Positions 1 through 64,000 of a stretch of DNA of 64,000 bases are shown in pieces. Each line of letters starts with the position of its first letter. Positions within the stretch are counted from its first letter, which is position 1. Origin of the DNA: a virus. The stretch lies in the IMG/VR virus record IMGVR_UViG_3300033148_004740, positions 1 through 64,000 of that record; one strand, given 5' to 3'. The notes beneath the pieces are model-generated. The model searched no databases. It was not told the origin of the DNA and saw nothing but the letters and a program-made list of their open reading frames with translations. Position numbers and translations under genes: made by a program.

Positions 1-2
1 CT

Positions 3-242
3 GAAGACGGAGAATGGATCTGGCAAACATTCGGTAAGGACGCATCACTAGATTGCCTACTCGGCTGTCTTAAACATGCTGATCGTCAGCTCAGTCTCAT
101 CTATGATACCAACACAGGACGTGGAGAGAAGAGACTTCACGAAGTAGGACTAGCGGTCCTCCAAGTAGGAGAGACACTAGCTAACAAGATGGACCAACTT
201 CTACAAGCAGCTGGCGTCAGGAGAAAAGGGACTGACGTCTAA
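3..242 (+). CDS. 3' end of hypothetical protein, truncated by window edge
   Basis: Frame 3 is open from base 3 (EDGEWIWQTFG...RRKGTDV) to TAA at 240-242, which overlaps the RNR ATG (TAATG). Confidence 0.6.
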   Translation, partial: EDGEWIWQTFGKDASLDCLLGCLKHADRQLSLIYDTNTGRGEKRLHEVGLAVLQVGETLANKMDQLLQAAGVRRKGTDV

Positions 243-3145
243 TGAGCGAGTTCAAGCTCCAGGAATCTTTCCTGGAAGAGTTCAAGGGAAAGCAGCCTAG
301 CTGGGGACCGCTTGGGTACATTACATTCAAGCGTACCTATGCTAGGCCTGTCCCTGGAAAAGATCGTACCGAAGAGTTTTGGGAGACAATCTCTCGTGTA
401 GTCGAAGGAACCTATGAGGTTCAGAAAGTCTACTGCGAGGGACTTAAGCTCCCATGGAACGGGTTGAAGGCCCAGTACTCAGCACAGGAGATGTTCCGGC
501 TCATGTGGGAGATGAAGTTTCTCCCACCAGGCCGAGGTCTCTGGATGATGGGGACAGACTTCGTCAAGAAGAAGGGCTCAGCTGCGTTGAACAACTGTTT
601 TAGTGGTGACACAAAATTCTTTGGTCACGATGCACTAATGACTCTAAGAGATGCTGCTGAAGCAGGTGAAATCAAAGTTCGTACTTATGATGGCAGGCTG
701 AAGTCTGCTACTGTACAAAGCTTTGGTAAGCAACCTACTCAGGCAATAGTCTTTAAGCCTTGCGGGCGACGCAGTAACTTTAATCTGGAATATGTAGCTA
801 CACCAAATCATAACTGGATCCTCTCAGATGGGTCAAGAACAACGTCACTACAAGTAGGAGACAAAGTAACGATTACTCCCTATAAGAGTAAACCAGATCC
901 ATCCAAGGACGTATTCTATTCTTGGAGTGAAGAATACCAGCATGGTTTTGTACATGGTTTAATATTCGGCGATGGAACACGACATACCTACTACCCTGAC
1001 AGACACTTTATTAGACTCTGTGGAGAAAAAAATAAGAAATATACTCGTATCCTTGAAAGAATCACGGGTTATATCTCTACCACATCACCCCCTAGTTATA
1101 ATGGAGATCAGGTAGTTACAATAAAATCAGCCAAAAACCTAAAGAGATTACCAGAAGATACCGACACTCTAGAATATAGACAAGGGTTTCTAGACGGCTG
1201 GATAGCTGCTGATGGTCATACCAAAGAGAATGGAGGGAGTGTAGGACTAGACTCACAAAACCATGAGGCTATCGACTGGGCCATCGAAAGAGCCCCACTA
1301 CTAGGCTATTGTGTCACGGGAGACTACTACAGTCCAGTAATGGAAACAAATCTCGGAATAAGATCAGCTCCTATCAGAAGACTATCTTTATCTCGCAAAG
1401 CGATTACATACATAGTGAAGGAAATTCACGAGCTAGAAGAGAAAGAAGTCTTCTGTGTAACAGAGCCAGATTCATCCAGTTTCACGTTAGAAGGAGGCAT
1501 GCCTACTGGAAACTGTAGCTTTGTCTCTACTAAGAACATCAACATAGAGTACTCAGAACCGTTCTGTTTCCTCATGGACATGAGCATGCTCGGAGTAGGA
1601 GTAGGTTCAGATACCAAGGGAGCAGGAAAGATAAAGATCAAGGAGCCCAGGTATAGTGATTGTACGATGGTTGTGGATGACTCGAGAGAAGGATGGGTCG
1701 AGCTCGCTAGAGTCTACATCGATGCTTACTTCGGAAGAGGAAGTATCCCCAAGACAATTGACTATTCCGGGGTTCGTCCCTACGGAGCCTCTATCAATGG
1801 CTTCGGAGGAACAGCCAGTGGCCCTGCGCCACTTGAGCAACTCACCAAAGACATCCCAGATATTCTCAGCCCTCTCATCGACGACCATATCAGTAGTCAG
1901 GCAATCGTAGATCTGTTCAATGCTATAGGGAGATGTGTTGTCTCAGGGAACGTCCGTCGTTCAGCAGAGATAATGCTGGGAGATCCAGAAGATGAAAACT
2001 ATCTCGACCTCAAAGATCCCGAGAAGAATCAAGAGTACATCGACAAATGGAGATGGACTAGTAACAACAGTGTCTATGCCGAAGTAGGTATGGAGTATGG
2101 TGGCCTAGCTAAGAGAACAGCTAAGAACGGTGAGCCTGGATACTTCTGGCTCGACACAGCACGTCGGTATGGCCGGCTATGTGATCCACCGAACAAGAAG
2201 GATCGTTTGGCCGAAGGCTGCAACCCCTGCAGCGAACAGACACTCGAATCCTACGAGCTCTGTTGCCTAGTCGAAACCTTCCCCGCCAGACACGAAGACC
2301 TAGAGAGCTATAAGCGTACACTGAAGTTTGCATATCTCTATGCAAAAACAGTCACCTTACTACCGACTCACAACGGCCGTACCAATGCCGTCATGCTGCG
2401 CAACAGACGCATCGGGACCTCCCAGTCTGGAATTGCTCAGGCAATCACTCTCAGGGGCATCAGGGAGCACCTGAGGTGGTGTGACGAAGGGTACCACTTC
2501 ATCAAAGACCTCGACGAAGACTACTCCGGCTGGCTCTGTGTTCCTAGGTCGATTAAGGTAACAAGCGTCAAGCCATCAGGAACAGTCAGTATGTTACCAG
2601 GAGCAACCCCTGGTATTCACTTCCCTTACGCAGAATACTACTGGAGAACTATCCGCATGGATAGAGGTTCACAGTTAGTAGAAGCATTGCAGCGATCAGG
2701 ATATAGAATAGAAGACAGTGACGGTGAAGGGGTCAACACCGTGATTATCTACTTCCCTGTAAAAGAGGATAATTTTTTCAAGAGTAGAGCAGACCTAACA
2801 ATTTGGGAGCAACTAGAGTTAGTTGCACAGATGCAGTACTACTGGGCAGACAACCAGGTATCAGTCACAGTCACCTTCAAACCAGAAGAAGCAGAACAAA
2901 TACAGAGAGCTCTTTCGCTCTATGAAACACGACTGAAAGCAGTCAGCTTCCTTCCTCTCGAGGGTCACGGATTCAAACATGCTCCCTATCAGCCGATTAC
3001 AAAAGAGGAGTACGAGCGGGCTATTAAGAAGTTGAAGCCATTGAAGCTAAAGAAGGTAAATGAAACAGACGGGTTCGAGAGCAAGTATTGCGACTCAGAC
3101 CGATGTGAGCTAGTACCGCCAGAAGGTAATGCAAAGGTACGATAA
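242..3145 (+). CDS. nrdJ: Class II (adenosylcobalamin-dependent, RTPR-type) ribonucleotide reductase with intein
   Basis: Motifs FKRTYAR, FLPPGRGLW, NNC|SFV (redox Cys), NVRRSAEI, NPCSEQ (thiyl-radical Cys), KPSGTVS, and C-terminal YCDSDRC redox pair. Confidence 0.95.
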   Translation: MSEFKLQESFLEEFKGKQPSWGPLGYITFKRTYARPVPGKDRTEEFWETISRVVEGTYEVQKVYCEGLKLPWNGLKAQYSAQEMFRLMWEMKFLPPGRGLWMMGTDFVKKKGSAALNNCFSGDTKFFGHDALMTLRDAAEAGEIKVRTYDGRLKSATVQSFGKQPTQAIVFKPCGRRSNFNLEYVATPNHNWILSDGSRTTSLQVGDKVTITPYKSKPDPSKDVFYSWSEEYQHGFVHGLIFGDGTRHTYYPDRHFIRLCGEKNKKYTRILERITGYISTTSPPSYNGDQVVTIKSAKNLKRLPEDTDTLEYRQGFLDGWIAADGHTKENGGSVGLDSQNHEAIDWAIERAPLLGYCVTGDYYSPVMETNLGIRSAPIRRLSLSRKAITYIVKEIHELEEKEVFCVTEPDSSSFTLEGGMPTGNCSFVSTKNINIEYSEPFCFLMDMSMLGVGVGSDTKGAGKIKIKEPRYSDCTMVVDDSREGWVELARVYIDAYFGRGSIPKTIDYSGVRPYGASINGFGGTASGPAPLEQLTKDIPDILSPLIDDHISSQAIVDLFNAIGRCVVSGNVRRSAEIMLGDPEDENYLDLKDPEKNQEYIDKWRWTSNNSVYAEVGMEYGGLAKRTAKNGEPGYFWLDTARRYGRLCDPPNKKDRLAEGCNPCSEQTLESYELCCLVETFPARHEDLESYKRTLKFAYLYAKTVTLLPTHNGRTNAVMLRNRRIGTSQSGIAQAITLRGIREHLRWCDEGYHFIKDLDEDYSGWLCVPRSIKVTSVKPSGTVSMLPGATPGIHFPYAEYYWRTIRMDRGSQLVEALQRSGYRIEDSDGEGVNTVIIYFPVKEDNFFKSRADLTIWEQLELVAQMQYYWADNQVSVTVTFKPEEAEQIQRALSLYETRLKAVSFLPLEGHGFKHAPYQPITKEEYERAIKKLKPLKLKKVNETDGFESKYCDSDRCELVPPEGNAKVR
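596..1513 (+). mobile_element. Intein (306 aa) with LAGLIDADG homing endonuclease in nrdJ
   Basis: Starts CFSGDT (block A); block B ATPNHNW; endonuclease motifs GLIFGDG and GWIAADG; ends GMPTGN followed by +1 Cys. Removing it restores ALNN-CSFV. Visibly AT-richer than the exteins. Confidence 0.93.
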
Positions 3146-3485
3146 AGTTCACACCCACGGCACCGTCTCGTTCCTACTGAACACCTACATCCCCAACATA
3201 GAGGAATATAGATTCCTTATCCTAAAAGTAGTCGAGCAATCCGTTCGAGACTATCTTCTTCTGTCGCGCTCTGATCTGCCTAGTGATATCTATCTATGGA
3301 AAACGGCTGCCAGTTTCATCTTCGATAGCGAACATAAAATCATGTGGGGTGATCTCGAAATGTCTTTAGAGGATCTGTTGGATGTGGTAGATATTGATGT
3401 CATCTGGTTTCGCGAGAAAGTAGCCAGAAGATACCAACAGAAACACGGAGAAGATCATGGCACAGAAGAAGAAAGACAAAGATGA
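3129..3485 (+). CDS. Hypothetical protein (118 aa)
   Basis: ORF overlaps both neighbours; no family recognised. Confidence 0.6.
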
Positions 3486-4503
3486 GGCAGCTAAACCCGA
3501 GAAGATAGATCCTCAGGAAGCAGCCCTAGAACTAGCACTTAGTGTACTAGATAAAGAACTCGGTAAGGGAATAATTCAGATGGCAGAGGGGCCGGCTCTT
3601 AAGGACGTGCTCTATTTTCCTTCAGGATGCCCTTCTCTCAACAAGGCCCTTAGTGGCAGCTACCACAATGGCTATGCAAGAGGCCGAGTGATAGAAGTGT
3701 TTGGCCCGGAATCCAGCGGGAAGACTACGCTGGCCCTTCATGCAGCAGCAGAAATCCAGAAGCTAGGTGAACGAGCTGCCTTCGTTGATGTTGAGCACGC
3801 ACTAGACATCAGCTATGCGAAAGCTCTAGGAATAGATGCAAACAAGCTATTAATTTCTCAGCCAGATTGTGGTGAAGACGCTCTCAATGTGGTCCTCCAA
3901 CTTGCTAAGAGTGGAGCACTGAGCCTCATGGTAGTAGACTCAGTAGCTGCCCTTACCCCTAGGGCAGAGCTCGAGGGTGATATTGGTGATACACATGTGG
4001 GACGTCAAGCAAGGCTTATGTCCCAAGCTATGAGAATGCTTCACGGAGTCTGCTATAAAACAAAAACTAGCATCATGTTCATCAATCAGATCCGCATGAA
4101 GATCGGCGTCATGTTCGGCAGCCCTGAGACCACCACTGGTGGCAACGCACTCAAGTTCTACTCAAGCCAACGTCTAGACATCAGGAGAATCGGCGGAGTA
4201 AAAGGGAACGACAAAAACGAGATCAGTGGAGAGAAAGAATATGTGGCCAACGCAACCCGGGTCAAGGTGGTTAAGAACAAGGTGTCTCCTCCATTCAAAG
4301 AGACCGAGTTTGAAATCGAGTACGGTAAGGGGATCAACGTAATGAAAGATCTTCTCAAGATTGGAGTAGCCAAGGACATCATCGAGAAGAGTGGTGCCTG
4401 GTACTCTTATGGGACAGACAGGCTAGGTCAGGGAGAGGCAAACACAGTGGAGACTCTCCGTAACACTCCAGAGTTAGTAAAGAAAATTAAGGCTGCACTA
4501 TGA
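3457..4503 (+). CDS. recA: RecA recombinase
   Basis: [16 protein letters not shown] Walker [49 protein letters not shown]. Confidence 0.98.
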
Positions 4504-4730
4504 AATCATCAAAACAATGGGTAACAGATTGGTTTGGAATTGCGCCGGGGCTCTCCCCTGTTGCTCCACCATCAGTTGACATGCTCGTTAACTTTGCGGA
4601 GGCTATTCGCAGAGAGTATAGCGGACTACTGTCAGAGGTAGCTGTTAAGCTACGAGAAGATGATGCTTCGAACAGCTGTGAGAAGTGGGGAGACCTAATT
4701 AGTGCCATCGACGAAGCCACCAGAGAGTAA
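4500..4730 (+). CDS. Hypothetical protein (76 aa)
   Basis: ATGA overlap with the recA stop; fills the gap to the PHP gene. Confidence 0.55.
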
Positions 4731-5706
4731 CTTCTGCCACCTCCATCTGCATACTGAGTACAGTATACTAGACGGAGTCAGTAAGGTAGAAGACGTAGCT
4801 AAGCAAGCCAAGAAACTTGGGATGAGATACTGTGCCATCACCGACCATGGTGTGCTGCACGGAATCATCGAGTTCTACAAGGCCTGCAAGAAGGAGGGCA
4901 TCAAGCCTATCCTTGGCTGCGAAGCCTATGTCACCGACGATCCAGACTTCCTTACTAAAGAGGAGATGACCAGGGACAATCGACACCTGGTCCTCCTAGT
5001 ACAGAACGAGACAGGGCTCAAGAACCTGATATGGCTGAGCAACAACGCACAGTTCAACAACTTCTATTACAAGCCTAGAATCTTTTGGGAGCACCTGAAA
5101 GCTAGATCCGAAGGCCTGGTAGCAATGTCCGCCTGCTTAGGAGGAATCCTGGGCAAGGGTGGAGAGTTCAACGACCAAGGCATCTTCTCTGACCCACTCA
5201 AGGGAGCAGAGGTATGGGGCGGCCGGATGATAGAAGCGTTTGGCCAGAACTTTTACATTGAGATCCAAGACCATGACATCGAGCAACAGCGTTCATTCAA
5301 CCAGTGGGCTATCAAGCTAGCGAAGAGAATACAGGCTCCACTAGTCATCACCTCTGACTGTCATTACCTCACAGAAGAAGACAAGGCAACACATGATCTC
5401 ATCATGGCACAGCAGATGGGGATGACGTTAGCTGAGCTTAAAGAGATGAATATGCGCGGCAACTATGAGAGATCAGATCTATCGATGAGGACACCAGATA
5501 GTCTATACAGATCAGCAGTCGAGATGGGGGCAGAGGAAGCCTTCGAGAACACTGGAAAGATTGCTGATAGTTGTAACGTCGAGCTCAAGCTAGGCAGTTA
5601 CGAGACACCAGAATTTAAGGTGGAAGACACTAACGACTACGAAGCTTTCCTGCTGTGGCAGAAAGACAAGTGTAGTATACTCGATCAACCTGATGAGCCA
5701 GCTTAA
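4702..5706 (+). CDS. dnaE: Stand-alone PHP domain of DNA polymerase III alpha (N-terminal part of split DnaE)
   Basis: HLHLHTEYSILDG, ITDHG, GCEAY, RHLVLL, YYKPRI, SACLGG, TSDCHY; stops at TAA 5704-5706. GTG start. Confidence 0.92.
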   Translation: MPSTKPPESNFCHLHLHTEYSILDGVSKVEDVAKQAKKLGMRYCAITDHGVLHGIIEFYKACKKEGIKPILGCEAYVTDDPDFLTKEEMTRDNRHLVLLVQNETGLKNLIWLSNNAQFNNFYYKPRIFWEHLKARSEGLVAMSACLGGILGKGGEFNDQGIFSDPLKGAEVWGGRMIEAFGQNFYIEIQDHDIEQQRSFNQWAIKLAKRIQAPLVITSDCHYLTEEDKATHDLIMAQQMGMTLAELKEMNMRGNYERSDLSMRTPDSLYRSAVEMGAEEAFENTGKIADSCNVELKLGSYETPEFKVEDTNDYEAFLLWQKDKCSILDQPDEPA

Positions 5707-8700
5707 CGATTACTTTGCCTACCGATGTGAGAGAGGCCTTTATGACCGAGGCTTCAATGACAATCCTGAATATACAAGTCGCCTGGAGTTTGAGATGAAG
5801 ACCATCATCAAGATGGGCTTCGCTGGATACTTCCTCATCGTTCAAGACTTCATCCAATGGGCAAGAGACAACGACATCTATGTTGGTCCTGGTCGCGGTA
5901 GTGCAGCTGGGAGTCTTGTCTCCTACTGCCTCACCATCACAGACATGGACCCAATCAGGTGGGGGCTTCTGTTCGAGAGGTTCCTCAATCCATCTCGTAT
6001 CTCTATGCCTGACATCGATGTGGACTTTGAGAAGGGACCACGCGAGAAGGTAATCCAGTACGTCATAGAGAAGTACGGGGTCGACAGAGTAGCTCACATT
6101 GGTACCTTCAACATGAAGAGAGCCAAGGCCTCTGTCAGAAGCATCGCTAAGATCCTCGGTCATCCCTATGCAGTAGGTGATCAGCTAGCCAAGCTCTGTC
6201 TTGCTCCTGTCCACGGGAAGGGTGTACCTCTGTCCGATAGCATCAAGAGAGTCCCAGAGCTCAATGCTTACCGTCGTACAAATTCAACACAAGGGGAGGT
6301 CCTTCGATGGGCAGAAAAGGTGGAGGATCATATAAGCAATGTGGGTGTCCACGCCTCCGGTGTGGTAATCAGCAATACGGACATGACGAGCAGCGTCCCC
6401 CTGTTTCTCGGAAAAGGCGGAGAAAGAACGACCCAATGGGAGATGAACAACATCGAGGAAGTGGGTCTGATCAAGTTCGACTTTCTGGGGCTGGATGCTC
6501 TGACGAAGATTCATGATTGCGTAGATCTAGTTCGCGAACAGCATGATGTGAGAATATGCATCAGAGACATAGACATCAAAGATGACGAGGTCTATGAGAA
6601 GCTGCGTAGCGGAGACCAGGTAGGCATCTTCCAGCTGGAAGCTAGCGGAGGTATGCAGGACCTATTGGTACAGATTCGCCCAACATGCCTTGATGATCTC
6701 ACGGCTCTAGTGGCAATCTACCGGCCAGGTCCGATGACCTCAGCCTACAAGGATACATACTTAGAGGTACGCGCAGGCAATCGGCTAGCAGAGTATCTGG
6801 TTCCAGAACTCGAATCTATCCTTTCCCCAACCAATGGCTGGCTAATCTACCAAGAACAATGTTGTCCCGAAGGCTCCCCCATCTGGACTGACAAAGGTCC
6901 CGTCTCGATAGAAGACATTAAAACAGGGGACAAGGTACAGGTATGTGGATATTATGACGAAGTAACTGACACAGCCTATACTGGAATGAAAGAATGTTTA
7001 GAGATAGAAACTTCTGCTGGAGTCTTCTCGTGTACACCAGACCATAAGGTGCTAGCCTATAATCCTCTAACTAATTCAGATGAATTCATAGAGGCTTCTT
7101 CCCTAAAAGAATCACAGCTTATTCGCAAGGTGAGTATAAACCATATGTGCAATACTTCCCTTGCATTTGAGGCGGACCAGACAGACCTGATAGGAGAATC
7201 TTACCGAGTAGGAGTTCTTCTCGGAGATGGGTGTGTCACCAAAAGCTGTACAATAGCTACAGGGACACAAGAATTTGCTGATTATCTAGCTAAGGTTTTC
7301 AAACCATGGGGAGAAGTAGTAAAATATTTTCACGAAAGATGCTGGTATATAAGTGTTAAAAGAAAGGGAGGAAGGGGACCATCAGTTAAAAAAGGAGAAT
7401 TCCGGTCCCCAGTAATGGAGAAACTAAACGAGTATAGATTGTTAGGAAAAACAGCACAAGAGAAACGAATTCCTTCTTTTGTAAGACAAAGTAAATCGTT
7501 ACTGGCGGCTTGTATACGAGGATTGATAGATACTGATGGCTCTGTTCTCCCAGGAAAACCATGGCATATAACCAGCACTTCTCCCCAATTAATCAATGAT
7601 ATTAGTTGGGCCATGAACCAACTAGGGATCAGTCATGTTACTCGAACTAATCGTATATACTTCAGTAACCTTGAACAACTCCGTTGGACAGAATATGGTT
7701 TCAAGAGTTTACCTTATGAGGGCAGAGAAGATGAATCACAAGTCTATCCGCGCAAACGTATCAACTCTTTTATAGACCGAAGAAGAAAACAAACAGAGTC
7801 AATTAAAGATGCTTGTTTCAGGCAAAACTACAGTTATGACAAATATAACAGCAAGCTTCCCTGGATCAGGAAAAGCTCTATCCCTAGTCTGATACTGACA
7901 CAGTTACAAATAGAAGAATCTCCATTTTATACCTATGTAAAAAATATCCAGCACGCTGGAACAAGAAGAGTATATGACATTACTACCAAGCATTCACACC
8001 AGTTCAATGTGTCAGGACATATAGTTCACAACTGCATGCACATCGCTAAGAACCTCTGTGGATACACAGGAGCTGAAGCTGATGATCTGCGCAAGGCTAT
8101 TGGAAAGAAGATCCCAGAGAAGATGGCCAAGCATGAGCCTAAGTTCAAAGAGGGCTGGGTCAAGAATGGTCTTCCCAAAGCAGAGGGCAACACTCTATGG
8201 GAGGACATGGTTAGCTTCGCCAGCTATGGTTTCAATAAATCACACGCTGCTGCCTATGCCATGATCACCTACCAGACTGCCTGGCTAAAGACATACTACC
8301 CAACAGAGTACATGTGCGCAGCTATGATCTCTGATGCAGGTGACAAAGATCAGATGATCAAGTACCTGGCCGAGTGCAAGAGACTAGGCATCAAGGTCCT
8401 CCCACCTGACATCAATAACAGCAGGGCCACGTTCCACGTTGACGGGCCAGAGCTAGTCAGGTTCGGGCTAGGTCCTATCAAGAACCTGGGGGCTGGCTCC
8501 CTTGATATCATCAAGGAGAGGACAGAGGGTGGCCTCTTCACAGACATCCGTAACTTCTGTGAGAGAGTAGACACCAGTGCTGTCAACAGCAAGAAGGTAG
8601 ACTCCCTCATCAAGGCTGGAGCCTTTGACAGCTTCGGTGTGACTCGTGCAGCTCTGCTTGCTTCCATCCCTCTCATCTGGGAGCACAAGAAGCAACAGAA

Positions 8701-9502
8701 GGCCTACTCGAGTAAGCTGAACACATATGCAAAGAAGCTGGCAGCATGTGAGCAACGAGAGAAAGACATTGAAGATGGGAAGCTCTCTGAGAAAGGGAAG
8801 AAGCTCCGTACTCTCAAGCCTCCTGTGAGACCAGTCCCACCAGCATGGCCAGAGCTATCCGAGCTCGACGAGTCTCCCAAAGAAATCATTCAAGCGGATG
8901 AGCATGACCTCCTCGGCTTCTACGTCTCGTCCCACCCGTTGGATGGAGTGATGACAGGAGCGTTTGGCCAGAAGTTCAATGCTATTGAAGACGTCAAGCA
9001 AATGAACACTGGGACGAAAGTTTCGTTAGCGGTGGTTATTACCAAGCACAGTGAGATTACAACAGCAAAGAAGAAGAAACAAATGTCGTTCCCTACGCTA
9101 GAAGATATGACAGGGAGCATCGATTCCATTTGTTTCCCCAATGTTTATGATAAGTGTGGTCACCTACTAGATGACCCAAGACCAATGGAGATCAATGGGA
9201 GAGTAGATGTAACAGAGGCAGATGACGGTAGAATCACTAAGATAATGATCAGCAGAATAGTTCCGCTGAAAGCAGAGATCACCAGAGATATACCAGAGAG
9301 GATAGAGACAACAGTCAAGGCAACAAGAGTCAAAGACTTCTTGGCCCTGATAGAAAAGTACAAAGGAACTCTGCACGAGGTGCGAGTAGCATTCCAGACA
9401 GAGAGTGGGATGCAAGCAAGATGCCCAGTTGTAGTGAAGATAGGAAACTACAAGGGAGCATTTATGCGAGAGCTAGCAAAGTTGGACAATGAACACGAAT
9501 AA
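5693..9502 (+). CDS. dnaE: DNA polymerase III alpha catalytic core (palm/fingers/HhH/OB), PHP-less, with intein
   Basis: GPGRGSAAGSLVSY, SMPDIDVDF, HASGVVI, IKFDFLGL, YRPGP, FNKSHAAAY, LGFYVSSHP, C-terminal OB fold (LEDMTGSID). Confidence 0.97.
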   Translation: MSQLNDYFAYRCERGLYDRGFNDNPEYTSRLEFEMKTIIKMGFAGYFLIVQDFIQWARDNDIYVGPGRGSAAGSLVSYCLTITDMDPIRWGLLFERFLNPSRISMPDIDVDFEKGPREKVIQYVIEKYGVDRVAHIGTFNMKRAKASVRSIAKILGHPYAVGDQLAKLCLAPVHGKGVPLSDSIKRVPELNAYRRTNSTQGEVLRWAEKVEDHISNVGVHASGVVISNTDMTSSVPLFLGKGGERTTQWEMNNIEEVGLIKFDFLGLDALTKIHDCVDLVREQHDVRICIRDIDIKDDEVYEKLRSGDQVGIFQLEASGGMQDLLVQIRPTCLDDLTALVAIYRPGPMTSAYKDTYLEVRAGNRLAEYLVPELESILSPTNGWLIYQEQCCPEGSPIWTDKGPVSIEDIKTGDKVQVCGYYDEVTDTAYTGMKECLEIETSAGVFSCTPDHKVLAYNPLTNSDEFIEASSLKESQLIRKVSINHMCNTSLAFEADQTDLIGESYRVGVLLGDGCVTKSCTIATGTQEFADYLAKVFKPWGEVVKYFHERCWYISVKRKGGRGPSVKKGEFRSPVMEKLNEYRLLGKTAQEKRIPSFVRQSKSLLAACIRGLIDTDGSVLPGKPWHITSTSPQLINDISWAMNQLGISHVTRTNRIYFSNLEQLRWTEYGFKSLPYEGREDESQVYPRKRINSFIDRRRKQTESIKDACFRQNYSYDKYNSKLPWIRKSSIPSLILTQLQIEESPFYTYVKNIQHAGTRRVYDITTKHSHQFNVSGHIVHNCMHIAKNLCGYTGAEADDLRKAIGKKIPEKMAKHEPKFKEGWVKNGLPKAEGNTLWEDMVSFASYGFNKSHAAAYAMITYQTAWLKTYYPTEYMCAAMISDAGDKDQMIKYLAECKRLGIKVLPPDINNSRATFHVDGPELVRFGLGPIKNLGAGSLDIIKERTEGGLFTDIRNFCERVDTSAVNSKKVDSLIKAGAFDSFGVTRAALLASIPLIWEHKKQQKAYSSKLNTYAKKLAACEQREKDIEDGKLSEKGKKLRTLKPPVRPVPPAWPELSELDESPKEIIQADEHDLLGFYVSSHPLDGVMTGAFGQKFNAIEDVKQMNTGTKVSLAVVITKHSEITTAKKKKQMSFPTLEDMTGSIDSICFPNVYDKCGHLLDDPRPMEINGRVDVTEADDGRITKIMISRIVPLKAEITRDIPERIETTVKATRVKDFLALIEKYKGTLHEVRVAFQTESGMQARCPVVVKIGNYKGAFMRELAKLDNEHE
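6860..8032 (+). mobile_element. Intein (391 aa) with LAGLIDADG endonuclease in dnaE core
   Basis: YQEQ|CCPEGS ... CTPDHKV ... LLGDG ... RGLIDTDG ... GHIVHN|CMHIAK. Removing it restores YQEQ-CMxIA. AT-rich segment. Confidence 0.95.
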
Positions 9503-9638
9503 CATGCTCGTCCCAATGGGAATCGGTATAGCAATAGGTGGTGGACTGCTGTGGGTACTAGTAGAACTATGGCCTCTACTGCTAATTGGTGGTGGACTTC
9601 TCCTCGCATTCAAACAGATGATAAACCAGAACACCTAG
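9489..9638 (+). CDS. Small membrane protein (49 aa), not in the ORF track
   Basis: MNTNNMLVPMGIGIAIGGGLLWVLVELWPLLLIGGGLLLAFKQMINQNT*; fills the dnaE-phosphoesterase gap; two hydrophobic IGGGLL segments. Confidence 0.65.
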   Translation: MNTNNMLVPMGIGIAIGGGLLWVLVELWPLLLIGGGLLLAFKQMINQNT

Positions 9639-9647
9639 GAGCCTCCA

Positions 9648-10817
9648 ATGATTTGGAATGATGAACAGCTGGACTTTTTGAGACAGCACCTAACATTCAA
9701 TACCAAAGAAATCTATATGCTGTACGAGGAGGAGTATGGATCTGGTCACCGTAGCTACGACTCTGTGCAGAAGAAGATCAAGGTACTGCGGGACGCCTTT
9801 GATCCAGAAGAGATTGAGCACGATGATGACGATGAAGTCAACTCTCGCCTAGCCGCCTTGCTAGGAGAAGAGAGTCATCTCTATATCCCAGCAGTTACTT
9901 CCAAGATGAAGTCGCTCCTCACTATGAGGACCAAGGCCTGGCTCGAGGGAATGATTGAGACCTCAAAGAAGCTAGACTTCCCTCCTGCAAGAGCTCCAGT
10001 AGAAGGCAAGGACAGTACCCTGTGCATACTATTATCTGACCTCCACTTTGGACAACAGACTAAGTGGTATAACCTAGAGAAGGCAAGAGAGCGCCTACTC
10101 TCTATGGCTCCTGAAATCCACCAAAGAATGAGGGGCCACAAGATCGATGAGATCGCTCTAGCGATAGTAGGAGACACAGTAGAGGGAGAGGACATCTATC
10201 CTACTCAGGCTTCCCATGTACTATGTTCTACTATCGACCAGGTGATGGCATGTGCTGAAGCTCTGTGGGAACTACTGGTCCTTCTCCGTAAGCTATTCAA
10301 GGTCCCGGTGAGGGTGATCTGCGTCCCAGGTAATCATGGTCGCGCAGGGAAGACAGTATCAGAGAAGACCAACTGGGACAATGTTGTCTACCACAGCATC
10401 CGCTTGTTGATGAGGCATTACAAGGACTCTGACCTGTCCCTAGAATGTGACTTCAATCCGTTCAGGACCTTTACGGTCAAGGACAAGAAAGGCCTTGCCT
10501 ATCATGAGGGCGTGAAGCACTCAGGGACACCAGCAATGCAAGTAAAGATTGCAGGCTGGATGTTCAACTGGGAGTGTGACTTCATGGTTCATGGGCACTT
10601 CCATGAATGGAAGGTGGGCGACTGGAACGGGAAGATCATAGTGTCCAACGGATCCCTAGTGGGTCCCAATGACCTGTCCGACAGGTTAGCTAAGGATACT
10701 CCAGCTAGGCAAGCCTACTGGTTGGTCACTCCCGGTGAACCTCTACACAGCTTCGGCTTCGTAGAATGGAAAGAAGAAGATGAAGTACCACATAACGAAG
10801 AAGAGCACAAACAGTAA
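9648..10817 (+). CDS. Calcineurin-like metallophosphoesterase with N-terminal HTH-like domain
   Basis: LSDLHFG, GDTVEG, PGNHGR, YHEG, HGHFH motifs; N-terminus WNDEQLDFL...RSYDSVQKKI is HTH/Myb-like. GGAG RBS. Confidence 0.85.
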   Translation: MIWNDEQLDFLRQHLTFNTKEIYMLYEEEYGSGHRSYDSVQKKIKVLRDAFDPEEIEHDDDDEVNSRLAALLGEESHLYIPAVTSKMKSLLTMRTKAWLEGMIETSKKLDFPPARAPVEGKDSTLCILLSDLHFGQQTKWYNLEKARERLLSMAPEIHQRMRGHKIDEIALAIVGDTVEGEDIYPTQASHVLCSTIDQVMACAEALWELLVLLRKLFKVPVRVICVPGNHGRAGKTVSEKTNWDNVVYHSIRLLMRHYKDSDLSLECDFNPFRTFTVKDKKGLAYHEGVKHSGTPAMQVKIAGWMFNWECDFMVHGHFHEWKVGDWNGKIIVSNGSLVGPNDLSDRLAKDTPARQAYWLVTPGEPLHSFGFVEWKEEDEVPHNEEEHKQ

Positions 10818-11499
10818 GACAGGCCCTATCCCTGTCACTACCAGCCCTCGAGACACCTGTCCCAAGCGTTGCCCACTAAAGGATAGTGGCTGCTATGCTG
10901 ATGGTGGACCTCTGCGCTACCACTGGGACGAAGTAAGCAAGGAAAACAGAGGAGAGGACTGGGCTACATTCATAGCTAAAATCAGGGAGCTTCCTGATGG
11001 TCAGCTATGGAGACATAACCAGGCCGGGGATCTAAAAGGAAAGAGCCGATCACTAAGGATTGACAAGCAAGCGCTAAACCAGCTATGCTCCGCTAACGAG
11101 AAGAAGAGAGGGTTCACGTATACCCACTATCAGGTTCTCGAACCTGGACTTACTTCGGAGTGGAACAAAGATGCCATTAGCAAAGCTAACGCTCGAGGCT
11201 TTACTGTCAATCTTTCTGCCGATTCTTTGGGAGAAGCTGATCGATTGGCTGAGCTCAACATCGGACCGGTTACTACAACGGTACCAAGCACGACAACTAG
11301 CACGACTCTACGTACACCTGGTGGCCGCAAAGTCCTAGTCTGTCCTGCTGCACGCAATGACAAGAAGAGACCTACCTGTGAGGCCTGTGGCCTCTGTGCT
11401 ACCCAGCGAAAAGCAATCATTGGCTTCCCTGCCCATGGCTTTAGAAAAGCAACCATTGATCAAAGCCTTGACCGCATGCAAGCGGTGATGGAGGACTAA
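10780..11499 (+). CDS. Cys-rich conserved phage protein (putative metal/Fe-S binding; recalled as DUF7227-like)
   Basis: SxNSKTGPIPVT, TCPKRCPLKDSGCYA, LWRHNQAGDL, GFTYTHY, VCPA, TCEACGLC, IGFPAHG. Confidence 0.6.
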   Translation: MKYHITKKSTNSKTGPIPVTTSPRDTCPKRCPLKDSGCYADGGPLRYHWDEVSKENRGEDWATFIAKIRELPDGQLWRHNQAGDLKGKSRSLRIDKQALNQLCSANEKKRGFTYTHYQVLEPGLTSEWNKDAISKANARGFTVNLSADSLGEADRLAELNIGPVTTTVPSTTTSTTLRTPGGRKVLVCPAARNDKKRPTCEACGLCATQRKAIIGFPAHGFRKATIDQSLDRMQAVMED

Positions 11500-11568
11500 G
11501 TTCGTGAATGCCTCTATCTGTACAGAACAGTACCAACCGGACAATGCTCCGATAGTAGTGGACATCTA

Positions 11569-12087
11569 ATGAGAACAGACAGAACAACCTGGGACGACAC
11601 CAACATGCTCATAGCTATGGTTATGGCAAGACGTAGTCCTGATCCTAATACATGTGTTGGAACCTATGTAGTAGGGCCAGACAACAGGCCTCTAGGTATA
11701 GGGTACAACGGGACCCCAAAGGGTATCTCTCCTTCTCGTATCCCCTGGAACAGAGATTGGGCAAAGGGCTCAGATGACCAGCTAAACACCAAGTACCCGT
11801 ACATAGAGCATGCCGAGAGGAACGCAATAGGTAATTCCAAGGCAGACCTTACTGGCGCAAAGTTATATGCTACACTGTACCCATGTGACAGCTGTGCCAA
11901 GGCTATCATACAGGCAGGAATCAAAGAAGTAATCTACCTCGACAACAAGTACGAAGACCAATGGTTTACCAAAGCGGCAGCATGGATGTTGTCAGAAGTA
12001 GATATCCACACGAGGCAACACCAATGGCACCAGTCGATTCTCTCGAACCTGGAAACAATTCAAAACACTATTCATTCGATGATCTAG
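11569..12087 (+). CDS. dCMP deaminase (ComEB family)
   Basis: GYNGTP, HAERNAI, LYPCDSCAKAIIQAGIKEV zinc-binding deaminase motifs. Confidence 0.93.
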   Translation: MRTDRTTWDDTNMLIAMVMARRSPDPNTCVGTYVVGPDNRPLGIGYNGTPKGISPSRIPWNRDWAKGSDDQLNTKYPYIEHAERNAIGNSKADLTGAKLYATLYPCDSCAKAIIQAGIKEVIYLDNKYEDQWFTKAAAWMLSEVDIHTRQHQWHQSILSNLETIQNTIHSMI

Positions 12088-12446
12088 TTCTCTGTGGTTA
12101 CGGAAGACCGAGGGACATAACAGGCTTCTCTCTTCGAGAAGCAGTGCCTCAGTTTGACTGGGCTAAGGGCAAAAGAGTAGTTGAAATCTCCTTTTCGAGA
12201 AAAGAATACTTAGATGGGGGAATGCCTAATGGCCCATATTCAATCATAATTCACTCAGTAACAAACAGAGAAGTACTACTCTCTGAACTCTACATCGTAG
12301 ATATAGTTGGAGACACACTAGCCCTGATAGGCGCGGCAGACCAATCACTCATTGCATTCGAAGAGAAGATAAAAAGGATGGAAGAAGAGGAGCGAAAGCA
12401 CCCCGGTCTCGTACGAATGAGACTAATGGTGCAGGAGGATGAGTAA
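11961..12446 (+). CDS. Hypothetical protein; start uncertain (possibly GTG 12144)
   Basis: Fills the gap between the deaminase and PhoH; upstream ATGs overlap the deaminase by more than 100 nt. Confidence 0.5.
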   Translation: MVYQSGSMDVVRSRYPHEATPMAPVDSLEPGNNSKHYSFDDLVLCGYGRPRDITGFSLREAVPQFDWAKGKRVVEISFSRKEYLDGGMPNGPYSIIIHSVTNREVLLSELYIVDIVGDTLALIGAADQSLIAFEEKIKRMEEEERKHPGLVRMRLMVQEDE

Positions 12447-13313
12447 GTGGCACAATCTTACACTGGAGTCAGAGTAATAGAGGTTAGACCAGAAATTATC
12501 AGCGAGCTCTACAGTGAGAAGTCCATTAGCGTCAATTTCAACAAGAACTACAAGTTCTTCCAGAACGAATACATAGTAGTCAAGTCAGGCGGACAGCAGT
12601 CAGCTCTCACCAGGGTGGTAGGAGATAAGCTGGCTCTGCTACGCTTTCCAGATAGCTTCGCGGTTAGTGGAGTCTCTCCACGCAACAAAGAGCAAAAGAT
12701 GGCCTTCGATGCCCTCATAGATGATCGTATCAAGGTCGTAGTACTAACGGGAAAGGCAGGGACAGGAAAGACCTTGCTCACCCTTGCAGCAGCACTGCAC
12801 AAGATAGAAGAGAAACAGAACACCTTCAAGAAGATCATCCTGACCCGCCCAATGTCCTGGGTAGGGAAGCATGGTCTAGGAGCTCTCCCTGGTGATGTCG
12901 ACGAGAAGTTCGGTCCATACCTAGAGAACTACATGTGCAACATCTCTCACCTCTTGGGTGATGATGAACGTAAGATAGGCATAGCAACTGATGCGTACAA
13001 CATGGAGTTCGTTCCTCTCCAGCTGATCAGGGGAGCTAGCTGGGCTAACACCTGGATCATAGCTGACGAGTGTCAGGTGCTAGACTTCCAGGAGTTCGTT
13101 GCCCTGGGGACTAGAGTAGGAGAGGGGTCAAAGATAGTGATCATGGGAGACCTCGGACAAAGAGACGAGAAGATACCTAAAGAGAAGACGGGTATCTACA
13201 GGTTCATCAATGATCGCAACGTACAAGAGAGTCAACTAGTGGCTTCTCTAGAGCTTCTCAAGTGTGAGCGCAGCGCAGTAGCTGAGCTCTTTGCCTCAGT
13301 ATTCAATGTCTAA
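12447..13313 (+). CDS. phoH: PhoH-family ATPase (PhoH2/YlaK-like, no PIN domain)
   Basis: PRNKEQKMA, LTGKAGTGKTLL, LTRP, LGALPGDVDEK, IRGASW, IADECQ, GTRVGEGSKIVIMGD. Confidence 0.92.
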   Translation: MAQSYTGVRVIEVRPEIISELYSEKSISVNFNKNYKFFQNEYIVVKSGGQQSALTRVVGDKLALLRFPDSFAVSGVSPRNKEQKMAFDALIDDRIKVVVLTGKAGTGKTLLTLAAALHKIEEKQNTFKKIILTRPMSWVGKHGLGALPGDVDEKFGPYLENYMCNISHLLGDDERKIGIATDAYNMEFVPLQLIRGASWANTWIIADECQVLDFQEFVALGTRVGEGSKIVIMGDLGQRDEKIPKEKTGIYRFINDRNVQESQLVASLELLKCERSAVAELFASVFNV

Positions 13314-13553
13314 ATGGCTTTTGATAGTATAGGAAGGTACACAATGCCAAGAGATTTTCCTATCATTGCTTCAAAGGGAGAGGTGAGGTTCGACACAGAA
13401 ACTGCAACCTTCTGGATGTATGATGAGGGATGGCAGAACCTTGGACTCACTAAAGAAGAGGCCACTACTCTTCAGAGTAAATATAAGGAAAATCTTGCTC
13501 AGCTAGAAACCAAGCTCAAGAAGGATTATCTAGACGAGAAGATGAAAGGTTAG
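13314..13553 (+). CDS. Small hypothetical protein, paralog A
   Basis: Shares FP...G.V..D.ET..F..Y..W and C-terminal YLDEKMKG with the next ORF. Confidence 0.7.
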   Translation: MAFDSIGRYTMPRDFPIIASKGEVRFDTETATFWMYDEGWQNLGLTKEEATTLQSKYKENLAQLETKLKKDYLDEKMKG

Positions 13554-13556
13554 CAG

Positions 13557-13778
13557 ATGCTTCCTAAATTCCCAGAGCACGGGGATGTCGGTCTCGATGA
13601 CGAGACGCCCATGTTCTACGACGGATACGCTAAAGAATGGTTACCTATCCTTATCAACAGTAAGGGAGAAGCGTGGACCAGAAGAGACCTAATCCCTAGA
13701 GGATACATCTGTGAGCTGATTCAAGAGGAGATAGTTGTTCCCCAACCAAACTATCTGGATCAGAAAATGAAAGGCTAG
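13557..13778 (+). CDS. Small hypothetical protein, paralog B
   Basis: Ends YLDQKMKG; see paralog A. Confidence 0.7.
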   Translation: MLPKFPEHGDVGLDDETPMFYDGYAKEWLPILINSKGEAWTRRDLIPRGYICELIQEEIVVPQPNYLDQKMKG

Positions 13779-13780
13779 TA

Positions 13781-14431
13781 ATGAGACCCATCGAAAACAA
13801 GGACGAAGTAGAATTCGTCAGTACAGAGAGTTTGCGCCTGTCCCTAACAAGTAGGGGATGCAGGCTTTGTGAGCTGGGATTCCAGCCCGAGATCAATGGC
13901 TGTTGTGTGGCCAGAGGACCTGACTCTGCGATCAAGATGATCGTAGGTGAGGCCCCTGGAAAAGAGGAAGACTCTACACGTCAACCCTTCACTGGCCCTG
14001 CCGGTAAGCTTCTAGATGAAATCTGGAATGCTGTTGGCATGAAGACCAGTGACTGGTACCTCACCAACGTGGTCTTATGTAGACCGGTAGCCAAGAAGGA
14101 TTCAGGGAAGGAAAACCACACACCTCACGTGGCACAGAGGCGCAACTGTAGACCGTTCCTAGACGCTCAGATTTCGCTTGTGAAGCCCAAAATCATCGTC
14201 ACCCTGGGCAAGGTAGCATCAGAGGCCATCCTGGGCCCTGACATGGTCCCTAGGATCGGTGACGTAAGAGGTAAAATCTTTAGGGAGTTCAAGGCTTTGG
14301 TGTTCCCAATGCTACACCCAGCTGCTATACTCCACTCTTCATCTAACCCCGAACAGATGAAGAAGTACAAGCAACAAACCTGGGATGATGTACGATCCCT
14401 CAAGAGACTAATTGATAAGGAGAACATCTAA
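13781..14431 (+). CDS. Uracil-DNA glycosylase family 4 (Fe-S type)
   Basis: CRLC Fe-S ligands, VGEAPGKEED, PFTGPAGKLL, TNVVLCRP, HPAA. Confidence 0.92.
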   Translation: MRPIENKDEVEFVSTESLRLSLTSRGCRLCELGFQPEINGCCVARGPDSAIKMIVGEAPGKEEDSTRQPFTGPAGKLLDEIWNAVGMKTSDWYLTNVVLCRPVAKKDSGKENHTPHVAQRRNCRPFLDAQISLVKPKIIVTLGKVASEAILGPDMVPRIGDVRGKIFREFKALVFPMLHPAAILHSSSNPEQMKKYKQQTWDDVRSLKRLIDKENI

Positions 14432-14432
14432 A

Positions 14433-14960
14433 ATGGATGACAACGTAATCGATCTACCGACCTCGAGAACAGAGGACAATACAACTGAGCCAGCAGCTCC
14501 AGTCGTAGAGAACCTAGAGGATCAGCTAGAGAAGCGGTCCGAGAAGAGTGCAGAGTTCATGGTTGATCTCATGGACAAGCAGCGCAAGGAAGGCCTCGAA
14601 CTACTTCTCAAGAAGCTCGAGGGACTGAGCAGCAGCCGCGAGGTCCTTGACGATGCAAAGGCTGAGAATGTTACCAGGTTCCTGGGACAGGGACTAGGGG
14701 CTAGCTCTCAGACCCTTCAGGCACTGAGTGCATTGATCGATGTGCTTGTTCATGATGTCGGTGTTACCGTCCAGAACATCCATCGCCACGCAATGGGACT
14801 AGAGCAGATCTCTACTCATCTCCAAGCGCTAATGAACCTCGCCCTTGAGAAGGGCATCGTTACCGAGGAAGAGATGAGGGAAGAGGTAGGGAAGGTCCTG
14901 AATCCAGAACCTCCTACCAGTCCTGAGAAGGAAGACGAGTCTGTTACAGAGGAGGTGTAA
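14433..14960 (+). CDS. Acidic coiled-coil hypothetical protein
   Basis: AAGGAG RBS before ATG 14433; helical, Glu-rich; last gene of the + strand block. Confidence 0.7.
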   Translation: MDDNVIDLPTSRTEDNTTEPAAPVVENLEDQLEKRSEKSAEFMVDLMDKQRKEGLELLLKKLEGLSSSREVLDDAKAENVTRFLGQGLGASSQTLQALSALIDVLVHDVGVTVQNIHRHAMGLEQISTHLQALMNLALEKGIVTEEEMREEVGKVLNPEPPTSPEKEDESVTEEV

Positions 14961-15183
14961 AGGTCAGCTCAATATACTGGCCTGCTACATAATGCATCTC
15001 TGTAATTAGAGGCTTACTTCGTAGCACATGAGCGAGTGTCTGCGCCACCTCATCGATGGATCGCTTATGCAGGTCCTCGATGCCAGGTGGGTAGACACGC
15101 TCGGTCTTACTTCCACCACTCTTTCCCTGCTCACTCAACATCTCTCTCACATGATCAGACTGATCTCTTTTATGCATTACCAT
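14944..15183 (-). CDS. Hypothetical protein (79 aa)
   Basis: Terminal gene of the - strand block; its 3' end overlaps the convergent gene. Confidence 0.55.
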   Translation of the reverse strand: MVMHKRDQSDHVREMLSEQGKSGGSKTERVYPPGIEDLHKRSIDEVAQTLAHVLRSKPLITEMHYVAGQYIELTFTPPL

Positions 15184-15700
15184 AATGGCTCCTTAGTTGC
15201 CCGAAGATCTCTTCGAGGCGAGTTCTGATAGTCTTTCTATCCTTCTGCAATATCTCTGCTATCTCATTTATAGACTTTTCTTGTCCATATTTCAAGTAGA
15301 TTAGGTACTTCTCCCACTTAGTCAGAGGGAGATCCGTAGTCGTTATCCAAGAGAAATCCCATGAAGATGTAGCAGGGTCATAGCGACCTATTTCATCAGT
15401 TTCGTGTCCGATACCTTGTAGCCAGTCTCTGAGTCCCCACACTGATCGTCGGAGTAGATAGGATCGAAGGCGAGAGTTTGGCTTGTTTTGCACATACTGG
15501 GCGTAGTAATCGGTCCAAAGCATCGCGAGCTGTTGGCGAAAATCTTCTTCTTCCAACTGTCCATATAGATCTGCGCTAATACAGCGTCCAATGGCCCTAA
15601 TGTGCCCCTTGGTGGAGGGAATAGGTCGAGCTGTATAGGCTCGCCAGGCTGCTTCAACCAGATCCTCATAGTCGCTCCTATACTCTGTGAAGATGTCCAT
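15170..15700 (-). CDS. ECF/sigma-70-like RNA polymerase sigma factor
   Basis: Region-2-like EEDFRQQLAMLW...LRSYLLRRSVWGLRDWL; region-4 HTH LTKWEKYLIYLKY...SINEIAEILQKDRKTIRTRL. Confidence 0.65.
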   Translation of the reverse strand: MDIFTEYRSDYEDLVEAAWRAYTARPIPSTKGHIRAIGRCISADLYGQLEEEDFRQQLAMLWTDYYAQYVQNKPNSRLRSYLLRRSVWGLRDWLQGIGHETDEIGRYDPATSSWDFSWITTTDLPLTKWEKYLIYLKYGQEKSINEIAEILQKDRKTIRTRLEEIFGQLRSHYGNA

Positions 15701-15701
15701 G

Positions 15702-16277
15702 CTATTCCCAGTGGGGAAGAGTGGTTTTGTGTATCTTATCGAGCTGATTGATATAGGCCATGCGCGGCACGCCTAGACTTTCGAAGAACTTGTCAGCTTT
15801 GGTACCAGGCCGACCAACGATAGCTCTCATCCTAGCGAACTCCAGAGGATAGAACTTCTTAAAGCGCCTGATGGCTGTCATCCCCTTGGCATCCAACATT
15901 CCCTTCACTTCCACCCATAATGCCCCTACCTTGAAGTCTGGACAGTAGCTCACTGTACCTCTCTTGATCCCGTGCTCGAGGAACGAGAATACCTGCGGCT
16001 CATACTGCCATTGCATTCCCTTAAAGTTGAACCAACGAGCTACGTTAGCTTCCCAGTTAGAGCGGAAGAACTGCTTGAGATCAGCTCTCTTACCAATGAC
16101 AGACCTTCTGCCCATCTTCTTGGTGACCTTTTTACCGTCGAGCTCGTCGCACTTCCTGTTCACAGCGGCCCTGGACTTAGCAAGTGCCAGAGAGAGCTGG
16201 TTAATGGACATCGTGGTTCGATTAGCTTTTAGGAAGTCAGTCTCTACAGGAGACCAGACTACTTTATGAAATCTCAT
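15702..16277 (-). CDS. HTH + PD-(D/E)xK endonuclease (T7 endonuclease I/DUF1064-like)
   Basis: N-terminal WSPVETDFL HTH; FRSNWEANVA, YEP, YCPDF, WVEVKG. Confidence 0.75.
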   Translation of the reverse strand: MRFHKVVWSPVETDFLKANRTTMSINQLSLALAKSRAAVNRKCDELDGKKVTKKMGRRSVIGKRADLKQFFRSNWEANVARWFNFKGMQWQYEPQVFSFLEHGIKRGTVSYCPDFKVGALWVEVKGMLDAKGMTAIRRFKKFYPLEFARMRAIVGRPGTKADKFFESLGVPRMAYINQLDKIHKTTLPHWE

Positions 16278-16283
16278 GCAATT

Positions 16284-16976
16284 CTATTCCCTTTCTGCTA
16301 GATAGCTCTGGAAAGCAGCTTTAGATATGGGTCCCCAAAGACCGTCGATAGAATTATTGTAGTATCTATGCATGAGCAGACAGAGCTGTACATACTTGAT
16401 GACTCTTGACCTGACTTCGTCCATATCTACCCGCAGACCTGGACAAGTCTTCCTTAGCTTCCTGCTCCCCTTGAACCAGAACCAACCAGTATGCTTGAGC
16501 TCTCTGTGTCCCACTATGTTTGTGGGTTCAACACCTAGCTTCAGACAGAGAGAACCACATGCTCGCATGAGACTCTTGATCTGCTTTTCCTTAGGAGCAT
16601 AGTAGTCAGCTCCAAAGCCATCACTGACTCGGAAAACTAAGGCTAGTCCAACTGAACCCGTGTTCCAAGGGCCAACATGCCAGGCCACTTCCTCATAGGG
16701 AAGGGTTTTGTGCCACTCGCTATTAGGCATGATGAGACCATGGTAGGTGATAGCTGGGCAACCAGTGCTAGAGATATGATTAGGACCAATGTCGTAAGCA
16801 GCTAGTTCTTCTGCGGTACAATCCCAGTCGGTAGTATGTACAACGATGCGCTTGATGTCAGAGACACTGCGCGTAGCATACTTCTTTTTTGTGTGCCTTG
16901 GCAGGCTACCTGAAATATCAACTGGCTGCATATCGCAAGGAAGAACCTCCGCATCAGCAGTATTAACGTCCGTCAT
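16284..16976 (-). CDS. N-acetylmuramoyl-L-alanine amidase (Amidase_2) endolysin
   Basis: IVVHTT, ITYHGLI, EVAWHVGPWNTGSVGL, VGHREL, KTCPG; C-terminal DGLWGPISK PG-binding-like motif. Start refined to ATG 16976 (AAGGAAAG upstream). Confidence 0.88.
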   Translation of the reverse strand: MTDVNTADAEVLPCDMQPVDISGSLPRHTKKKYATRSVSDIKRIVVHTTDWDCTAEELAAYDIGPNHISSTGCPAITYHGLIMPNSEWHKTLPYEEVAWHVGPWNTGSVGLALVFRVSDGFGADYYAPKEKQIKSLMRACGSLCLKLGVEPTNIVGHRELKHTGWFWFKGSRKLRKTCPGLRVDMDEVRSRVIKYVQLCLLMHRYYNNSIDGLWGPISKAAFQSYLAERE

Positions 16977-17583
16977 CTCTTTCCTTTCGTTCCTTAAGCT
17001 CTCTGTATCTATGGCGACGATATTCACGCGCCTTATCGAGCTCCTCTCTATGCTTCTCCGACTCGAGATGTTCTTGACGTCTCTTCTTAGCCCTCCGTAG
17101 AAGCTCGCTCTTGATCTCCTGTTGTTTCCCATAGTGTTCATCTTTCTGTACATCTTCCTCAACAAGGCAGATGCCACCAGCTTTTATGATCATATCATAG
17201 ATATACTGCTCATCTATCAGATTCTCATCTGTATAGGGAATCTCTACGTATGTGAATCCTGCAGCTAGTGCTGATGCTTTCTTTTGTCTATCTCTAATCT
17301 GTCCGTCTCTGAATGCCTGGTCGGCGACCTCATGATCTCCACCAAAGGCAACAGGTTCGTAATGTTGCTTGCCATGACACTCTATAACTATCTTGAGGCC
17401 TGGGATGACCCAATCAAAGTGCTGGCTACCAAAGGGGTAGTCGTTCGCTACCCTACAGACCGGGTACTCCTGGTAAATTTGCCAGTTCTTAAAGATCTCG
17501 GAGTTTCTCAAAGCATCCCCCACTCTACGGTGAAGTGCCGAAGCATTCTCTCGATAAGAATGCCTAAATCTCGAGGTCTTCAT
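16963..17583 (-). CDS. DUF559/Vsr-like PD-(D/E)xK endonuclease
   Basis: QEYPV, HFDWVIP, IVIECHGKQHY, DRQKK...GFTYVEIPY. Confidence 0.75.
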   Translation of the reverse strand: MKTSRFRHSYRENASALHRRVGDALRNSEIFKNWQIYQEYPVCRVANDYPFGSQHFDWVIPGLKIVIECHGKQHYEPVAFGGDHEVADQAFRDGQIRDRQKKASALAAGFTYVEIPYTDENLIDEQYIYDMIIKAGGICLVEEDVQKDEHYGKQQEIKSELLRRAKKRRQEHLESEKHREELDKAREYRRHRYRELKERKERDDGR

Positions 17584-17782
17584 CTGTTCCTCCTACTGTC
17601 TCATCTATGTAATCAGTTATGGACTTGGCGAGCTCACCTGAGAGCTTCTCAATGACCTCCTCTACTGGGTCAGCTGCTACGCTAGTCATTCTGCACTCAG
17701 CAAGAGTTCTTTCGTACCTAAGACCCTTGATAGCCTTGTGCAAGCTTATCCAATGCCTTACCCTCTTCTCTGCAATATTCAT
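17564..17782 (-). CDS. Hypothetical protein (72 aa)
   Basis: Co-oriented, overlapping starts and stops. Confidence 0.55.
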   Translation of the reverse strand: MNIAEKRVRHWISLHKAIKGLRYERTLAECRMTSVAADPVEEVIEKLSGELAKSITDYIDETVGGTDEDLEI

Positions 17783-18156
17783 TATGTAGTTGTAAAGTAG
17801 TCAACTGGGTTTCGCAAGAACTGCCCTGATGTATCGAGCTGGATCCCAGTCGTCTCTAACTGATTAGCCCCAGAGATAACCATACCCCAGGGGGCTGGAA
17901 CAATAGAACCGCGAGGTCGATCATACTCGTCGAGCTCGTACTCCATAAGATCTCGAGCTAGACTAGCAACCGAACCTCTTATCTCTGTTCGCAGCTTCTC
18001 TACCGTCTCCTTGTCAGGATTTTCTGTCCCTTCAAGCTCAGCAGCAATGTCCATGAATCTAGTGGCTGTTATGTCTTCCTTTTTATCTAGCTCTTCAACT
18101 GCCGAGAGAAGCTCACTTGCTTTCTTGATCAGATTCTTTAACGAGCTGGTATCCAT
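17782..18156 (-). CDS. Hypothetical protein (124 aa)
   Basis: Co-oriented, TAATG-type coupling to the next gene. Confidence 0.6.
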   Translation of the reverse strand: MDTSSLKNLIKKASELLSAVEELDKKEDITATRFMDIAAELEGTENPDKETVEKLRTEIRGSVASLARDLMEYELDEYDRPRGSIVPAPWGMVISGANQLETTGIQLDTSGQFLRNPVDYFTTT

Positions 18157-18464
18157 ACTTTCCCCGTTTCTGCCATTATCCCTGTCACCCTCTCCAGGTC
18201 AGTAATCTTCTGATCCTCTGCAAAACGGGCTAGGTCATTGGCTAGATGATCGTCCTTGATGAACTTACAGTGGGCATAGACATCATTGCGCCAATCTACT
18301 GAGTTCAATACTACTTCCTCTATGTACACCTTTCCCTGGCAGGACCCTGCTCGACAGAGCATCACTACGAACTCCCGGAGACCATACTCGATGGTCCCCA
18401 GGTGCATCATGTGAGGGTTCCCAGGTAGAGGAAAGATGTTAGAGTTTCTCGTTTTGAACCTCAT
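18138..18464 (-). CDS. Hypothetical protein (108 aa)
   Basis: Co-oriented ORF filling the gap. Confidence 0.6.
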   Translation of the reverse strand: MRFKTRNSNIFPLPGNPHMMHLGTIEYGLREFVVMLCRAGSCQGKVYIEEVVLNSVDWRNDVYAHCKFIKDDHLANDLARFAEDQKITDLERVTGIMAETGKVWIPAR

Positions 18465-18798
18465 CCTCTCCCTTCCTGGTATCGTCCTTACCCTTCATGG
18501 TATCAATGAACTTAGTGTAGTCCTTTGCACCAAGGTCACGCGGGTTATGAAGGATACGAGGCTCAATCATCCCACTGCATCTAACACAACGCAACAGAAC
18601 ATAGGGAACTAGGCCCGACTTTGGAGGAACAGACTGTCCTACAATCAGAGGCTGATGGTTAAGTGGATACCTGTTGGCCAGTACCTCTTCGAAGAACTGG
18701 CTCCCACATTCCTTGCAGGTAATACACTCCAGGTCCTTCTTCTCTTCATGCCTCTCGAGCATCTGTCGTTGACGTTCGTAATCAGTCCACGTCTGCAT
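18439..18798 (-). CDS. Zinc-finger protein (CxxC...CxxC)
   Basis: TCKECGSQFF and RCVRCSG; start refined to ATG 18798. Confidence 0.65.
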   Translation of the reverse strand: MQTWTDYERQRQMLERHEEKKDLECITCKECGSQFFEEVLANRYPLNHQPLIVGQSVPPKSGLVPYVLLRCVRCSGMIEPRILHNPRDLGAKDYTKFIDTMKGKDDTRKGEDEVQNEKL

Positions 18799-18943
18799 CT
18801 TCTTCTTCTCCTTCTTCCTCTTCTTCGCATTTACACTCATCTTTGGTGCAAGTGCATTCTGACTTTACCACCATTAGGGGCTCAGTGTCATCGTCTTTGA
18901 GGACACCAACTAGCTTTCCTTTTTGATCCTTGATTTTTAGCAT
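18782..18943 (-). CDS. Small Cys-rich, highly acidic protein (53 aa), not in the ORF track
   Basis: MLKIKDQKGKLVGVLKDDDTEPLMVVKSECTCTKDECKCEEEEEGEEEDADVD*; ATG overlaps the upstream TAA. Confidence 0.6.
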   Translation of the reverse strand: MLKIKDQKGKLVGVLKDDDTEPLMVVKSECTCTKDECKCEEEEEGEEEDADVD

Positions 18944-19656
18944 TAGAGTATACACCTCCTAAAATAGGGACATTTTTGGCACTTCTCAGTCCGAGACGGG
19001 TAAGCAATACCAGCTTCAATAGACTTAACTAGCTGTCTGATCACTGTCTCTGTCCGCTTAATACCCTCACGAGTTACCGTAAAGCGCTTTAGCTCAAATC
19101 CTCCACTTGATCCAATACATAGAGCATTCACAGCAACCTGGTGACAGTGTAGATGACTATCTAGTAACCAAGCTAACGTCCGTATCTCTAGGTTATTGTA
19201 CATCTTTCTTTCTGTCTCGTCGATAGCTCTCACTATACTAATAGACACAGGGTTTGTTAGGTGAACAACAGGGATCCATCCCTTTATGACGTACTGTCCT
19301 TGAAGCTCATACGATATATCCAGGTCGACATAGGCATCATCAGCCATATCCAGGTAGTAGGATTTATACCAACGCTGGAGAGACTTCAGGACATGTTCAG
19401 CAAGAAGCCTAGCCTCCTTAAATCTCTCCTCCTGGTCCACCTCAATGCCCGCGAACACTTTCTTGTCTACCCAACCTACTACTCGACGCCAATCGGCCTT
19501 CCAGCCTGTCTCAACGGCTTGTAAGCAGCATTTCTTAACGATATCTTCAACTATCCATTGTCGGACAGGAGCAGAGCTTCTCAGTGTATCAACACTAAAG
19601 CGGTAATATGCAGGGCACTCAGCGAATGCGCGGAGTTGTCTACTTGTTACTTGCAA
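18943..19656 (-). CDS. Cas4/RecB-like Fe-S nuclease homolog, catalytic motif degenerate
   Basis: N-terminal CPAYYRF and C-terminal CQKCPYFRRC (1+3 Cys staple); the expected G-x-I-D and D/E-x-K positions read GWIP and ISIVR. Confidence 0.65.
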   Translation of the reverse strand: MQVTSRQLRAFAECPAYYRFSVDTLRSSAPVRQWIVEDIVKKCCLQAVETGWKADWRRVVGWVDKKVFAGIEVDQEERFKEARLLAEHVLKSLQRWYKSYYLDMADDAYVDLDISYELQGQYVIKGWIPVVHLTNPVSISIVRAIDETERKMYNNLEIRTLAWLLDSHLHCHQVAVNALCIGSSGGFELKRFTVTREGIKRTETVIRQLVKSIEAGIAYPSRTEKCQKCPYFRRCIL

Positions 19657-20134
19657 TGGTAGTCTCTACTTCTACCTTTACAAACTGGACTTTCTTCTCC
19701 TCGACCAGCTTCTGAAGGGCTTTCTGCTCTGCAGTCAGGCGTTTTCTTCCACCACTCTTGACCTCAACGAAGTCAATCGTTCCCTCACGAGACTCAGTAG
19801 GTAGTTTGATACAGATAAAGTCAGCGATATTCCCTATCGGGATGATCCGATCATACTCTGCCCTCAACTTGAGCACACTAACGAGCTCACCAAGGACTCC
19901 CTTGTTCGCGTTCACTGACCCCTGTACAGACTGGAGTACCTTGCTAGGAATACGCTGTACCTCACGTACAAACGGAGCCATATCTACCTCTACATTGACT
20001 GGCTGAGGATGAACAATAACTGGGTCACGATAGAGTATTGGCTTAACTATTGCCCTATGGGCAAATATTCCTGCAAGCATAAAAAGGACAGCTGTAGAAA
20101 AGAGGGAAATAACGAGAACAAGGCTACTTATCAT
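19640..20134 (-). CDS. Membrane-anchored Holliday-junction-resolvase-like endonuclease (COG4741-like)
   Basis: N-terminal TM helix; KGVLGELV, IGNIADFI, IDFVEVKSG, LTAEQKALQKLVEEKKV. Confidence 0.72.
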   Translation of the reverse strand: MISSLVLVISLFSTAVLFMLAGIFAHRAIVKPILYRDPVIVHPQPVNVEVDMAPFVREVQRIPSKVLQSVQGSVNANKGVLGELVSVLKLRAEYDRIIPIGNIADFICIKLPTESREGTIDFVEVKSGGRKRLTAEQKALQKLVEEKKVQFVKVEVETTIASNK

Positions 20135-21117
20135 TAGAGCACCGACCCAACTAGGATACCAATAAAGGCCTCGTCCTTGAATCCCCATGTGACATGAGGA
20201 CCTACCCAGAGATCACTGATTAGAGGCAGGTTCTCGCCTAAATTGTACAACACAGGAGTGATACCTATTGCAGGTTCCTCTACGTAATCAAAGGACAGGC
20301 GCGGATACCTCCAAGAGAGGTCATTCTTGGTATGACCATAGCCCATGAAGGACATCCCAGCTGACCCACCCATGCTGAACTCAGCGGTAGTGTGTGCACC
20401 AGCTAGAAGTCCGATATCGATATGAGGAGCCCACCACCAGAAGCGTGGCGTCGTCTCATCTCTGACAATAAAGGTAAGCTCCTCGAACTCGAGTTGCTTC
20501 ACCTTCTTACCTTCCCTGTCAACGGCCCAGATCTGGGCGTAGTGGTTGATGCCGCCGTCTGGCAAACGGGACTCAACTATCTCTCCTGCTAGTGTAAGTG
20601 ACAGTTCATAGGTAATAGTCAATGGTAGGACACGGTCACCATATCGAGGCAGATAGCTACACTTGATTATGATCTCGTGATTCGCTATTCCTCCCTCAAA
20701 TTTGGCGACTGGACTCAGCACTTTCTTAGTTATAGCTTCGTACAGCCGGCCTGGAACAAAGTCAGAACACTCCAGGCCAAGCTCAATGGTCTCCCCTTCA
20801 TAGTAAACAATGTCTACCTTAGTCTTTTCCTTGTACAAAGAATTGTACCTAGCCTTCAGTTTTCCGTACATGGTAACGACAGCACGACGATCATCGATCT
20901 CCTCTTTGATATCGTCACGTAGCCCTGTGTTCTCAATCTCAATCTTCCCCAATCGAGTTTGTGCTCTCCCAAGCAAGAGATCAGCTTCCATATAGCTCTC
21001 TGTAAGAGCCTCGTTGCTTGTCTCAAGCGCACCATTCACCTGTGCAATCTTGACCAGTAGACCAAGACAGACAGCTAGAGCTACTCCAAGCAGAATACTA
21101 AGTACCATCGACTTCAT
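20134..21117 (-). CDS. Membrane-anchored coiled-coil protein with beta-rich C-terminus (spanin-like candidate)
   Basis: N-terminal hydrophobic helix (VLSILLGVALAVCLGLLV), heptad region, then alternating Gly/aromatic beta-strands. Confidence 0.5.
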   Translation of the reverse strand: MKSMVLSILLGVALAVCLGLLVKIAQVNGALETSNEALTESYMEADLLLGRAQTRLGKIEIENTGLRDDIKEEIDDRRAVVTMYGKLKARYNSLYKEKTKVDIVYYEGETIELGLECSDFVPGRLYEAITKKVLSPVAKFEGGIANHEIIIKCSYLPRYGDRVLPLTITYELSLTLAGEIVESRLPDGGINHYAQIWAVDREGKKVKQLEFEELTFIVRDETTPRFWWWAPHIDIGLLAGAHTTAEFSMGGSAGMSFMGYGHTKNDLSWRYPRLSFDYVEEPAIGITPVLYNLGENLPLISDLWVGPHVTWGFKDEAFIGILVGSVL

Positions 21118-21290
21118 GTGTGCCACCTTCCCCAGGTTCCATGTGTTGGATGCGGTGTCAGAAAAACTCTCTTGAGCTTCCCTGGCTTAGCTCCACACTT
21201 CTCACATGGCTCCTGTGTCGTTTCTTCGTCTAGTTTAACAATCTTTACCTGCTTTTGGCCACACTTTTGACACTCATATTCGTATTGCAT
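21114..21290 (-). CDS. FmdB-like zinc-ribbon protein (58 aa), not in the ORF track
   Basis: MQYEYECQKCG...PCEKCG...KLKRVF; its TGA overlaps the next ATG. Confidence 0.75.
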   Translation of the reverse strand: MQYEYECQKCGQKQVKIVKLDEETTQEPCEKCGAKPGKLKRVFLTPHPTHGTWGRWHT

Positions 21291-21298
21291 TTCTATCC

Positions 21299-21454
21299 CT
21301 AGTCCAATTTGAGTATATTTAGTGAGTTTAGCTCAGGGAAGTAATTCTCAGCAAAACACTCAAAATAGCCTTCAATCTCAAGAGGAGAGAGCCCGAGTTC
21401 TTCGAGCTCCCTCCGGTCTTGTTCCATTTCCAGCGAAATAAGTAGGTATTTCAT
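21299..21454 (-). CDS. Small acidic hypothetical protein (51 aa), not in the ORF track
   Basis: MKYLLISLEMEQDRRELEELGLSPLEIEGYFECFAENYFPELNSLNILKLD*; ATG overlaps the primase TAA. Confidence 0.55.
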   Translation of the reverse strand: MKYLLISLEMEQDRRELEELGLSPLEIEGYFECFAENYFPELNSLNILKLD

Positions 21455-24021
21455 TACTTTTTCTCGTCGAATTTAGCTCTCCACTCCCATGGTGGATCTA
21501 CGTTGAATCTTTCCTTGAAGATGTACATTGCACGTCCGATGGCGTGACCTCTTGGCAGTACTTCCTTCTCTACTATCTCTTCGTACTTCTCACGGAGGTC
21601 CTCGAGCTTCTCCTGCCTGTCCGACTGAATTTTACCTCCATCAGTCCAACAGAAGTCAGAGCTCTCTGGCCAGAAGTTGAAGTACAGACGGTTCTTGAAC
21701 GCAGTAATCTTGTTCTTACCTACATTGATCTCAATGATTGGTAGAGGGATAGGCACGCCATCACGCATCTCAATGTGAGTAACGCCTGCGTCTTCTCCCT
21801 GCTCATGAACCTCGTTGTACAAGTGACCGACGAAGTTAGCATCGTACTCAATCTGTCCAGACTCGGCGATGTCCTCATTACCAGCACGTTCGCCCTTCTT
21901 AATCTTCCGGTACTCTACTGTTGCCATGATCAGACAGTGGTTCTTAGTTGCCACGTTCTTGATCTTCTTAGACATGTTCTTGAACTGGACTCTTTCGTCC
22001 TGCTTAGCAGCATTCTGCTGGTCACTAGACTTATGGAAGTTGTCTAGCACGTAGACGATGTTACGATCTGGGTACTTCTTCTTGTAGTACCGAATGACCC
22101 TATCAGCATAGGATAGAGAGTTGCCGTTGTTAGCGTCCTTGATGATGAGGCGTCCACGACGCATGAGATCACGGATAACAGAGTAACCAGTCTCACGTCG
22201 CTCTAGTAACTGCTTCTGCCCAATCTCGTCAACGATGTTGTTCACGTGGTAGTTAGGGTCATTGACCTGATTTAACGTCAACTTCCTACTACCCTCTGCA
22301 ACAGCAACAAAACGAGGGATGATCTGCTCAGCTGTGTCATCGATAGAGTGATAGATAACCAGCGCATTGTTCTCTTCTCGAGAAGCGATCTCATAGGTCA
22401 GCTTACACATAAAGGAGGTCTTGCCTGCATTAGCCTTACCAGCGAAACAGAACCAAACATCCTTCTTCCACTCACCACAGAGAGCATCTTGCAATGTCTG
22501 TAGGTCAGGACCTAGGATATACCCTGAGAATGACCCATCTTTGGCCTCTTCATACTTCTTCTGAGTATCAAGCACAGCAATGCAAGAGTCCTCTGAGAAA
22601 CTGTCCTCGTCATACTGACGAGCAAGGTCAAATAGGTCTGTTTCTGCAGAATACATGGCCTCTTCAGCAGCAGAAGGATCACGCGTCAGAGCAGTCACCA
22701 TCCGGTCGATGATGTTCTTCCTGTCTCGAGCCTTCTCTGCCTCTCTGAGGTTCTGAAGACGAGAGAGCTCGGCTTGAACGGTAGCAATGGTGATACCGGT
22801 GGCCTTTGCAAGAATCTTGCACTGCTTCTCTTGCTCAATGTAGGAGGTCTCGTTCACGATGAGAGGGATCATCGCCTTACAGACCTCATCATCGTCTGCT
22901 TCAGGGTCAAAGTGAGAAAGTCTCCACTCGAACGCTGACCACTTCTTGAGACGCTTGAACTGAGCAGCTCCCTTCTCTTTGATGAAGTCATCTGGGTCCT
23001 GTTTTTCAGGAATATTGATGATGCGTACTGACAGGTCTTTGTGACCTGCAAGAACGGAGTCTAATAGAGCGGCTGTCCTAGTCTCTCCAGGACCATCTCC
23101 ATCAAGACAGAGGATGACATCATAGTATCCGAACTGCTTGAGCATCTGTACCTGTTCCAGAGTAAGAGCTGTTCCTCCAACTGCAACTGTGTTGTTGAGA
23201 CCGTTCTCAGCAGCTGTAAGTACGTCTGTCTGACCCTCAAAAATGTAGATGGTCTTGTCCTTCTTCTTGCGAGTAGCAAGCACTTGATCAAAACCAAACA
23301 AACGCTCTGATTTGCGGTAAATATTGCACTTCACACCAGTTGTCTTCTGGTTGTTGTACTTAGAGCCGTTGGTCTTGTCTCCGTTGAACTTCAGGTTCCT
23401 CGCAGCAAAGCCAACAGGACGACCATGCTCATCTCTGATGGTAAAAATTAGACTATCTTCACCGAAAAGACCACTGCGGTTGAGGTCTACGTCATCTTGG
23501 AAAGAGGCAGACCAACCTGCCTTCTTGAGTTGGTCGCGGAACGACTGATAAGTCTCTACGGCACCTACACCATAGCGAACACAGATCTCTTTGCTCCACT
23601 TTCTCTTCTTAATAGCCTTCTCAACGGCTGGGTTCTTGGCATGAGAAATGAGATCTGCTGCAGCCTTATACACTCTGTAGGTATCAAGCTCATAAAGCTG
23701 TTCTGGGGTCAGAGGGACAGTCTCGACGACTACTCCATACTTCTCTGCCAAGGGAATCAGGTTCTCATCAACAAAACCTGGTCCTGATAGAGGCTTGTTC
23801 TCTAGCATGTGAGCTGCATCGAAGATATCTCCTACTACACCACAACTAAAACAATGGAACTTGTCCTTACTTGGGACTATGCCACAAGAGGGGCTCTTGT
23901 CTTCGTGGTTAGGAGAGATGCAACGAAACGCTGCGCTAGTATCCATGCCTTTGTCTTCTAGATAGGAAGGCAAAAATGCCCGAAGTTGCTGAACAACCTC
24001 GTCATAGTTCTTAATGTTCAC
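21454..24021 (-). CDS. DnaG-type primase fused to DnaB-like SF4 helicase
   Basis: CHC2 zinc finger (CISPNH...HCFSCG), SKYNN, TOPRIM FEGQTD and LDGDGPG, helicase Walker A AGKANAGKTS, VLDNFH, SGQIEYDA, KNKI. AGGAG RBS, GTG start. Confidence 0.92.
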   Translation of the reverse strand: MNIKNYDEVVQQLRAFLPSYLEDKGMDTSAAFRCISPNHEDKSPSCGIVPSKDKFHCFSCGVVGDIFDAAHMLENKPLSGPGFVDENLIPLAEKYGVVVETVPLTPEQLYELDTYRVYKAAADLISHAKNPAVEKAIKKRKWSKEICVRYGVGAVETYQSFRDQLKKAGWSASFQDDVDLNRSGLFGEDSLIFTIRDEHGRPVGFAARNLKFNGDKTNGSKYNNQKTTGVKCNIYRKSERLFGFDQVLATRKKKDKTIYIFEGQTDVLTAAENGLNNTVAVGGTALTLEQVQMLKQFGYYDVILCLDGDGPGETRTAALLDSVLAGHKDLSVRIINIPEKQDPDDFIKEKGAAQFKRLKKWSAFEWRLSHFDPEADDDEVCKAMIPLIVNETSYIEQEKQCKILAKATGITIATVQAELSRLQNLREAEKARDRKNIIDRMVTALTRDPSAAEEAMYSAETDLFDLARQYDEDSFSEDSCIAVLDTQKKYEEAKDGSFSGYILGPDLQTLQDALCGEWKKDVWFCFAGKANAGKTSFMCKLTYEIASREENNALVIYHSIDDTAEQIIPRFVAVAEGSRKLTLNQVNDPNYHVNNIVDEIGQKQLLERRETGYSVIRDLMRRGRLIIKDANNGNSLSYADRVIRYYKKKYPDRNIVYVLDNFHKSSDQQNAAKQDERVQFKNMSKKIKNVATKNHCLIMATVEYRKIKKGERAGNEDIAESGQIEYDANFVGHLYNEVHEQGEDAGVTHIEMRDGVPIPLPIIEINVGKNKITAFKNRLYFNFWPESSDFCWTDGGKIQSDRQEKLEDLREKYEEIVEKEVLPRGHAIGRAMYIFKERFNVDPPWEWRAKFDEKK

Positions 24022-24034
24022 GAGAATCTCCTGC

Positions 24035-24934
24035 TTACACTAGCAACTGCTGAGAATTACCCCAGCAAACTTCTTTGAACTTGCAGTAACTACACTGCCA
24101 GTCACCAACGAGCTCATGCTTCTTTAGTTTCCCAGATTGCCACTTCTGGAACTTAGTCTCTGATATTTTCTTCTTTCCATAAAAATCTCTGATCTTAGCT
24201 TCAGGATAATTGAGCTCATAGTCAGGTGGTGGGACAGTCTTGCTCTCAACATGATTACGAAGAGTCTTGTACCTGTCGATAACATCACCCATGGTGAAGG
24301 AGCGAACAACCTCTCCATCTACCTTTGGAAACTTCACCTCTCCCTCTTTCTCAAACTCAATCTTGAACGTCTTGCGCTTGACTGAGTCTCGAGCAAAGTA
24401 GGCCATCCTGAAGAAGGGGAGCCGATCCTCAAAGTGGTTCAAATACACCAGGGTCTGGAGCAATTGAGGCATCTTCGGGAAGGCTTTGACCTTACGGTTA
24501 CCGAATAGTTGAGTCTCTGCAAAGTAGCCATAGAAGCTCTTGACCTCTACGCCATAGAGCTGACCAGTTGGAGGCTCAACAAGGATTGCGTCGAGCTCGC
24601 CGGAAATGTTGTTCTCTTTGTCGATGAACTTCACGCTATTGTCGACCCAAATGCCCATTTCTTTCCACTCTCTAATGAGCATCTCTTCAACACCGTCTCC
24701 CTGCTTAAAAATCCAACGAGAACGGGCCTCATACGGAGTCCCCTCGAACTCCCCTGAAATACGGAAGTAACTAGAACGCAAGCATCCCCCGTGGGACGTG
24801 AGATCGCCATGTTCGTCCCTAAATTGTACTGATGCTTCAGAGGGATAGAAGCGTCGCTCCCGCTCTGTCTGGAACCTGGGGCGAATGATGTGATCATCTG
24901 TCGCCTTCATCAGGTCGTAACTGTCATATGCCAT
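24035..24934 (-). CDS. Cas4-like PD-(D/E)xK exonuclease with Fe-S cluster
   Basis: GGCLR, ISGELDAIL, GVEVKS, QTLVY, WQCSYCKFKEVC. Confidence 0.8.
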   Translation of the reverse strand: MAYDSYDLMKATDDHIIRPRFQTERERRFYPSEASVQFRDEHGDLTSHGGCLRSSYFRISGEFEGTPYEARSRWIFKQGDGVEEMLIREWKEMGIWVDNSVKFIDKENNISGELDAILVEPPTGQLYGVEVKSFYGYFAETQLFGNRKVKAFPKMPQLLQTLVYLNHFEDRLPFFRMAYFARDSVKRKTFKIEFEKEGEVKFPKVDGEVVRSFTMGDVIDRYKTLRNHVESKTVPPPDYELNYPEAKIRDFYGKKKISETKFQKWQSGKLKKHELVGDWQCSYCKFKEVCWGNSQQLLV

Positions 24935-25036
24935 GAAATTCTCTTTCTGCCGCTCATACACTATACAGTTGGTCTCGAGTGAAGACAACAACAAACAGCT
25001 ATCGTTTTACCAATGATTACCAGTGAGCACTAGTTT

Positions 25037-28000
25037 TTATCCAGAGCTCACAGTGAGAACTCCACCATTTGACCATAGCTGCCCAGCGACAGCAGGGTCA
25101 GAGGTTGGGATTGTCGGTAGCATGATGGCTCCGTCACCAGTGATCTGCATATGAACACTGCTAACCCCAGAAGTAGCAAAATTGATATCTCCTGGTGTTC
25201 CTACACCAGTATAAAGATTCAGATCACCAGAAGCTCCACCGGTCGATGCCCCAGTGTAAACGTTAGTAGGGCCAGTGTCGTAGTTGCCAGCATGGGTGTT
25301 CGCGGCGCTACCAAAGTCCATCGTTCCAGTCGTGTTGTCGTATTCAACATCTTCGCCTTGAACTTTGATACCGCCGATCCCCTGCGTACCGATGCGACCG
25401 TCGCTGATGTAGAGGGTAGCTGCGTTGAGCAAGGCAACGTCGAAGACGCGCGCATTGCCATCCTCGGCGCGAAAGTAGGTGACCCCATTGTACGTTGAGT
25501 TGTCGAAAATGCATCCGTTGGTGCCCGCAGAGTCGACGATCAAGAGGTTGCCGTCAGTCCCCACGGGATCGCCGACAGTATACGGACCAATCGCAGTACC
25601 ACCAGCAAAGCTGATTACGCCCGAGACCGTGATGTTTTGCGACGCATCAATCGTGAGCGCATCCGTTCCATCCGTGCCGAGAATCAAGCTGCCCGCAGTG
25701 CCTCCCGCCGCACCAGTGTAGATGTTGATTTGTCCGGAGTCGCCCAAGATGTTTGTGGTCCCGGTGTACAAAGTGAGGGCGCCGCTATCGAAGTCGCCCA
25801 CGTTCGTCTGGTTTCCTGTGTGCAGCGTCATCCAACCACCCTGGTTGGTGCCGCCCTCGTTTGCGACGCTAATTGGTATGTTGTCGGTGCCTCCCGACGA
25901 ATTCATGCCCCCGCCCTCAATGAGGAACGTCCCGACGAAGGCGTTCGTCATTGCCATCGTGAGCGCTGTCCCGTCTTCCTGGGTCATCCAACAAATCCCA
26001 TTGGTAGTGTCGACATCGAATCGTATGCCCTGCCCAGCCGCGTTCATGATGCGGAAGAATCCGTCGGCGCTGTCATCAATCAGCGTGCCGTTCTCTAGCT
26101 CGATGGCGTCAGTCATCGCGACCGAGCCGTCGCTCTCGAAGTCGCCACCCCCACCTCCAGTAAGGTTGGTCTCTACACCATCGTGTGCCTTATAGTACAG
26201 AGCTCCGTCAGTCTTAGCGTAGAGTGCACCATACCCGGCATCGATGCCCGAAACCTCATAGGCTAGTTCCTTAGTTGTTATTTGATCAACCTCAAGGCCA
26301 GATATAGTTAGAGATCCGGCAGTTACTTCAGCTAGACCGATACCATCTGCAGCAAGCATACTTATCTCAGTAGATGATGTCCCTCTCAGGACAAATCCTG
26401 CAGCGAAATCTGTATCATAAATGCCGAGCGTGCAAGACTGAACACTTGTTGTGAGATATGAGTAGTCCCCTAGATTAATAATAGGGAAGATTCCAAAATA
26501 ATTCCTTCCCACATTGAAAATACCGCTAACGGTTACTGACTCTGCCCCATTAACTGTAGAGAGCTTAAGTAATCCTGGATTGTCAGTAGAATCAAAACTC
26601 AGAGCTTCAGCTTCGTTGTCTTTCAGGTCCCAATCAATCCCGCCAGCCAGTGTCGAGTCAATGTCACCGCCGACAATTCGAATAGCGTAATTAGTCGGAG
26701 CACTGGCTGCCCATGCTACAACACCAACGTTTGTTCCAGTTGTCCGAGCAGCAGCCGCAGCAAAATAACCACCCGCAGCAACACCAGCACTAGGATCTTC
26801 TGCCATCCCATAACCAACAACACCATACCCATTTCGGCCAACATCAGTCTCACAGACACCAAGTAATCCTGCCCCCAAACGAGTGTTCGAATCACTGGCT
26901 TTTGCTTCACCGACTAAACCAGCATTCCAGCCATCCATAATAGTCGCTAAATGAGCATCGTCCTGACTAAAGATAGCCCGCGCGTAGGGATAATCTAATC
27001 CAGAAGCAGTTGCTCCAACTCGAACCTGCTCTGCGTCATTGGTGGTGTCGAGGACGAGGAGACCAAGGTGATCAGTGGTATCGAAACTCAGTGCGGCAGC
27101 TTGGTTGTCTGCAAGGTCCCAATCGATAGCATTTGTGTTGCCGCTCTTGATGTCCCCAGTAGGAAGCTTGAGAGCGTAGTTGTTGATGGAGCTGCCAGCA
27201 GCCTGCCCCACCAATCCAATGTTCTCGCCGCCAATGTGCGCGTGTGACGATATGCCCGCAACGCCAATGGCAGTGCCGGTATCTCCCGTAGCTGTCGGTG
27301 CTGCATCTCCTCGAATAGCATAGGCGCCATTTGCTCCATCCGTTTTCGCCCATCCAGCAATAGCGATACCACTGGCAACGCCGTCAGAAGCCACAGCCTC
27401 AGCAGCGATACCGATGTTGTAGGCTTGCGTCGGCGGCGGTGTCCCGGCGTCTGCCTGGGAGATGATAGCCCGTGCCAGTGGGAAGTCAGCACTTGCTGCG
27501 TTCGCGCCAATGAGCCACTGGTTGTCAGTCTTGGCATGGACATCCCCAGCAAAAATTTTGATGGCATAATTGTTTGCGCCGCCGGTTGCTGTAACACCCA
27601 GTCCAATGTTATCGCCACCAGCATGAACGGCTTGTGCAGACCCAAGTAAACCAAACGATGAAGATGCGTCAGCAGAATTCTCTACACGTCCAGCACCATA
27701 GACACCGTAGGCTCCATAATCGATCGTCGCACCTGATCGCGTACTGCCTACACCTAGAACACCGATACCAGACCTTAGATCAACTGCTTCGTTTGCTTCA
27801 CCTACGATTCCTTGACTTTGAAAACCTAAATCAGCAAACCCACTGTCCCCCTGGCTCACAATCATCCGAGCATTTGGATAATCTACTCCAGAGGCAGTCT
27901 CACCAATCCGAACCATTTCTGCATCATCGGTAGTATCTAGTGCAAACAGAACAGGTCCATCGAGACCGGCCTTGAACTCTAGTGCAGCTTCCTCATTGTC

Positions 28001-31000
28001 CTTCAGGAACCAATCAAGGTCTTGCAGTGAGCTTTTCACATCACCACGGAACAAATGAATCGCTATATTCTCAACTGTACTGTTTTCAGCTTGTGCCTGA
28101 TAACAGATGTTTCTCCCGTCGGTGGCATTGGTTGCATAAGACGCAACAGCTGTCGCATTGGAAGTATCTGTAGGAGCTGATGCTGTTGCTGCAAAATAAC
28201 CACCAATGCAGGAATCAGAACCACTAGTTCTTGAGATTCCCATAACTGCTGCACCCGTAAGGGTCTCAACACCGATTCCATAGGCGGCCGTGGCAGTTAC
28301 ACCAAGGTTGGCTTGCGAAACTATCATCCGAGCATTCGGGAAATCGGCACTCGCAGCAGTGTCGCCAATTCTTACCTGCTCAGCATCGTCTGTTGTGTCG
28401 AGAACGAGTAGTCCTCTGTGGTCGGTCGAGTTAAAGGACAATCCAGAAGCCGTGTTGTCTGCAAGGTCCCAATCCATCGCAGCCGACGCAGTGTAGATGT
28501 CGCCCCCATAAGAGTAGATGGCATAATTGCTTGCGCCATTTGCCGCCCATGTGACTAATGCCCTGTTGTCTCCGCCGGCATGAGTCTGAATTGAGAGACC
28601 GACCAGTCCCTGCGCTGCTCCAGTATCACCAGTCGCAGATACTCCACTTTCGCCGATAATACCGGACGCCGCACGAGCACCGTCAGTTTCGGCAATACCG
28701 ATGATGGCTGTTCCATCTCTGGCGGATGAGGCTGACGCAACAGCCTCAATAGCAAGCCCGATATTATCAGGATGGGTCTCCCCTGTGTCAGCCTGACTGA
28801 CGATCATCCGAGCATTCGGAAAATCAGCAGAGTCAGCCGTATCTCCAAGGCGTATTTGTTCTAGATCATCGGTAGTATCAAGAACTAGAAGTCCTCTATG
28901 ATCGGTCGAATTGAAGGAGAGACCACTAGCTACATCGTCGGCTAGATCCCAGTCAACAGAGAAGTCAGACCTCACGTCACCTATTGCAATCTCAATAGCA
29001 TAGTTTTCGGTCCCCCCAGACGCCCCTGCCGAAAGGCCCGTGTTTTTACCTGCGTGGTCAGTCTGTGCTGTTGCTGTTACACCAGTAGCCGAACCTGTGT
29101 CTTCTGCATTCTGTGCAGATCCAGTAAACCAACCGCCAACAGAAAAGTTTGAGTCAGTATCCAGTGACGCATTGCTGTAGACACCGATAGCAATCGTGTC
29201 CATAGCAAGACTTTCAACAACAAGACCAATAGGTCCAAACGTAAACGTATCTCCGATATCGGCTTGGGAAATAATTGTGCGGGCCAGTGGGAAATCCGTA
29301 CTCGTAGCAGTGTCACCAACCCTAACCATTTCCGCATCGTTGGTTGTGTCGAGTACAAGGAGCCCGAGGTGATCGGTGGTGTTGAAGCTGAGACCAGAAG
29401 CCGTGTTGTCGGCTAGGTCCCAGTTAGTTGTATTCAGCGTCCGGATATCGCCATTGTTGATTTCAATAGCGATGTTTGCAACGGAACTTTGGAAAGCGTT
29501 TGTACGCAGCGCAATGTTCTCACCGCCCGTATGTGGTGACAAAGAATTCGCCTGCATCCCATAGGCAGTCCCCGCGTCAGCAGAGGTAATCGCTTTCGCC
29601 TGACCAGTGACGCCGATCGCAGAGAACGCTCCATCGGTGCCAGCCCTACCAACAATCCCAATACCGAGAGCTACGCCATCTTCAGCAACAGCCTCAGCAG
29701 TCAAGGCAGTGTGGTTTGGGTTGGTTAATGTCGAGTCGGCCTGACTCACGATCATGCGAGCCAGTGGAAAGTCAGTCGGGTCTGCGTTCGCGCCGATCAA
29801 CCATTGGTTGTCGATGCGAGAGTCTACGTCCCCGGCAAGAAACTGAAGCGCCCAGTTATTCGCTCCGTTGTCAGCGTACACCTGAAAAGCAATATTATCA
29901 CCGCCAGCGTGTGTCTCGGCTGATATGGCAGCCACACCAATAGCATCACCTGTGTCGGCTGTGTTAGTAACTCCTGCATAACCGTAAAGACCATAGGCCC
30001 AGCCAGCAGCGTTTGCCTTGGCAACACCCTGTAGACCAATGCTCCCATCCCCACCGGTGGCGTTTGCCTCACCTATAAGACCGATAGTGGAGTTTACGTC
30101 GATGATACCAGTATCAGCCTGGCTCACGATCATCCGAGCATTCGGGAAGTCAGCAGAGTCAGCCGTGTCACCAATTCGAACTTGTTCAGCATCATTAGTG
30201 GTGTCGAGTACCAGTAGACCACGATGGTCTGTAGTATTGAAGCTCAATCCACTAGCTACGTTGTCTTTTAGAGTCCAATCGGTGGCTGACAGCGTATTAA
30301 TATCACCAGCAAACAGAAGAAGAGCTGTATTTGATGCGCCCCCAGATGCTTGTCCCGCAAGGCCTATATTGCTTCCGCCAGGATGAGTACTAATAGACCT
30401 ACCGATGAGTCCATAGGCTGCCCGACCGTCCGCAGGGTCACTAACTTCACACTCGCCAAACATACCGTATCCGGTGGAGGTATCATTTGACTGGCCTACG
30501 CCACGAATTCCAATACCAGCCCCTGTTGACGATATACTCTCGCCAACAATGGCGATGTTAGTAGTAGCGGTGGCCCCAGTATCCCCTCGACTCACGATCA
30601 TTTGTGTATTCGGAAAATCTGCGCTGTCTGCTGTTTCGCCCACTCGTATCTGTTCCAACCCATCGGTCGTATCTAGGACTAGGAGTCCTTCATGACCTGG
30701 ACAGTTAAAAGAAAGGCCTGAGGCTTCGTCATCAACTAGGTCCCAGTTTGTGGCAGCATAGCCAGTGTAAATGTCCCCAGCCCAGATTGCCAGACCGTAA
30801 CTAGGAGAACCGTTGGCCGCATATGCACTTAACGCTACGTTCCAGCCGCCAGCATGAGTACCAAAAGCTTCTCCATATACCCCCAGGGCAGTTTGTGAGT
30901 CACTAGTATCAGTTACAATACCTCGACCTATCACACCAGTAGCTGACGCAGTTCCTGCAGTCTTCCCAACACCTATAATGGCTGTAGCAGCATAATTACC

Positions 31001-32260
31001 TGGGGACCCCACGGCCTCACCAAAAATCGCACATCTCTCAGCGTTTACATAGCCAGTATCTGATTCACTTACTATAAATCTTGTAACTTGAGTATGGTCT
31101 GTCGGGTCAGCATCGGCACCAATCAACCATTGGCTATCTACACGAGATGAGACATCGCCACCAAAATTGTACCAAGCATAATTGCCTTCACGAGCGTTGG
31201 ACGCAGAGGTAGCAATACCAATATTAGTACCAGAACTTGTGGTGTTTGAGTTGAAAAAGCCACCATAGAAAAAGGCAATGTCCTCCGTATCATTTGGAAC
31301 AGCCGTACCCTGTACCCCAAGTCCGGAGAACCATTGGTTACCCCTGCCTATGCCAGTAAGACCGACTCCCTGGCCCCCGATTTCAAACGCCTCAGCAACA
31401 AGACCGATCGCTCCAATGAATCCTTTGCCCGTATCAGCCTGACTAACAATCGCTTGTGCCCCAGGGAAATCAGCCTGACTAGCAGTCCCTCCAACAAGCT
31501 GAACTCCACTAACAAGGAGGTTCCCAGTGACGGGACGAGAACCATCTAGAAGGAAGTATGCACTGAGATCAACTCCTGAAACAGAAATGGTATCTGCATA
31601 GCCTTTTGTAGCCAAGTGAAGATCTGCAGTTGGGGTGACGCCTGTCACTGCCGCAGTAAATGCTCGAGTCCCATCTGCTAGCATATACTGGGCATGATCG
31701 TCATCATCTAGGCCAGATAAGGCCCCATGATCACTAGAGAATCCCGCTATCTCTTCATCAACATACAGCTTTGTAGCTAGATGAGCATCTGCTGAAGGGG
31801 TTACCCCTAGTACTGCTGCACCAAACGCACGAGAGCCATCAGCCAGCATGTATTGAGGATGGTCATCATCTGAAAGACCTTCTAGTTCACCATGGCTACT
31901 CCCAGACACAGTAACAAAGGTTGTAGAAATGTAGCCATCACTATCAGTACGGATAGGGAGGTTGGCGCCGGCTGCTCCTGCTATTCTCTCTGTAAGGAAG
32001 GAAGATCTGACGAAGTAGCGGTCATTGAGCTCTGTGTGGGCAGAACTGTTCGACATATGGATAGAGAGCTCTGGGCCGATGTTGATGTCCTCGAGCTCGT
32101 TGATCTGTCTAGTGAGAGTAGAGAGTTGAGGGGAGATCACGGCGAGCAGAGCCTTGAGTTGTCTCTGGCTCGCTCCGTTGTTAACGGCCGTCTGGACAGA
32201 GTTCAGCGTAGCTTCAAGAGCTTCAATTCTGTTCAGTAGTTGATCGTTAGTAAGAGCCAA
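25037..32260 (-). CDS. Giant modular fibre/adhesin-like virion protein A (2407 aa)
   Basis: N-terminal coiled coil, tandem HGxLxGLxDDDHxQY units, about 11-12 Gly/Ala/Ser/Thr-rich modules joined by conserved connectors, C-terminal LPTxDPAVAGQLW motif typical of phage fibres. GGAGGGAG RBS, TTG start. Confidence 0.75.
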   Translation of the reverse strand: MALTNDQLLNRIEALEATLNSVQTAVNNGASQRQLKALLAVISPQLSTLTRQINELEDINIGPELSIHMSNSSAHTELNDRYFVRSSFLTERIAGAAGANLPIRTDSDGYISTTFVTVSGSSHGELEGLSDDDHPQYMLADGSRAFGAAVLGVTPSADAHLATKLYVDEEIAGFSSDHGALSGLDDDDHAQYMLADGTRAFTAAVTGVTPTADLHLATKGYADTISVSGVDLSAYFLLDGSRPVTGNLLVSGVQLVGGTASQADFPGAQAIVSQADTGKGFIGAIGLVAEAFEIGGQGVGLTGIGRGNQWFSGLGVQGTAVPNDTEDIAFFYGGFFNSNTTSSGTNIGIATSASNAREGNYAWYNFGGDVSSRVDSQWLIGADADPTDHTQVTRFIVSESDTGYVNAERCAIFGEAVGSPGNYAATAIIGVGKTAGTASATGVIGRGIVTDTSDSQTALGVYGEAFGTHAGGWNVALSAYAANGSPSYGLAIWAGDIYTGYAATNWDLVDDEASGLSFNCPGHEGLLVLDTTDGLEQIRVGETADSADFPNTQMIVSRGDTGATATTNIAIVGESISSTGAGIGIRGVGQSNDTSTGYGMFGECEVSDPADGRAAYGLIGRSISTHPGGSNIGLAGQASGGASNTALLLFAGDINTLSATDWTLKDNVASGLSFNTTDHRGLLVLDTTNDAEQVRIGDTADSADFPNARMIVSQADTGIIDVNSTIGLIGEANATGGDGSIGLQGVAKANAAGWAYGLYGYAGVTNTADTGDAIGVAAISAETHAGGDNIAFQVYADNGANNWALQFLAGDVDSRIDNQWLIGANADPTDFPLARMIVSQADSTLTNPNHTALTAEAVAEDGVALGIGIVGRAGTDGAFSAIGVTGQAKAITSADAGTAYGMQANSLSPHTGGENIALRTNAFQSSVANIAIEINNGDIRTLNTTNWDLADNTASGLSFNTTDHLGLLVLDTTNDAEMVRVGDTATSTDFPLARTIISQADIGDTFTFGPIGLVVESLAMDTIAIGVYSNASLDTDSNFSVGGWFTGSAQNAEDTGSATGVTATAQTDHAGKNTGLSAGASGGTENYAIEIAIGDVRSDFSVDWDLADDVASGLSFNSTDHRGLLVLDTTDDLEQIRLGDTADSADFPNARMIVSQADTGETHPDNIGLAIEAVASASSARDGTAIIGIAETDGARAASGIIGESGVSATGDTGAAQGLVGLSIQTHAGGDNRALVTWAANGASNYAIYSYGGDIYTASAAMDWDLADNTASGLSFNSTDHRGLLVLDTTDDAEQVRIGDTAASADFPNARMIVSQANLGVTATAAYGIGVETLTGAAVMGISRTSGSDSCIGGYFAATASAPTDTSNATAVASYATNATDGRNICYQAQAENSTVENIAIHLFRGDVKSSLQDLDWFLKDNEEAALEFKAGLDGPVLFALDTTDDAEMVRIGETASGVDYPNARMIVSQGDSGFADLGFQSQGIVGEANEAVDLRSGIGVLGVGSTRSGATIDYGAYGVYGAGRVENSADASSSFGLLGSAQAVHAGGDNIGLGVTATGGANNYAIKIFAGDVHAKTDNQWLIGANAASADFPLARAIISQADAGTPPPTQAYNIGIAAEAVASDGVASGIAIAGWAKTDGANGAYAIRGDAAPTATGDTGTAIGVAGISSHAHIGGENIGLVGQAAGSSINNYALKLPTGDIKSGNTNAIDWDLADNQAAALSFDTTDHLGLLVLDTTNDAEQVRVGATASGLDYPYARAIFSQDDAHLATIMDGWNAGLVGEAKASDSNTRLGAGLLGVCETDVGRNGYGVVGYGMAEDPSAGVAAGGYFAAAAARTTGTNVGVVAWAASAPTNYAIRIVGGDIDSTLAGGIDWDLKDNEAEALSFDSTDNPGLLKLSTVNGAESVTVSGIFNVGRNYFGIFPIINLGDYSYLTTSVQSCTLGIYDTDFAAGFVLRGTSSTEISMLAADGIGLAEVTAGSLTISGLEVDQITTKELAYEVSGIDAGYGALYAKTDGALYYKAHDGVETNLTGGGGGDFESDGSVAMTDAIELENGTLIDDSADGFFRIMNAAGQGIRFDVDTTNGICWMTQEDGTALTMAMTNAFVGTFLIEGGGMNSSGGTDNIPISVANEGGTNQGGWMTLHTGNQTNVGDFDSGALTLYTGTTNILGDSGQINIYTGAAGGTAGSLILGTDGTDALTIDASQNITVSGVISFAGGTAIGPYTVGDPVGTDGNLLIVDSAGTNGCIFDNSTYNGVTYFRAEDGNARVFDVALLNAATLYISDGRIGTQGIGGIKVQGEDVEYDNTTGTMDFGSAANTHAGNYDTGPTNVYTGASTGGASGDLNLYTGVGTPGDINFATSGVSSVHMQITGDGAIMLPTIPTSDPAVAGQLWSNGGVLTVSSG
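26530..31500 (-). repeat. Intragenic connector repeats in fibre A
   Basis: 8 long copies of WxLxDxxASGLSFxxxDHxGLLVLDTTxxxEQVRIGxTAxSADFPxAxMIVSQ, plus 3 short WLIGAxA..DFP variants. Confidence 0.92.
28362..28438. repeat. 77-nt exact repeat, copy 1 (fibre A); copy 2 at 35096-35172
   Basis: Base-by-base identity: tcgccaattcttacctgctcagcatcgtctgttgtgtcgagaacgagtagtcctctgtggtcggtcgagttaaagga. Confidence 0.95.
31598..31897 (-). repeat. Tandem 55-aa duplication (HGxLxGLxDDDHxQYMLADGxRAFxAAVxGVTPxADxHLATK)
   Basis: Residues 122-166 and 177-221 of fibre A. Confidence 0.9.
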
Positions 32261-32271
32261 CTCTCCCTCCG

Positions 32272-35200
32272 TTAGTTAAAGTGTAATACTACCTTTGCTA
32301 GTACGTTTGTTCCTGAACCTACTGACTCTGCACAGTGCCCTATTTCCTGCCAGTGTGATGGATCAGCTCCAGGAGGAGAAGTTGTTGTGGCATCAGCCCG
32401 GCCTGGAGTAGTAGAACCTGTTCTTACCCAGTATCCCCTAGTCGCCGCAGTACTATTCTCTATCAGGACCTCTGCAATACCATTTACTATTACCCATACC
32501 TCTGCCCCATCTGCAATGCCATCTTCATAGATAACACCAACAGGATCATCACAATCTATGCTGGTCACATCTACAGCATTATCTACTGAAGCAGACATTT
32601 CTACAACCGTCCCCTTTACAGAGCTAGCTCCAGTCTTATTAGTTAGACGGACAGCAATACCTCCCTCAGGAGTTAGTTGTACTTTAGGTGCCTTCAGATA
32701 ACCTGTTGTCTCGATACCTTCTGCGTCATTAGTAGTATCAATAGAGAGGATGCCTTCTTTATCAGTAGAATCAAAGGAGAGGCCAGAAGCTTCATTGTCT
32801 GCAAGGTCCCAATCCATCGCAGCAAAGTTGAAGAAGTCACCAGCGTAGTTGTAGAATGCGTAATTACCCTCAGAGCTTCCAGTAGCATACGCCAACAAAC
32901 CTATGTTCTCTCCTGTCGCCCTTACCTCAGAACTTATACCAGCAACTCCGATAAGCCACCCTGTTCCCGTAGAACCAACAGCCTCTCCGTACACACCGTA
33001 ACCCTGAGAACCAGCCCCTGAGACCTTAGCGATGCCGGATACGCCTCGTGCATCTCTCGTACCAGTGTCAGTTTCAGCCTCCGCCACAAGACCAACATAC
33101 GAAACTGCGAAATCCATCCCTGTGTCATCGCGACTCACAATCATCCGAGCATTTGGAAAATCAGCAGAATCCGCAGTATTACCAATACGCACTTGCTCAG
33201 CGTCGTCAGTCGTATCGAGAACCAAAAGTCCTCTATGGTCGGTCGAGTTGAAGGACAATCCACTGGCAGTATTATCAGCTAAGAGCCAGTCGGCGGCGGC
33301 ATTAGTACAAATATCACCACCATTAATCCATAGAGCATAGTTTTCGTCACCATTAGTCGCCCAAAGATAAGAGGCAATATTTCGGCCACCAATATGGCCA
33401 TTAGTCGCATGTGCACGGATACCTATAGCATCTCCAGTATCGCCTGTTACTGGTACGCGCCCCATCCCAAAAACGACATTGGCCTGGGTTGAACCATCAA
33501 CAGAGCTAACCCCAAATACTGCAGTTCCCCCTGAGTTCTCTGACGCAACAGAAAAGTTACCGTCAAATATTCCGCCAGTGTGGGCTTTAGAAACAAGCAT
33601 CCGAGCATTGGGGAAGTCAGCAGAGTCGGCCGTATCTCCAATGCGTATTTGCTCTGCGTCAGTTGTTGTATCAAGGACCAGAAGACCTTCGTGGTCAGCC
33701 GAGTTAAAGGAAAGGCCACTAGCTACATTATCGGCTAGTATCCAGTCATGAGCCGCGACGGAAAGAAAATCTCCACCTAGATTATAGAAAGCATAGTCAG
33801 CACTGCCATTAGATGCATTAGCAAGTATGGCGATATTTAGGCCAGCAGAATGTGAATCCAACGACTGTGCGCTGATACCAATCGCAGCACCTGTTACGCT
33901 CGGGGCCGACACCTTGGCAATGCTGTTGATACCTGTCGCCTGGGTCGCGGTCGTCGCCCTGGCAATAAATAACCCGCCGAGTGCGGCCGCCGACGCATCA
34001 GCTTCCGCCTCACCTACGATGCCGGCATAACCGGAGGATGAGCCACCAGTGTCAGCCTGACTTACAATTAGCTGAGCCCCAGGAAAATCAGCGTTGTCTG
34101 CGGTGTTGCCTACTCGAACCTGCTCTACTCCGCTTGTTGTGTCTAGAACAAGAAGGTTTGGATAAACATCAATATCTGTACCAAAATCACGACTATTAAA
34201 TGTTAGTGATTCTGATTGGCCATAGCGTATAGCAAAGATTTTTGAGCCGGCGTGCTCGTATGCCCCTATGTCACCTCGGGCCAAAAATATAGAATAGTTA
34301 GCTATAGAGCTATTGTCTGCAAAAAAGTACCCCCCTATATTTCGACCACCAGCATGATCCTCTACAGCATAACAGCCAATGCCATGTGCCCAACCAGAAC
34401 TATCAGTGTCGGATACGCCTCCAATAAACCAACCTCCGTAAGCAGAATTATTTCCAGCAACGGAACCATGGCCCCCAACGCCGCACCCGTATAAAAACTC
34501 AGTATCGTCAGATTTTGCCTCTCCTACAATTCCAAAACGTGCATATTCATTGGGGTCAGCACCTGGGCCAGAATGGCTAAAGATAGCCCTTGCATAGGGA
34601 AAATCAGCTGACCTTGCCGTATTCCCGACTCTCATCTGCTCCAACCCATCTGTAGTGTCCAATACCAGCAATCCTCGATGATCTGGAGAATTAAAGGAAA
34701 GTCCACTAGCTACATTGTCGGCTAGTATCCAGTCCATCGCAGAGAAGTTATAGAAATCACCACCATCAATCTGTAAAGCATAGTTCTCCGATGCGCCACT
34801 AGCAAAAGCATATAGAGCCACATTGCGACCAACATGAGATCCCATAGCAAGACCCTGCAAGCCAATGGCAAATCTATTTGAGGTAGTATTCTCACCAGCC
34901 CATCCCCATCCTGATATCCCAATTCCATCGCAGTCGTCGGACAAAACACCTATAGACATTAGCCCTACACCAGATCGGACATCATCTGCTACAGCCTCTG
35001 TGACTAAACCAAGATTAGAGAAAGTATAGAAAAAGCCAGTATCCTCTTTACTCAAGATACATTGAGCATATGGAAAATCTGCAGAGTCAGCTGTCTCGCC
35101 AATTCTTACCTGCTCAGCATCGTCTGTTGTGTCGAGAACGAGTAGTCCTCTGTGGTCGGTCGAGTTAAAGGAAAGGCCGGAGGCAGTATCATCTGCTAGG

Positions 35201-36531
35201 TTCCAATCAAGACCAGTATATTCTGAATAAATGTCTCCCCCGGTGATAAATATTGCTGCATTGAACGTTTCAGAGCCTGCAGCATATACCTCAAGAGCTA
35301 CATTGGGTCCACTAATATGAGGTTGATATGAATAAAATGTTGCACCTATGGCGCCGCCAACATCAGTAGTATCTGAGACTGTACCTTCAGCGTATATCCC
35401 ATATCCAGAATACTCTCCGAGCGATCTTGAAACAGCAACAAGACCCGCAGCATAGTTGCTCCCGATGACAGGAGCCTCAGTATATATCCCAACATTTTGG
35501 TCAAACGGATCTACATATCCTGTCTCAGAATGACTTACAATCATTCTGGCACCAGGAAAATCTGCAGAGTCAGCAGTATCACCAATGCGAACTTGTTCTA
35601 GATCGTCTGTCGTGTCGAGGACTAGTAGACCTCTGTGGTCGGTCGAGTTAAAGGACAATCCAGAAGCAGTGTCGTCAGCGAGAACCCAATTTTGAGCAGC
35701 GACACTCCATATGTCTCCAAACATAGCAAGGGCATAGTTGGATGTTCCGTTCATAGCCTGACCAATTAGACCAACATTCATTGCATTACGAGGCTGAAGC
35801 GCATAACCTCCTACACCTAAACCCCAACCTAAATCCTCTGCGCCAGAAGATAATGCCAAACCGGTTATTCCAACAGAATTTTTGCTACCAAAACTTTTTG
35901 CGACACCGACTGTCCCTATAGCGCCAAGAGACTCATTGGCCACAGCTTCTGATACCAAACCTATAATGCCAGTCTCCGCAGTATAACCCGTATCACCTTG
36001 GCTAATAACAACTTGAGTATACGGAGAATCTACACTGCTAGCAGCAGATCCCACAAGAACCTTACCCTCAACATCTAGTCCACTAGCAACATTAACCTGA
36101 GCAGCAATAGCTAGGGGGTCATCTGCCTTGAGATAGTAACGAGAGTCTAGTTCGTCGTGTGCAAAGGCGTCATCCTTGTGAGCCTGAAGAGCTCCACCTG
36201 AGCCAGTGAGCTCAAGCTGAGTGATCTCTTCGCTAAGAGAGTTGATCTGTGGCTGAAGGACAGCAAGAAGAGCCTTGAGTTGGCGCTGAGAAGCATTGTT
36301 ATTCAGCGCGAGCTGTACTTCGTTGACGGTGGTCTCGAGATCTGTAATCCTCTGAGTAGAGGGAGCTGGACCAACACCATCTTCTTGAATCTGTGTAAGC
36401 TGAGTAGAGAGAATAGAGAGAGCGGCTTTGAGCTCTCGCTTGCTTGCAGAATTGTTGATTGCCGTCTGAAGAGTATTCAGGGTAGTTTCGATGTCTTCGA
36501 TACGTCTGATTTCGGGATCTGTGAGTGCCAT
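32272..36531 (-). CDS. Giant modular fibre-like virion protein B (1419 aa), paralog of A
   Basis: Duplicated N-terminal NNxASxRxLKAxL coiled coil shared with A; 7 connector repeats; distinct C-terminal domain (LTNKTG...GVIYEDGIADGAEVWVIVNGIAEV...VVLHFN). Confidence 0.75.
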   Translation of the reverse strand: MALTDPEIRRIEDIETTLNTLQTAINNSASKRELKAALSILSTQLTQIQEDGVGPAPSTQRITDLETTVNEVQLALNNNASQRQLKALLAVLQPQINSLSEEITQLELTGSGGALQAHKDDAFAHDELDSRYYLKADDPLAIAAQVNVASGLDVEGKVLVGSAASSVDSPYTQVVISQGDTGYTAETGIIGLVSEAVANESLGAIGTVGVAKSFGSKNSVGITGLALSSGAEDLGWGLGVGGYALQPRNAMNVGLIGQAMNGTSNYALAMFGDIWSVAAQNWVLADDTASGLSFNSTDHRGLLVLDTTDDLEQVRIGDTADSADFPGARMIVSHSETGYVDPFDQNVGIYTEAPVIGSNYAAGLVAVSRSLGEYSGYGIYAEGTVSDTTDVGGAIGATFYSYQPHISGPNVALEVYAAGSETFNAAIFITGGDIYSEYTGLDWNLADDTASGLSFNSTDHRGLLVLDTTDDAEQVRIGETADSADFPYAQCILSKEDTGFFYTFSNLGLVTEAVADDVRSGVGLMSIGVLSDDCDGIGISGWGWAGENTTSNRFAIGLQGLAMGSHVGRNVALYAFASGASENYALQIDGGDFYNFSAMDWILADNVASGLSFNSPDHRGLLVLDTTDGLEQMRVGNTARSADFPYARAIFSHSGPGADPNEYARFGIVGEAKSDDTEFLYGCGVGGHGSVAGNNSAYGGWFIGGVSDTDSSGWAHGIGCYAVEDHAGGRNIGGYFFADNSSIANYSIFLARGDIGAYEHAGSKIFAIRYGQSESLTFNSRDFGTDIDVYPNLLVLDTTSGVEQVRVGNTADNADFPGAQLIVSQADTGGSSSGYAGIVGEAEADASAAALGGLFIARATTATQATGINSIAKVSAPSVTGAAIGISAQSLDSHSAGLNIAILANASNGSADYAFYNLGGDFLSVAAHDWILADNVASGLSFNSADHEGLLVLDTTTDAEQIRIGDTADSADFPNARMLVSKAHTGGIFDGNFSVASENSGGTAVFGVSSVDGSTQANVVFGMGRVPVTGDTGDAIGIRAHATNGHIGGRNIASYLWATNGDENYALWINGGDICTNAAADWLLADNTASGLSFNSTDHRGLLVLDTTDDAEQVRIGNTADSADFPNARMIVSRDDTGMDFAVSYVGLVAEAETDTGTRDARGVSGIAKVSGAGSQGYGVYGEAVGSTGTGWLIGVAGISSEVRATGENIGLLAYATGSSEGNYAFYNYAGDFFNFAAMDWDLADNEASGLSFDSTDKEGILSIDTTNDAEGIETTGYLKAPKVQLTPEGGIAVRLTNKTGASSVKGTVVEMSASVDNAVDVTSIDCDDPVGVIYEDGIADGAEVWVIVNGIAEVLIENSTAATRGYWVRTGSTTPGRADATTTSPPGADPSHWQEIGHCAESVGSGTNVLAKVVLHFN
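32710..35691 (-). repeat. Intragenic connector repeats in fibre B
   Basis: 7 copies of the same WxLAD..ASGLSFN..DH.GLLVLDTT connector, spaced roughly 150-170 aa apart. Confidence 0.92.
35096..35172. repeat. 77-nt exact repeat, copy 2 (fibre B)
   Basis: Identical to 28362-28438. Confidence 0.95.
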
Positions 36532-36831
36532 TTATGGAACTCCTGGTGTGTAACCGGTCTCCGCTGGGCCGGGACCCTTTTGGGTAGAGTCTTCCTCTCT
36601 GTCCTCCTTTCTCCTATCCTGAACTATCTTTATAGCAGGACGGGTATAGGCCATGTGGGTTCCGATGTTTCCACCACAGTAGACTGCATAGGTAGCAGTT
36701 AGGCCACCTAAAAAAGTAGCGAAGTAGGGACCAACATGTGGAAGAACCATGACAGCAATAAATCCAGCAATGGCTGCCATAATCAGGTACAGTCCCATCT
36801 TGAATTTACGACCATTGCGTGACTCTGCCAT
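36532..36831 (-). CDS. Holin-like small membrane protein
   Basis: Basic N-terminus, two TM segments (LYLIMAAIAGFIAVMVL; YFATFLGGLTATYAVY), charged tail. Confidence 0.5.
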   Translation of the reverse strand: MAESRNGRKFKMGLYLIMAAIAGFIAVMVLPHVGPYFATFLGGLTATYAVYCGGNIGTHMAYTRPAIKIVQDRRKEDREEDSTQKGPGPAETGYTPGVP

Positions 36832-37145
36832 TAGCGACGCCTCCCTCGATTTTCCAGAACTGTTTTCACGTCCTTCTTGATCTCTGTGACATCTTCTTTG
36901 ATACCCTTGATAAGCTCATCGTCACGAGCCTGGCTAACAGTAAGCTTAGAGACTGTCTCCTCTAGCTTAGAGACTCGGTTCTCGAGGTAACTTGTGCCAG
37001 CGGTCATCATGCCCCACTGAACAGCAAGCCCAGCTATGATAATGAGAACGGTAGTAAGTGGACCAACATACCACTTCTCAGATCTTTTTCCATTCTTTTC
37101 AAGGCGTTCTAGTCGTAGATCGGTAGAGGTAGGGTTTTCAGACAT
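36831..37145 (-). CDS. Single-TM coiled-coil protein (holin/antiholin/XhlA-like)
   Basis: LTTVLIIIAGLAVQWG TM helix followed by a heptad coiled coil; start refined to ATG 37145. Confidence 0.5.
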   Translation of the reverse strand: MSENPTSTDLRLERLEKNGKRSEKWYVGPLTTVLIIIAGLAVQWGMMTAGTSYLENRVSKLEETVSKLTVSQARDDELIKGIKEDVTEIKKDVKTVLENRGRRR

Positions 37146-37200
37146 GAGACCACTCCTCTGGAGAGTATAGCATGTAGAGAAGTGGGGACAATAGTGGGGA

Positions 37201-38016
37201 TTAGGCCTCTTCTGGGTGATACACCTGGAAATAGAGCTTGTACATCTCACGGTGCTCAGAGGCTCCGTCAAACCCGTCTATGTCCTTGTATTTATGCATC
37301 CATTCCTTGACCCGCTCGTCAATGTTTCCTCGGATCAAATAGCTGTCAAACTGATGCCAGGTATGGATACCTAGACTAGCAGAGATGTCTCGGAGGTTGA
37401 TCCACCTCTCATTCTTCTTCCCTAGATTGGGACCACCACCACCACAGAATAGGTTTCGAGCTCCACGGTGCCAGATCACATTCTCCTGCTTGATGTGCTC
37501 ATAGACCAGCTTAGTGTCCATAATCTGGTGAGGATGGTTCTTCAGATGCTCATGTGGATTACCAGCATAAACAGTATCGGCGTAGCGCTTGAAGAGCAGA
37601 CGCTTGTGATACTTATCAAGGTTCTCCCAGACGCGCTCTGGTCCCTTGTAGGAGACTGAGCGACACTGGAACCCAATCATATCCTTCCCACGTCCCTCAG
37701 CTAAATCTACGAGGTCTGAAAGCCTTTTCATAGTCTTCTCTTCGAAGAGCTCATCTGGATCAGAGACCAGGGCCCAGCTGTCAGCCGGGACATGCTTGAG
37801 GTAGTTGTTCCTCTGCTGAGAGAAGTTGTCGTTCCAAGGACGGAGGAAGAACTTGAGCTTTGGCTCTTTTTCCTCCCAGTTTCTCATATAGAAGATAGTA
37901 TCATCTACTGAGCCACCATCTACAATAACTGCCTTGTCTACATAAGGGAGATATCGGCGCAAGCAGCGGACTGTCTCTGACAGTCTATTCTGTGTCATAG
38001 AACAGTAAGTAATCAT
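37201..38016 (-). CDS. Glycosyltransferase family 2
   Basis: IVDGGSVDDT, FSQQRNNYL, WALVSDPDE, RLLF...YAGNPHE. Confidence 0.88.
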   Translation of the reverse strand: MITYCSMTQNRLSETVRCLRRYLPYVDKAVIVDGGSVDDTIFYMRNWEEKEPKLKFFLRPWNDNFSQQRNNYLKHVPADSWALVSDPDELFEEKTMKRLSDLVDLAEGRGKDMIGFQCRSVSYKGPERVWENLDKYHKRLLFKRYADTVYAGNPHEHLKNHPHQIMDTKLVYEHIKQENVIWHRGARNLFCGGGGPNLGKKNERWINLRDISASLGIHTWHQFDSYLIRGNIDERVKEWMHKYKDIDGFDGASEHREMYKLYFQVYHPEEA

Positions 38017-38017
38017 C

Positions 38018-38752
38018 TTATAGCCTTTCTGGTTTTCGTGCCTTTGCTACTACGTATCCCTGTTTCCTCTGACCCTTCCAAAAACAGTCGGGAGGGATAC
38101 GTTTCCCATCAGAGTAGAATAGATCTACTGCATAGAAGCCTGCTTTGATTAGCAGGCCGTAAGCTTGTCCCGGAGTATAGCAAACTAAGTGCTTCTGGTC
38201 GGTGCCATGGGCACAGTGGGAAGAAGCGGCGGGCCATTCAAGTGTGATAAATCCACCTGGCACGAGGAGCCTGAACTGTTCCTTGAGAAGGAGGATAGGT
38301 GCGATTGCATGCTCTAGTATCTGACAGCCTAATACCATGCGGACTGATTCATCAGGGAAGGGGATAGCCTCGCAGCAGCCTTCCTTGATATAGTCTCCAA
38401 GACCAAGGATGTCTCGAGCAAAATGAATATTCAGATTACCAATGGTTATTCCATAAGCTTCTAGCCCATGAGCTCGCGACACTAGCATCTCTCTGCCACT
38501 CCCCGCTCCCAGATGGAGAATTCTGTCTCCCTTTTCAAGATGCTTAATGTACCCATAGACGCGCTTCCATGAAGCAGAGTCATCTACTACCTCTAGGTCC
38601 TGGGTCTTCAGCTGGTTATGGAACTGCTCTCCTAGCGACAGAATCTGTATGGTTCCTAGACCAAAGGGCTCATGTTTCCGCTTCTGAGACTTGAACTTCT
38701 TGAGCTGAGCAAGTCTTTCTTTCTCGGTAATGCTATATGTTCCAGTACTCAT
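38018..38752 (-). CDS. Class I SAM-dependent methyltransferase
   Basis: RILHLGAGSG, IPFPDES, QILEHA, RLLVPGG. Confidence 0.85.
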   Translation of the reverse strand: MSTGTYSITEKERLAQLKKFKSQKRKHEPFGLGTIQILSLGEQFHNQLKTQDLEVVDDSASWKRVYGYIKHLEKGDRILHLGAGSGREMLVSRAHGLEAYGITIGNLNIHFARDILGLGDYIKEGCCEAIPFPDESVRMVLGCQILEHAIAPILLLKEQFRLLVPGGFITLEWPAASSHCAHGTDQKHLVCYTPGQAYGLLIKAGFYAVDLFYSDGKRIPPDCFWKGQRKQGYVVAKARKPERL

Positions 38753-39548
38753 CCGGGACCTCCGTTACCCTTTCATCTTGATAATGGACTATCTTTACAC
38801 TAGGTGAGAGTTTCTTCTTATGGAGAGTATAGAAGTATTGAAGATCCTCAGGAACAGCCCAGTGCTTGTACTGTGACATAGCTAGACTGAGGCTAGTCTG
38901 AGTGAATGACTGGACAAAATCCTCTCCTAGAGATAGGACCTTTTCTGCCATCTCATACCACTTCTCCGGGAAGCCGAGACCTGTCTTGTAGATAACCAGT
39001 CCAGAACAGAAGTAGAAGTTGGCAAGCTTCTTATCTATGTGGGACAGGACCCTCTCTTTAGGAGGGTCGATCCCAGCTACCTCGTACATCTTCTGCCATA
39101 GGTGGTTGTCCTCTGGTCTAGCCCACTTGTGGGTACTCCAGGTCGAGGGAGAGGCACCGACCTCTGCTCCTTCAACGCCTTCGATCAACTGCTCTAGTGC
39201 CCCCTTGTACATGTACATGTCAGTGTCCATCCACATAGCATATGGGGTGGAGACAGATTTTGTTAGAGCGCAGGATAGAATCTTTTGGAAGAGTGGAGGG
39301 TGACTTTTCTCGGGGTAGATTGGCCGTCGCTGACAGCCCAAATCCTTTAGTTGTTTTTCGTGCTCGGGGTAAGGGGGGAAGTCAGACCTGAAGAATGTGA
39401 GGATAGGAAGATCCGCGTGCTCCCCACCATTCATTCTGATTGAACGGACCAGGCGCACAGCTAACTCGCTGTATCTCTTGAACCGATGAGAACCAATCTT
39501 CCCTATCTGGCGTCCGTCACAGGACGTGATGATTGTGAGCTTGTCCAT
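38733..39548 (-). CDS. GT-A glycosyltransferase (GT8-like)
   Basis: FQKI, WMDTDMY (DxD), YFCSGLV, TQTSLS, IVHYQ. Confidence 0.72.
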   Translation of the reverse strand: MDKLTIITSCDGRQIGKIGSHRFKRYSELAVRLVRSIRMNGGEHADLPILTFFRSDFPPYPEHEKQLKDLGCQRRPIYPEKSHPPLFQKILSCALTKSVSTPYAMWMDTDMYMYKGALEQLIEGVEGAEVGASPSTWSTHKWARPEDNHLWQKMYEVAGIDPPKERVLSHIDKKLANFYFCSGLVIYKTGLGFPEKWYEMAEKVLSLGEDFVQSFTQTSLSLAMSQYKHWAVPEDLQYFYTLHKKKLSPSVKIVHYQDERVTEVPDEYWNI

Positions 39549-40153
39549 TACATCACCACCTGGTAGAGATACTCACTAGGCTTCTTGAATTTGATCATCT
39601 TCAAACCAAACTGTTTCATAAAGTACCCCCATCCTGAACGTGTAAAACTATACTTGTCATGCATCTGCTCTTTGAACTCAGGGGCATCAGGAAACGTTAA
39701 TTTGTAGTTGTCTTTTCTAAACGTGTTTTCGCTACACATAAAGTAACCACCTGGTTTGAGTATGCGAACAATCTCTCGAAGCACAACCGCCTTGTCAACA
39801 TGGTTATTGTGCTGAAGAACAGCAGCAGTAAAGACTAGGTCAATACTGTCCTTTGCCAGATGAAGACTGTTCCAAAGAGTCCTTTGGAAACGACAGCGAG
39901 CTGACTCTCCACGTTCTTTTGCTTGCTTTACCATGTCGTCGTTTTGATCAAGACCGAGGTAATCATACTCTTTGAAAAGATCTCTCCAGAGCCCGCTACC
40001 ACAGCCAAAATCAACAACCTTCTCTATCTCCTTAAGGCCACGAACCCACTCTCTAAGCACATAGTCATCATTGAAATTATGTAGCTTAAGATTGTCTTGA
40101 GCCTGTTCGTCCGCATGTCTAGACCAAACATCGATATCACGGCCATCTGCCAT
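39548..40153 (-). CDS. Class I SAM-dependent methyltransferase (paralog of 40744)
   Basis: VVDFGCGSG, LGLDQN, DLVFTAAVLQH, RILKPGG, EN. Confidence 0.9.
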   Translation of the reverse strand: MADGRDIDVWSRHADEQAQDNLKLHNFNDDYVLREWVRGLKEIEKVVDFGCGSGLWRDLFKEYDYLGLDQNDDMVKQAKERGESARCRFQRTLWNSLHLAKDSIDLVFTAAVLQHNNHVDKAVVLREIVRILKPGGYFMCSENTFRKDNYKLTFPDAPEFKEQMHDKYSFTRSGWGYFMKQFGLKMIKFKKPSEYLYQVVM

Positions 40154-40156
40154 ACC

Positions 40157-40744
40157 TTATCCTCCCCATTCAAATAGAGTTTTTCTAAAGTTCCAAAAGT
40201 TCCACGAGGTGTTAAGGGTAAAGAGGTCTCTTATAATGATACCGTTAAGCTTTGCATAGGCAGCTCGATGTTCTTCAGCAGTTTTGAAATGCCCCTCTGC
40301 CACAAAAGAGACTGGGGCCATCTTTATTCCAGCTGATTTCCAGACCGCTAGGCGATGCCTTCCCTCGTTAATCCTATTCAGCTCTCCTTCGACCCTGGGT
40401 CTGTTCTCTCGGATGATCCTGGGTAGCCAATTTTCTGGGCGGAGCATTTGCTCCAAGTGCCTTGAAGATAATCTATCGGACAAGACAGTGAAAGAGGTGG
40501 TTATTGGCGAGAGATATCCCCAGTTCTTAATAGAGTGGACCAGGTTATAGAAGTTCTCTTTACGTGACTTCGTGTTCTTCTTGTCCCCATAAAGAAAAAT
40601 CGCTTGCTTGAGCATACCCTCCTCATCCTCTGCTAGAGCAAGCTCAACAAAGTCCGTTAGACCTTTCATCTTCCCTGGCCAGTCAATGATTACAGAATCG
40701 ATATCGACGAAGCCAAGGTTAACAAACTCTGGGGCATGAAACAT
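40157..40744 (-). CDS. ParB/Srx-fold protein
   Basis: NLVHSIKNWGYLSPI and INEGRHRLAVW (ParB-like GxxR motif). Confidence 0.55.
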   Translation of the reverse strand: MFHAPEFVNLGFVDIDSVIIDWPGKMKGLTDFVELALAEDEEGMLKQAIFLYGDKKNTKSRKENFYNLVHSIKNWGYLSPITTSFTVLSDRLSSRHLEQMLRPENWLPRIIRENRPRVEGELNRINEGRHRLAVWKSAGIKMAPVSFVAEGHFKTAEEHRAAYAKLNGIIIRDLFTLNTSWNFWNFRKTLFEWGG

Positions 40745-41361
40745 TACTCTCTCCTAAACAGGAAGTGTCCGTGACCTGCTTCATGTAAGCAAGTAAAGCC
40801 ATGTCTCTTGAGCTTACTCTTCCAGCCAGCGGCCGTATAGGAACACTTGTTAATAGAGTGAGTCGCACTTAGGTCTGAGTAACCGATGTTGTTATGCTCA
40901 TAGATAGTATTCTCTTTCATGTAGAACAATGCCCCTGGTTTGAGGAGGAACTTAACCCCAGCAAGGATAGCTTCCTGTTGGTCAACATGGTTATATTGAA
41001 GCACATGGAATGTCAGAGCAAGGTCAAAGCTCGATTCCAGATCAGGAAGAGACTTGTCTAGCTCCTGAGCATCAGCGAGGCGTAGGTCTAGATGAGGAAA
41101 GACCTTCTTGCCATTCTCTACCATAACCTTTTCTCTATCTATGCCCACATAGTCAGAGTTAGGGAAGTACTTATGTCTACGACCAATCCCACTTCCAACA
41201 TCAACAACCCTCTTAACGTCCTTGAGGTCTACGTGCTCTAGTAGAGCCAGAGCTCCATCTTCTCCTTCTAGGTCCTTAGTCTTAAGCATCCGTTCCATTC
41301 GGTCGGTACCCCAATAATTAGCTCCGGTTCTTTCTTCCCATCCTAGAATTATTTTCTTCAT
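40744..41361 (-). CDS. Class I SAM-dependent methyltransferase
   Basis: VVDVGSGIG, VGIDRE, DLALTFHVLQY, LLKPG, EN. Start refined to ATG 41361. Confidence 0.9.
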   Translation of the reverse strand: MKKIILGWEERTGANYWGTDRMERMLKTKDLEGEDGALALLEHVDLKDVKRVVDVGSGIGRRHKYFPNSDYVGIDREKVMVENGKKVFPHLDLRLADAQELDKSLPDLESSFDLALTFHVLQYNHVDQQEAILAGVKFLLKPGALFYMKENTIYEHNNIGYSDLSATHSINKCSYTAAGWKSKLKRHGFTCLHEAGHGHFLFRRE

Positions 41362-41363
41362 GC

Positions 41364-42356
41364 CTACTTCCTTCCAATTAGTGCTAACAGTTTCTGGCAA
41401 AACACATCATAGCTATGAAAAGTTTGAACATACTTTTGACCTGTACAAGTAGTATCTTTGTAGAACTTCTCATTAGAGAACAATCTTTTCATTAGCTGTA
41501 CAGCCTCACTGCCTGAGCGATAGGTAGGATAAGCTGGGCAGTTGTCCAACGGTCCCCCTTTTGGACTTAGTATAGGAACACCTGCAGCTAGACTCTCTAG
41601 AGGAGAGCCCCCGAAGGCTCCTAGGACAGGCAGGATTATGCTTAGCTTACTGCTCCGTACATGGTTCATGAACTCGTCCCTCGAGCAGCGTGGCAATATC
41701 TCGATTCGGTCCGCAGGAAAGGCACCAAAGGAGTGGTTCCTAATCTGTTCTGGGACCTTAGGATAGTGCTGCTTTTCATAGCCGGTAAGAACAGTCAACA
41801 TTAGATCCTTATCTGTCCTCATCATTTTTAGAATCTCTGTGGCTATAGGACCCTTGAGATCTTGTCTCCCACTCTGTCCATCCCTGGATGTCCATACAAT
41901 CTTCTTCCTATCGAACCCCATTGGAGGAAGGAACTCTTTGGCCGCTGGGAAAGGAAGGTCACGCATGCGGTTACCAAAATGTTTCTGAAGCCCACCGTGT
42001 CTAATCCCAGATGGATATGGATGAGTTGCTACCCAGTTCATACTAGGAGGGTTAAACTTTGATGGACGTTCCCAGTATGTAAGCACAGAGAGCTTTACCC
42101 TTGGAGGGATAGGCTGGGGAACACCAGGGTTCTCGTATGAAAGAAAGATATGATAGAGCTTGTTAGGATCAATTCCATACACAACTCCATCCAAAGAAAC
42201 CTCTGTATTCTTCCAGGGGCGGTGAGAGGTTGGCTCTATATCGGGATGCAGAGCCATAGCCTCGAGAGCATTCAAGGTGTATCGAGCTTCACCTCGAGCT
42301 CCAGAGTCATATCCCTTAGGTGTCTCACAAAAGAGACGCACCGCTACGTTAATCAT
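41364..42356 (-). CDS. GT-B glycosyltransferase (GT4-like, divergent)
   Basis: C-terminal SSKLSII...FGGSPLESLAAGVPIL matches the GT4 E-x7-E region. Confidence 0.72.
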   Translation of the reverse strand: MINVAVRLFCETPKGYDSGARGEARYTLNALEAMALHPDIEPTSHRPWKNTEVSLDGVVYGIDPNKLYHIFLSYENPGVPQPIPPRVKLSVLTYWERPSKFNPPSMNWVATHPYPSGIRHGGLQKHFGNRMRDLPFPAAKEFLPPMGFDRKKIVWTSRDGQSGRQDLKGPIATEILKMMRTDKDLMLTVLTGYEKQHYPKVPEQIRNHSFGAFPADRIEILPRCSRDEFMNHVRSSKLSIILPVLGAFGGSPLESLAAGVPILSPKGGPLDNCPAYPTYRSGSEAVQLMKRLFSNEKFYKDTTCTGQKYVQTFHSYDVFCQKLLALIGRK

Positions 42357-43009
42357 ATCTTAGTCACCTGAAAGATTATCTGTTCACTGACCCTAGAGAC
42401 TTCCTGAAACTCTATTTGTTCTGTCTTGACGAACTCTTCCCAAGCTCTCTCTTCTCCTCTTCCCCATTCATCAAATGCAATAAAGGTCCCTGCAACAATA
42501 AGACTGCGACACCAACCTAAAACAGTCACAGCAGAAGAGTAGAGATCACTATCAACATGGATAAGAGCTGCCTGGTTGCCAGGAAAACCTAACTTTGTCT
42601 TGAGTTCATCGTTACAGACATCACTATAGAAGCCTGGGACCAGCTCTACATTAGAGAGGCCATCAATAGCTTTTTGGGATATAGCAATTGGGTAAGAGAA
42701 CCAGCCTTTCCTCCACACAGAACCAGGTTTTCCTTTGATTGGCTCATCATGAGGAAGGCCCTGGAAAGAATCAAAGCCATAGAACTTGTTAGGCATCTCC
42801 AGCTCTTCAGCTAGGGCTGTCATATTTGCTAACGTGTAGCCTGAACCAACGCCAAACTCGAGAACTAAGCCAGTCTTTTTCTCTGTTTTTAGACGAAAAA
42901 TAATAGCTAGCAAACCTTTTAATCGAGCTTCTGTAGAAGAGCCGTGAGCCTGTGTCCATCCACGTCTTTCTTTCTGTGCTTGTGCAAGCGTCATTGACTT
43001 GTTCGTCAT
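42353..43009 (-). CDS. TylF/MycF-family sugar O-methyltransferase
   Basis: LEFGVGSG, YGFDSFQGLP, LVPGFY, HVDSDLYSS, FIAFDEW. Confidence 0.88.
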   Translation of the reverse strand: MTNKSMTLAQAQKERRGWTQAHGSSTEARLKGLLAIIFRLKTEKKTGLVLEFGVGSGYTLANMTALAEELEMPNKFYGFDSFQGLPHDEPIKGKPGSVWRKGWFSYPIAISQKAIDGLSNVELVPGFYSDVCNDELKTKLGFPGNQAALIHVDSDLYSSAVTVLGWCRSLIVAGTFIAFDEWGRGEERAWEEFVKTEQIEFQEVSRVSEQIIFQVTKI

Positions 43010-43010
43010 C

Positions 43011-43463
43011 CTATTTCTCCTCAATACCCCACTCATATCCCCAAGGGTTCTCGTGTGGATTTACTCTGTCCTCATCTGGCTTCTCTCTATTGAACACATG
43101 TGAGGAAATATTGACAACTAGAGCAGGCTCCTCAGAGATACACATCCAACCATGCCAGATACCTGGTGGGATAACGATCATCTTGGGAGCCATGGGAGAC
43201 AGGTGATGTTCCTCAACCTCTCCTTCTGTTGCTCCAAAGGCGTTTGCCTCTTGGATAAGGACCAGCTTAATCTGTCCCTGTACACAGACAATGTGATCAG
43301 TCTGTATCTGATGCTGATGGAATCCCTTGACTACATCAGGATAGGTAGCAGAGAGATAGACCTGGCCGAACCGTTGGAAGAAAGGATCATCGGCGCGCAG
43401 CATCTCATAGAGATAACCTCTATCGTCTAGATGTGTTGTCAGTGTCTTGACTGTTGCTATCAT
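43011..43463 (-). CDS. rmlC: dTDP-4-dehydrorhamnose 3,5-epimerase-like cupin
   Basis: DDRGYLYE, VVKGFHQH, QTDHIVCVQG, IPPGIWHG. Confidence 0.8.
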   Translation of the reverse strand: MIATVKTLTTHLDDRGYLYEMLRADDPFFQRFGQVYLSATYPDVVKGFHQHQIQTDHIVCVQGQIKLVLIQEANAFGATEGEVEEHHLSPMAPKMIVIPPGIWHGWMCISEEPALVVNISSHVFNREKPDEDRVNPHENPWGYEWGIEEK

Positions 43464-43839
43464 AAAGTTTCCTTTCTCTTTCGATATATTCCTTGTGTTG
43501 TATCTCTACGAACTCGGTGATCTCATCCCAATCATTCCTGAAAGGAATGGCCTTATCGTCAATATACCATACAGCTACAGGCTTATTCGAATCTGATATC
43601 TCGTCGTATGGGATCTTGCCCTTATCGAGTATATCCTTCATATTTTTCACATGTTTGGCTGAATCCTCAAAAAATTTATCATTGCTACGGCAAGAGAAGA
43701 TAACTATCTTGAACCCTAGCTCCTGAAACCTCGTGAGAGCGTCACGAACTCCAGGCTTAAGGCTTGTTTCCCTAAGCTGTGGGTCATGCTCAACAATGGT
43801 TCCATCAAAGTCTACACAAATTGTTGCCTTAAACGTCAT
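43420..43839 (-). CDS. HAD-superfamily phosphatase (capsule-biosynthesis type)
   Basis: VDFDGTI, FSCRS, KP...YIDDKA. Confidence 0.85.
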   Translation of the reverse strand: MTFKATICVDFDGTIVEHDPQLRETSLKPGVRDALTRFQELGFKIVIFSCRSNDKFFEDSAKHVKNMKDILDKGKIPYDEISDSNKPVAVWYIDDKAIPFRNDWDEITEFVEIQHKEYIERERKLYDSNSQDTDNTSRR

Positions 43840-44764
43840 AGAAGAACTCCCTATCTGCTCTAGTCATGTAGAGCTCCTTGCCTTTTTGGAGAGGAGTCAC
43901 CTTCTCCCCATTGAGTATCTGAGAAATCCAGAGAGGATAGTTAGCCCCAGCTTGTATACTCAGAGGAGCTCCTCCTCCAAACCTATCGTTTATCTCGGTG
44001 AAAAACCAGGGACCACCAAATGGACGAATAGCCTGGATACAGACACAACCAACAAAGTCCATGTTTGGAAGAATAGACTTCTCAAGTAAGCGCATTAGCC
44101 CTTCTGGATAGCAGCTCCTGCCTCTTTGGACTTCTCCGCCTCTTACTTCAAGACGAAGACGAGGAACAATAGAACAGACTTTTTCGTGCTGATCCTTGAA
44201 GCAGTCTATGGTGTACTCATCTCCATCTACAAAGTGAGTAAGAGCGAAAGAGGATACATGTCCCTTGTGATTTGCCAAGAACGCGGCTTTTTCTACATCA
44301 TTCATCAGAAAATGTATCCCTCGTGAGCCATAACCATCTAGTGGTCTGGCTACAACCATCTCTTCGCTCCAAACATCTGGTAACATTCGAGGACTATTAA
44401 CTCCACAGTATGAGAAGAACTTTTCTGTCTGTCTCTTATCTCGAGCATAGTAGTTCAACTGTTTGCTTGTACACAATAGCCTAGTCCTTAGCTCATCAAG
44501 ATGATCAACAAGCAGATCAGTAGCAGGGTCCATCAGAGAGATGATGCCATCAACCTTATGTGCAGTGACTATTCTCTTGATCTCTTTCAAAAACTCTTCC
44601 TGATAAATCCACTCAGGAACACAATAGAAGTGATCTGCTACTGTCTGTGAAGGGACAGATGGTGCACTATCGACACAGATCGCACGTGAGTATTCCTTGA
44701 ATGCCTCTATCAGGCTTACTCGTCTACCACTAGCCACGAACAGAAGATTAGGTCTTGGGCTCAT
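43829..44764 (-). CDS. ATP-grasp ligase (CarB/PylC-like, polysaccharide-cluster type)
   Basis: SGRRVSL, DKRQT, RPLDGYGSRG, DEYTIDCF, PRLRLEVRGGE, TEINDRFGGG. Confidence 0.85.
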   Translation of the reverse strand: MSPRPNLLFVASGRRVSLIEAFKEYSRAICVDSAPSVPSQTVADHFYCVPEWIYQEEFLKEIKRIVTAHKVDGIISLMDPATDLLVDHLDELRTRLLCTSKQLNYYARDKRQTEKFFSYCGVNSPRMLPDVWSEEMVVARPLDGYGSRGIHFLMNDVEKAAFLANHKGHVSSFALTHFVDGDEYTIDCFKDQHEKVCSIVPRLRLEVRGGEVQRGRSCYPEGLMRLLEKSILPNMDFVGCVCIQAIRPFGGPWFFTEINDRFGGGAPLSIQAGANYPLWISQILNGEKVTPLQKGKELYMTRADREFFYDV

Positions 44765-45866
44765 AATACTCCTTTATGGCATCAATAACTTCGAGCTGTT
44801 GTTCAGAGGTAACCTTTGTGAAGAAAGGAAGAGACAGACAATTGTCAGCCATCTTCTTGCTTTGCCAGACCCTTGGTTCAAGTTCGGAATGTGCCCACCA
44901 ACTCTTGTTGTCCATGAGATAGCGAACTGTTGGTTGATAGTAGATTCTTGTTTGAATTCCTCTGCTATCAAGAAACCTCTTAAGACTATTTCTGTTATGA
45001 CAGCAGACTGTATAGTCTTTGTAAGAAGAGCGAACCTCTCCTCGAACTGGAACTGGGACTATAAGATCCTGATCTTTAAATGCTTCATCATAGAGAGCAG
45101 CAGAAGCCTGTCTTTTTCTCATATTTGCCTCGAGGAAGGTGAGGCCATGATAAGCCATGATCGAGTTGATCTCCTGTATACGACCGTTTAGACTCTTGCA
45201 CTCTACGTCGAGCTCACCAAGGCGATGACCATGCATAGCTGCCTTGGTCATCACATTGGCTAAATGATCATCGCCACATGTCAAGAGGCCCCCTTCCCCA
45301 GCAGACAATGGCTTTGTTGTTCCTAGAGAAAAGACTTCAGCAAGGCCATTGCCTCCCAAAGTATCTCCCTTGTACAAAGATCCAAAACCATGAGCTGTAT
45401 CGAAGATAAGGATGACACGATATTTGTATGACAGTTCCTCAAGGGCTTCGATATCTGCCGGCTGCCCAAACATGTGGACAGCAAAGATACAGCCAATTCC
45501 AGGAATAGTCTTCAGGTATTTTTCAACTCTCATAGGATCAAGGAGACCGCGACAATCGACATCAACAGGAACACTCCACATTCCGTTCCAGTCTACCGCC
45601 TGCCACGTAGAGGCAAAAGTAAAATCTGGGATGATTACCTTGTCTTTACCTGTAAGATCTTTAATGTACCCGACCAGGCACATCATGGCATCGGAGCAAC
45701 TAGAGAAAGGGATTGCATGTTTGACTCCGAGATAGTTAGCCGCAGCCGATGCAAATCTCTCTGTGAACTTACCTGGGGCAAGCATCCCTGATTGATAGGC
45801 TTCTCTGAAATCTTTCTCTACTAGCTCATATGGAGGAAGGCTAGGTTTGTAGAAGGGGACCGTCAT
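44748..45866 (-). CDS. DegT/DnrJ/EryC1/StrS PLP-dependent sugar aminotransferase
   Basis: VHMFGQPAD, IFDTAHGFG, FSLGTTKPLSAGEGG (PLP Lys). Confidence 0.93.
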   Translation of the reverse strand: MTVPFYKPSLPPYELVEKDFREAYQSGMLAPGKFTERFASAAANYLGVKHAIPFSSCSDAMMCLVGYIKDLTGKDKVIIPDFTFASTWQAVDWNGMWSVPVDVDCRGLLDPMRVEKYLKTIPGIGCIFAVHMFGQPADIEALEELSYKYRVILIFDTAHGFGSLYKGDTLGGNGLAEVFSLGTTKPLSAGEGGLLTCGDDHLANVMTKAAMHGHRLGELDVECKSLNGRIQEINSIMAYHGLTFLEANMRKRQASAALYDEAFKDQDLIVPVPVRGEVRSSYKDYTVCCHNRNSLKRFLDSRGIQTRIYYQPTVRYLMDNKSWWAHSELEPRVWQSKKMADNCLSLPFFTKVTSEQQLEVIDAIKEYYEPKT

Positions 45867-46734
45867 AGTTCTTCCAATCTAACGGGCATGCTATCCCGTT
45901 GTGTGCATAGTCTCTCTCGTTGATGACGCGAACCTCAAAGACCGCGCCAAGACCATCTACCTCTATAGTATCTACCACTTTCCACTGCTCTCTGTCTATC
46001 AAGTTCAGCGTAAAACTTCCCTGTTCTCGAGCGAGACCCATGCCAACCATGGACTCTCCAACTACCATATACTTGTCTGTAGCAGCTAGCCCTCGAGTCC
46101 AGCGCTGTAGGGGAATCTCTCTACTGATCGCTCCTGCTCCTGCTATCGTGTACTCGAGAAGTCTTGTGTTGTGGGAGTCACAGATGTAGATCAGATCATC
46201 ATTTACCCAAACATTATGGACGTCTCCACCAATCCTCCACTTCTTTTTGACCATGGTCAGATCAGGATCCATGACAATAATGGCACTAAGGTTCTTGGTA
46301 TAGGAAGTAAGGTTGTGGCAGATTAGATAGACCTTATCTAGGTGTTGAGGATCTACCCAGATAGAGTTCACATGGATAGTATCCCCGTCCTTACCCGTCC
46401 AGTTTCTGATGGTACAATCCCCATTCTCCCAGATAGCTACCTCGTCAATACCAGTAGAGGTGATGTACAGTCGCTGGCCTGTGTGAAAGATCTGGTGGAT
46501 CTCGTTATAGGCACCAGGAAGTATCCCTAGATCTTTTCCCTGAGGAGAGAACATGTGAACCATCCCTCCACCACCATAGCGGACACCCACATAGATCTGA
46601 TCATAGTCCCAGGTGATACCATAGAAAGGACCGTCCTCTTCTGCCAAGGGATACAACTTTCTGTCTCTCATCAACAGAAGCTTCTTGTGTGTCCCTATCA
46701 AGAGGTCAGGCCACTTTACTTGGCTGGGTTCCAT
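45841..46734 (-). CDS. Beta-propeller protein (DUF4915/TIGR03032-like)
   Basis: Recurrent blades FYGITW, IHQI, IHVNSI, VHNV, WTRGLA, VFEVR. Confidence 0.6.
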   Translation of the reverse strand: MEPSQVKWPDLLIGTHKKLLLMRDRKLYPLAEEDGPFYGITWDYDQIYVGVRYGGGGMVHMFSPQGKDLGILPGAYNEIHQIFHTGQRLYITSTGIDEVAIWENGDCTIRNWTGKDGDTIHVNSIWVDPQHLDKVYLICHNLTSYTKNLSAIIVMDPDLTMVKKKWRIGGDVHNVWVNDDLIYICDSHNTRLLEYTIAGAGAISREIPLQRWTRGLAATDKYMVVGESMVGMGLAREQGSFTLNLIDREQWKVVDTIEVDGLGAVFEVRVINERDYAHNGIACPLDWKNYDGPLLQT

Positions 46735-47702
46735 GTCGAGCCAGTCTCCTTCCACCACTTGGTGTACCACTCGATAGCTTCATCTAGTCCTTCACTGAGG
46801 TCATACTTCCAATCCCATCCAAGAGCCTTTAGCTTACTTGGATTCAGTGACTGGTCATTGATTTCAAAGAGGTCTCTGTCTACCATTTGGATAGGAAGGT
46901 TCTCGTTGATCTTCATACACATCATGTTCATGATGTCACCAATCTTGTGCATCAAGCCATGACCAATGTTGTATGCTTCACCAGGAACCCCTTTCTCCAT
47001 GAGGACCATGTAGGCACTGATTGCATCCGAGACATGAATGAACTCTCTCTGCATCATCGCTGCATCAGTATAGAGGACAGGGGATGTCCCATTGAGGAGA
47101 CGAAGGATGGTTCCGGGAACAAGGCGGGAGAGGTTAAGGTCTCCTGCGCCATACAGGTTACCACAGCGAACAGTACAGATGGGGAGGCCATATGTCTTAG
47201 CATAGGACCGAGCGATCATATCTCCAGCAGCCTTAGAGGTACAGTAAGTATCGGTAACCTCGAATGGTGTGTCCTCTTCATAGCCACCCTCAGGAGAGCT
47301 ATCTCCATAGGCCTTGTCTGTCGACATATGGATAACTTTCTTGAGTCTCTTGTGCTTCTTCTCTTGGTCTCTTAGGGCCTCGAAGAGATTGACACTGCCC
47401 ATCACGTTGACATTGTATGCTGTCCACGGGTCAGCATCACATGTCTTGACGATAGGGATAGCGGCGAGGTGGACAACATAGTCAAGCTCATACTTGCTGA
47501 CTACGTCACGGATAAGGTCACGGTCCATGATGTCTCCACGGATCTCTGCTCCCTTCTTGTGGACCTCGTCTAGGAGATCCTTGTCTGTCTTCCTATTGTA
47601 GTCACGTACTAGAGCAATAGGAACATGTCCATCGTCCAGTAGTCTTCTCAATAGGCGCCGACCTACAAAACCGTTAGCCCCGGTAATTAGTACATTTGCC
47701 AT
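46716..47702 (-). CDS. NAD-dependent NDP-sugar 4,6-dehydratase (RfbG/CDP-glucose dehydratase-like SDR)
   Basis: ITGANGFVG, VHLAA, STDKAYG, YCTSK, RCGNLYGAGDLN.SRLVP. Confidence 0.9.
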   Translation of the reverse strand: MANVLITGANGFVGRRLLRRLLDDGHVPIALVRDYNRKTDKDLLDEVHKKGAEIRGDIMDRDLIRDVVSKYELDYVVHLAAIPIVKTCDADPWTAYNVNVMGSVNLFEALRDQEKKHKRLKKVIHMSTDKAYGDSSPEGGYEEDTPFEVTDTYCTSKAAGDMIARSYAKTYGLPICTVRCGNLYGAGDLNLSRLVPGTILRLLNGTSPVLYTDAAMMQREFIHVSDAISAYMVLMEKGVPGEAYNIGHGLMHKIGDIMNMMCMKINENLPIQMVDRDLFEINDQSLNPSKLKALGWDWKYDLSEGLDEAIEWYTKWWKETGSTWNPAK

Positions 47703-48414
47703 AAAATTCCTCGATTCCGTGAGGGTGAGTTCCAGTATATCCTACTAGGGTGTCAGCCTCATCGTATTTAAATGGAGCAAAGTTTGCTACCTCATCTTCT
47801 GGATGGAACATATGATCTAGATTTCGAATCCTTGCCGTAACGTCTTCTTCCTGTCCCATGCGGGAGTAATGATAGATCCAATAAGGAGCACGCTGCACGC
47901 CTCCAGATCGTCTCACCAGGTACATCCCGTCTCCACCCACGACATGTGTTCCAGGTCTAAAGATTCTGCCTAGCCAGGTCTCGTGGGCAGGTGCTCTTCT
48001 CTTTAGGTTCTTCCAGAAGTAGGTACGATAGAGCTCTACCTGAGAGACGTTAGCAGGCAGCTGCCCCAAATATTCCTTGAGAAAATAGAAGTCTTTCTCA
48101 TGTATCATCTCATCTGCTTGCATATAGACTATCCAATCTGTCTTCTTGCTCACTAGGGGAAGAATCTTGTTAGCCTGAGTAGCAAGCTCTTCTCCCATAG
48201 TGATTCCCATGTCCCATGTACTGTGAAGTACAGAGACCGCAGTGTTCTTCATACGCTCATGAAGCCAATGAATCTTCTCCAAAGTCCTGTCCTCTGAGGC
48301 AGGGTCACAGTTCACAATCACATGGTCGCACAACTTAGCCAGGCTATAGATACATTGACGCCAGGGATACTTAAGCTTGTCCCCGTTGCGAACCAATGTG
48401 ACGCCTGTTAGCAC
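47674..48414 (-). CDS. Glycosyltransferase family 2-like
   Basis: GVTLVRNG..LKYP, SEDRT, YMQADE, YHYS. Confidence 0.8.
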   Translation of the reverse strand: MLTGVTLVRNGDKLKYPWRQCIYSLAKLCDHVIVNCDPASEDRTLEKIHWLHERMKNTAVSVLHSTWDMGITMGEELATQANKILPLVSKKTDWIVYMQADEMIHEKDFYFLKEYLGQLPANVSQVELYRTYFWKNLKRRAPAHETWLGRIFRPGTHVVGGDGMYLVRRSGGVQRAPYWIYHYSRMGQEEDVTARIRNLDHMFHPEDEVANFAPFKYDEADTLVGYTGTHPHGIEEFYGKCTNYRG

Positions 48415-49016
48415 TCCTTGCCTCCCTCTATAGTGACACCAGCTTCCTTAGCGAGCCTGGCATATAGTGCCTGGCGAGTAGCAAGCTTCTCGAATGACTT
48501 GAAGACATCATGATAATGATGGATGATAGCGCCTTCCTGTACTCGAGTAACCTCTCCTCCATGAAAATACTCATGGAGCTCACGCTGCCAAACAAAGTCT
48601 AGGCGATTCTGAAAGAACCTAACCTGTAGATCTGGGTATGCGTCTACCTCAGTCTGCTTCTTTCTCTCGATATCTAGCCACCTCATGCGAGGGAAAGAGT
48701 AGGCTTCCTTGTTCTCTCGCATAAGAGCAACCATTCTCTGTTGGGTAGACTCGAGACCCTCATCAGCATCAATCATCAGGACCCAGGGAGACCTTGCTAG
48801 ATGAGCTGTCAGCGTCCTCATGGAGGCGAAGTCTGTGAGCCCGGCTCGGTAGACTCTGGCCCCAAGACTCTTTGCTAAGGCTACTGTGTCATCTGTAGAC
48901 CCAGCATCAACAACAACCCATTCTTGGAGAAGGGGACCCAGGGAATGCATAACCGAGTTGTACATATGCTCCAGACAGTTCTCTTCGTCCTTAACGAACG
49001 TACATAGACTGATCAT
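48408..49016 (-). CDS. Glycosyltransferase family 2
   Basis: FVKDEE, VVDAGSTDDT, DFASMR, WVLMIDADE, YPDLQVRFF, ELHE. Confidence 0.9.
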   Translation of the reverse strand: MISLCTFVKDEENCLEHMYNSVMHSLGPLLQEWVVVDAGSTDDTVALAKSLGARVYRAGLTDFASMRTLTAHLARSPWVLMIDADEGLESTQQRMVALMRENKEAYSFPRMRWLDIERKKQTEVDAYPDLQVRFFQNRLDFVWQRELHEYFHGGEVTRVQEGAIIHHYHDVFKSFEKLATRQALYARLAKEAGVTIEGGKEC

Positions 49017-49579
49017 TATTTCTTCGCCACTACAGTAATGTTATGAGAGTCGTCCTCGGTAACTACCTGGACAATCTCTCGGCAGCCACAGCCCAGCACA
49101 AGGCCTTCTAGCAAACCTGCAGTGAACCCAGCCATATGATAGTTGAGACCATAGTCCTGTCCTCCATAGAGGAGCCTTGATGCCTCGAAGGCTGGAAGCT
49201 CTTTGTCCAACAGAGCCTTAGCTATCTTTGCCATGTCAGGGACACGTACAATGAACTCTCCCTCCGGCTTCAATAGCCGGATCCACTCACTGAGAACCTT
49301 CTTGGTATGATGATAAGAGAAGTGCTCGAGTACATCATAAGCTAAGATCTGCTCAGCTACATTGCTAGGAAAGAACGGCATGTTACGAACATCTGCTCGC
49401 AGAGTTAATCCATCCCATGGAACAAGATCAATGTTGACATAACCCTCTCTAATGTCTTCTCCACATCCTAGATTGAGCTTAGGGTTCTCCTTGTAGAAGT
49501 CCATCAAGCCCTCGAAGCTATCCTGTGGAATAGGTTGCTCGGTAAAATCAAACAATACTTCTGGTTCTTCTTCAGACAT
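49016..49579 (-). CDS. Methyltransferase type 11-like
   Basis: KLNLGCG, YVNID, DVLEHF, RLLKPEG, RVPD. Confidence 0.85.
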   Translation of the reverse strand: MSEEEPEVLFDFTEQPIPQDSFEGLMDFYKENPKLNLGCGEDIREGYVNIDLVPWDGLTLRADVRNMPFFPSNVAEQILAYDVLEHFSYHHTKKVLSEWIRLLKPEGEFIVRVPDMAKIAKALLDKELPAFEASRLLYGGQDYGLNYHMAGFTAGLLEGLVLGCGCREIVQVVTEDDSHNITVVAKK

Positions 49580-49580
49580 G

Positions 49581-50699
49581 TTACACCTTTATTCCTTCCA
49601 ATCTGGCTTTCATTGCTTCGCCGATCTTCTTCCAAGAGAAATTCTGTTCGACAAAAGCTTTTCCTAATGACCCAGCAGCCCATGCTGCGCCCTGGTTCTC
49701 GAATACAAACCTCATCTGTTTACGTGCGTCTAATAGACTTGGCTCAGCCCAGGTCATTTCTCCCGTATACATTGGCCAAGGCATTCCCCAGACAGGGGCC
49801 TTGGTATACTTGACTGGGTAAGCCTGTCCTACTTGAATGAATTCATCGCTCCCGCTATACCCAGTAGCTATAACTGGATTTGCCTCTGCCATTGCCTCTA
49901 CCATAGGAATACCAAATCCCTCACATTTATGCAAAGAGACATAACAGTCTCCCTGGATATGCAGGCAGCGGATCTGTCCTCTTGAGAGAAGGCTAGAGAT
50001 GAGCAGAATCTTTGGGAAGCTAGGAAGATGTAGACTATCTTTGATCTGTTTTACCTGTCTTCGGATGACAGCTATATCTTCTTCCATACCTGGATTCAAG
50101 CAATAGCTTTTCATGACCAGGCGGACCTTCTCCTCTGCTTTGAACTCTGTCAAGAATGCTCTCAGAAGAGCAGCAGGATTCTTCCTCTCTAGCCACTGGA
50201 AGATAGAATAGAAGGTAAACTCTCCTTCTTCAGCAGGTTCAAGCACGGGATTTTTTGATACCTCTTCCTCTTGGTTGAAGTTGAAAGTATGAGGGAAACA
50301 GTGGATAGGAATTGTGATACCAGAATCCTTGAACACCTTCACATTGTACTGACTAGGGACCCAGACTTCATCCAGGGTGTTGATCTTAGTAACCCAGTCC
50401 CGTGGGAGCTGATCCGTTTCCCACGCAGCATAGCCAATATTGTATCTGCCAGGCTTTACCAACTGTGAGTAGTTAGGAGGGGTAGCATGGAGAATGAAGA
50501 TCTTGTCACCAATGCGAGCCTTCTGGAGCTTAGTGATGAGTTTTCCCATCTCTCCAAGAGCTGGTCTCTTTTGTTCAAAACTAATGGGAGCCACGTTCAG
50601 GTCTACTCCTGCTAGGTACAGTGCTGCGATGTTGTTCCTTGCCGCTTCTGCATAGCCAGACCCATCTAGACAGGCTCCTACGTATGTTACTTGTACCAT
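49581..50699 (-). CDS. Glycosyltransferase family 4
   Basis: SGYAEAAR, AWETDQLP, DEVWVPS, ERKN, EGFGIPMVEAMA, TGYSG. Confidence 0.92.
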   Translation of the reverse strand: MVQVTYVGACLDGSGYAEAARNNIAALYLAGVDLNVAPISFEQKRPALGEMGKLITKLQKARIGDKIFILHATPPNYSQLVKPGRYNIGYAAWETDQLPRDWVTKINTLDEVWVPSQYNVKVFKDSGITIPIHCFPHTFNFNQEEEVSKNPVLEPAEEGEFTFYSIFQWLERKNPAALLRAFLTEFKAEEKVRLVMKSYCLNPGMEEDIAVIRRQVKQIKDSLHLPSFPKILLISSLLSRGQIRCLHIQGDCYVSLHKCEGFGIPMVEAMAEANPVIATGYSGSDEFIQVGQAYPVKYTKAPVWGMPWPMYTGEMTWAEPSLLDARKQMRFVFENQGAAWAAGSLGKAFVEQNFSWKKIGEAMKARLEGIKV

Positions 50700-51958
50700 T
50701 ACTGTCCTCCCCTTAGCTGCATTGAAGGTAACCTAGGAGTCTCTCTCTTCATTGTGACTCGAGCAAAGAGATCGACCCATGCCTTTGTGACAGCTCTCCA
50801 GTCGTGCTGGATAGCCCAGCTACGTGCTAGGCGGGCTTTTTCGTTACCGTACTTGGGTCCAGCCATAAAAGCTTTCGTCATCTGCTCAACGATCTCTGGA
50901 AGTAGTCCCTTTGGTCTGTACCCAGAGTTGTCTATCCAAATCTGATCTTTGCACTCATACATGTACCCTCTCTCACTGTCTTCCCCAAGCTGCTGAGGCA
51001 TAGAGGTGTTTCTGGGAGCTACTACTGGGACACCTGCGGCCATAGCCTCTGTTACGGTTAGCCCCCACCCTTCTCCTAGGTGAGTGGTGAGGAAAACATC
51101 TGCCATGTTATACAGCATGTTCAGCTTCTTAGAAGAGATAGGTTGCGCGGGGTTATACCCTACTGGGTAGATGATGTCTTCGCTCTTAGAGAGGCCAAGG
51201 GACCCTATTGCCTTCAGCATATCTCCACCCTGGTCTGTGACTGCAGAGTGGAGATACATCTTGGCAGTTGGAAAGCGTTCTTTGAACTTCTTGAAAGCTA
51301 GGAAAGAGTAGGGAAGCTGCTTCCTAGTAGAGTTACGATTCACATTAATGATGACCGGAGTCCCCTCTTCAACTCCAAGAAAAGTCTTTCTAACTTCATC
51401 GTTCTTCTCTTTAGATCTGGGAGTATAGATCGCACTATCTACCCCATGAGGAATCTCTAGGAGAACCTTCTCGAGATCTGGGAAGGTATGGAGCGTTCGC
51501 TCCTTCCCATGCTTGGTATAGCAGACCGGGATATCAACGGCTCTCAAAAAGCGGGAAGCCTCGGTGGGAACATTACAGTCGACCGGGTAGTAGTAGATAA
51601 AGGTTGGGGGCTTGTGCCCCTTCTTCTTACACTCGTTCTTGAACTTCACCAACTCGTCTGCGACAGCGTCAGTCACATAGAGATCATTACAGACCCAGAC
51701 AATATCATATGGCTGTTCGTACAGAGTCTTGATGAACATCTTCATCCCGTGTGGATCACGGGGGTCCATTAGTTTAGCTGGCTGCATGAGCCAGGGAACT
51801 ACATTACGGTCGATGAAGCTTCCGTGAAAGTTAATGGCAAGATGATGGATGTCGTAGAGTCCCGTTGCGTGCAGAGCCCCTACAACATGCTTGCTCACGA
51901 TACCAAAGCCTGTTCCAGCAATCGCAGAATCAGACCAGCATAATACTTTACGTTTCAT
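50699..51958 (-). CDS. Glycosyltransferase family 4
   Basis: TGFGIVS, YYPVD, IPHGVD, NRNSTRK, GEGWGLTVTEAMAAGVPVV. Confidence 0.92.
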   Translation of the reverse strand: MKRKVLCWSDSAIAGTGFGIVSKHVVGALHATGLYDIHHLAINFHGSFIDRNVVPWLMQPAKLMDPRDPHGMKMFIKTLYEQPYDIVWVCNDLYVTDAVADELVKFKNECKKKGHKPPTFIYYYPVDCNVPTEASRFLRAVDIPVCYTKHGKERTLHTFPDLEKVLLEIPHGVDSAIYTPRSKEKNDEVRKTFLGVEEGTPVIINVNRNSTRKQLPYSFLAFKKFKERFPTAKMYLHSAVTDQGGDMLKAIGSLGLSKSEDIIYPVGYNPAQPISSKKLNMLYNMADVFLTTHLGEGWGLTVTEAMAAGVPVVAPRNTSMPQQLGEDSERGYMYECKDQIWIDNSGYRPKGLLPEIVEQMTKAFMAGPKYGNEKARLARSWAIQHDWRAVTKAWVDLFARVTMKRETPRLPSMQLRGGQ

Positions 51959-53920
51959 TTAGACCTCTTCTATCCTTAGTCTTTGATTGCCTGTTCTTTC
52001 CAGGTGATCGATACATGAGTTAACAACCTCTGACGGCTGAATGATCTTCCAGCAGAGCTCACCAATGCTACAGCCCTTGTACCAGCAATCCCAGGTTCCC
52101 ATATTTTGTATACAGAATGTAGTACTATTTTCGACCGTAATATCATATACATACTCATCCCGACGATCGGAAAGCTCAATCTTTTTGATTGGAACATATA
52201 GATAATCTTCATCAACTATGTGTCTACTCCACGTCGCCTGTTGATTAGGAATATATACTCTGTAGATGATTGCATCCTGCTTGTAATTAGTATGATGTTT
52301 TCTCTTGTATATCCGAGACCAGATACCAAACCTAGTCAGTAGCTCTTGAGTTCCATAAGCCATCAGACGAGAAGCTGTACTCAGAACTTTATTATCCTTA
52401 TCTTGATAACCGTCTCCTTGTAGATAGCCAGTAATAAAACTTTCAATCGCAATATCACTAGCATTCCATAGAAGAAAAGGAATCTCCTTTTGGACCGCTC
52501 TTCTTTTTCCAAAGAAAGTATCTATATACTCAACAAGAGGCTGCGAATAAATTTCCACCCTAGTAGAATTGTCCTTAGTAGACGGATAGACTCCAACTGT
52601 TGCCGAATATTTGGAGCGACCAAAGCCTCTTAGGGTCTCAATAATCTGTTCTTCATGTGAGCCTACAGTAAAGACAACGGACTTACGATCTGGCCGTAGA
52701 TGACCCTCCGCTGCATAAAGTCCCAACACTTGATATGTAAGCAGATCAACCTCTGGAAGAATAGGATCTGCCTTGTTCCGAGGAACACACAAGAAATCAT
52801 TATCGGTTAACTCTTCTGCTGGAATCCATTCTCTGTTCGCAGTAAAGTTTTTTCTACGAAAGGCCGATGATGAGCCCTTAACGGCAAGCATTTTATGGTC
52901 CTGTGTCACAGTAATTGGCTCGTTTGAGCCAAAATATTCTATGTCATAGAGCTTTCTACCTTTGCGTAAATTCTTATGAACCTTAGTAATTTTGTTCCAA
53001 TTGGAGTCGGTTGTTTTAACAGTTTGCCCGACTTCTAGATCCTGGATTTCTCGGTATCCACTTGCTGTTAAAACTAAGCTCTCCTTAACTACACAAGGAC
53101 ACGGGTTGTACTGGTCACCTTTCCAAACAGCTACAGCCTTGTTGTAGTGGTTGATACGGGCAGCAGGATGTGTAGGACCAAAGTAAGATACTGTGGGGAT
53201 ACCAAGAGCCCCTGCAATATGGAGAAGGGACGAGTCAGGGCAGAGGACCAGATCACATGCAGCAGTGATAGCAGCTATCTCCCGAACCTTCTTGTCCTTT
53301 AAGAGAAGACCTCCAGGAAGGTTATCCCACATGACATTGCTTTGCCAGTCACTCTGGTGGGTAAAGATAATTGGTTTTGCTTTGATTCGCTGACCTAACA
53401 TGACCAAGATCTCTTTGAGCTTTCTATGGTCAAATGATCTGATCTTATTACTGGCAAATGGCTGTACTGCGATCTTGGGATAGAAATGATATTGTCTGAC
53501 TACATCCCGTCCTTCTTCTAGCTCCCCTTTCGTCAGATAGATGTGAGGAACAGAGTCTTCTAGTTTGACACCAGCTGCATTAGCAAACAGATCAATACGA
53601 TTGATTGGAGGGTTCCCGTGAACCTCATACTCTGTGCACGGACAATGCAGGTCTAAGACTGCATCAAACTGATCTCTGACTAAATGGTTCTTGTCTACGA
53701 ACCCGTTGATGTCTGGGTTAAACATAAGAATATCAACTAGAGCTCCGCCAAGATAGCGTGTATCTGTGGCTACTATGATCTGACCATCAGGGAACTCTTT
53801 CTTGAGGGCTCTGATAGTAGGGGTCAGCATAATCACATCACCGATACCCTGACCACGGATCACACAGATCTTAGGGGCACCGGTAGAGATCAGTCTGCGA
53901 AGACGGTCTAAAATTTTCAA
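51959..53920 (-). CDS. Glycosyltransferase family 9 (heptosyltransferase-like) interrupted by an intein
   Basis: IRGQGIGDVIMLTP, DSSLLHIAGALGIPTVSYFGPT; the spliced product restores NPCP-CWYKGC...LCW. Confidence 0.9.
   Translation of the reverse strand: MKILDRLRRLISTGAPKICVIRGQGIGDVIMLTPTIRALKKEFPDGQIIVATDTRYLGGALVDILMFNPDINGFVDKNHLVRDQFDAVLDLHCPCTEYEVHGNPPINRIDLFANAAGVKLEDSVPHIYLTKGELEEGRDVVRQYHFYPKIAVQPFASNKIRSFDHRKLKEILVMLGQRIKAKPIIFTHQSDWQSNVMWDNLPGGLLLKDKKVREIAAITAACDLVLCPDSSLLHIAGALGIPTVSYFGPTHPAARINHYNKAVAVWKGDQYNPCPCVVKESLVLTASGYREIQDLEVGQTVKTTDSNWNKITKVHKNLRKGRKLYDIEYFGSNEPITVTQDHKMLAVKGSSSAFRRKNFTANREWIPAEELTDNDFLCVPRNKADPILPEVDLLTYQVLGLYAAEGHLRPDRKSVVFTVGSHEEQIIETLRGFGRSKYSATVGVYPSTKDNSTRVEIYSQPLVEYIDTFFGKRRAVQKEIPFLLWNASDIAIESFITGYLQGDGYQDKDNKVLSTASRLMAYGTQELLTRFGIWSRIYKRKHHTNYKQDAIIYRVYIPNQQATWSRHIVDEDYLYVPIKKIELSDRRDEYVYDITVENSTTFCIQNMGTWDCWYKGCSIGELCWKIIQPSEVVNSCIDHLERTGNQRLRIEEV
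52088..53095 (-). mobile_element. Intein (336 aa) with LAGLIDADG endonuclease and atypical C-terminal Asp
   Basis: Starts CVVKESLVLT; block B TVTQDHKM; GLYAAEG and GYLQGDG; block F YVYDITVE; ends NMGTWD (codons TGG GAT) before +1 Cys (TGC). AT-rich. Confidence 0.9.
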
Positions 53921-53933
53921 GGTGGGTCCTTTC

Positions 53934-54932
53934 TTACATATTCGAGGCTAGTAAACAGCCACGGGCTACAGCGCGCAATGGATCGCTAGCATAGCGAACC
54001 TCAGATACTGCCAGAGGAAAATCTCCTCTAGCTAGCCGAGCTCTGAAGGCATCCAAGAATCCCTTTGCTCTTGAAGATCCTCCACTAACTACTACAGGAA
54101 TAGCTTTTGAGAACTTAGGAAGATCCTTACTATCCTGTAGCCTCACGGCCAACCAGCTAACAGTATAGTCAATGAGACGAAGGTAGTATGCAGACACAGC
54201 AGATAGGATCGGATTCTCATTGTCCTCCCCTACTACAAAGTCTCCATTCTCCTTCTCTACCTGAACAATACTGTCCTCTTGGGCAGTAGACACTGCAGCC
54301 ATGCGATCGATCCAGTCCCCACTACGTGTAGTAGAGAACTTAATGACCGCCTCACCAGAAGACATGACGCACACGTTGACCATGCCAGCACCAAACGACA
54401 GAGTGATACCTGTGTAATCACTATCCTCGAGCTCTGAATAGCAGATAGCTTCTGCTTCATTCAAGGGCCGAGGCTGCCACCCAAACTCTTCCAAGTCTTT
54501 CTTGAGAGCGTCCTCATGGAATCCAGTATCGAAGTGTTCTCCGTCTTGGTCCACAGGAGGTGCTGGGATAGAGTAGACGAGTATGTCTCCCTTCTTCTTA
54601 GGCTTGCCTACCAATTTCTGTAAGATGAACTTGAGCACACGGCGCGCGTCTGGTTCACGGGGAGAAAGAACTCCACGGAACAGGGGCCTGCGTGCTGACT
54701 GATGGCGCTCAATTGCTTTCTCGATGGCGTCAGCGCCTACTACTACAAAACTACCATCGGTGTCTTTGAAATACGAACGATTAGCTAGGCCCTTCTCCAT
54801 CATCTTAGCAGCGATGGGAGAAGCAGGGGTCATACGATAGAACGCATCCCTGAACTCAGTATACCTAACCTTGTCAGATGACTCGGTTGCTTTGATAAGA
54901 AATGAGGTTCCTACATCGAGTCCTATTGGCAT
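53934..54932 (-). CDS. Actin-fold ATPase, volactin-like
   Basis: GLDVGT (phosphate 1), LNEAEAICYSEL (connect 1), TGITLSFGAGMVNV (phosphate 2), GDWID, VVSGGSS (adenosine), PLRAVARG (connect 2). Confidence 0.85.
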   Translation of the reverse strand: MPIGLDVGTSFLIKATESSDKVRYTEFRDAFYRMTPASPIAAKMMEKGLANRSYFKDTDGSFVVVGADAIEKAIERHQSARRPLFRGVLSPREPDARRVLKFILQKLVGKPKKKGDILVYSIPAPPVDQDGEHFDTGFHEDALKKDLEEFGWQPRPLNEAEAICYSELEDSDYTGITLSFGAGMVNVCVMSSGEAVIKFSTTRSGDWIDRMAAVSTAQEDSIVQVEKENGDFVVGEDNENPILSAVSAYYLRLIDYTVSWLAVRLQDSKDLPKFSKAIPVVVSGGSSRAKGFLDAFRARLARGDFPLAVSEVRYASDPLRAVARGCLLASNM

Positions 54933-55348
54933 TACTTACCCTTTCTTCTCCACAGGCTTGCCAACTTATCCTTCGACTTCTCGAGCTGCGCATCATCTGC
55001 TACTTTCTCTGTAACACTGTTTTCAATGTTGACAGATTCTGCAGTAGCATTGATCTGCATAGGGATGATCCTTTCGTCGATCTCTACAGCTGGACGTTGT
55101 TCCTCTGGAGGCGTTTGATTTGAGCTATGATATCGAAGGTGACCAAGTTTGTCTAGGACTTCCTGTGACACTCTGGGCGCTAGTATCTTGGCGATGGCGT
55201 TTGCCAATTCCTCAATATTGATTGGACGCTGTGCAGCCTTCGTCTTTTTAGGCATAGCAAATGGCGCCTCCCCATGTTTCCAAAGTACCACTAGAGCTAC
55301 TCCATAGCCCAAGGCTACTAGAATCGCTACAAGAACAACGATCCACAC
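54932..55348 (-). CDS. Single-pass membrane protein coupled to the actin gene
   Basis: N-terminal TM helix (WIVVLVAILVALGYGVALVVLW); its stop overlaps the actin ATG; GTG start. Confidence 0.7.
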   Translation of the reverse strand: MWIVVLVAILVALGYGVALVVLWKHGEAPFAMPKKTKAAQRPINIEELANAIAKILAPRVSQEVLDKLGHLRYHSSNQTPPEEQRPAVEIDERIIPMQINATAESVNIENSVTEKVADDAQLEKSKDKLASLWRRKGK

Positions 55349-55357
55349 TGGATACCC

Positions 55358-55771
55358 TTAGGTCAACAGAACCGTGAAGTTCCCGCTTACCGCATTGAAT
55401 TTGATGTCTCTGGTAGCAAAGCTACCGTCCATCTCAAAGCTCTCTCCTGCTTCAATCCAGATACCGGCAACTGTCACCGACCTGTCCATCCTGATGCCCT
55501 GGGCCAGATTAGGAAGATGATCAGTGTGCATGAGCGGATCCGCCATGTTTATACCAGAAGCCGGTCCCTGTCTGTTTGGGAAGACCGTATGATAAACGTT
55601 GAATGATACATTGAGCTCAGCTACTGCGTCGATTACTACAGAGCGAGCTGGACGGCCCATCGACTCCCTTACCATAAGGATGTCGCCTTCACTAATCTCA
55701 GTCTGATCAAACAACATCGTCCGCTCAGTTGGGGGAATTAGTCTGTCAATTTTCTTAACAATATCAGCCAC
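55358..55771 (-). CDS. Hypothetical (probable virion) protein
   Basis: Beta-rich, GGAG RBS, adjacent to structural genes. Confidence 0.55.
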   Translation of the reverse strand: MADIVKKIDRLIPPTERTMLFDQTEISEGDILMVRESMGRPARSVVIDAVAELNVSFNVYHTVFPNRQGPASGINMADPLMHTDHLPNLAQGIRMDRSVTVAGIWIEAGESFEMDGSFATRDIKFNAVSGNFTVLLT

Positions 55772-55781
55772 TGCTCACTCC

Positions 55782-56417
55782 TTAGATCAAATTGGTCCAA
55801 GAGCCATTCTCTCGGCCTTGGAACTTATCATCTGTTGTGTTGTATATTACCATACCATTGACTGGTGTTAAGAGATTCCTCTCGGCTGTAGTCAGCCTTC
55901 TGATAGAGCCAGCACCTTCGGCTAGGTCCAAAGAATTGACTGCGTTCATAACCTCAGTAAGTGCGGCCTCAACATCAGAAGCAGTGTAGAGATTGTATTG
56001 ATCAGCCACTGCTACACTCGAAGCGGACGCCGTGATATTGTTCACCGAAAATCCTACTGATTCTTCTAGGGTACGAAGAGACGAGTATAGATCTTCCAAC
56101 TGCTCAAAGACAGTATTCGGCCTACTGCTTGTAGAGTTGAAGTAAGAGGAGTTAACGCTAGTCGTTGCATTCTGGTCTACGTACACATTCTTACCATCTA
56201 GGCCATTCAAGAAAGCATCTACATCTGCGCTCCCTTCACCATAGGGGAGAGCTAGGACCAGAGGAACTAGCCGGCTATTCCACTGCGCACTAAAAGAGAC
56301 AAAGTCATTTCCAATCTCGTCAATCAAATCATTCATCTTCTCTGACGAGGTAGGACCGCTAGCTGGCATGTTTCGAACCATAAAGCTAATGGTGATTTCT
56401 TCAATTCTGTCAGTCAC
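55782..56417 (-). CDS. Virion structural protein with fibre-like C-terminus
   Basis: SSEKMNDLIDEIGNDF N-terminal motif shared with the neighbours; C-terminal LTTAERN...NGMVIYNTT...W motif common in phage fibres. Confidence 0.6.
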   Translation of the reverse strand: MTDRIEEITISFMVRNMPASGPTSSEKMNDLIDEIGNDFVSFSAQWNSRLVPLVLALPYGEGSADVDAFLNGLDGKNVYVDQNATTSVNSSYFNSTSSRPNTVFEQLEDLYSSLRTLEESVGFSVNNITASASSVAVADQYNLYTASDVEAALTEVMNAVNSLDLAEGAGSIRRLTTAERNLLTPVNGMVIYNTTDDKFQGRENGSWTNLI

Positions 56418-56427
56418 TTAGCTTCTC

Positions 56428-58638
56428 CTATGCCAGCTTTACTTTGTACGAGTGTATGACCGGAGCAACAGAATCATCGGACGTAGCAAGGTCGGCGCGT
56501 ACTCGTAGGTATGTACGGAGCTGGTTGATTAGTTTGAATTTTATCATGAACCTTTCATTTTGAAAGTCGGAGTTCTCTTCGTCTACCTTTATGAGAAACA
56601 CTCGAGACGGAGAGCTCCCAGTAGAGGAGGTGTGTGGAGCATCTATGTCTAGGGCAAAGAAATTGTAATCAGCAGTCTTCAGATTATTGTTGAAGTCAAA
56701 CACACTGACCTTTCTTGTCAAAGCCTGTGCGAACAGATCGGCGCCTTGATAGACTTTCTCAGAAGTAGTCGGATACTGAGTCTCGTAAGCATAGCCCTCT
56801 ATCAACAGCTTGTGGTTATAAGGATAGAGAGAGTCAACAGCTCTCAGGGCTGACAGGGTATCAAGAAGAGGCGTGATATGCTTCCAACGACTCTTGTGTA
56901 CTCTCACGCGATGAATCCCTGTTGTAGAGATCGTCTCTCCTGTCAAGACAGTCGGTGCCACCAGACCGGTATAGCGGACATCGTCAATGATCATCGGGGT
57001 GTCCCCAATATCAATAGACATGCCTGCGGGACTGTCAATTTTGATCACACAGAAGTACCATGGATCCTCAAAGCCCCAACCTCGCTGTACTCCTCTCACT
57101 TGATCTCCAGCTATATCTTTCAGGCCTTGTTCTCCAACGTTTCTAAACACTTGCAGAGATAGCGGGTCATACTGTAGATCGCTATCAATCTGATAATTCA
57201 GAAGGCGGTCGTTTGAATTTGCAAAAGTAAAACGCACGCCAGAGACAGTGAGCTCGGTATCTGACACACTGCTCCCTGTATCTTCGATTAGATGGAATGT
57301 GCTACCAGGAGAAATGTAATCAGAATCAGTAGAGTCGCCCTCATAGGAAATAGAGACGGTCTCTGTGTCTCCCAGAACTATCTCTGTAATATCGCCAACT
57401 TCTACAACAGTAGGATGAACAGGCGTCGGCCTGTTGTTTGGCGAGAGTGGGGTCCAGATCGTGTTCGAGTTAATAGTGAAGGGAGAATCATTGCTTACAG
57501 CAACTGACCAATCAATCGTGGTTCCTTCTTCTTCCTGCTCACACGCTTCCAATGTAAGCTTCTCAAACTCCACTGGATTCCCATCTGGATCTGCTACCCA
57601 GAGTGGACGAGAGATAACTGTCTGTTCTGTAGTCGAGAAAGACTCAGAGTAGAAGGCAATGCTCTTGAATCCGAACTGGTAACTGAATGTAGTGGGACTC
57701 GAGACTTCAGGGTCTGGGCCTTTCTTGGTGAGAAGGAATTTGACCCATTGCATCTGTGTCTCTGGGAACTGGAACACTGCCTGACTCTTTGCCTCTTGGG
57801 TGAACGTAATAGAGGGGAGCTGAGCGAAGTTGACGTTATCAGTCGAGTAGAGAGGGGTAATGCTCATGGTACTGGACTGTGATGAGTCCAGGAGCTCGAG
57901 GGTGATCTTGGAGATAGGGACTGCCGCGCCCGATAGCTTAACTGTCAGCTCACATGTTACTGGCTTGACCTTATTCATCTCTACTGAGGTCCACCAGCCC
58001 TTGTACTGCTGTTTGAAAATATCAGCTAAGACAGCGCCCTGTTGGTCAGTACGACTAGAGAAATCTGAAGTAGTCTGGATTCTGAAGATGACATCAGTCT
58101 TTGTATCCAAGTCTTCCAAGAAGAGACGATCATTAGAGTCAGCAGCTGCGGCTAAAGAAACAACCCCTTCGCGGATGTTCACTGCTGCAGTAGTATTGGA
58201 GAAATCTACCTGACTCATGTCTCCGAAGTTATCGGCTAGATAAGAGTGATACCCCTCTGTATCCTGAGTGAGGAGAAGAAGATTCTCTACTCTATCCTCT
58301 AGGTTGATGAGTCTCTGCTCGAGAGCCTCTGCCTCTATCTTCCATCTTGGGGCTGTATCAATAGCCTGTCCAGATAGCACGATCATGTTCTTATAGAGAG
58401 CACGCAGGTCCTGCCTAATAGCGTTCATCGTGCTGTTGAACCCAGCAGAAGAAGAAGCTACGAGCCTATCCACTGTATGATCAGTAGCTAGAAACTGGGG
58501 AACAGATAGATCCATTGTGGCTATCAGGTTATTGACCTCTGTTTCGAGCTCCTCTGCAGATACAAGGACTCCACTGGAATAGGTCTCCTTCAGAAACTCC
58601 TCCAACAACATTTCTCGATATGTGTCAGAGATAGTCAT
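56428..58638 (-). CDS. Virion structural (baseplate/tail-tip-like) protein, paralog 1
   Basis: Helical N-terminus, beta-sandwich body, C-terminal APVIHSYKVK. Confidence 0.55.
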   Translation of the reverse strand: MTISDTYREMLLEEFLKETYSSGVLVSAEELETEVNNLIATMDLSVPQFLATDHTVDRLVASSSAGFNSTMNAIRQDLRALYKNMIVLSGQAIDTAPRWKIEAEALEQRLINLEDRVENLLLLTQDTEGYHSYLADNFGDMSQVDFSNTTAAVNIREGVVSLAAAADSNDRLFLEDLDTKTDVIFRIQTTSDFSSRTDQQGAVLADIFKQQYKGWWTSVEMNKVKPVTCELTVKLSGAAVPISKITLELLDSSQSSTMSITPLYSTDNVNFAQLPSITFTQEAKSQAVFQFPETQMQWVKFLLTKKGPDPEVSSPTTFSYQFGFKSIAFYSESFSTTEQTVISRPLWVADPDGNPVEFEKLTLEACEQEEEGTTIDWSVAVSNDSPFTINSNTIWTPLSPNNRPTPVHPTVVEVGDITEIVLGDTETVSISYEGDSTDSDYISPGSTFHLIEDTGSSVSDTELTVSGVRFTFANSNDRLLNYQIDSDLQYDPLSLQVFRNVGEQGLKDIAGDQVRGVQRGWGFEDPWYFCVIKIDSPAGMSIDIGDTPMIIDDVRYTGLVAPTVLTGETISTTGIHRVRVHKSRWKHITPLLDTLSALRAVDSLYPYNHKLLIEGYAYETQYPTTSEKVYQGADLFAQALTRKVSVFDFNNNLKTADYNFFALDIDAPHTSSTGSSPSRVFLIKVDEENSDFQNERFMIKFKLINQLRTYLRVRADLATSDDSVAPVIHSYKVKLA

Positions 58639-61600
58639 TAGAAGATCCTTCCTTTTGTGAGCACCTTGAGAGCGTAGTCCTTTAGAACTGGGGAGAAGAA
58701 CTCCTTGAGGTCCGTAATGTTTTCTCGGGTTGAGCTCACATAGTCATAGTTCACTAGATAGTAACCGTTGCGACCCTTGAGGCTAGACTTGGGTAGAGAC
58801 AGATGCCTAAAGACCTCTGAGTCCTTAACAACTACTGTCCGATTGGTAATATCCACATCATAGTCCAATGGGTCTAATAGTCTAGCGATCTGGTACTCAG
58901 CACGAAAATCTACGTAATGATATGAAGCAAGTATAGTGAAGGTTGAAAGCAATGGACGGTCAGTGAAGATACGGCCATTCTCGTAGTCAACAGAGTACTT
59001 TCCTTCATCTCCAAGTATCAGCTGCTCGTAAAAATATGTGATCGTCCCGGTTCGAACGATAGTCGTCCCGTCTAAAGTCCAGCTCCCACCACCACCATAG
59101 AGAGATGTGTTAGGAACATAGACAGCCTCCCACAAGCTACCAGGTGCATCTACGTATACCTGGCACTGGCCATATGAGGAATGATTGCTGTCTCTTTGTA
59201 TTGCATACTCTCCCCCAACCGAAGGGGTCCCCCATGCAACTTCTGTTGCGAATAAGATTTTGTTACTGAAGACTATCTTGTGAGCTGACGTATCTGTAGA
59301 GATCAACTGCTCTATCAAAGAGATAACATTGAGAGAGGAGTTGGTCAGAGAGGGAACTTGTTGTAGGGTTTGCTTTAGTCCAAGCGCCCCTAATTCAGTG
59401 GAGCCATCTTCATATAGGACTTCTGTAATAAATGGATTGGCAGACTGAGCTTCATCCTCTTCGGTCGACTCATCATCGACAGGTGGATTAGAATCTATAA
59501 CCAAAAGGTTGAGTGTCCCCTTCACTATGCTTAGGTGTTCTAGGTCAAGAACAGTGGAACTAGTTAGGAACGGAATTGTCGTCTCGTCTACAGTAATAGC
59601 TTTCCAAGCGGACTCTTTAATCGAGACACTATCACGGAGTACCTTATCTGTAGCCCAGTCCCATTCGTCAGTAGAAAGAGCATAAATGTTTTGCCAAGTA
59701 TATGAAACAGAAGTATCTACGATAGTAGAAGTTGGAGTATACATATAGACAACGCCATTGAGCTCGTCAACTGACCATTCGTCAGTAGCTGTCAATTCTT
59801 CCCAACCATTGACAAAGGTTTGTTGCTCATCGTAGCCTAGGGTTTCTGCAATGCCACTAGCAGAGGTCACACCCTGGTGCCGTAGTCGAGCAATGGTCTT
59901 CCCTCTTCCTAGGAGTTCAAGAGACTCTTCCTCTTTATCATACCTCTTGATGGTCATATCAGTCTTGTTAGAGGCAGTAGCAAATGTTAGTGAAGCTATA
60001 TGGTTATCCTCGACCTCTCCAGGAGTAATTCTGTCCGCCTCGAGCCACAAAGAGATAGGAGTATTATCAGCTGGAGCAAAAGTAGTCTGGTTATTACCAA
60101 AGGCCAGCGTTTGGTTCACAGGGTCAATAACAAAGAGTTTGGCTGGCGTTGAGGTAGCCCAGTCTGCTTGGAAAAGGTTAAGAGGACGATCAGAATGAGT
60201 CCACTCTTCTCCACCGACTAAAACATGGATCCAGTCTGCAATATCAACTGGCTTTAGTTCAAAGTACTCGCCGTTATCTTCTTTCTGCCAAGGCCTGTTC
60301 CCTAGAGGGAAGGGAAGCTTATATGAATAGAAGAAACCATCGGCAGAAGTGTTCCCTAAAACATATGGGAACCCTGGAAGACCACAAGACCCAAACAAGG
60401 GCTCTACAACCGCAACGGTCCCATTGACTGGAGGCTTCTCGAGAGAGAAACTGAACGGAGAGCTAGAGGGTATCTCATGGAGCTCAGAGCGTGTATCAAT
60501 AGTCTTACTAAACGATGACGAGCCTTCTTCAAAAGCATCATCATTTCTTTCAAAGGCTACCTTAAGACGAAGAGACTTTACCGGGACAGCAGTAGTGATA
60601 CTAGCTGTATCTGCACTGTTAAAATCTAAGATCTCAGGAACACCAACGATACCGGCAACACCAGTAAATTCTTTGGGCTGGATTCTATGCCAGGTCCCTC
60701 CATCATCAGGAGAAAGCATGAAAGTAATAGAGGCTAGCTCAGAATATTCAGATGGGTTCTGATTGCTTTGAAGGATAACCTTACGAATCTCATCAAGCGA
60801 CTGGTAACGAGTAGAGACAATCTCTCCCTTAGGTTTGTAAGAAAAAGCTCGTATATCTACGTCACGGATCCCAATCGCGTATCGACTACGCTCCTCAGTG
60901 GTTGTCTGAATAACATAGGGCTCTGGTTGTTTCAGGATAAAGCGAACATACTTCACCTTGCGAGGTGTAAAAGTATAGAGGCCTTGACCAGCAAACTTTG
61001 AGGAAGAGGGAGCAAGCACGAATACATTTTCTTCGTCCTCGGTTGTAAAACCTGCAATTGGAACATCGTCTTTGATAGAAGTATAGGCTTCACCATCAAG
61101 AGAGGTTGAAATGTCTTCAACCTGAATAGCTGTCTTGGTCCCAAAATTATTGGGGTTGACTCGGATATGGTTGATGACTGTCTTCTCACCAAGGTTGACA
61201 GTAAAGTCGAGAACCAGGGGCTCTCTCTGATCAGAGGCCCCAGTAACTACTCTCTCATATTCAAACCAAGTGTCTGGATTATTGTCAAGCAGTACTCGGA
61301 TGTCTCCATTAAATACTGCTCCAGTCTGTTGGTTATTACCTACAACCCCATTAGAGTCAGGGTTGATAATTGGTGTTTCAGTAATGCTTAGTATCGAGTC
61401 CTTGCTTTTGTCAATGGGAAGAGTTGTCACTCCTTCCTCTTGGCTTATGTCACACTCTTCCTCGTTAAGGAGAGCACTATTCAGCTCCAGCTTAGTAAGA
61501 TCGTTAAAGCTATCAATGAAGTAGATAGCATCCTTGGTTGGATTGAGCGAGTAAAGGATATAGTCTCCTAGCTTAGAAGAGACACTTTTCAGACGAGAGG

Positions 61601-61949
61601 TAAGGCGATTAGCTTCTGTGGTAATGTAGTTGAAATTGGAGACCACAAGGGTCTCAACGTTCTCTAGTTCTGTAAAAATGATTGTCAGATCATCCAACAG
61701 CCTGTTCCACATATCGTCATAGTCGGTATGCTTGGGAAGATTGTCCTCTAGCACCTCTGCCTTTTTCATCTGTGGTTCTGTAAGTTCCTTGGAGAACTCT
61801 CTCAAAACCCGAGTAGCTTCAAACAAATATTCTTCCTGTGTCTGGAAAGAGCTAGCAGACAGACTAGTCTGCAGGTTCTTAGACAACTTGTCCAGCTTGC
61901 CTTTGAGCAATGTGCTGTCATCAGGAATAAGATACTTGTTTGCTACCAT
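58638..61949 (-). CDS. Virion structural (baseplate/tail-tip-like) protein, paralog 2
   Basis: LLDNNPDTWFEY discoidin-like segment; YSVDYENG repeats; C-terminal SPVLKDYALK. Confidence 0.55.
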   Translation of the reverse strand: MVANKYLIPDDSTLLKGKLDKLSKNLQTSLSASSFQTQEEYLFEATRVLREFSKELTEPQMKKAEVLEDNLPKHTDYDDMWNRLLDDLTIIFTELENVETLVVSNFNYITTEANRLTSRLKSVSSKLGDYILYSLNPTKDAIYFIDSFNDLTKLELNSALLNEEECDISQEEGVTTLPIDKSKDSILSITETPIINPDSNGVVGNNQQTGAVFNGDIRVLLDNNPDTWFEYERVVTGASDQREPLVLDFTVNLGEKTVINHIRVNPNNFGTKTAIQVEDISTSLDGEAYTSIKDDVPIAGFTTEDEENVFVLAPSSSKFAGQGLYTFTPRKVKYVRFILKQPEPYVIQTTTEERSRYAIGIRDVDIRAFSYKPKGEIVSTRYQSLDEIRKVILQSNQNPSEYSELASITFMLSPDDGGTWHRIQPKEFTGVAGIVGVPEILDFNSADTASITTAVPVKSLRLKVAFERNDDAFEEGSSSFSKTIDTRSELHEIPSSSPFSFSLEKPPVNGTVAVVEPLFGSCGLPGFPYVLGNTSADGFFYSYKLPFPLGNRPWQKEDNGEYFELKPVDIADWIHVLVGGEEWTHSDRPLNLFQADWATSTPAKLFVIDPVNQTLAFGNNQTTFAPADNTPISLWLEADRITPGEVEDNHIASLTFATASNKTDMTIKRYDKEEESLELLGRGKTIARLRHQGVTSASGIAETLGYDEQQTFVNGWEELTATDEWSVDELNGVVYMYTPTSTIVDTSVSYTWQNIYALSTDEWDWATDKVLRDSVSIKESAWKAITVDETTIPFLTSSTVLDLEHLSIVKGTLNLLVIDSNPPVDDESTEEDEAQSANPFITEVLYEDGSTELGALGLKQTLQQVPSLTNSSLNVISLIEQLISTDTSAHKIVFSNKILFATEVAWGTPSVGGEYAIQRDSNHSSYGQCQVYVDAPGSLWEAVYVPNTSLYGGGGSWTLDGTTIVRTGTITYFYEQLILGDEGKYSVDYENGRIFTDRPLLSTFTILASYHYVDFRAEYQIARLLDPLDYDVDITNRTVVVKDSEVFRHLSLPKSSLKGRNGYYLVNYDYVSSTRENITDLKEFFSPVLKDYALKVLTKGRIF

Positions 61950-63976
61950 TAATCAGCCTCAAATTTGGTTTGGTCTTTCTTAGCGGAGACTAGGGTATAC
62001 TCCTCGAGAGCAGGAGTCAGGGTTGGGTCAGAAGTATTTTGCCTCAAGATCACCATTAAGTATAGCTTAGTTTCTGCAACTTGGTTAGAGTCCTCATCAA
62101 TCACAACAACATTCTCTGGTCCAATGCGAGCAGAAAGATCACCCAATAGGTCTACTGCCTGAATTCCTCCTACTATGTCAAATTCTGCATATGGTGCGGT
62201 AGGCTTAGCAAACGTGCTTGAGGTAATTGGGTTGTATGAGACGGTAAAAATGTCTCCCTCACCGGCACCAGCTACCCTTATCTTGAAGACCATTGGGTCA
62301 CCAGTGTCAGGAGTCTTATCTACTGCTACCTGTTCATCAGTTGACCAGCCCTCAGAAGAACCAGGAACATCGTCAATATTAGGAACCTCTTGGCCATTTC
62401 TGTAAACAACAATGTCCCCATCTGTTTTGGTCGTAAAGAATATCGTGCTACCAATATCATTGAAGCTAAGATTAGCCGCACTCTTCTCAGATAAGACAAG
62501 TCTCTCGTGATAGGCTCTGGTCCATCCTAAGGGGAACAAAGGGAACACAGAAGACCTGATGAGAATGTCTTCTGAACTGAAGTCACGCTTAGCTACCCAG
62601 TACTCTATACTTCCCCAAAATGGATAGAGCTCAGGGCTTGTAAAAGGTGTCTCAGCATACACAATCCCTCCCGATCCATCCGTATAAGAACGGCGCTCTT
62701 TTGCTCTGATCCCTGCCTGTCCAACAATCTTACTTGTAAGAGGAGAAGAGACAAAAATCCCTTGTGACAAGTACTTAGCTATACCAATTCTAATGTTGTC
62801 AATGCCTGTAAGAAACTCGACGCCTTTGAATGTGATAGGGCCTTCACCATTAAACAAAGGTATTCCTACTGTATTCATAGCCTTAGAAGAAATAAGATCA
62901 GACAGCTGGGTCGTAGCGGCTACCTCAACGCTCAATATCTGCGAGCCCCCTCGGAGCGAGGCAATAGGATCAAGAGCAATATCGAGGAAGGTAGACAACG
63001 AGGTTCTGTATTCAAATTGCAATGGAAGAGCATTTTCGTTTCGCAGAGTGAGGATTAGTCGTCTTGCAGAGATCTTGCGAAACTGTATTGAGGTTACACC
63101 TGATAACGAAACATCGATTTGCCCTAGAGAAACAGTTGTTCCCGTATCATCTTCAAAAGAGATAGACTCTACATATATATCACGATGATGGACGGGTTCA
63201 ATCTCGATATAGTTGACTTCTTTCCTTGTGCCTAGGTCGAGCTCGAGCTTCACCTTCATAGACTCAGGTTGACTAGAGAACAGGGTCGAGGTGACCCAAT
63301 ATGTTCCCGCAGTATTGTCAATCATCTTGTCTAGAGATGTTCCTGGGCGGTCTACTGAAATCTCTCCTTGGGGAGATTCCGAATCAAAGATCTGTCGAAT
63401 AGACCTGACTGGGTGAAAGATATTCCTCTCATATGGGAGAGTAAGGCGCTCACCCGATAGGTCAACGTGTGCGTCGAAGGTAGCTGAAATAGCCTTCTTG
63501 TTTCTTGGGTCAACGAAAAGTCCCTGTGTATCTACTTGTCGACCAGTGCGACCTTCCTTAGATTCACGGAAGGTTGAAAAGATAGCTGAGTCAAACCCTC
63601 TGCTATCACCATTGAGAAACTCATAGAGGTTTACCTTTGATTCAAGCTCGTCGACACCAGCTTTAAGATTCTTGAGAACTACGTCTCTAACAATAGCAAC
63701 ATGAGAAGACTGTACACTAGCGATATTATTAGCCTCTTCAAAGCCTGCACCAAGATCATCCTCGACTCTATCGAGCATGAAGTTGAACCGCTCCGAGTCA
63801 ATAACCGAACTCTGTTCTCCAAGAAACAGTTTCAAAGAGGGGGTAAGGACAGTTCCTGTAAGCTCACGGACTAGAGAATCTAGCTCACGAGAGAACTCAT
63901 CTATACTCTTGATTTGCCCCGTATTCTTCTTCTTGGTTAGAAGCTTCAAGATCTGGTCCGTCTGTCTCTTTCCCAT
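61949..63976 (-). CDS. Virion structural (baseplate/tail-tip-like) protein, paralog 3; frame open to window edge
   Basis: MIDNTAGTYW, LELDLG...VNYIEIEP; C-terminal TPALEEYTL. No in-frame stop between 63976 and 64000, so the true start may lie outside the window. Confidence 0.55.
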   Translation of the reverse strand: MGKRQTDQILKLLTKKKNTGQIKSIDEFSRELDSLVRELTGTVLTPSLKLFLGEQSSVIDSERFNFMLDRVEDDLGAGFEEANNIASVQSSHVAIVRDVVLKNLKAGVDELESKVNLYEFLNGDSRGFDSAIFSTFRESKEGRTGRQVDTQGLFVDPRNKKAISATFDAHVDLSGERLTLPYERNIFHPVRSIRQIFDSESPQGEISVDRPGTSLDKMIDNTAGTYWVTSTLFSSQPESMKVKLELDLGTRKEVNYIEIEPVHHRDIYVESISFEDDTGTTVSLGQIDVSLSGVTSIQFRKISARRLILTLRNENALPLQFEYRTSLSTFLDIALDPIASLRGGSQILSVEVAATTQLSDLISSKAMNTVGIPLFNGEGPITFKGVEFLTGIDNIRIGIAKYLSQGIFVSSPLTSKIVGQAGIRAKERRSYTDGSGGIVYAETPFTSPELYPFWGSIEYWVAKRDFSSEDILIRSSVFPLFPLGWTRAYHERLVLSEKSAANLSFNDIGSTIFFTTKTDGDIVVYRNGQEVPNIDDVPGSSEGWSTDEQVAVDKTPDTGDPMVFKIRVAGAGEGDIFTVSYNPITSSTFAKPTAPYAEFDIVGGIQAVDLLGDLSARIGPENVVVIDEDSNQVAETKLYLMVILRQNTSDPTLTPALEEYTLVSAKKDQTKFEAD

Positions 63977-64000
63977 GAGGCTACGGAACTTGTCAATATA

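Follow-up and report, generated by a model that had tools for sequence, protein, structure and literature searches.

A run of 20 minus-strand genes in an uncultured phage, at positions 37201-53920 of the 64,000-nt window analysed here, is supported as a genuine glycan-building system that consists of soluble enzymes only and depends on host nucleotide-sugars. Judged from sequence comparison with related phages, it has a new two-part organization, in which a conserved triad of glycosyltransferase genes (GT9-GT4-GT4) is followed by a cassette that differs from phage to phage. Our best reading, though a tentative one, is that the glycan is attached to a virion protein of the phage and so would form a coat on the particle.

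The record from which the window is taken is a 126-kb fragment, 66% complete according to CheckV, of a genome of about 190 kb. Two complete, collinear relatives, here called G001 and G002 (191 and 189 kb, with terminal repeats), were available for comparison. The lineage probably consists of uncultured, virulent, contractile-tailed phages of about 190 kb. No tyrosine integrase was found in the record, G001 or G002, which makes a virulent lifestyle probable and speaks against lysogenic seroconversion.

The ORF listing contains exactly 20 minus-strand ORFs between 37201 and 53920, all co-oriented, as the original prediction had stated. In longest-ORF coordinates, 16 of the 19 junctions between them abut or overlap, and no gap exceeds 3 nt. 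GC content is 0.45-0.48, equal to that of the flanks. The minus-strand block that holds the cluster also carries primase and nuclease genes, so co-orientation is no proof of late expression. Eight cluster genes encode glycosyltransferases (two GT2, one GT2-like, one GT8/GT24-like, two firm GT4, one weak GT4 and one GT9). The other 12 encode five SAM methyltransferases, an NDP-hexose 4,6-dehydratase, an RmlC-superfamily cupin, and DegT, ATP-grasp, HAD, ParB/Srx-like and DUF4915-like proteins; 15 of the 20 genes have direct family support from Pfam or NCBIfam. The predicted lack of polytopic membrane proteins was confirmed: none of the 20 proteins has a membrane helix or a hydrophobic segment typical of such proteins, and no polytopic membrane protein was found anywhere in G001 or G002. 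Sugar nucleotidyltransferases (PF00483, PF12804, PF01467) are likewise absent from the record, G001 and G002. These absences and the family assignments agree with the earlier proposal of a glycan made by soluble enzymes from host nucleotide-sugars. To call the system ‘self-contained’, however, was an overstatement, as the record is only about 66% complete, and the proposed likeness to the glycan coats of giant viruses fails with respect to autonomy, because the phage encodes no sugar-activation step.

The first triad gene (51959-53920; all coordinates given here are on the minus strand) matches Pfam Glyco_transf_9, Intein_splicing, Hint_2 and LAGLIDADG_3. It is split by a 336-aa LAGLIDADG intein at 52088-53095, to which the original prediction made no reference, and the predicted spliced product has 317 aa, the same length as an intein-less homologue, P0003, that is 80% identical. 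In structural alignments (VIA-align Z) the AF2 model of P0003 (pLDDT 93) most resembled 3tov (26.8), followed by WaaF (24.8), TibC (23.2) and WaaC (22.4). Family models rejected the enzyme as a member of either the TibC/AAH or the WaaC/WaaF family: TIGR04414 (TibC/AAH) gave no match, and the WaaF/WaaC models gave 31.5 bits (TIGR02195) and 26.9 bits (TIGR02193), far below cut-offs of 135-185. By sequence, GT9 thus stands slightly closer to WaaC/WaaF than to TibC, whose family glycosylates proteins. With its closest cellular match in 185,579 species genomes only 33% identical, this GT9 is phage-specific, without close cellular relatives. Inteins are a further new feature of the lineage, in which sequence analysis places LAGLIDADG inteins within GT9, GT4 and GDP-mannose dehydratase genes.

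The second triad gene, GT4a (50699-51958; Pfam Glycos_transf_1, E 5.9e-14), is 37-57% identical across 12 triad loci and in G001 and G002. It has homologues in the cultured phages Tetrasphaera TJE1, Synechococcus S-CBS4, where the gene lies between portal and capsid genes, and Flavobacterium immuto. The third, GT4b (49581-50699; Glycos_transf_1, E 3.1e-6), has a mean column identity of 54% in an alignment of 12 orthologues, and homologues in 127 Streptomyces phage records and Flavobacterium immuto. Among cultured phages, those of Actinobacteria (Tetrasphaera, Streptomyces, Rhodococcus), hosts that have no LPS, carry the nearest homologues of GT4a and GT4b.

The full triad occurs in 12 viral contigs, directly downstream of baseplate-like genes, and in 23 of 49 viral loci GT9 lies downstream of such genes and shares their strand. 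In the window, the corresponding baseplate- or virion-like genes (starting at 55358, 55782, 56428, 58638 and 61949, within 55358-64000) were recognized by PHROG, an F5/8 type C domain and synteny; 56428-58638 is a PHROG ‘virion structural protein’, and 58638-61949 carries the F5/8 type C domain. The triad proteins are 42-47% identical to those of G001, compared with 38-41% for the neighbouring virion proteins, and this comparable conservation is consistent with vertical inheritance alongside the virion module. The slot beyond the triad is variable: it holds GDP-mannose dehydratase and GT4-like genes in L006, and a true RmlC, GT2s and a rhamnosyl-O-methyltransferase-like gene in G001. In one contig, L005, the same site is filled with unrelated genes, and no GT9 was found across its 59 kb. 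In both complete relatives the cluster sits where virion genes give way to replication genes, a typical hotspot for accessory genes, so position alone is weak evidence.

Downstream of the cluster, 25037-36531 encodes two giant repetitive fibre-like proteins (2407 and 1419 aa), which are candidate acceptors. The original prediction described them as Ser/Thr/Gly-rich and as the most plausible acceptor. In fact they are rich in Gly (12.5-13.9%), Ala (12.4-13.8%) and Asp, with Lys at 1.0-1.4% and only mild enrichment in Ser (7.9-9.2%) and Thr (7.3-9.6%). Homologues were found only for the N-terminal ~55-140 residues, in L006 and G001; neither G001 nor G002 has the giant fibres themselves. Both relatives nevertheless keep a cluster of similar size, so synteny with giant fibre genes, a check proposed beforehand, is not preserved. 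No Ser/Thr-rich tract was found near members of the GT9 clade in 52 loci. The adjacent fibres are not the most plausible acceptor but only one candidate.

All eight predicted glycosyltransferases were recovered, though with unequal support: GT9, two GT4s and two GT2s by Pfam, the third GT2 by hhalign, the GT8 by a structural model and the third GT4 weakly. The two Pfam-supported GT2s are GT2b (48408-49016; Glycos_transf_2, E 5.9e-10), with orthologues in L089, L092 and L087, and GT2a (37201-38016; 1.2e-12), the last gene of the cluster, with a 28% identical homologue in L087/G001. The GT2-like GT-A enzyme (47674-48414; orthologues in L089, L092, L093 and L120) has no direct Pfam match, but hhalign against a GT2 alignment (probability 96.8%, E 2.7e-10) places its acidic motif on the DxD(E) of GT2. 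A GT8/GT24-like retaining GT-A enzyme is predicted at 38733-39548 from an AF2 model (pLDDT 95.7), for which Foldseek returned the UGGT catalytic domain (1.6e-11), then glycogenin, XXYLT1, LARGE1 and WbbM; all 45 homologues retain its DxD motif unchanged, and four of them match Pfam Glyco_transf_8. The probable GT4-like GT-B enzyme (41364-42356) matches Glycos_transf_1 below cut-off (E 6.9e-4) and the GT4b family over the C-terminal nucleotide-sugar motif (hhalign, 55.6%, E 1.2e-4), with no match in PDB sequences.

Family searches also upheld the predicted dehydratase, aminotransferase, ligase, phosphatase and five methyltransferases. The NDP-hexose 4,6-dehydratase, an extended SDR (46716-47702; Pfam Epimerase 6e-54, GDP_Man_Dehyd 1e-48), has GxxGxxG, YxxxK and S-T-D-K motifs; its best NCBIfam match, below cut-off, is dTDP-glucose 4,6-dehydratase (3e-55), followed by CDP-glucose dehydratase and LegB. 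The DegT/DnrJ/EryC1 PLP sugar aminotransferase (44748-45866; Pfam 6.5e-69) retains the PLP lysine motif, and its best PDB relatives are the C3 aminotransferases DesV and QdtB and the C4 enzyme PseC, with PseC and DesI as best NCBIfam matches, below cut-off. An amide-forming ATP-grasp ligase of the PRK12767 type (43829-44764; Pfam PylC-like_N, ATPgrasp_Ter, ATP-grasp_3; NCBIfam NF009405 5.9e-52, below cut-off; PDB 2pn1 7e-17) adjoins a small HAD-type phosphatase (43420-43839; NCBIfam BT0820-type HAD phosphatase 1.5e-8, capsule-biosynthesis phosphatase 1.7e-6, HAD-IIIA 9e-6; Pfam matches weak). The cupin (43011-43463; Pfam dTDP_sugar_isom 1.6e-11, FdtA 1.1e-7), which has a 48% identical orthologue in L092, had been called RmlC. 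That assignment stands for the superfamily and not for RmlC itself: in the PDB, 3ejk (‘dTDP sugar isomerase’) matches at 9e-13, RmlC entries only at 1e-3, and QdtA and FdtA at 1e-2, and its activity could be that of an epimerase or of a keto-isomerase. All five methyltransferases match Pfam: a TylF-type sugar O-methyltransferase (42353-43036; TylF 6.1e-10, Methyltransf_24), and four with Methyltransf_11, namely MT1 (38018-38752; 1.5e-8), MT2 (39548-40153; 2e-17), its paralogue MT3 (40744-41400; 3.7e-11; 31% identity, E 4e-16) and MT5 (49016-49579; 1.9e-6, partial domain), found at the same position in L089, L088 and L087. A possible DUF4915-like beta-rich protein (45841-46770), which the original prediction had called a beta-propeller, without a Pfam, NCBIfam or PDB sequence match, resembles structure-atlas clusters (score 0.97-0.98), one of which has DUF4915 in 38% of its members. 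The predicted ParB-like protein (40157-40744) finds language-model and structure-atlas support (‘ParB/Sulfiredoxin domain-containing’ cluster, score 0.93, structural TM 0.54-0.57) and no Pfam or NCBIfam match.

On our best reading, these enzymes form a cytoplasmic, sequential assembly line fed by host nucleotide-sugars. The dehydratase, cupin and aminotransferase would produce an NDP-amino-dideoxyhexose in its 3- or 4-amino form, to which the ATP-grasp ligase would add an amide-linked group, from which the HAD enzyme may strip phosphate, while the methyltransferases would act on sugars. GT9 would attach the first sugar to the acceptor, GT4a and GT4b would complete a conserved core, and the outer part, peculiar to this phage, would come from the five variable transferases. 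Precedent for a virion acceptor comes from cluster O mycobacteriophages, in which, according to the account in PMC11600133 (citing Freeman 2023), three glycosyltransferases and an O-methyltransferase modify capsid and tail-tube proteins.

A serious rival, though a somewhat unlikely one, is that the triad and later transferases build an alternative oligosaccharide on host lipid A-Kdo (LOS-type) or another inner-face lipid acceptor, with export by MsbA/Lpt or other exporters of the host. LPS inner-core synthesis likewise combines GT9 with GT4 enzymes, and LOS/LPS-core synthesis (WaaC/WaaF/WaaG) uses only peripheral, helix-free GT9, GT4 and GT2 enzymes, so the lack of phage membrane proteins fits equally well, a point that the original prediction left out of account. 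Conservation of lipid A-Kdo from host to host could explain why the triad is conserved. GT9 has weak scores with the WaaF and WaaC models and none with that of TibC/AAH, and WaaF and WaaC rank among its best structural matches. Large glycosyltransferase clusters of cyanomyoviruses, moreover, are usually interpreted as modifying the cell surface (PMC12801897). On the other hand, the lineage is probably virulent, and GT9 scores too low to be a WaaC/WaaF equivalent and belongs to a clade without close cellular relatives. The GT4a and GT4b homologues in phages of LPS-free hosts also speak against it.

It is distinctly unlikely that the acceptor is a soluble non-virion molecule, such as a phage or host cytoplasmic protein (for counter-defence or takeover) or a free or small-molecule glycoconjugate. 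Every cluster enzyme is soluble, the slot is a variable hotspot, ParB/Srx-like and DUF4915-like proteins lie inside it, and GT4a weakly matches ‘GT4 in conflict systems’ (PF20706, E 2e-5). That match, however, is below cut-off, no candidate target stands out, and with eight transferases and a dedicated amino-sugar pathway the product should be a long, elaborate glycan, which regulatory protein modification does not usually involve. Glycosylation of phage DNA, giving hypermodified bases that resist restriction, was the alternative named in the original prediction and is very unlikely. Phage glycosyltransferases that decorate 5-hydroxymethyl-pyrimidines are described as well known where PMC12619734 cites Pyle 2024, and the record encodes a dCMP deaminase and a UDG-family protein; but no thymidylate-synthase-type hydroxymethylase was found in the record, G001 or G002, the cluster does not adjoin nucleotide-metabolism genes, and amino-sugar tailoring, an ATP-grasp ligase and five methyltransferases far exceed known DNA glycans. 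A bacterial insert, mis-assembly or contamination, the chimera that had been raised as a concern, is strongly disfavoured, for although bacterial O-antigen or capsule loci typically carry these enzyme families, the cluster matches its flanks in GC, the genes share a strand with and overlap phage genes on either side, related clusters fill the same slot in many independent viral contigs including both complete genomes, and the inteins inside cluster genes are related to other phage inteins.

If LOS-type remodelling were true, the result would be an altered cell surface that might, for example, block superinfection or keep progeny from sticking to debris. Under our preferred reading of a virion acceptor, the fixation of three triad genes and the variation of the rest among relatives suggest that the cluster probably coats a part of the phage with a custom sugar chain.

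The interval 37201-53920 is filled by 20 ORFs on the minus strand. On longest-ORF coordinates, 16 of their 19 junctions overlap or abut and the maximum gap is 3 nt; the GC content of the cluster equals that of its flanks, and a promoter and terminator scan across it gave nothing above shuffled expectation. Pfam and NCBIfam together recognise two GT2, two firm GT4, one weak GT4 and one GT9 glycosyltransferase, five SAM methyltransferases (one of them TylF-type), an extended-SDR 4,6-dehydratase, an RmlC-superfamily cupin, a DegT aminotransferase, an ATP-grasp protein of the PylC/PRK12767 type and a small HAD phosphatase. Direct matches are missing for four ORFs, all on the minus strand. One of these (47674-48414) is a GT2-like transferase by profile-profile comparison (96.8%), with the acidic motif aligned. 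Another (38733-39548) resembles GT8/GT24 retaining GT-A transferases: Foldseek matches its AF2 model (pLDDT 95.7) to the UGGT catalytic domain, glycogenin, XXYLT1 and LARGE1, and its homologues have an invariant DxD motif, with 4 of 45 matching Pfam GT8. The remaining two are a ParB/sulfiredoxin-like candidate (40157-40744; Atlas evidence only) and a DUF4915-like candidate (45841-46770; a DUF4915 lead only). PDB sequence searches with the products of 38733, 47674, 41364 and 45841 returned nothing useful, the ATP-grasp protein found no relative when used as a probe of viral contigs, and megablast with the cluster as query matched no cultured phage. The eight transferases and five methyltransferases of the original prediction are thus essentially right, one GT4 being weak. 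Its RmlC assignment stands at superfamily level but not as RmlC proper (TIGR01221, 27.3 bits against a cut-off of 155.75).

The source record is linear, 126,472 bp long and an estimated 66% complete, and the window is its first 64 kb. PHROGs recognise a large terminase, a portal and a major head protein, marking a tailed phage whose terminase has distant relatives (about 33%) in Moorella, Bacillus 0305phi8-36-like and Acinetobacter ME3 phages. The phage carries bacterial-type replication genes (class II RNR, RecA, PHP plus DnaE polymerase III alpha, and dCMP deaminase) and an Amidase_2 protein as candidate endolysin, and its host is therefore a bacterium. The gene directly upstream of GT9 (53934-54932) has a full-length match to Pfam Volactin, an archaeal actin (E 2.9e-61), and relatives of 55-75% identity on at least 300 viral contigs. 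This match first suggested an archaeal virus, an idea ruled out by RecA, the DnaE-type polymerase III and the Amidase_2 endolysin candidate.

The source record lacks a third of the genome, and we therefore examined two relatives that are complete and have terminal repeats, G001 (191,113 bp) and G002 (188,653 bp). Both are collinear with the source record and carry the cluster; the portion absent from the source record corresponds approximately to G001 positions 65.9-131.6 kb. The Volactin-like gene is optional in the lineage, being absent from both. The GC content of the three genomes is widely spread (36%, 45% and 48%), which suggests different hosts. No tyrosine integrase was found in G001 or G002, and the lineage is probably virulent. 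Two G001 proteins are longer than their counterparts in the source record, namely the terminase (61224-64394; 1056 against 679 aa) and the primase-helicase (167423-171196; 1257 against 855 aa), and further inteins are suspected in them.

To follow the cluster across related viruses, 132 viral loci were gathered by searches with the neighbouring actin-like gene and the GT9 alignment. In 23 of 49 GT9 loci, GT9 follows, on the same strand, homologues of the baseplate-like genes 56428 and 58638. The complete triad of GT9 (51959-53920), GT4a (50699-51958) and GT4b (49581-50699) occurs in 12 loci. The similarity extends further in two of the loci (L089 and L092), where the methyltransferase at 49016, the GT2 transferase at 48408 (GT2b), the GT2-like gene and the dehydratase are ordered as in the window. 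Elsewhere, the genes behind the triad differ: locus L006 carries one methyltransferase, a GDP-mannose 4,6-dehydratase and a pair of GT4-like genes, and G001 carries a true RmlC together with a dehydratase, a DegT-like gene, several GT2s and a set of methyltransferases, one of which is rhamnosyl-O-methyltransferase-like. The triad is 42-47% identical to that of G001, a level close to that of the portal (41%) and of the adjacent virion proteins (38-41%). Since the triad is kept while the content behind it differs between phages, the locus looks, at the level of sequence, like a conserved 'core' with a variable 'outer' cassette. A chimeric insert is excluded by the recurrence of this synteny across viral loci. 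At the syntenic site of locus L005, the genes lie on the other strand and no GT9 is present on its 59 kb; this stretch (2812-5782, minus strand) encodes a staphylococcal-nuclease-like protein, a 619-aa protein in which a MopE-type metal-binding repeat occurs five times, and a trypsin-like peptidase. The glycan cluster of G001 also ends with a trypsin-like peptidase (L145:14175-14852). In two loci (L093:12304-14568 and L120:5858-8122), the GT4b orthologue has 754 aa instead of about 375, and the ~380 residues gained by this insertion or fusion match no intein or other Pfam family.

The GT9 gene that opens the triad is split by a 336-aa LAGLIDADG intein (52088-53095), whose boundaries are confirmed by an intein-less homologue of 317 aa with 80% identity. 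Some 90 metagenomic sequences belong to the family, and many of them come from contigs of 90-200 kb. No cellular relative above 33% identity was found in one genome per species of 185,579 species, and tblastn of the N-extein against phages gave no match. The enzyme scores 51.2 bits with PF01075 (gathering cut-off 22), which places it in CAZy family GT9. More specific models fit poorly: TIGR02195 (WaaF) gives 31.5 bits against a cut-off of 134.6, TIGR02193 (WaaC) gives 26.9 against 185.3, and TIGR04414 (TibC/AAH, cut-off 200 bits) has no match in the source record at E <= 10. The AF2 model of the intein-less homologue (pLDDT 93) aligns in VIA-align with Z 26.8 to the Veillonella GT9 3tov, 24.8 to WaaF, 23.2 to TibC and 22.4 to WaaC, values by which a lipid acceptor cannot be told from a protein acceptor.

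TibC and AAH are bacterial autotransporter heptosyltransferases, known as BAHT (PMC4358343). The modelled GT9-type GT-B fold superimposes on TibC (4rap/4rb4) with an rmsd of 2.9-3.2 over 279-281 residues, both enzymes carry clustered cysteines towards the C-terminus, and cytoplasmic action with a host nucleotide-sugar, as in BAHT, is predicted for the phage GT9. However, the N-terminal beta-barrel of TibC (residues 1-97) is missing from the GT9, which has 317 aa rather than 406 and aligns only from TibC 68-69, and its cysteine spacing, C-x-C-x4-C-x5-C, differs from the four-cysteine iron finger C339/C342/C358/C370 of TibC (PMC4358343). A repeat-rich, Ser-bearing neighbour of the autotransporter-passenger kind, as expected for a BAHT enzyme, was not found beside members of the window GT9 clade. 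As the family models fall short, the TibC barrel is absent and the cysteine spacing is different, the GT9 represents a distinct phage-specific clade, with an acceptor that cannot be read from homology.

Inteins recur in this lineage. Locus L092 (9908-12034) has a GT9 intein at the same site, 45% identical to that of the window; both end in Trp-Asp before the +1 Cys, which is a conserved cysteine of the cysteine cluster of the enzyme. LAGLIDADG/Hint inteins also occur in GT4a (L085:2902-5301 and L094:10945-13491) and in the GDP-mannose 4,6-dehydratase (L006:17229-19226), and the phage DnaE polymerase (5693-9502) is likewise intein-bearing.

Behind the triad, the cluster encodes enzymes that would tailor sugars. 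The dehydratase at 46716 has the NAD-binding GxxGxxG, the catalytic YxxxK and, for the acid/base pair after beta-5, an S-T-D-K motif, and falls short of the NCBIfam equivalog cut-offs. Its Asp-Lys pair resembles the variant found in CDP-glucose and UDP-GlcNAc 4,6-dehydratases, and its nucleotide-sugar specificity is therefore not fixed by sequence. The cupin at 43011 has an uncharacterised 'dTDP sugar isomerase' (3ejk) as its closest solved relative, unlike the G001 protein, which is a true RmlC (E 3e-59). The DegT protein (44748) keeps the PLP lysine and is approximately equidistant from the C3 aminotransferases DesV and QdtB and the C4 aminotransferases PseC and DesI. The genes for DegT, the ATP-grasp protein and the HAD phosphatase are neighbours, and a similar trio in the Campylobacter capsule pathway converts glucuronate into its serinol or ethanolamine amide (PMC11800379). 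This route serves as an analogy only because the ATP-grasp subfamilies differ, Campylobacter Cj1438C being TupA-like (PMC11800379) and the window protein PylC/PRK12767-like.

A simple Kyte-Doolittle scan detected no polytopic membrane protein among the 20 cluster ORFs, and hence no polytopic priming transferase, flippase, polymerase or ABC permease of the kind that defines Wzx/Wzy-, ABC- or synthase-type systems. Nor did the complete relatives contain one, with at most three predicted helices per protein in G001 and at most two in G002. The nucleotidyltransferase families PF00483, PF12804 and PF01467 are absent from the source record, G001 and G002. The predicted lack of membrane proteins and nucleotidyltransferases therefore holds for the lineage, but the system can no longer be called self-contained, as its activated sugars must come from the host. 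Kdo or heptose pathway genes were not detected in the phage. The sole multi-segment protein of the source record (118973-121501; L004:6189-8717) has 842 aa, four hydrophobic segments and a gene adjoining that of the portal; it is perhaps an internal or ejection protein, and no match marks it as a sugar exporter. Small single-helix membrane proteins flank the cluster, two downstream (36532-37271; 99 and 146 aa) and one upstream (54932-55348; 138 aa). The downstream pair belongs to the fibre module rather than the glycan cluster, because the homologues in L005 adjoin its fibre-like genes.

As the acceptor of the predicted glycan we favour a virion protein, with a confidence just short of even. 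The cluster lies beside baseplate genes, its triad is conserved on a par with virion proteins, and the lineage is one of probably virulent phages whose complete members have no export genes anywhere. Furthermore, the nearest cultured homologues of GT4a and GT4b belong to phages of Actinobacteria, which are free of LPS (Tetrasphaera TJE1, 127 Streptomyces phage records and Rhodococcus), and Synechococcus phage S-CBS4 has a GT4 homologue between its portal and capsid genes. Against a virion acceptor, the cluster lies at the virion/replication boundary in the complete relatives. An obvious acceptor sequence was also not found: no ORF in any of 52 GT9 loci has a 40-aa window with at least 55% Ser+Thr, and no window exceeds 50% in the capsid, tail and other proteins of the source record. 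The original prediction had pointed to adjacent Ser/Thr/Gly-rich fibres and virion proteins, but the giant fibres are rich in Gly, Ala and Asp rather than in Ser/Thr, and they are not conserved with the cluster, since G001 has only a 105-aa protein that shares their N-terminus and G002 has none. These fibres (25037-36531) have 2407 and 1419 aa, modules of about 200 aa that repeat, and very little lysine (1.0-1.4%); their N-terminal coiled-coil-like segment is common to the 105-aa G001 protein and the L006 fibre.

Proven precedent for virion glycosylation comes from mycobacteriophages of cluster O (PMC11600133), and cassettes of this type (Corndog-type cluster O phages, Che8 and Myrna; Freeman et al. 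2023, cited in PMC11600133 and PMC12619734) place glycan on virion proteins. They share with the window cluster soluble phage glycosyltransferases, an O-methyltransferase, the lack of export machinery and adjacent virion genes. However, the mycobacteriophage cassettes have 2-4 transferases and no sugar-tailoring pathway, whereas the window has eight transferases, five methyltransferases and an amino-sugar branch, and particle glycosylation is proven for the mycobacteriophages and predicted for the window phage. In tblastn searches of 50,697 phage records with GT9, GT4a, GT4b and GT2b, no Mycobacterium phage was matched.

The main rival, absent from the original prediction, is that the phage would remodel a host glycolipid of the LOS or LPS-core type, which we consider unlikely though well worth keeping in view. 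LOS/LPS-core synthesis relies on wholly peripheral GT9, GT4 and GT2 enzymes, its product being flipped by the host, and so the lack of membrane components does not discriminate between this reading and a virion acceptor. The inner-core enzymes WaaC and WaaF (GT9) and WaaG (GT4) resemble the cluster in pairing GT9 with GT4 and in being peripheral and helix-free, and two of them, WaaF and WaaC, rank with the best structural matches of the GT9. The window enzyme differs from both in its extra conserved cysteine cluster and its phage-specific clade. Transfer to another soluble acceptor seems improbable to us. Glycosylation of DNA is very improbable, because no homologue of the thymidylate-synthase-like hydroxymethylase (PF00303), which supplies hydroxymethyl-pyrimidines in T-even-type systems, was found in the source record, G001 or G002.

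Multi-gene glycan clusters are already known in large phages. Cyanomyovirus S-SCSM2R has a 'cell wall synthesis and modification' or LPS cluster of 22 genes, 13 of them for glycosyltransferases, with unproven function, and P-SSM2 and S-SCSM1 have further such clusters (PMC12801897). Like the window cluster, these sets combine many glycosyltransferases with NDP-sugar enzymes in large contractile-tailed phages, but they include genes related to Kdo and export (KdsA, KdsB, PgaA) as well as other GT families (PMC12801897). A baseplate-adjacent GT9-GT4-GT4 triad and inteins are not reported for them (PMC12801897). Our sequence comparison with these sets consisted of tblastn matches. Flavobacterium phage vB_FspM_immuto (NC_055915.1), a cultured 160-kb myovirus, has an annotated cluster of 13 genes (49172-59988) that begins with adjacent GT4a and GT4b homologues and continues with a GT2, two DegT-type aminotransferases, a methyltransferase, a mannosyltransferase, an NDP-sugar epimerase and another transferase. 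In contrast to the window, however, immuto has no GT9 homologue, its GT4 identities are only about 25%, and its cluster follows lysis and nuclease genes rather than baseplate genes. We found no functional study of this cluster in the literature. In the 'Moraphages', four groups of glycosyltransferases are core (PMC12619734); given the larger genomes and T4-like marker set of these phages, we saw no ground for equating them with the present lineage.

The fibril clusters of Mimiviridae combine amino-deoxy-sugar synthesis, many transferases and methylation for a particle coat with autonomous nucleotide-sugar synthesis. The likeness has a limit, as Mimiviridae make their own nucleotide-sugars while the phage lineage is without any nucleotidyltransferase. 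To our knowledge, glycosylation of phage particles has been shown only in a few mycobacteriophages, with 2-4 enzymes. What is new here is the conserved GT9-led triad beside baseplate genes, the layout of core and variable cassette across a lineage with complete genomes, the amino-sugar, ATP-grasp and penta-methyltransferase tailoring, and the presence of inteins in glycan genes (GT9, GT4a and GDP-mannose dehydratase).

As a tentative and rather doubtful overall picture, a widespread, virulent lineage of ~190 kb would build an LPS-like glycan wholly in the cytoplasm and directly on its own particle proteins, with a conserved three-sugar core begun by the phage-specific cysteine-cluster GT9 and a hypervariable, methylated and amino-acylated outer part, giving O-antigen-like particle 'serotypes' from genes important enough to be intein homing sites. 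The large glycosyltransferase clusters of cyanophages and other big phages are unexplained, and this locus offers a clear and testable architecture. Whichever acceptor is used, glycosyltransferase genes with inteins extend the range of genes known to host them. Should the acceptor be host lipid A-core, this would be an unusual case of LPS being rewritten by a virulent phage. If it is a virion protein, these phages would have O-antigen-like variable coats, which would affect adsorption, defence evasion, particle stability and the immune recognition of therapeutic phages.

Follow-up and report, generated by a model that had tools for sequence, protein, structure and literature searches.

Amitai, Dassa and Pietrokovski (2004, J Biol Chem 279:3121) reportedly described an Asp-terminated intein, Chy RIR1, from Carboxydothermus hydrogenoformans, and Sun et al. 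(2005) are said to be the source for functional inteins lacking the penultimate His. Class 3 (WCT) inteins are recognized by the absence of a nucleophile at position 1 together with Cys at F:4, Trp at B:12, and Thr at G:5. According to a review of inteins (PMC4031507), both Asp and Gln termini are able to cyclize, and an Asp terminus is a rare, documented functional variant. Some ∼5% of functional inteins have no His at G:6, neither this residue nor the His at F:13 is required in every intein, and the Gln-terminated inteins show that the terminal residue is changeable in nature (PMC4031507). The Chy RIR1 study is cited for Asp-terminated inteins both there and in PMC4760082. A preliminary description of the locus analyzed here had treated Asp termini as a rare, known variant, in agreement with the review, and had called both host and chemistry unusual. 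The host class, a GT9 glycosyltransferase, was indeed not found in the intein literature that we searched; the chemistry is less exceptional than was proposed, given the functional inteins that lack the G:6 His.

The window (the whole 64,000-nucleotide stretch of DNA that was analyzed) encodes a glycosyltransferase precursor whose 653 codons are free of stops and frameshifts (Table 1). In Pfam, this open reading frame matched Glyco_transf_9 (PF01075; 1.4e-13), Intein_splicing (8e-11; 42.4 bits against a cutoff of 35.8), and LAGLIDADG_3 (2e-14). The exteins retain all GT9 motifs (GxGD near the N terminus, DSxxxH, and FGPT), each invariant in alignment A1, and in structure comparison the model of an intein-free GT9 homologue resembled 3tov, WaaF, WaaC, and TibC, which have the GT-B fold. 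By fold and motifs, the host protein is a member of the GT9 family. Searches of GenBank phages by blastn and tblastn returned no relative of the precursor gene or of the N-extein; for the primase-helicase, only distant matches were obtained.

The insert of 336 aa lies in frame and splits the GT9 at PCP|CWY. More than 30 intein-free homologues are contiguous across this site (...PCPCWYxxCPxxxxCW), and since they read PCPCWY, the insert comprises exactly C1 to D336, set within the Cys cluster after a Pro and before a Cys. The preliminary description had placed a full LAGLIDADG intein in this cluster; its coordinates proved exact, with Pfam domains and intein-free homologues in agreement. Two other registers were rejected. 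Ending the intein at the invariant Asn331 would make the +1 residue nonnucleophilic and leave over five residues that are absent from intein-free alleles, and a shift by one Cys would give Val1 and a C-terminal Cys.

Table 1. Features of the GT9 precursor gene and its intein (positions in the window)
Feature	Position	Strand	Evidence
GT9 glycosyltransferase precursor gene, 653 aa, TTG start, stop 51959-51961	51959..53920	-	ORF list; Pfam; alignment A1 motifs
Shine-Dalgarno-like GAAAGGA, 6 nt 5' of TTG start	53927..53933	-	Sequence reading
N-extein, 275 aa, end ...NPCP	53096..53920	-	Pfam; alignment
Intein, 336 aa, Cys1 ... Trp335-Asp336	52088..53095	-	Pfam; alignment with intein-free homologues; model
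Block A with Cys1 (TGT 53093-53095)	53057..53095	-	Cys1 invariant, 13 full-length alleles
Block B, T64-Q-D-H67-K68 (TxxH, then invariant Lys)	52880..52921	-	Sequence; allele alignment
LAGLIDADG motif 1, VLGLYAAEGHL, A-E-G invariant	52697..52729	-	Pfam; allele alignment
LAGLIDADG motif 2, FITGYLQGDGY, G-D-G invariant	52406..52438	-	Pfam; allele alignment
Block F, YVYDITVENSTTFCIQN; Asp318 = F:4, Thr325 at usual F:13 His place	52103..52153	-	Spacing versus DnaE intein
Block G, MGTWD; terminal Asp336 codon GAT 52088-52090	52088..52102	-	Sequence; alleles
Terminal Trp-Asp of intein, TGG GAT	52093-52088	-	
Cys+1 codon, TGC	52087-52085	-	
C-extein, 42 aa, begins Cys+1-Trp-Tyr	51962..52087	-	Alignment with intein-free homologues

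The insert has class 1 intein features: HINT blocks A, B, F, and G, Cys1, the TxxH motif, Asp at F:4, and Cys+1. Assignment to class 3 was rejected on account of the Cys1 nucleophile and of the Asp, not Cys, at F:4. The acidic residues of both LAGLIDADG motifs are in place, in AAEG (residues 128 to 131) and QGDG (residues 226 to 229). An AlphaFold2 model of the intein reached a pLDDT of 88.5 and a pTM of 0.89, and its best Foldseek matches were the TliVMA intein (7qsu; E 3e-20, TM 0.74) and PI-SceI. A canonical DnaE intein encoded in the same window served as a control. Its spacing from block F to the terminus is identical to that of the GT9 intein, and at positions +7, +17, and +18 from Asp F:4 it carries H, H, and N where the GT9 intein carries T, W, and D. 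The termini of the other best intein matches with this spacing were HN (103), SN (14), and AN (4), and none was Asp. In the GT9 intein the usual drivers of C-terminal cleavage, Asn at G:7, His at G:6, and His at F:13, are all replaced (by Asp336, Trp335, and Thr325), an observation that counts against an active intein.

A search for further alleles covered 1.84 billion representatives and a metagenome scan. The preliminary description had proposed looking for allelic GT9 inteins and for intein-free alleles; besides the >30 intein-free homologues, this search yielded 13 further inteins at the same site, all in GT9 hosts and all from metagenomes. The allele set did not grow when longer proteins were searched through a word index. 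A scan of IMG/VR returned only an already known contig (L006, the same as L003) and a canonical NrdD intein (L007); the latter and an HN intein from the metagenome scan (L011) are unrelated to the GT9 inteins. In 14/14 alleles the intein terminus reads x-D|CWY (Asp|Cys-Trp-Tyr). The penultimate residue (G:6) is W, F, Y, or N and in no allele His, and Thr or Pro occupies F:13 in place of the block F His. The Trp-Asp ending noted in the preliminary description is thus real in the window copy, with the Asp invariant across the family; Trp is not a family feature.

The terminal Asp is encoded by GAT in five alleles and by GAC in two. Silent sites are saturated between alleles (pS 0.69 to 0.87; pN 0.14 to 0.44), as is pairwise dS in all allele pairs with DNA, a set that does not include the closest pair, P0052/P0053. 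Since Asp is present in every allele, under both codons and despite saturated silent sites, it is selected and is not the product of an A-to-G error, an idea in the preliminary description that is hereby excluded. Across the 13 full-length alleles, 44 columns are invariant, including Cys1, T64, H67, K68, D318, D336, and C+1 as well as the acidic residues of both LAGLIDADG motifs. Judged from its sequences, the GT9 intein family is small, old, and always Asp-ending. The window copy has more private changes than any other allele, deviating at six columns that do not vary among the remaining 12 (K15R, I20L, P88R, W122Q, R267H, and T328C). W122Q and R267H fall within the endonuclease domain and T328C in block F. 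The endonuclease of the window copy may therefore be decaying; decay of its splicing seems less likely.

The intein has a lower GC content than its exteins (39.9% versus 46%), also at third codon positions (GC3, 33.6% versus 45%). On the extein tree, presence and absence of the intein require at least six changes, and the window GT9 belongs to a clade of 29 with 100% support, 28 members of which are intein-free. The low GC content and the patchy distribution on the GT9 tree would fit homing. The preliminary description had reasoned that a homing endonuclease at this site implies a conserved GT9 in coinfecting relatives; a homing element requires intein-free GT9 alleles that keep the target site, and many of these were found. 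In the intein tree the deep branches are not resolved enough to point to a donor lineage. Inteins are not confined to this one site: a canonical HN intein occupies a second site of the GT9 protein P0056, and another lies in a GT4 that neighbors the GT9 in L004. Within this virus group, inteins recur in glycosyltransferases.

We consider it likely that the insert is an active class 1 LAGLIDADG homing intein, specific for PCP|CWY of the phage GT9, that uses Asp cyclization. The gene would be translated as a 653-aa precursor, in which Cys1 would form a thioester with the aid of Thr64 and His67 of block B and Asp318 of block F. Transfer of the N-extein to Cys+1 would give a branched intermediate, and Asp336 would then cyclize to a succinic anhydride, not a succinimide, cutting off the intein. 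An S-to-N shift would complete a 317-aa GT9 with a restored CPCWYxxCxxxxxC cluster. Throughout the family, the Asp cyclization step would proceed without the F:13 and G:6 histidines and hence in a different local environment, with the invariant Lys68 (block B position 11) as a candidate helper of C-terminal cleavage. The endonuclease domain would spread the intein into intein-free GT9 alleles of coinfecting relatives. We infer splicing, Asp cyclization, and endonuclease activity for the window copy, which most likely splices by a functional variant of the usual mechanism and is neither an error nor a dead gene.

In the spliced GT9 the Cys cluster would read C-x-C-x4-C-x5-C, with Cys-2 joined to the cysteines of the C-extein. 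Among intein-free alleles, C-x-C is swapped jointly to H-x-H, and in another clade the cluster ligands are lost jointly. The split cluster is probably a metal-binding site, to judge from these joint changes. It is rather unlikely, though conceivable, that the GT9 inteins carry out a histidine-independent C-terminal cleavage helped by the aromatic residue or Asn at G:6, the Thr at F:14, and the Lys at B:11, at a rate governed by pH or else by the metal or redox occupancy of the split cluster. If so, the phage glycosylation enzyme would mature only in particular intracellular conditions.

Also unlikely is a switch by slow or conditional splicing, in which the precursor accumulates and GT9 maturation follows pH (through a protonated Asp), redox state, or metal. 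Such a dependence would arise because the splice junctions lie within the Cys cluster (Cys-2, Cys1, Cys+1, Cys+6, and Cys+12). The Cys-rich junction and the resemblance of the cluster to a metal site, with its joint replacement and joint loss of ligands, are consistent with a switch, as is a Cys at -3 in several alleles that makes a CxxC with Cys1. From the literature come the Cys4 iron finger that the GT9-like TibC needs to be active (PMC4358343), the favoring of C-terminal cleavage by low pH, and the sometimes slow splicing of Gln-ended inteins (PMC4031507). However, the upstream Cys is missing in P0007 and P0058 and moves between -2 and -3 in other alleles, so a redox trap is no family feature. 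Inteins are also common at ligand or catalytic residues for no other reason than that a homing site must be conserved, and the patchy distribution is that of a selfish element. The idea in the preliminary description that slow or conditional splicing could gate the glycosylation state is unsupported here.

We regard as improbable a dead or cleavage-only intein, which would make the phage GT9 a pseudogene or an enzyme that works only as fragments. In its favor are the missing His at F:13, His at G:6, and Asn at G:7, and the six private deviations of the window allele, including T328C in block F. A nonsplicing insert, however, would free both the intein and the GT9 from selection, whereas the same terminus recurs in 14/14 alleles despite saturated silent sites, conservation extends to all nucleophiles, to the two exteins, and to the catalytic residues of the endonuclease, and the reading frame is open over its full length. 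It is very improbable that the insert belongs instead to the bacterial intein-like (BIL) or other Hint domains and does no more than cleave or rearrange the protein that carries it. The atypical C terminus and weak Pfam matches to the Hint_2 and Hint models speak for such a domain, but BIL domains lack an endonuclease and occur in variable proteins, whereas this insert has a homing endonuclease domain, Cys1, and Cys+1, scores above the Intein_splicing cutoff, and interrupts a conserved motif at one exact position that is uninterrupted in intein-free alleles. That a sequencing or assembly error hides a true AAT (Asn) codon, one transition away from GAT, is hardly credible with Asp in 13 independent alleles from other samples, in two codon forms, and with the penultimate and F:13 positions deviating consistently too.

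The GT9 intein extends the list of intein hosts to a glycosyltransferase and, within it, to a probable metal-finger site; the sugar-transfer genes of one uncultured phage group hold at least three different intein sites. With 14 diverged alleles in which Asp is invariant and the histidines are lost, the family is a handy system for the last cleavage step of Asp-ended inteins, and it brings built-in controls in the canonical HN inteins of the same genomes and even of the same protein. GT9 inteins may also give splicing tools with other pH or metal behavior. For annotation, an intein should not be dismissed as erroneous or dead on the ground that it lacks a His-Asn terminus.

Among described systems, the host protein resembles the TibC/BAHT heptosyltransferases (PMC4358343; 4rap and 4rb4), which share the GT9-type GT-B fold (TM 0.60 to the model of an intein-free homologue), although a sequence search between the phage GT9 and TibC/BAHT gave no match. 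In TibC/BAHT a C-terminal four-Cys metal finger is needed for activity (PMC4358343), whereas metal binding by the phage enzyme is putative, and the Cys spacing differs (C339, C342, C358, and C370 versus C-x-C-x4-C-x5-C). For the intein itself, the best model matches are the TliVMA, PhoVMA, and PI-SceI inteins (7qsu, 7qss, 7qst, 1vde, and 1ef0; E 3e-20 to 1e-15, TM up to 0.74). These share the HINT domain and the two-motif LAGLIDADG domain with the GT9 intein, from which they differ in their V-type ATPase hosts and canonical termini, at 14 to 20% identity.

Among inteins with altered termini, the Gln-terminated Pab and Mma Pol II and CIV RNR inteins likewise replace the terminal Asn in step 3 (PMC4031507), but they form a six-membered glutarimide, and several splice slowly and do better with Asn (PMC4031507). 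Inteins without a penultimate His, such as Ssp DnaE, resemble the GT9 inteins at G:6 (PMC4031507). Block B position 11 is basic in both, Arg in Ssp DnaE and the invariant Lys68 in the GT9 inteins, and could compensate; Ssp DnaE-type inteins keep the terminal Asn, in contrast to W, F, Y, or N at G:6 followed by Asp at G:7 in the GT9 inteins. The Chy RIR1 intein shares the C-terminal Asp in place of Asn and a presumed standard four-step pathway with Asp cyclization in step 3 (PMC4031507). Its host is a ribonucleotide reductase, and the GT9 inteins differ in both host and insertion site; compared by description, they also have an Asp that is invariant in a 14-member family and have lost both assisting histidines. 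Asp termini and penultimate residues other than His were thus already known; the intein family itself is new, as is the class of its host.

The GT9 precursor that carries the LAGLIDADG intein lies in a linear IMG/VR virus record of 126,472 bp that is ~66% complete; its first 64 kb make up the window. The codons of intein Cys1, Trp335-Asp336, and Cys+1 were read from the sequence and bear out the calls of the preliminary description (see the table). Pfam detected Glyco_transf_9 in the precursor (1.4e-13), LAGLIDADG_3 when the insert was searched alone (2e-14), and Intein_splicing at 42.4 bits versus a cut-off of 35.8; NCBIfam matches comprised heptosyltransferases and the intein portions of archaeal intein-bearing proteins. 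The window GT9 is a single domain, without the ~40-aa N-terminal extension present in most homologues. We searched a 5.8-billion-protein collection for the intein boundaries, finding 3 intein-bearing and >40 intein-free GT9 homologues. Because the intein-free proteins read ...PCPCWYxxCPxxxxCW across the insertion site, the insert must run exactly from C1 to D336, with Pro before it and the second Cys after it. Two other placements were rejected as not viable: an end at the invariant Asn331 gives a non-nucleophilic +1 residue and five extra residues missing from intein-free alleles, and sliding the register by one Cys results in Val1 and a terminal Cys. We modeled the intein plus six residues of each extein in AlphaFold2 (11-row alignment; mean pLDDT 88.5, pTM 0.89), and the model matched the TliVMA intein best in Foldseek (7qsu, E 3e-20, TM 0.74), followed by PI-SceI, PhoVMA, PI-PkoII, and PI-PfuI, and free LAGLIDADG enzymes such as I-DmoI matched its middle domain. 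TliVMA was the sole PDB entry detectable by sequence.

Features of the intein-bearing GT9, its neighborhood, and the canonical inteins used for comparison
Feature	Position	Strand	Remarks
GT9 precursor ORF	51959-53920	-	653 aa
TTG start of GT9 precursor		-	GAAAGGA upstream, spacing 6 nt
Intein Cys1	53095-53093	-	codon TGT
Trp335-Asp336, last two intein residues	52093-52088	-	codons TGG GAT
Cys+1	52087-52085	-	codon TGC
C-terminal Cys cluster C-x-C-x4-C-x5-C	52040-52105	-	compared with intein-free homologues P0008-P0045
Volactin-family actin homologue	53934-54932	-	Pfam PF25216, 2.9e-61; directly upstream of GT9
DnaE intein, canonical, with LAGLIDADG domain	6860-8032	+	391 aa; inside DnaE ORF 5693-9502
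GT4 with intein, contig L004	L004:8152-10809	+	canonical ends

After splicing, the junction would read C-P-C-W-Y-x-x-C-x5-C. In one intein-free clade His replaces each of the two leading Cys (GHPHWY...C....C), and in another ligands 1 and 3 are jointly absent (YPxWY...). Because cluster positions change or vanish together between clades, we regard the cluster as a putative metal finger; its variation as a unit, like that of a four-ligand metal site, suggests metal binding. TibC, a protein heptosyltransferase of GT9-like type, depends for its activity on a C-terminal Cys4 iron finger (PMC4358343), which the predicted finger resembles. When modeled, the intein-free homologue P0009 (pLDDT 85.9) matched the GT9 structures 3tov, WaaF, and WaaC, as well as TibC (TM 0.60), and the insertion site lies in the loop joining the last strand to the C-terminal helix. 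Since the intein sits inside the cluster, the precursor would be kept from forming it. Insertions that block such a host site are typical of inteins, and the blocked cluster is by itself no evidence of regulation. Slow or conditional splicing had been proposed at the outset as a gate on the GT9. It is suggested only by the junction, which is rich in Cys and probably binds metal, and by the pH dependence known for C-terminal cleavage. The upstream Cys varies among alleles, and we consider such gating unlikely.

An exhaustive HMMER search with only the intein as query, run on 1.84 billion cluster representatives, gave full-length matches in nine proteins (34-47% identity), all of them GT9s. Together with the window copy, the homologue P0006, and the metagenome loci L008, L009, and L010 (partial), these make up 14 alleles; the search for allelic inteins and intein-free alleles suggested in the preliminary description was thus productive on both counts, with 13 inteins joining the intein-free homologues. 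Every allele ends in x-Asp before Cys-Trp-Tyr, and the penultimate residue is Trp (6), Phe (4), Tyr (2), or Asn (2), never His. Where DNA was available (seven alleles), the terminal Asp is encoded by GAT (5) or GAC (2), and all pairwise comparisons show saturation at silent sites (pS, 0.69-0.87, versus pN, 0.14-0.44). Among the 13 full-length alleles 44 columns are invariant, including Cys1, Thr64 and His67 (block B TxxH), and Lys68 on the N-terminal side; A-E-G and G-D-G, one per LAGLIDADG motif; and Asp318 (block F position 4), Thr326-Phe327, Asn331, and Asp336 on the C-terminal side. Cys-Trp-Tyr at +1 to +3 is also invariant. At the sequence level, this is the pattern expected under selection for splicing and endonuclease function. 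A dead intein is at odds with such conservation and somewhat less probable still than conditional splicing, while a BIL-type Hint domain is contradicted by the architecture and very improbable. The A>G sequencing error initially considered is effectively excluded, because the Asp terminus, written with two different codons, and the other invariant columns are kept among alleles whose silent sites are saturated.

Canonical inteins provided internal controls. The intein of the window DnaE (DNA polymerase III alpha), which runs from ...YQEQ/CCPEG to ...GHIVHN/CMHIA, served as the reference for block spacing. The distance from the block F Asp to the terminus is identical in the two inteins, and residues +7, +17, and +18 from this Asp are H, H, and N in DnaE versus T, W, and D in GT9. 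Other inteins with equal spacing among the best 150 hits end in HN (103), SN (14), AN (4), HQ (1), and others; none outside the GT9 alleles ends in Asp. P0056, a GT9 of 1149 aa, holds two inteins, one ending ...IIVHN/T in the N-terminal GGIGD motif and one ending ...VFD/C at the Cys-cluster site, so GT9 has at least two insertion sites. The canonical HN/T intein of P0056 spans residues about 57-489, within the R-x-GGIGD motif. On the related contig L004, the GT4 adjoining GT9 bears a canonical LAGLIDADG intein in its GEGWGL/T motif (GEGWGL/C...ILAHN/T); this motif reads GEGWGLTVTEAM in the window GT4 (50699-51958). In the virus group of the window, inteins thus recur in glycosyltransferases. 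Since these controls from the same genomes or protein are canonical, the Asp terminus without either assisting His is specific to the Cys-cluster-site lineage.

Intein GC content is 39.9%, versus 46.3% and 45.7% for the exteins (GC3, 33.6% versus 45.1%). On a maximum likelihood extein tree of 11 intein-bearing and 38 intein-free proteins, inteins removed, intein presence requires at least 6 changes, at least 4 of them forced by well-supported branches. The window GT9 falls in a clade of 29 (support, 100%) whose 28 other members are all intein-free, and the nearest relatives of its intein (46-47% identity) belong to distant GT9 clades. This patchy presence is consistent with homing and occasional loss, although the intein tree lacks resolution at depth and so points to no particular donor. 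The window intein departs at six positions from residues that all 12 other alleles share (K15R, I20L, P88R, W122Q, R267H, and T328C), the largest number of such private changes in any allele. Because W122Q and R267H fall in the endonuclease domain, the endonuclease of this copy may be drifting, possibly in early decay after fixation. The window GT9 was not found in any GenBank phage. The order volactin-like actin, GT9, GT4, GT4 is kept in two other intein-bearing contigs; L003 and L004 share the run volactin-GT9-GT4. Some of the GT9s with inteins have extra domains fused to them (P0006, P0053, P0055, L008, and L009, each ~1000 aa, and P0052, 1269 aa), with a second GT9 domain in P0006, P0055, and the truncated P0054 and a GT2 domain in P0052.

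The GT9 intein would most likely splice by the standard class 1 pathway, with step 3 by Asp cyclization. In 2004, Amitai and coworkers reportedly demonstrated that Chy RIR1, an intein ending in Asp, splices. [quoted passage not shown] A carboxylic acid nucleophile needs no deprotonation of the kind ascribed to His F:13, a possible reason why both histidines could be lost together. Inteins cluster in replication and nucleotide-metabolism proteins (PMC4760082), and no intein in a GT9 or heptosyltransferase was described in the literature searched, in agreement with the unusual host class first noted. Of the features behind the chemistry also described as unusual, the Asp terminus and the non-His penultimate residue are real, but both are documented variants; for this reason we assign the GT9 inteins to the known class 1 variant ending in Asp, as a new family with a new insertion site and a new class of host. 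The Ssp DnaE intein, which like the GT9 inteins lacks His G:6, has Arg at block B position 11, where the GT9 inteins have the invariant Lys68; by this analogy Lys68 is a candidate helper of the cleavage step.
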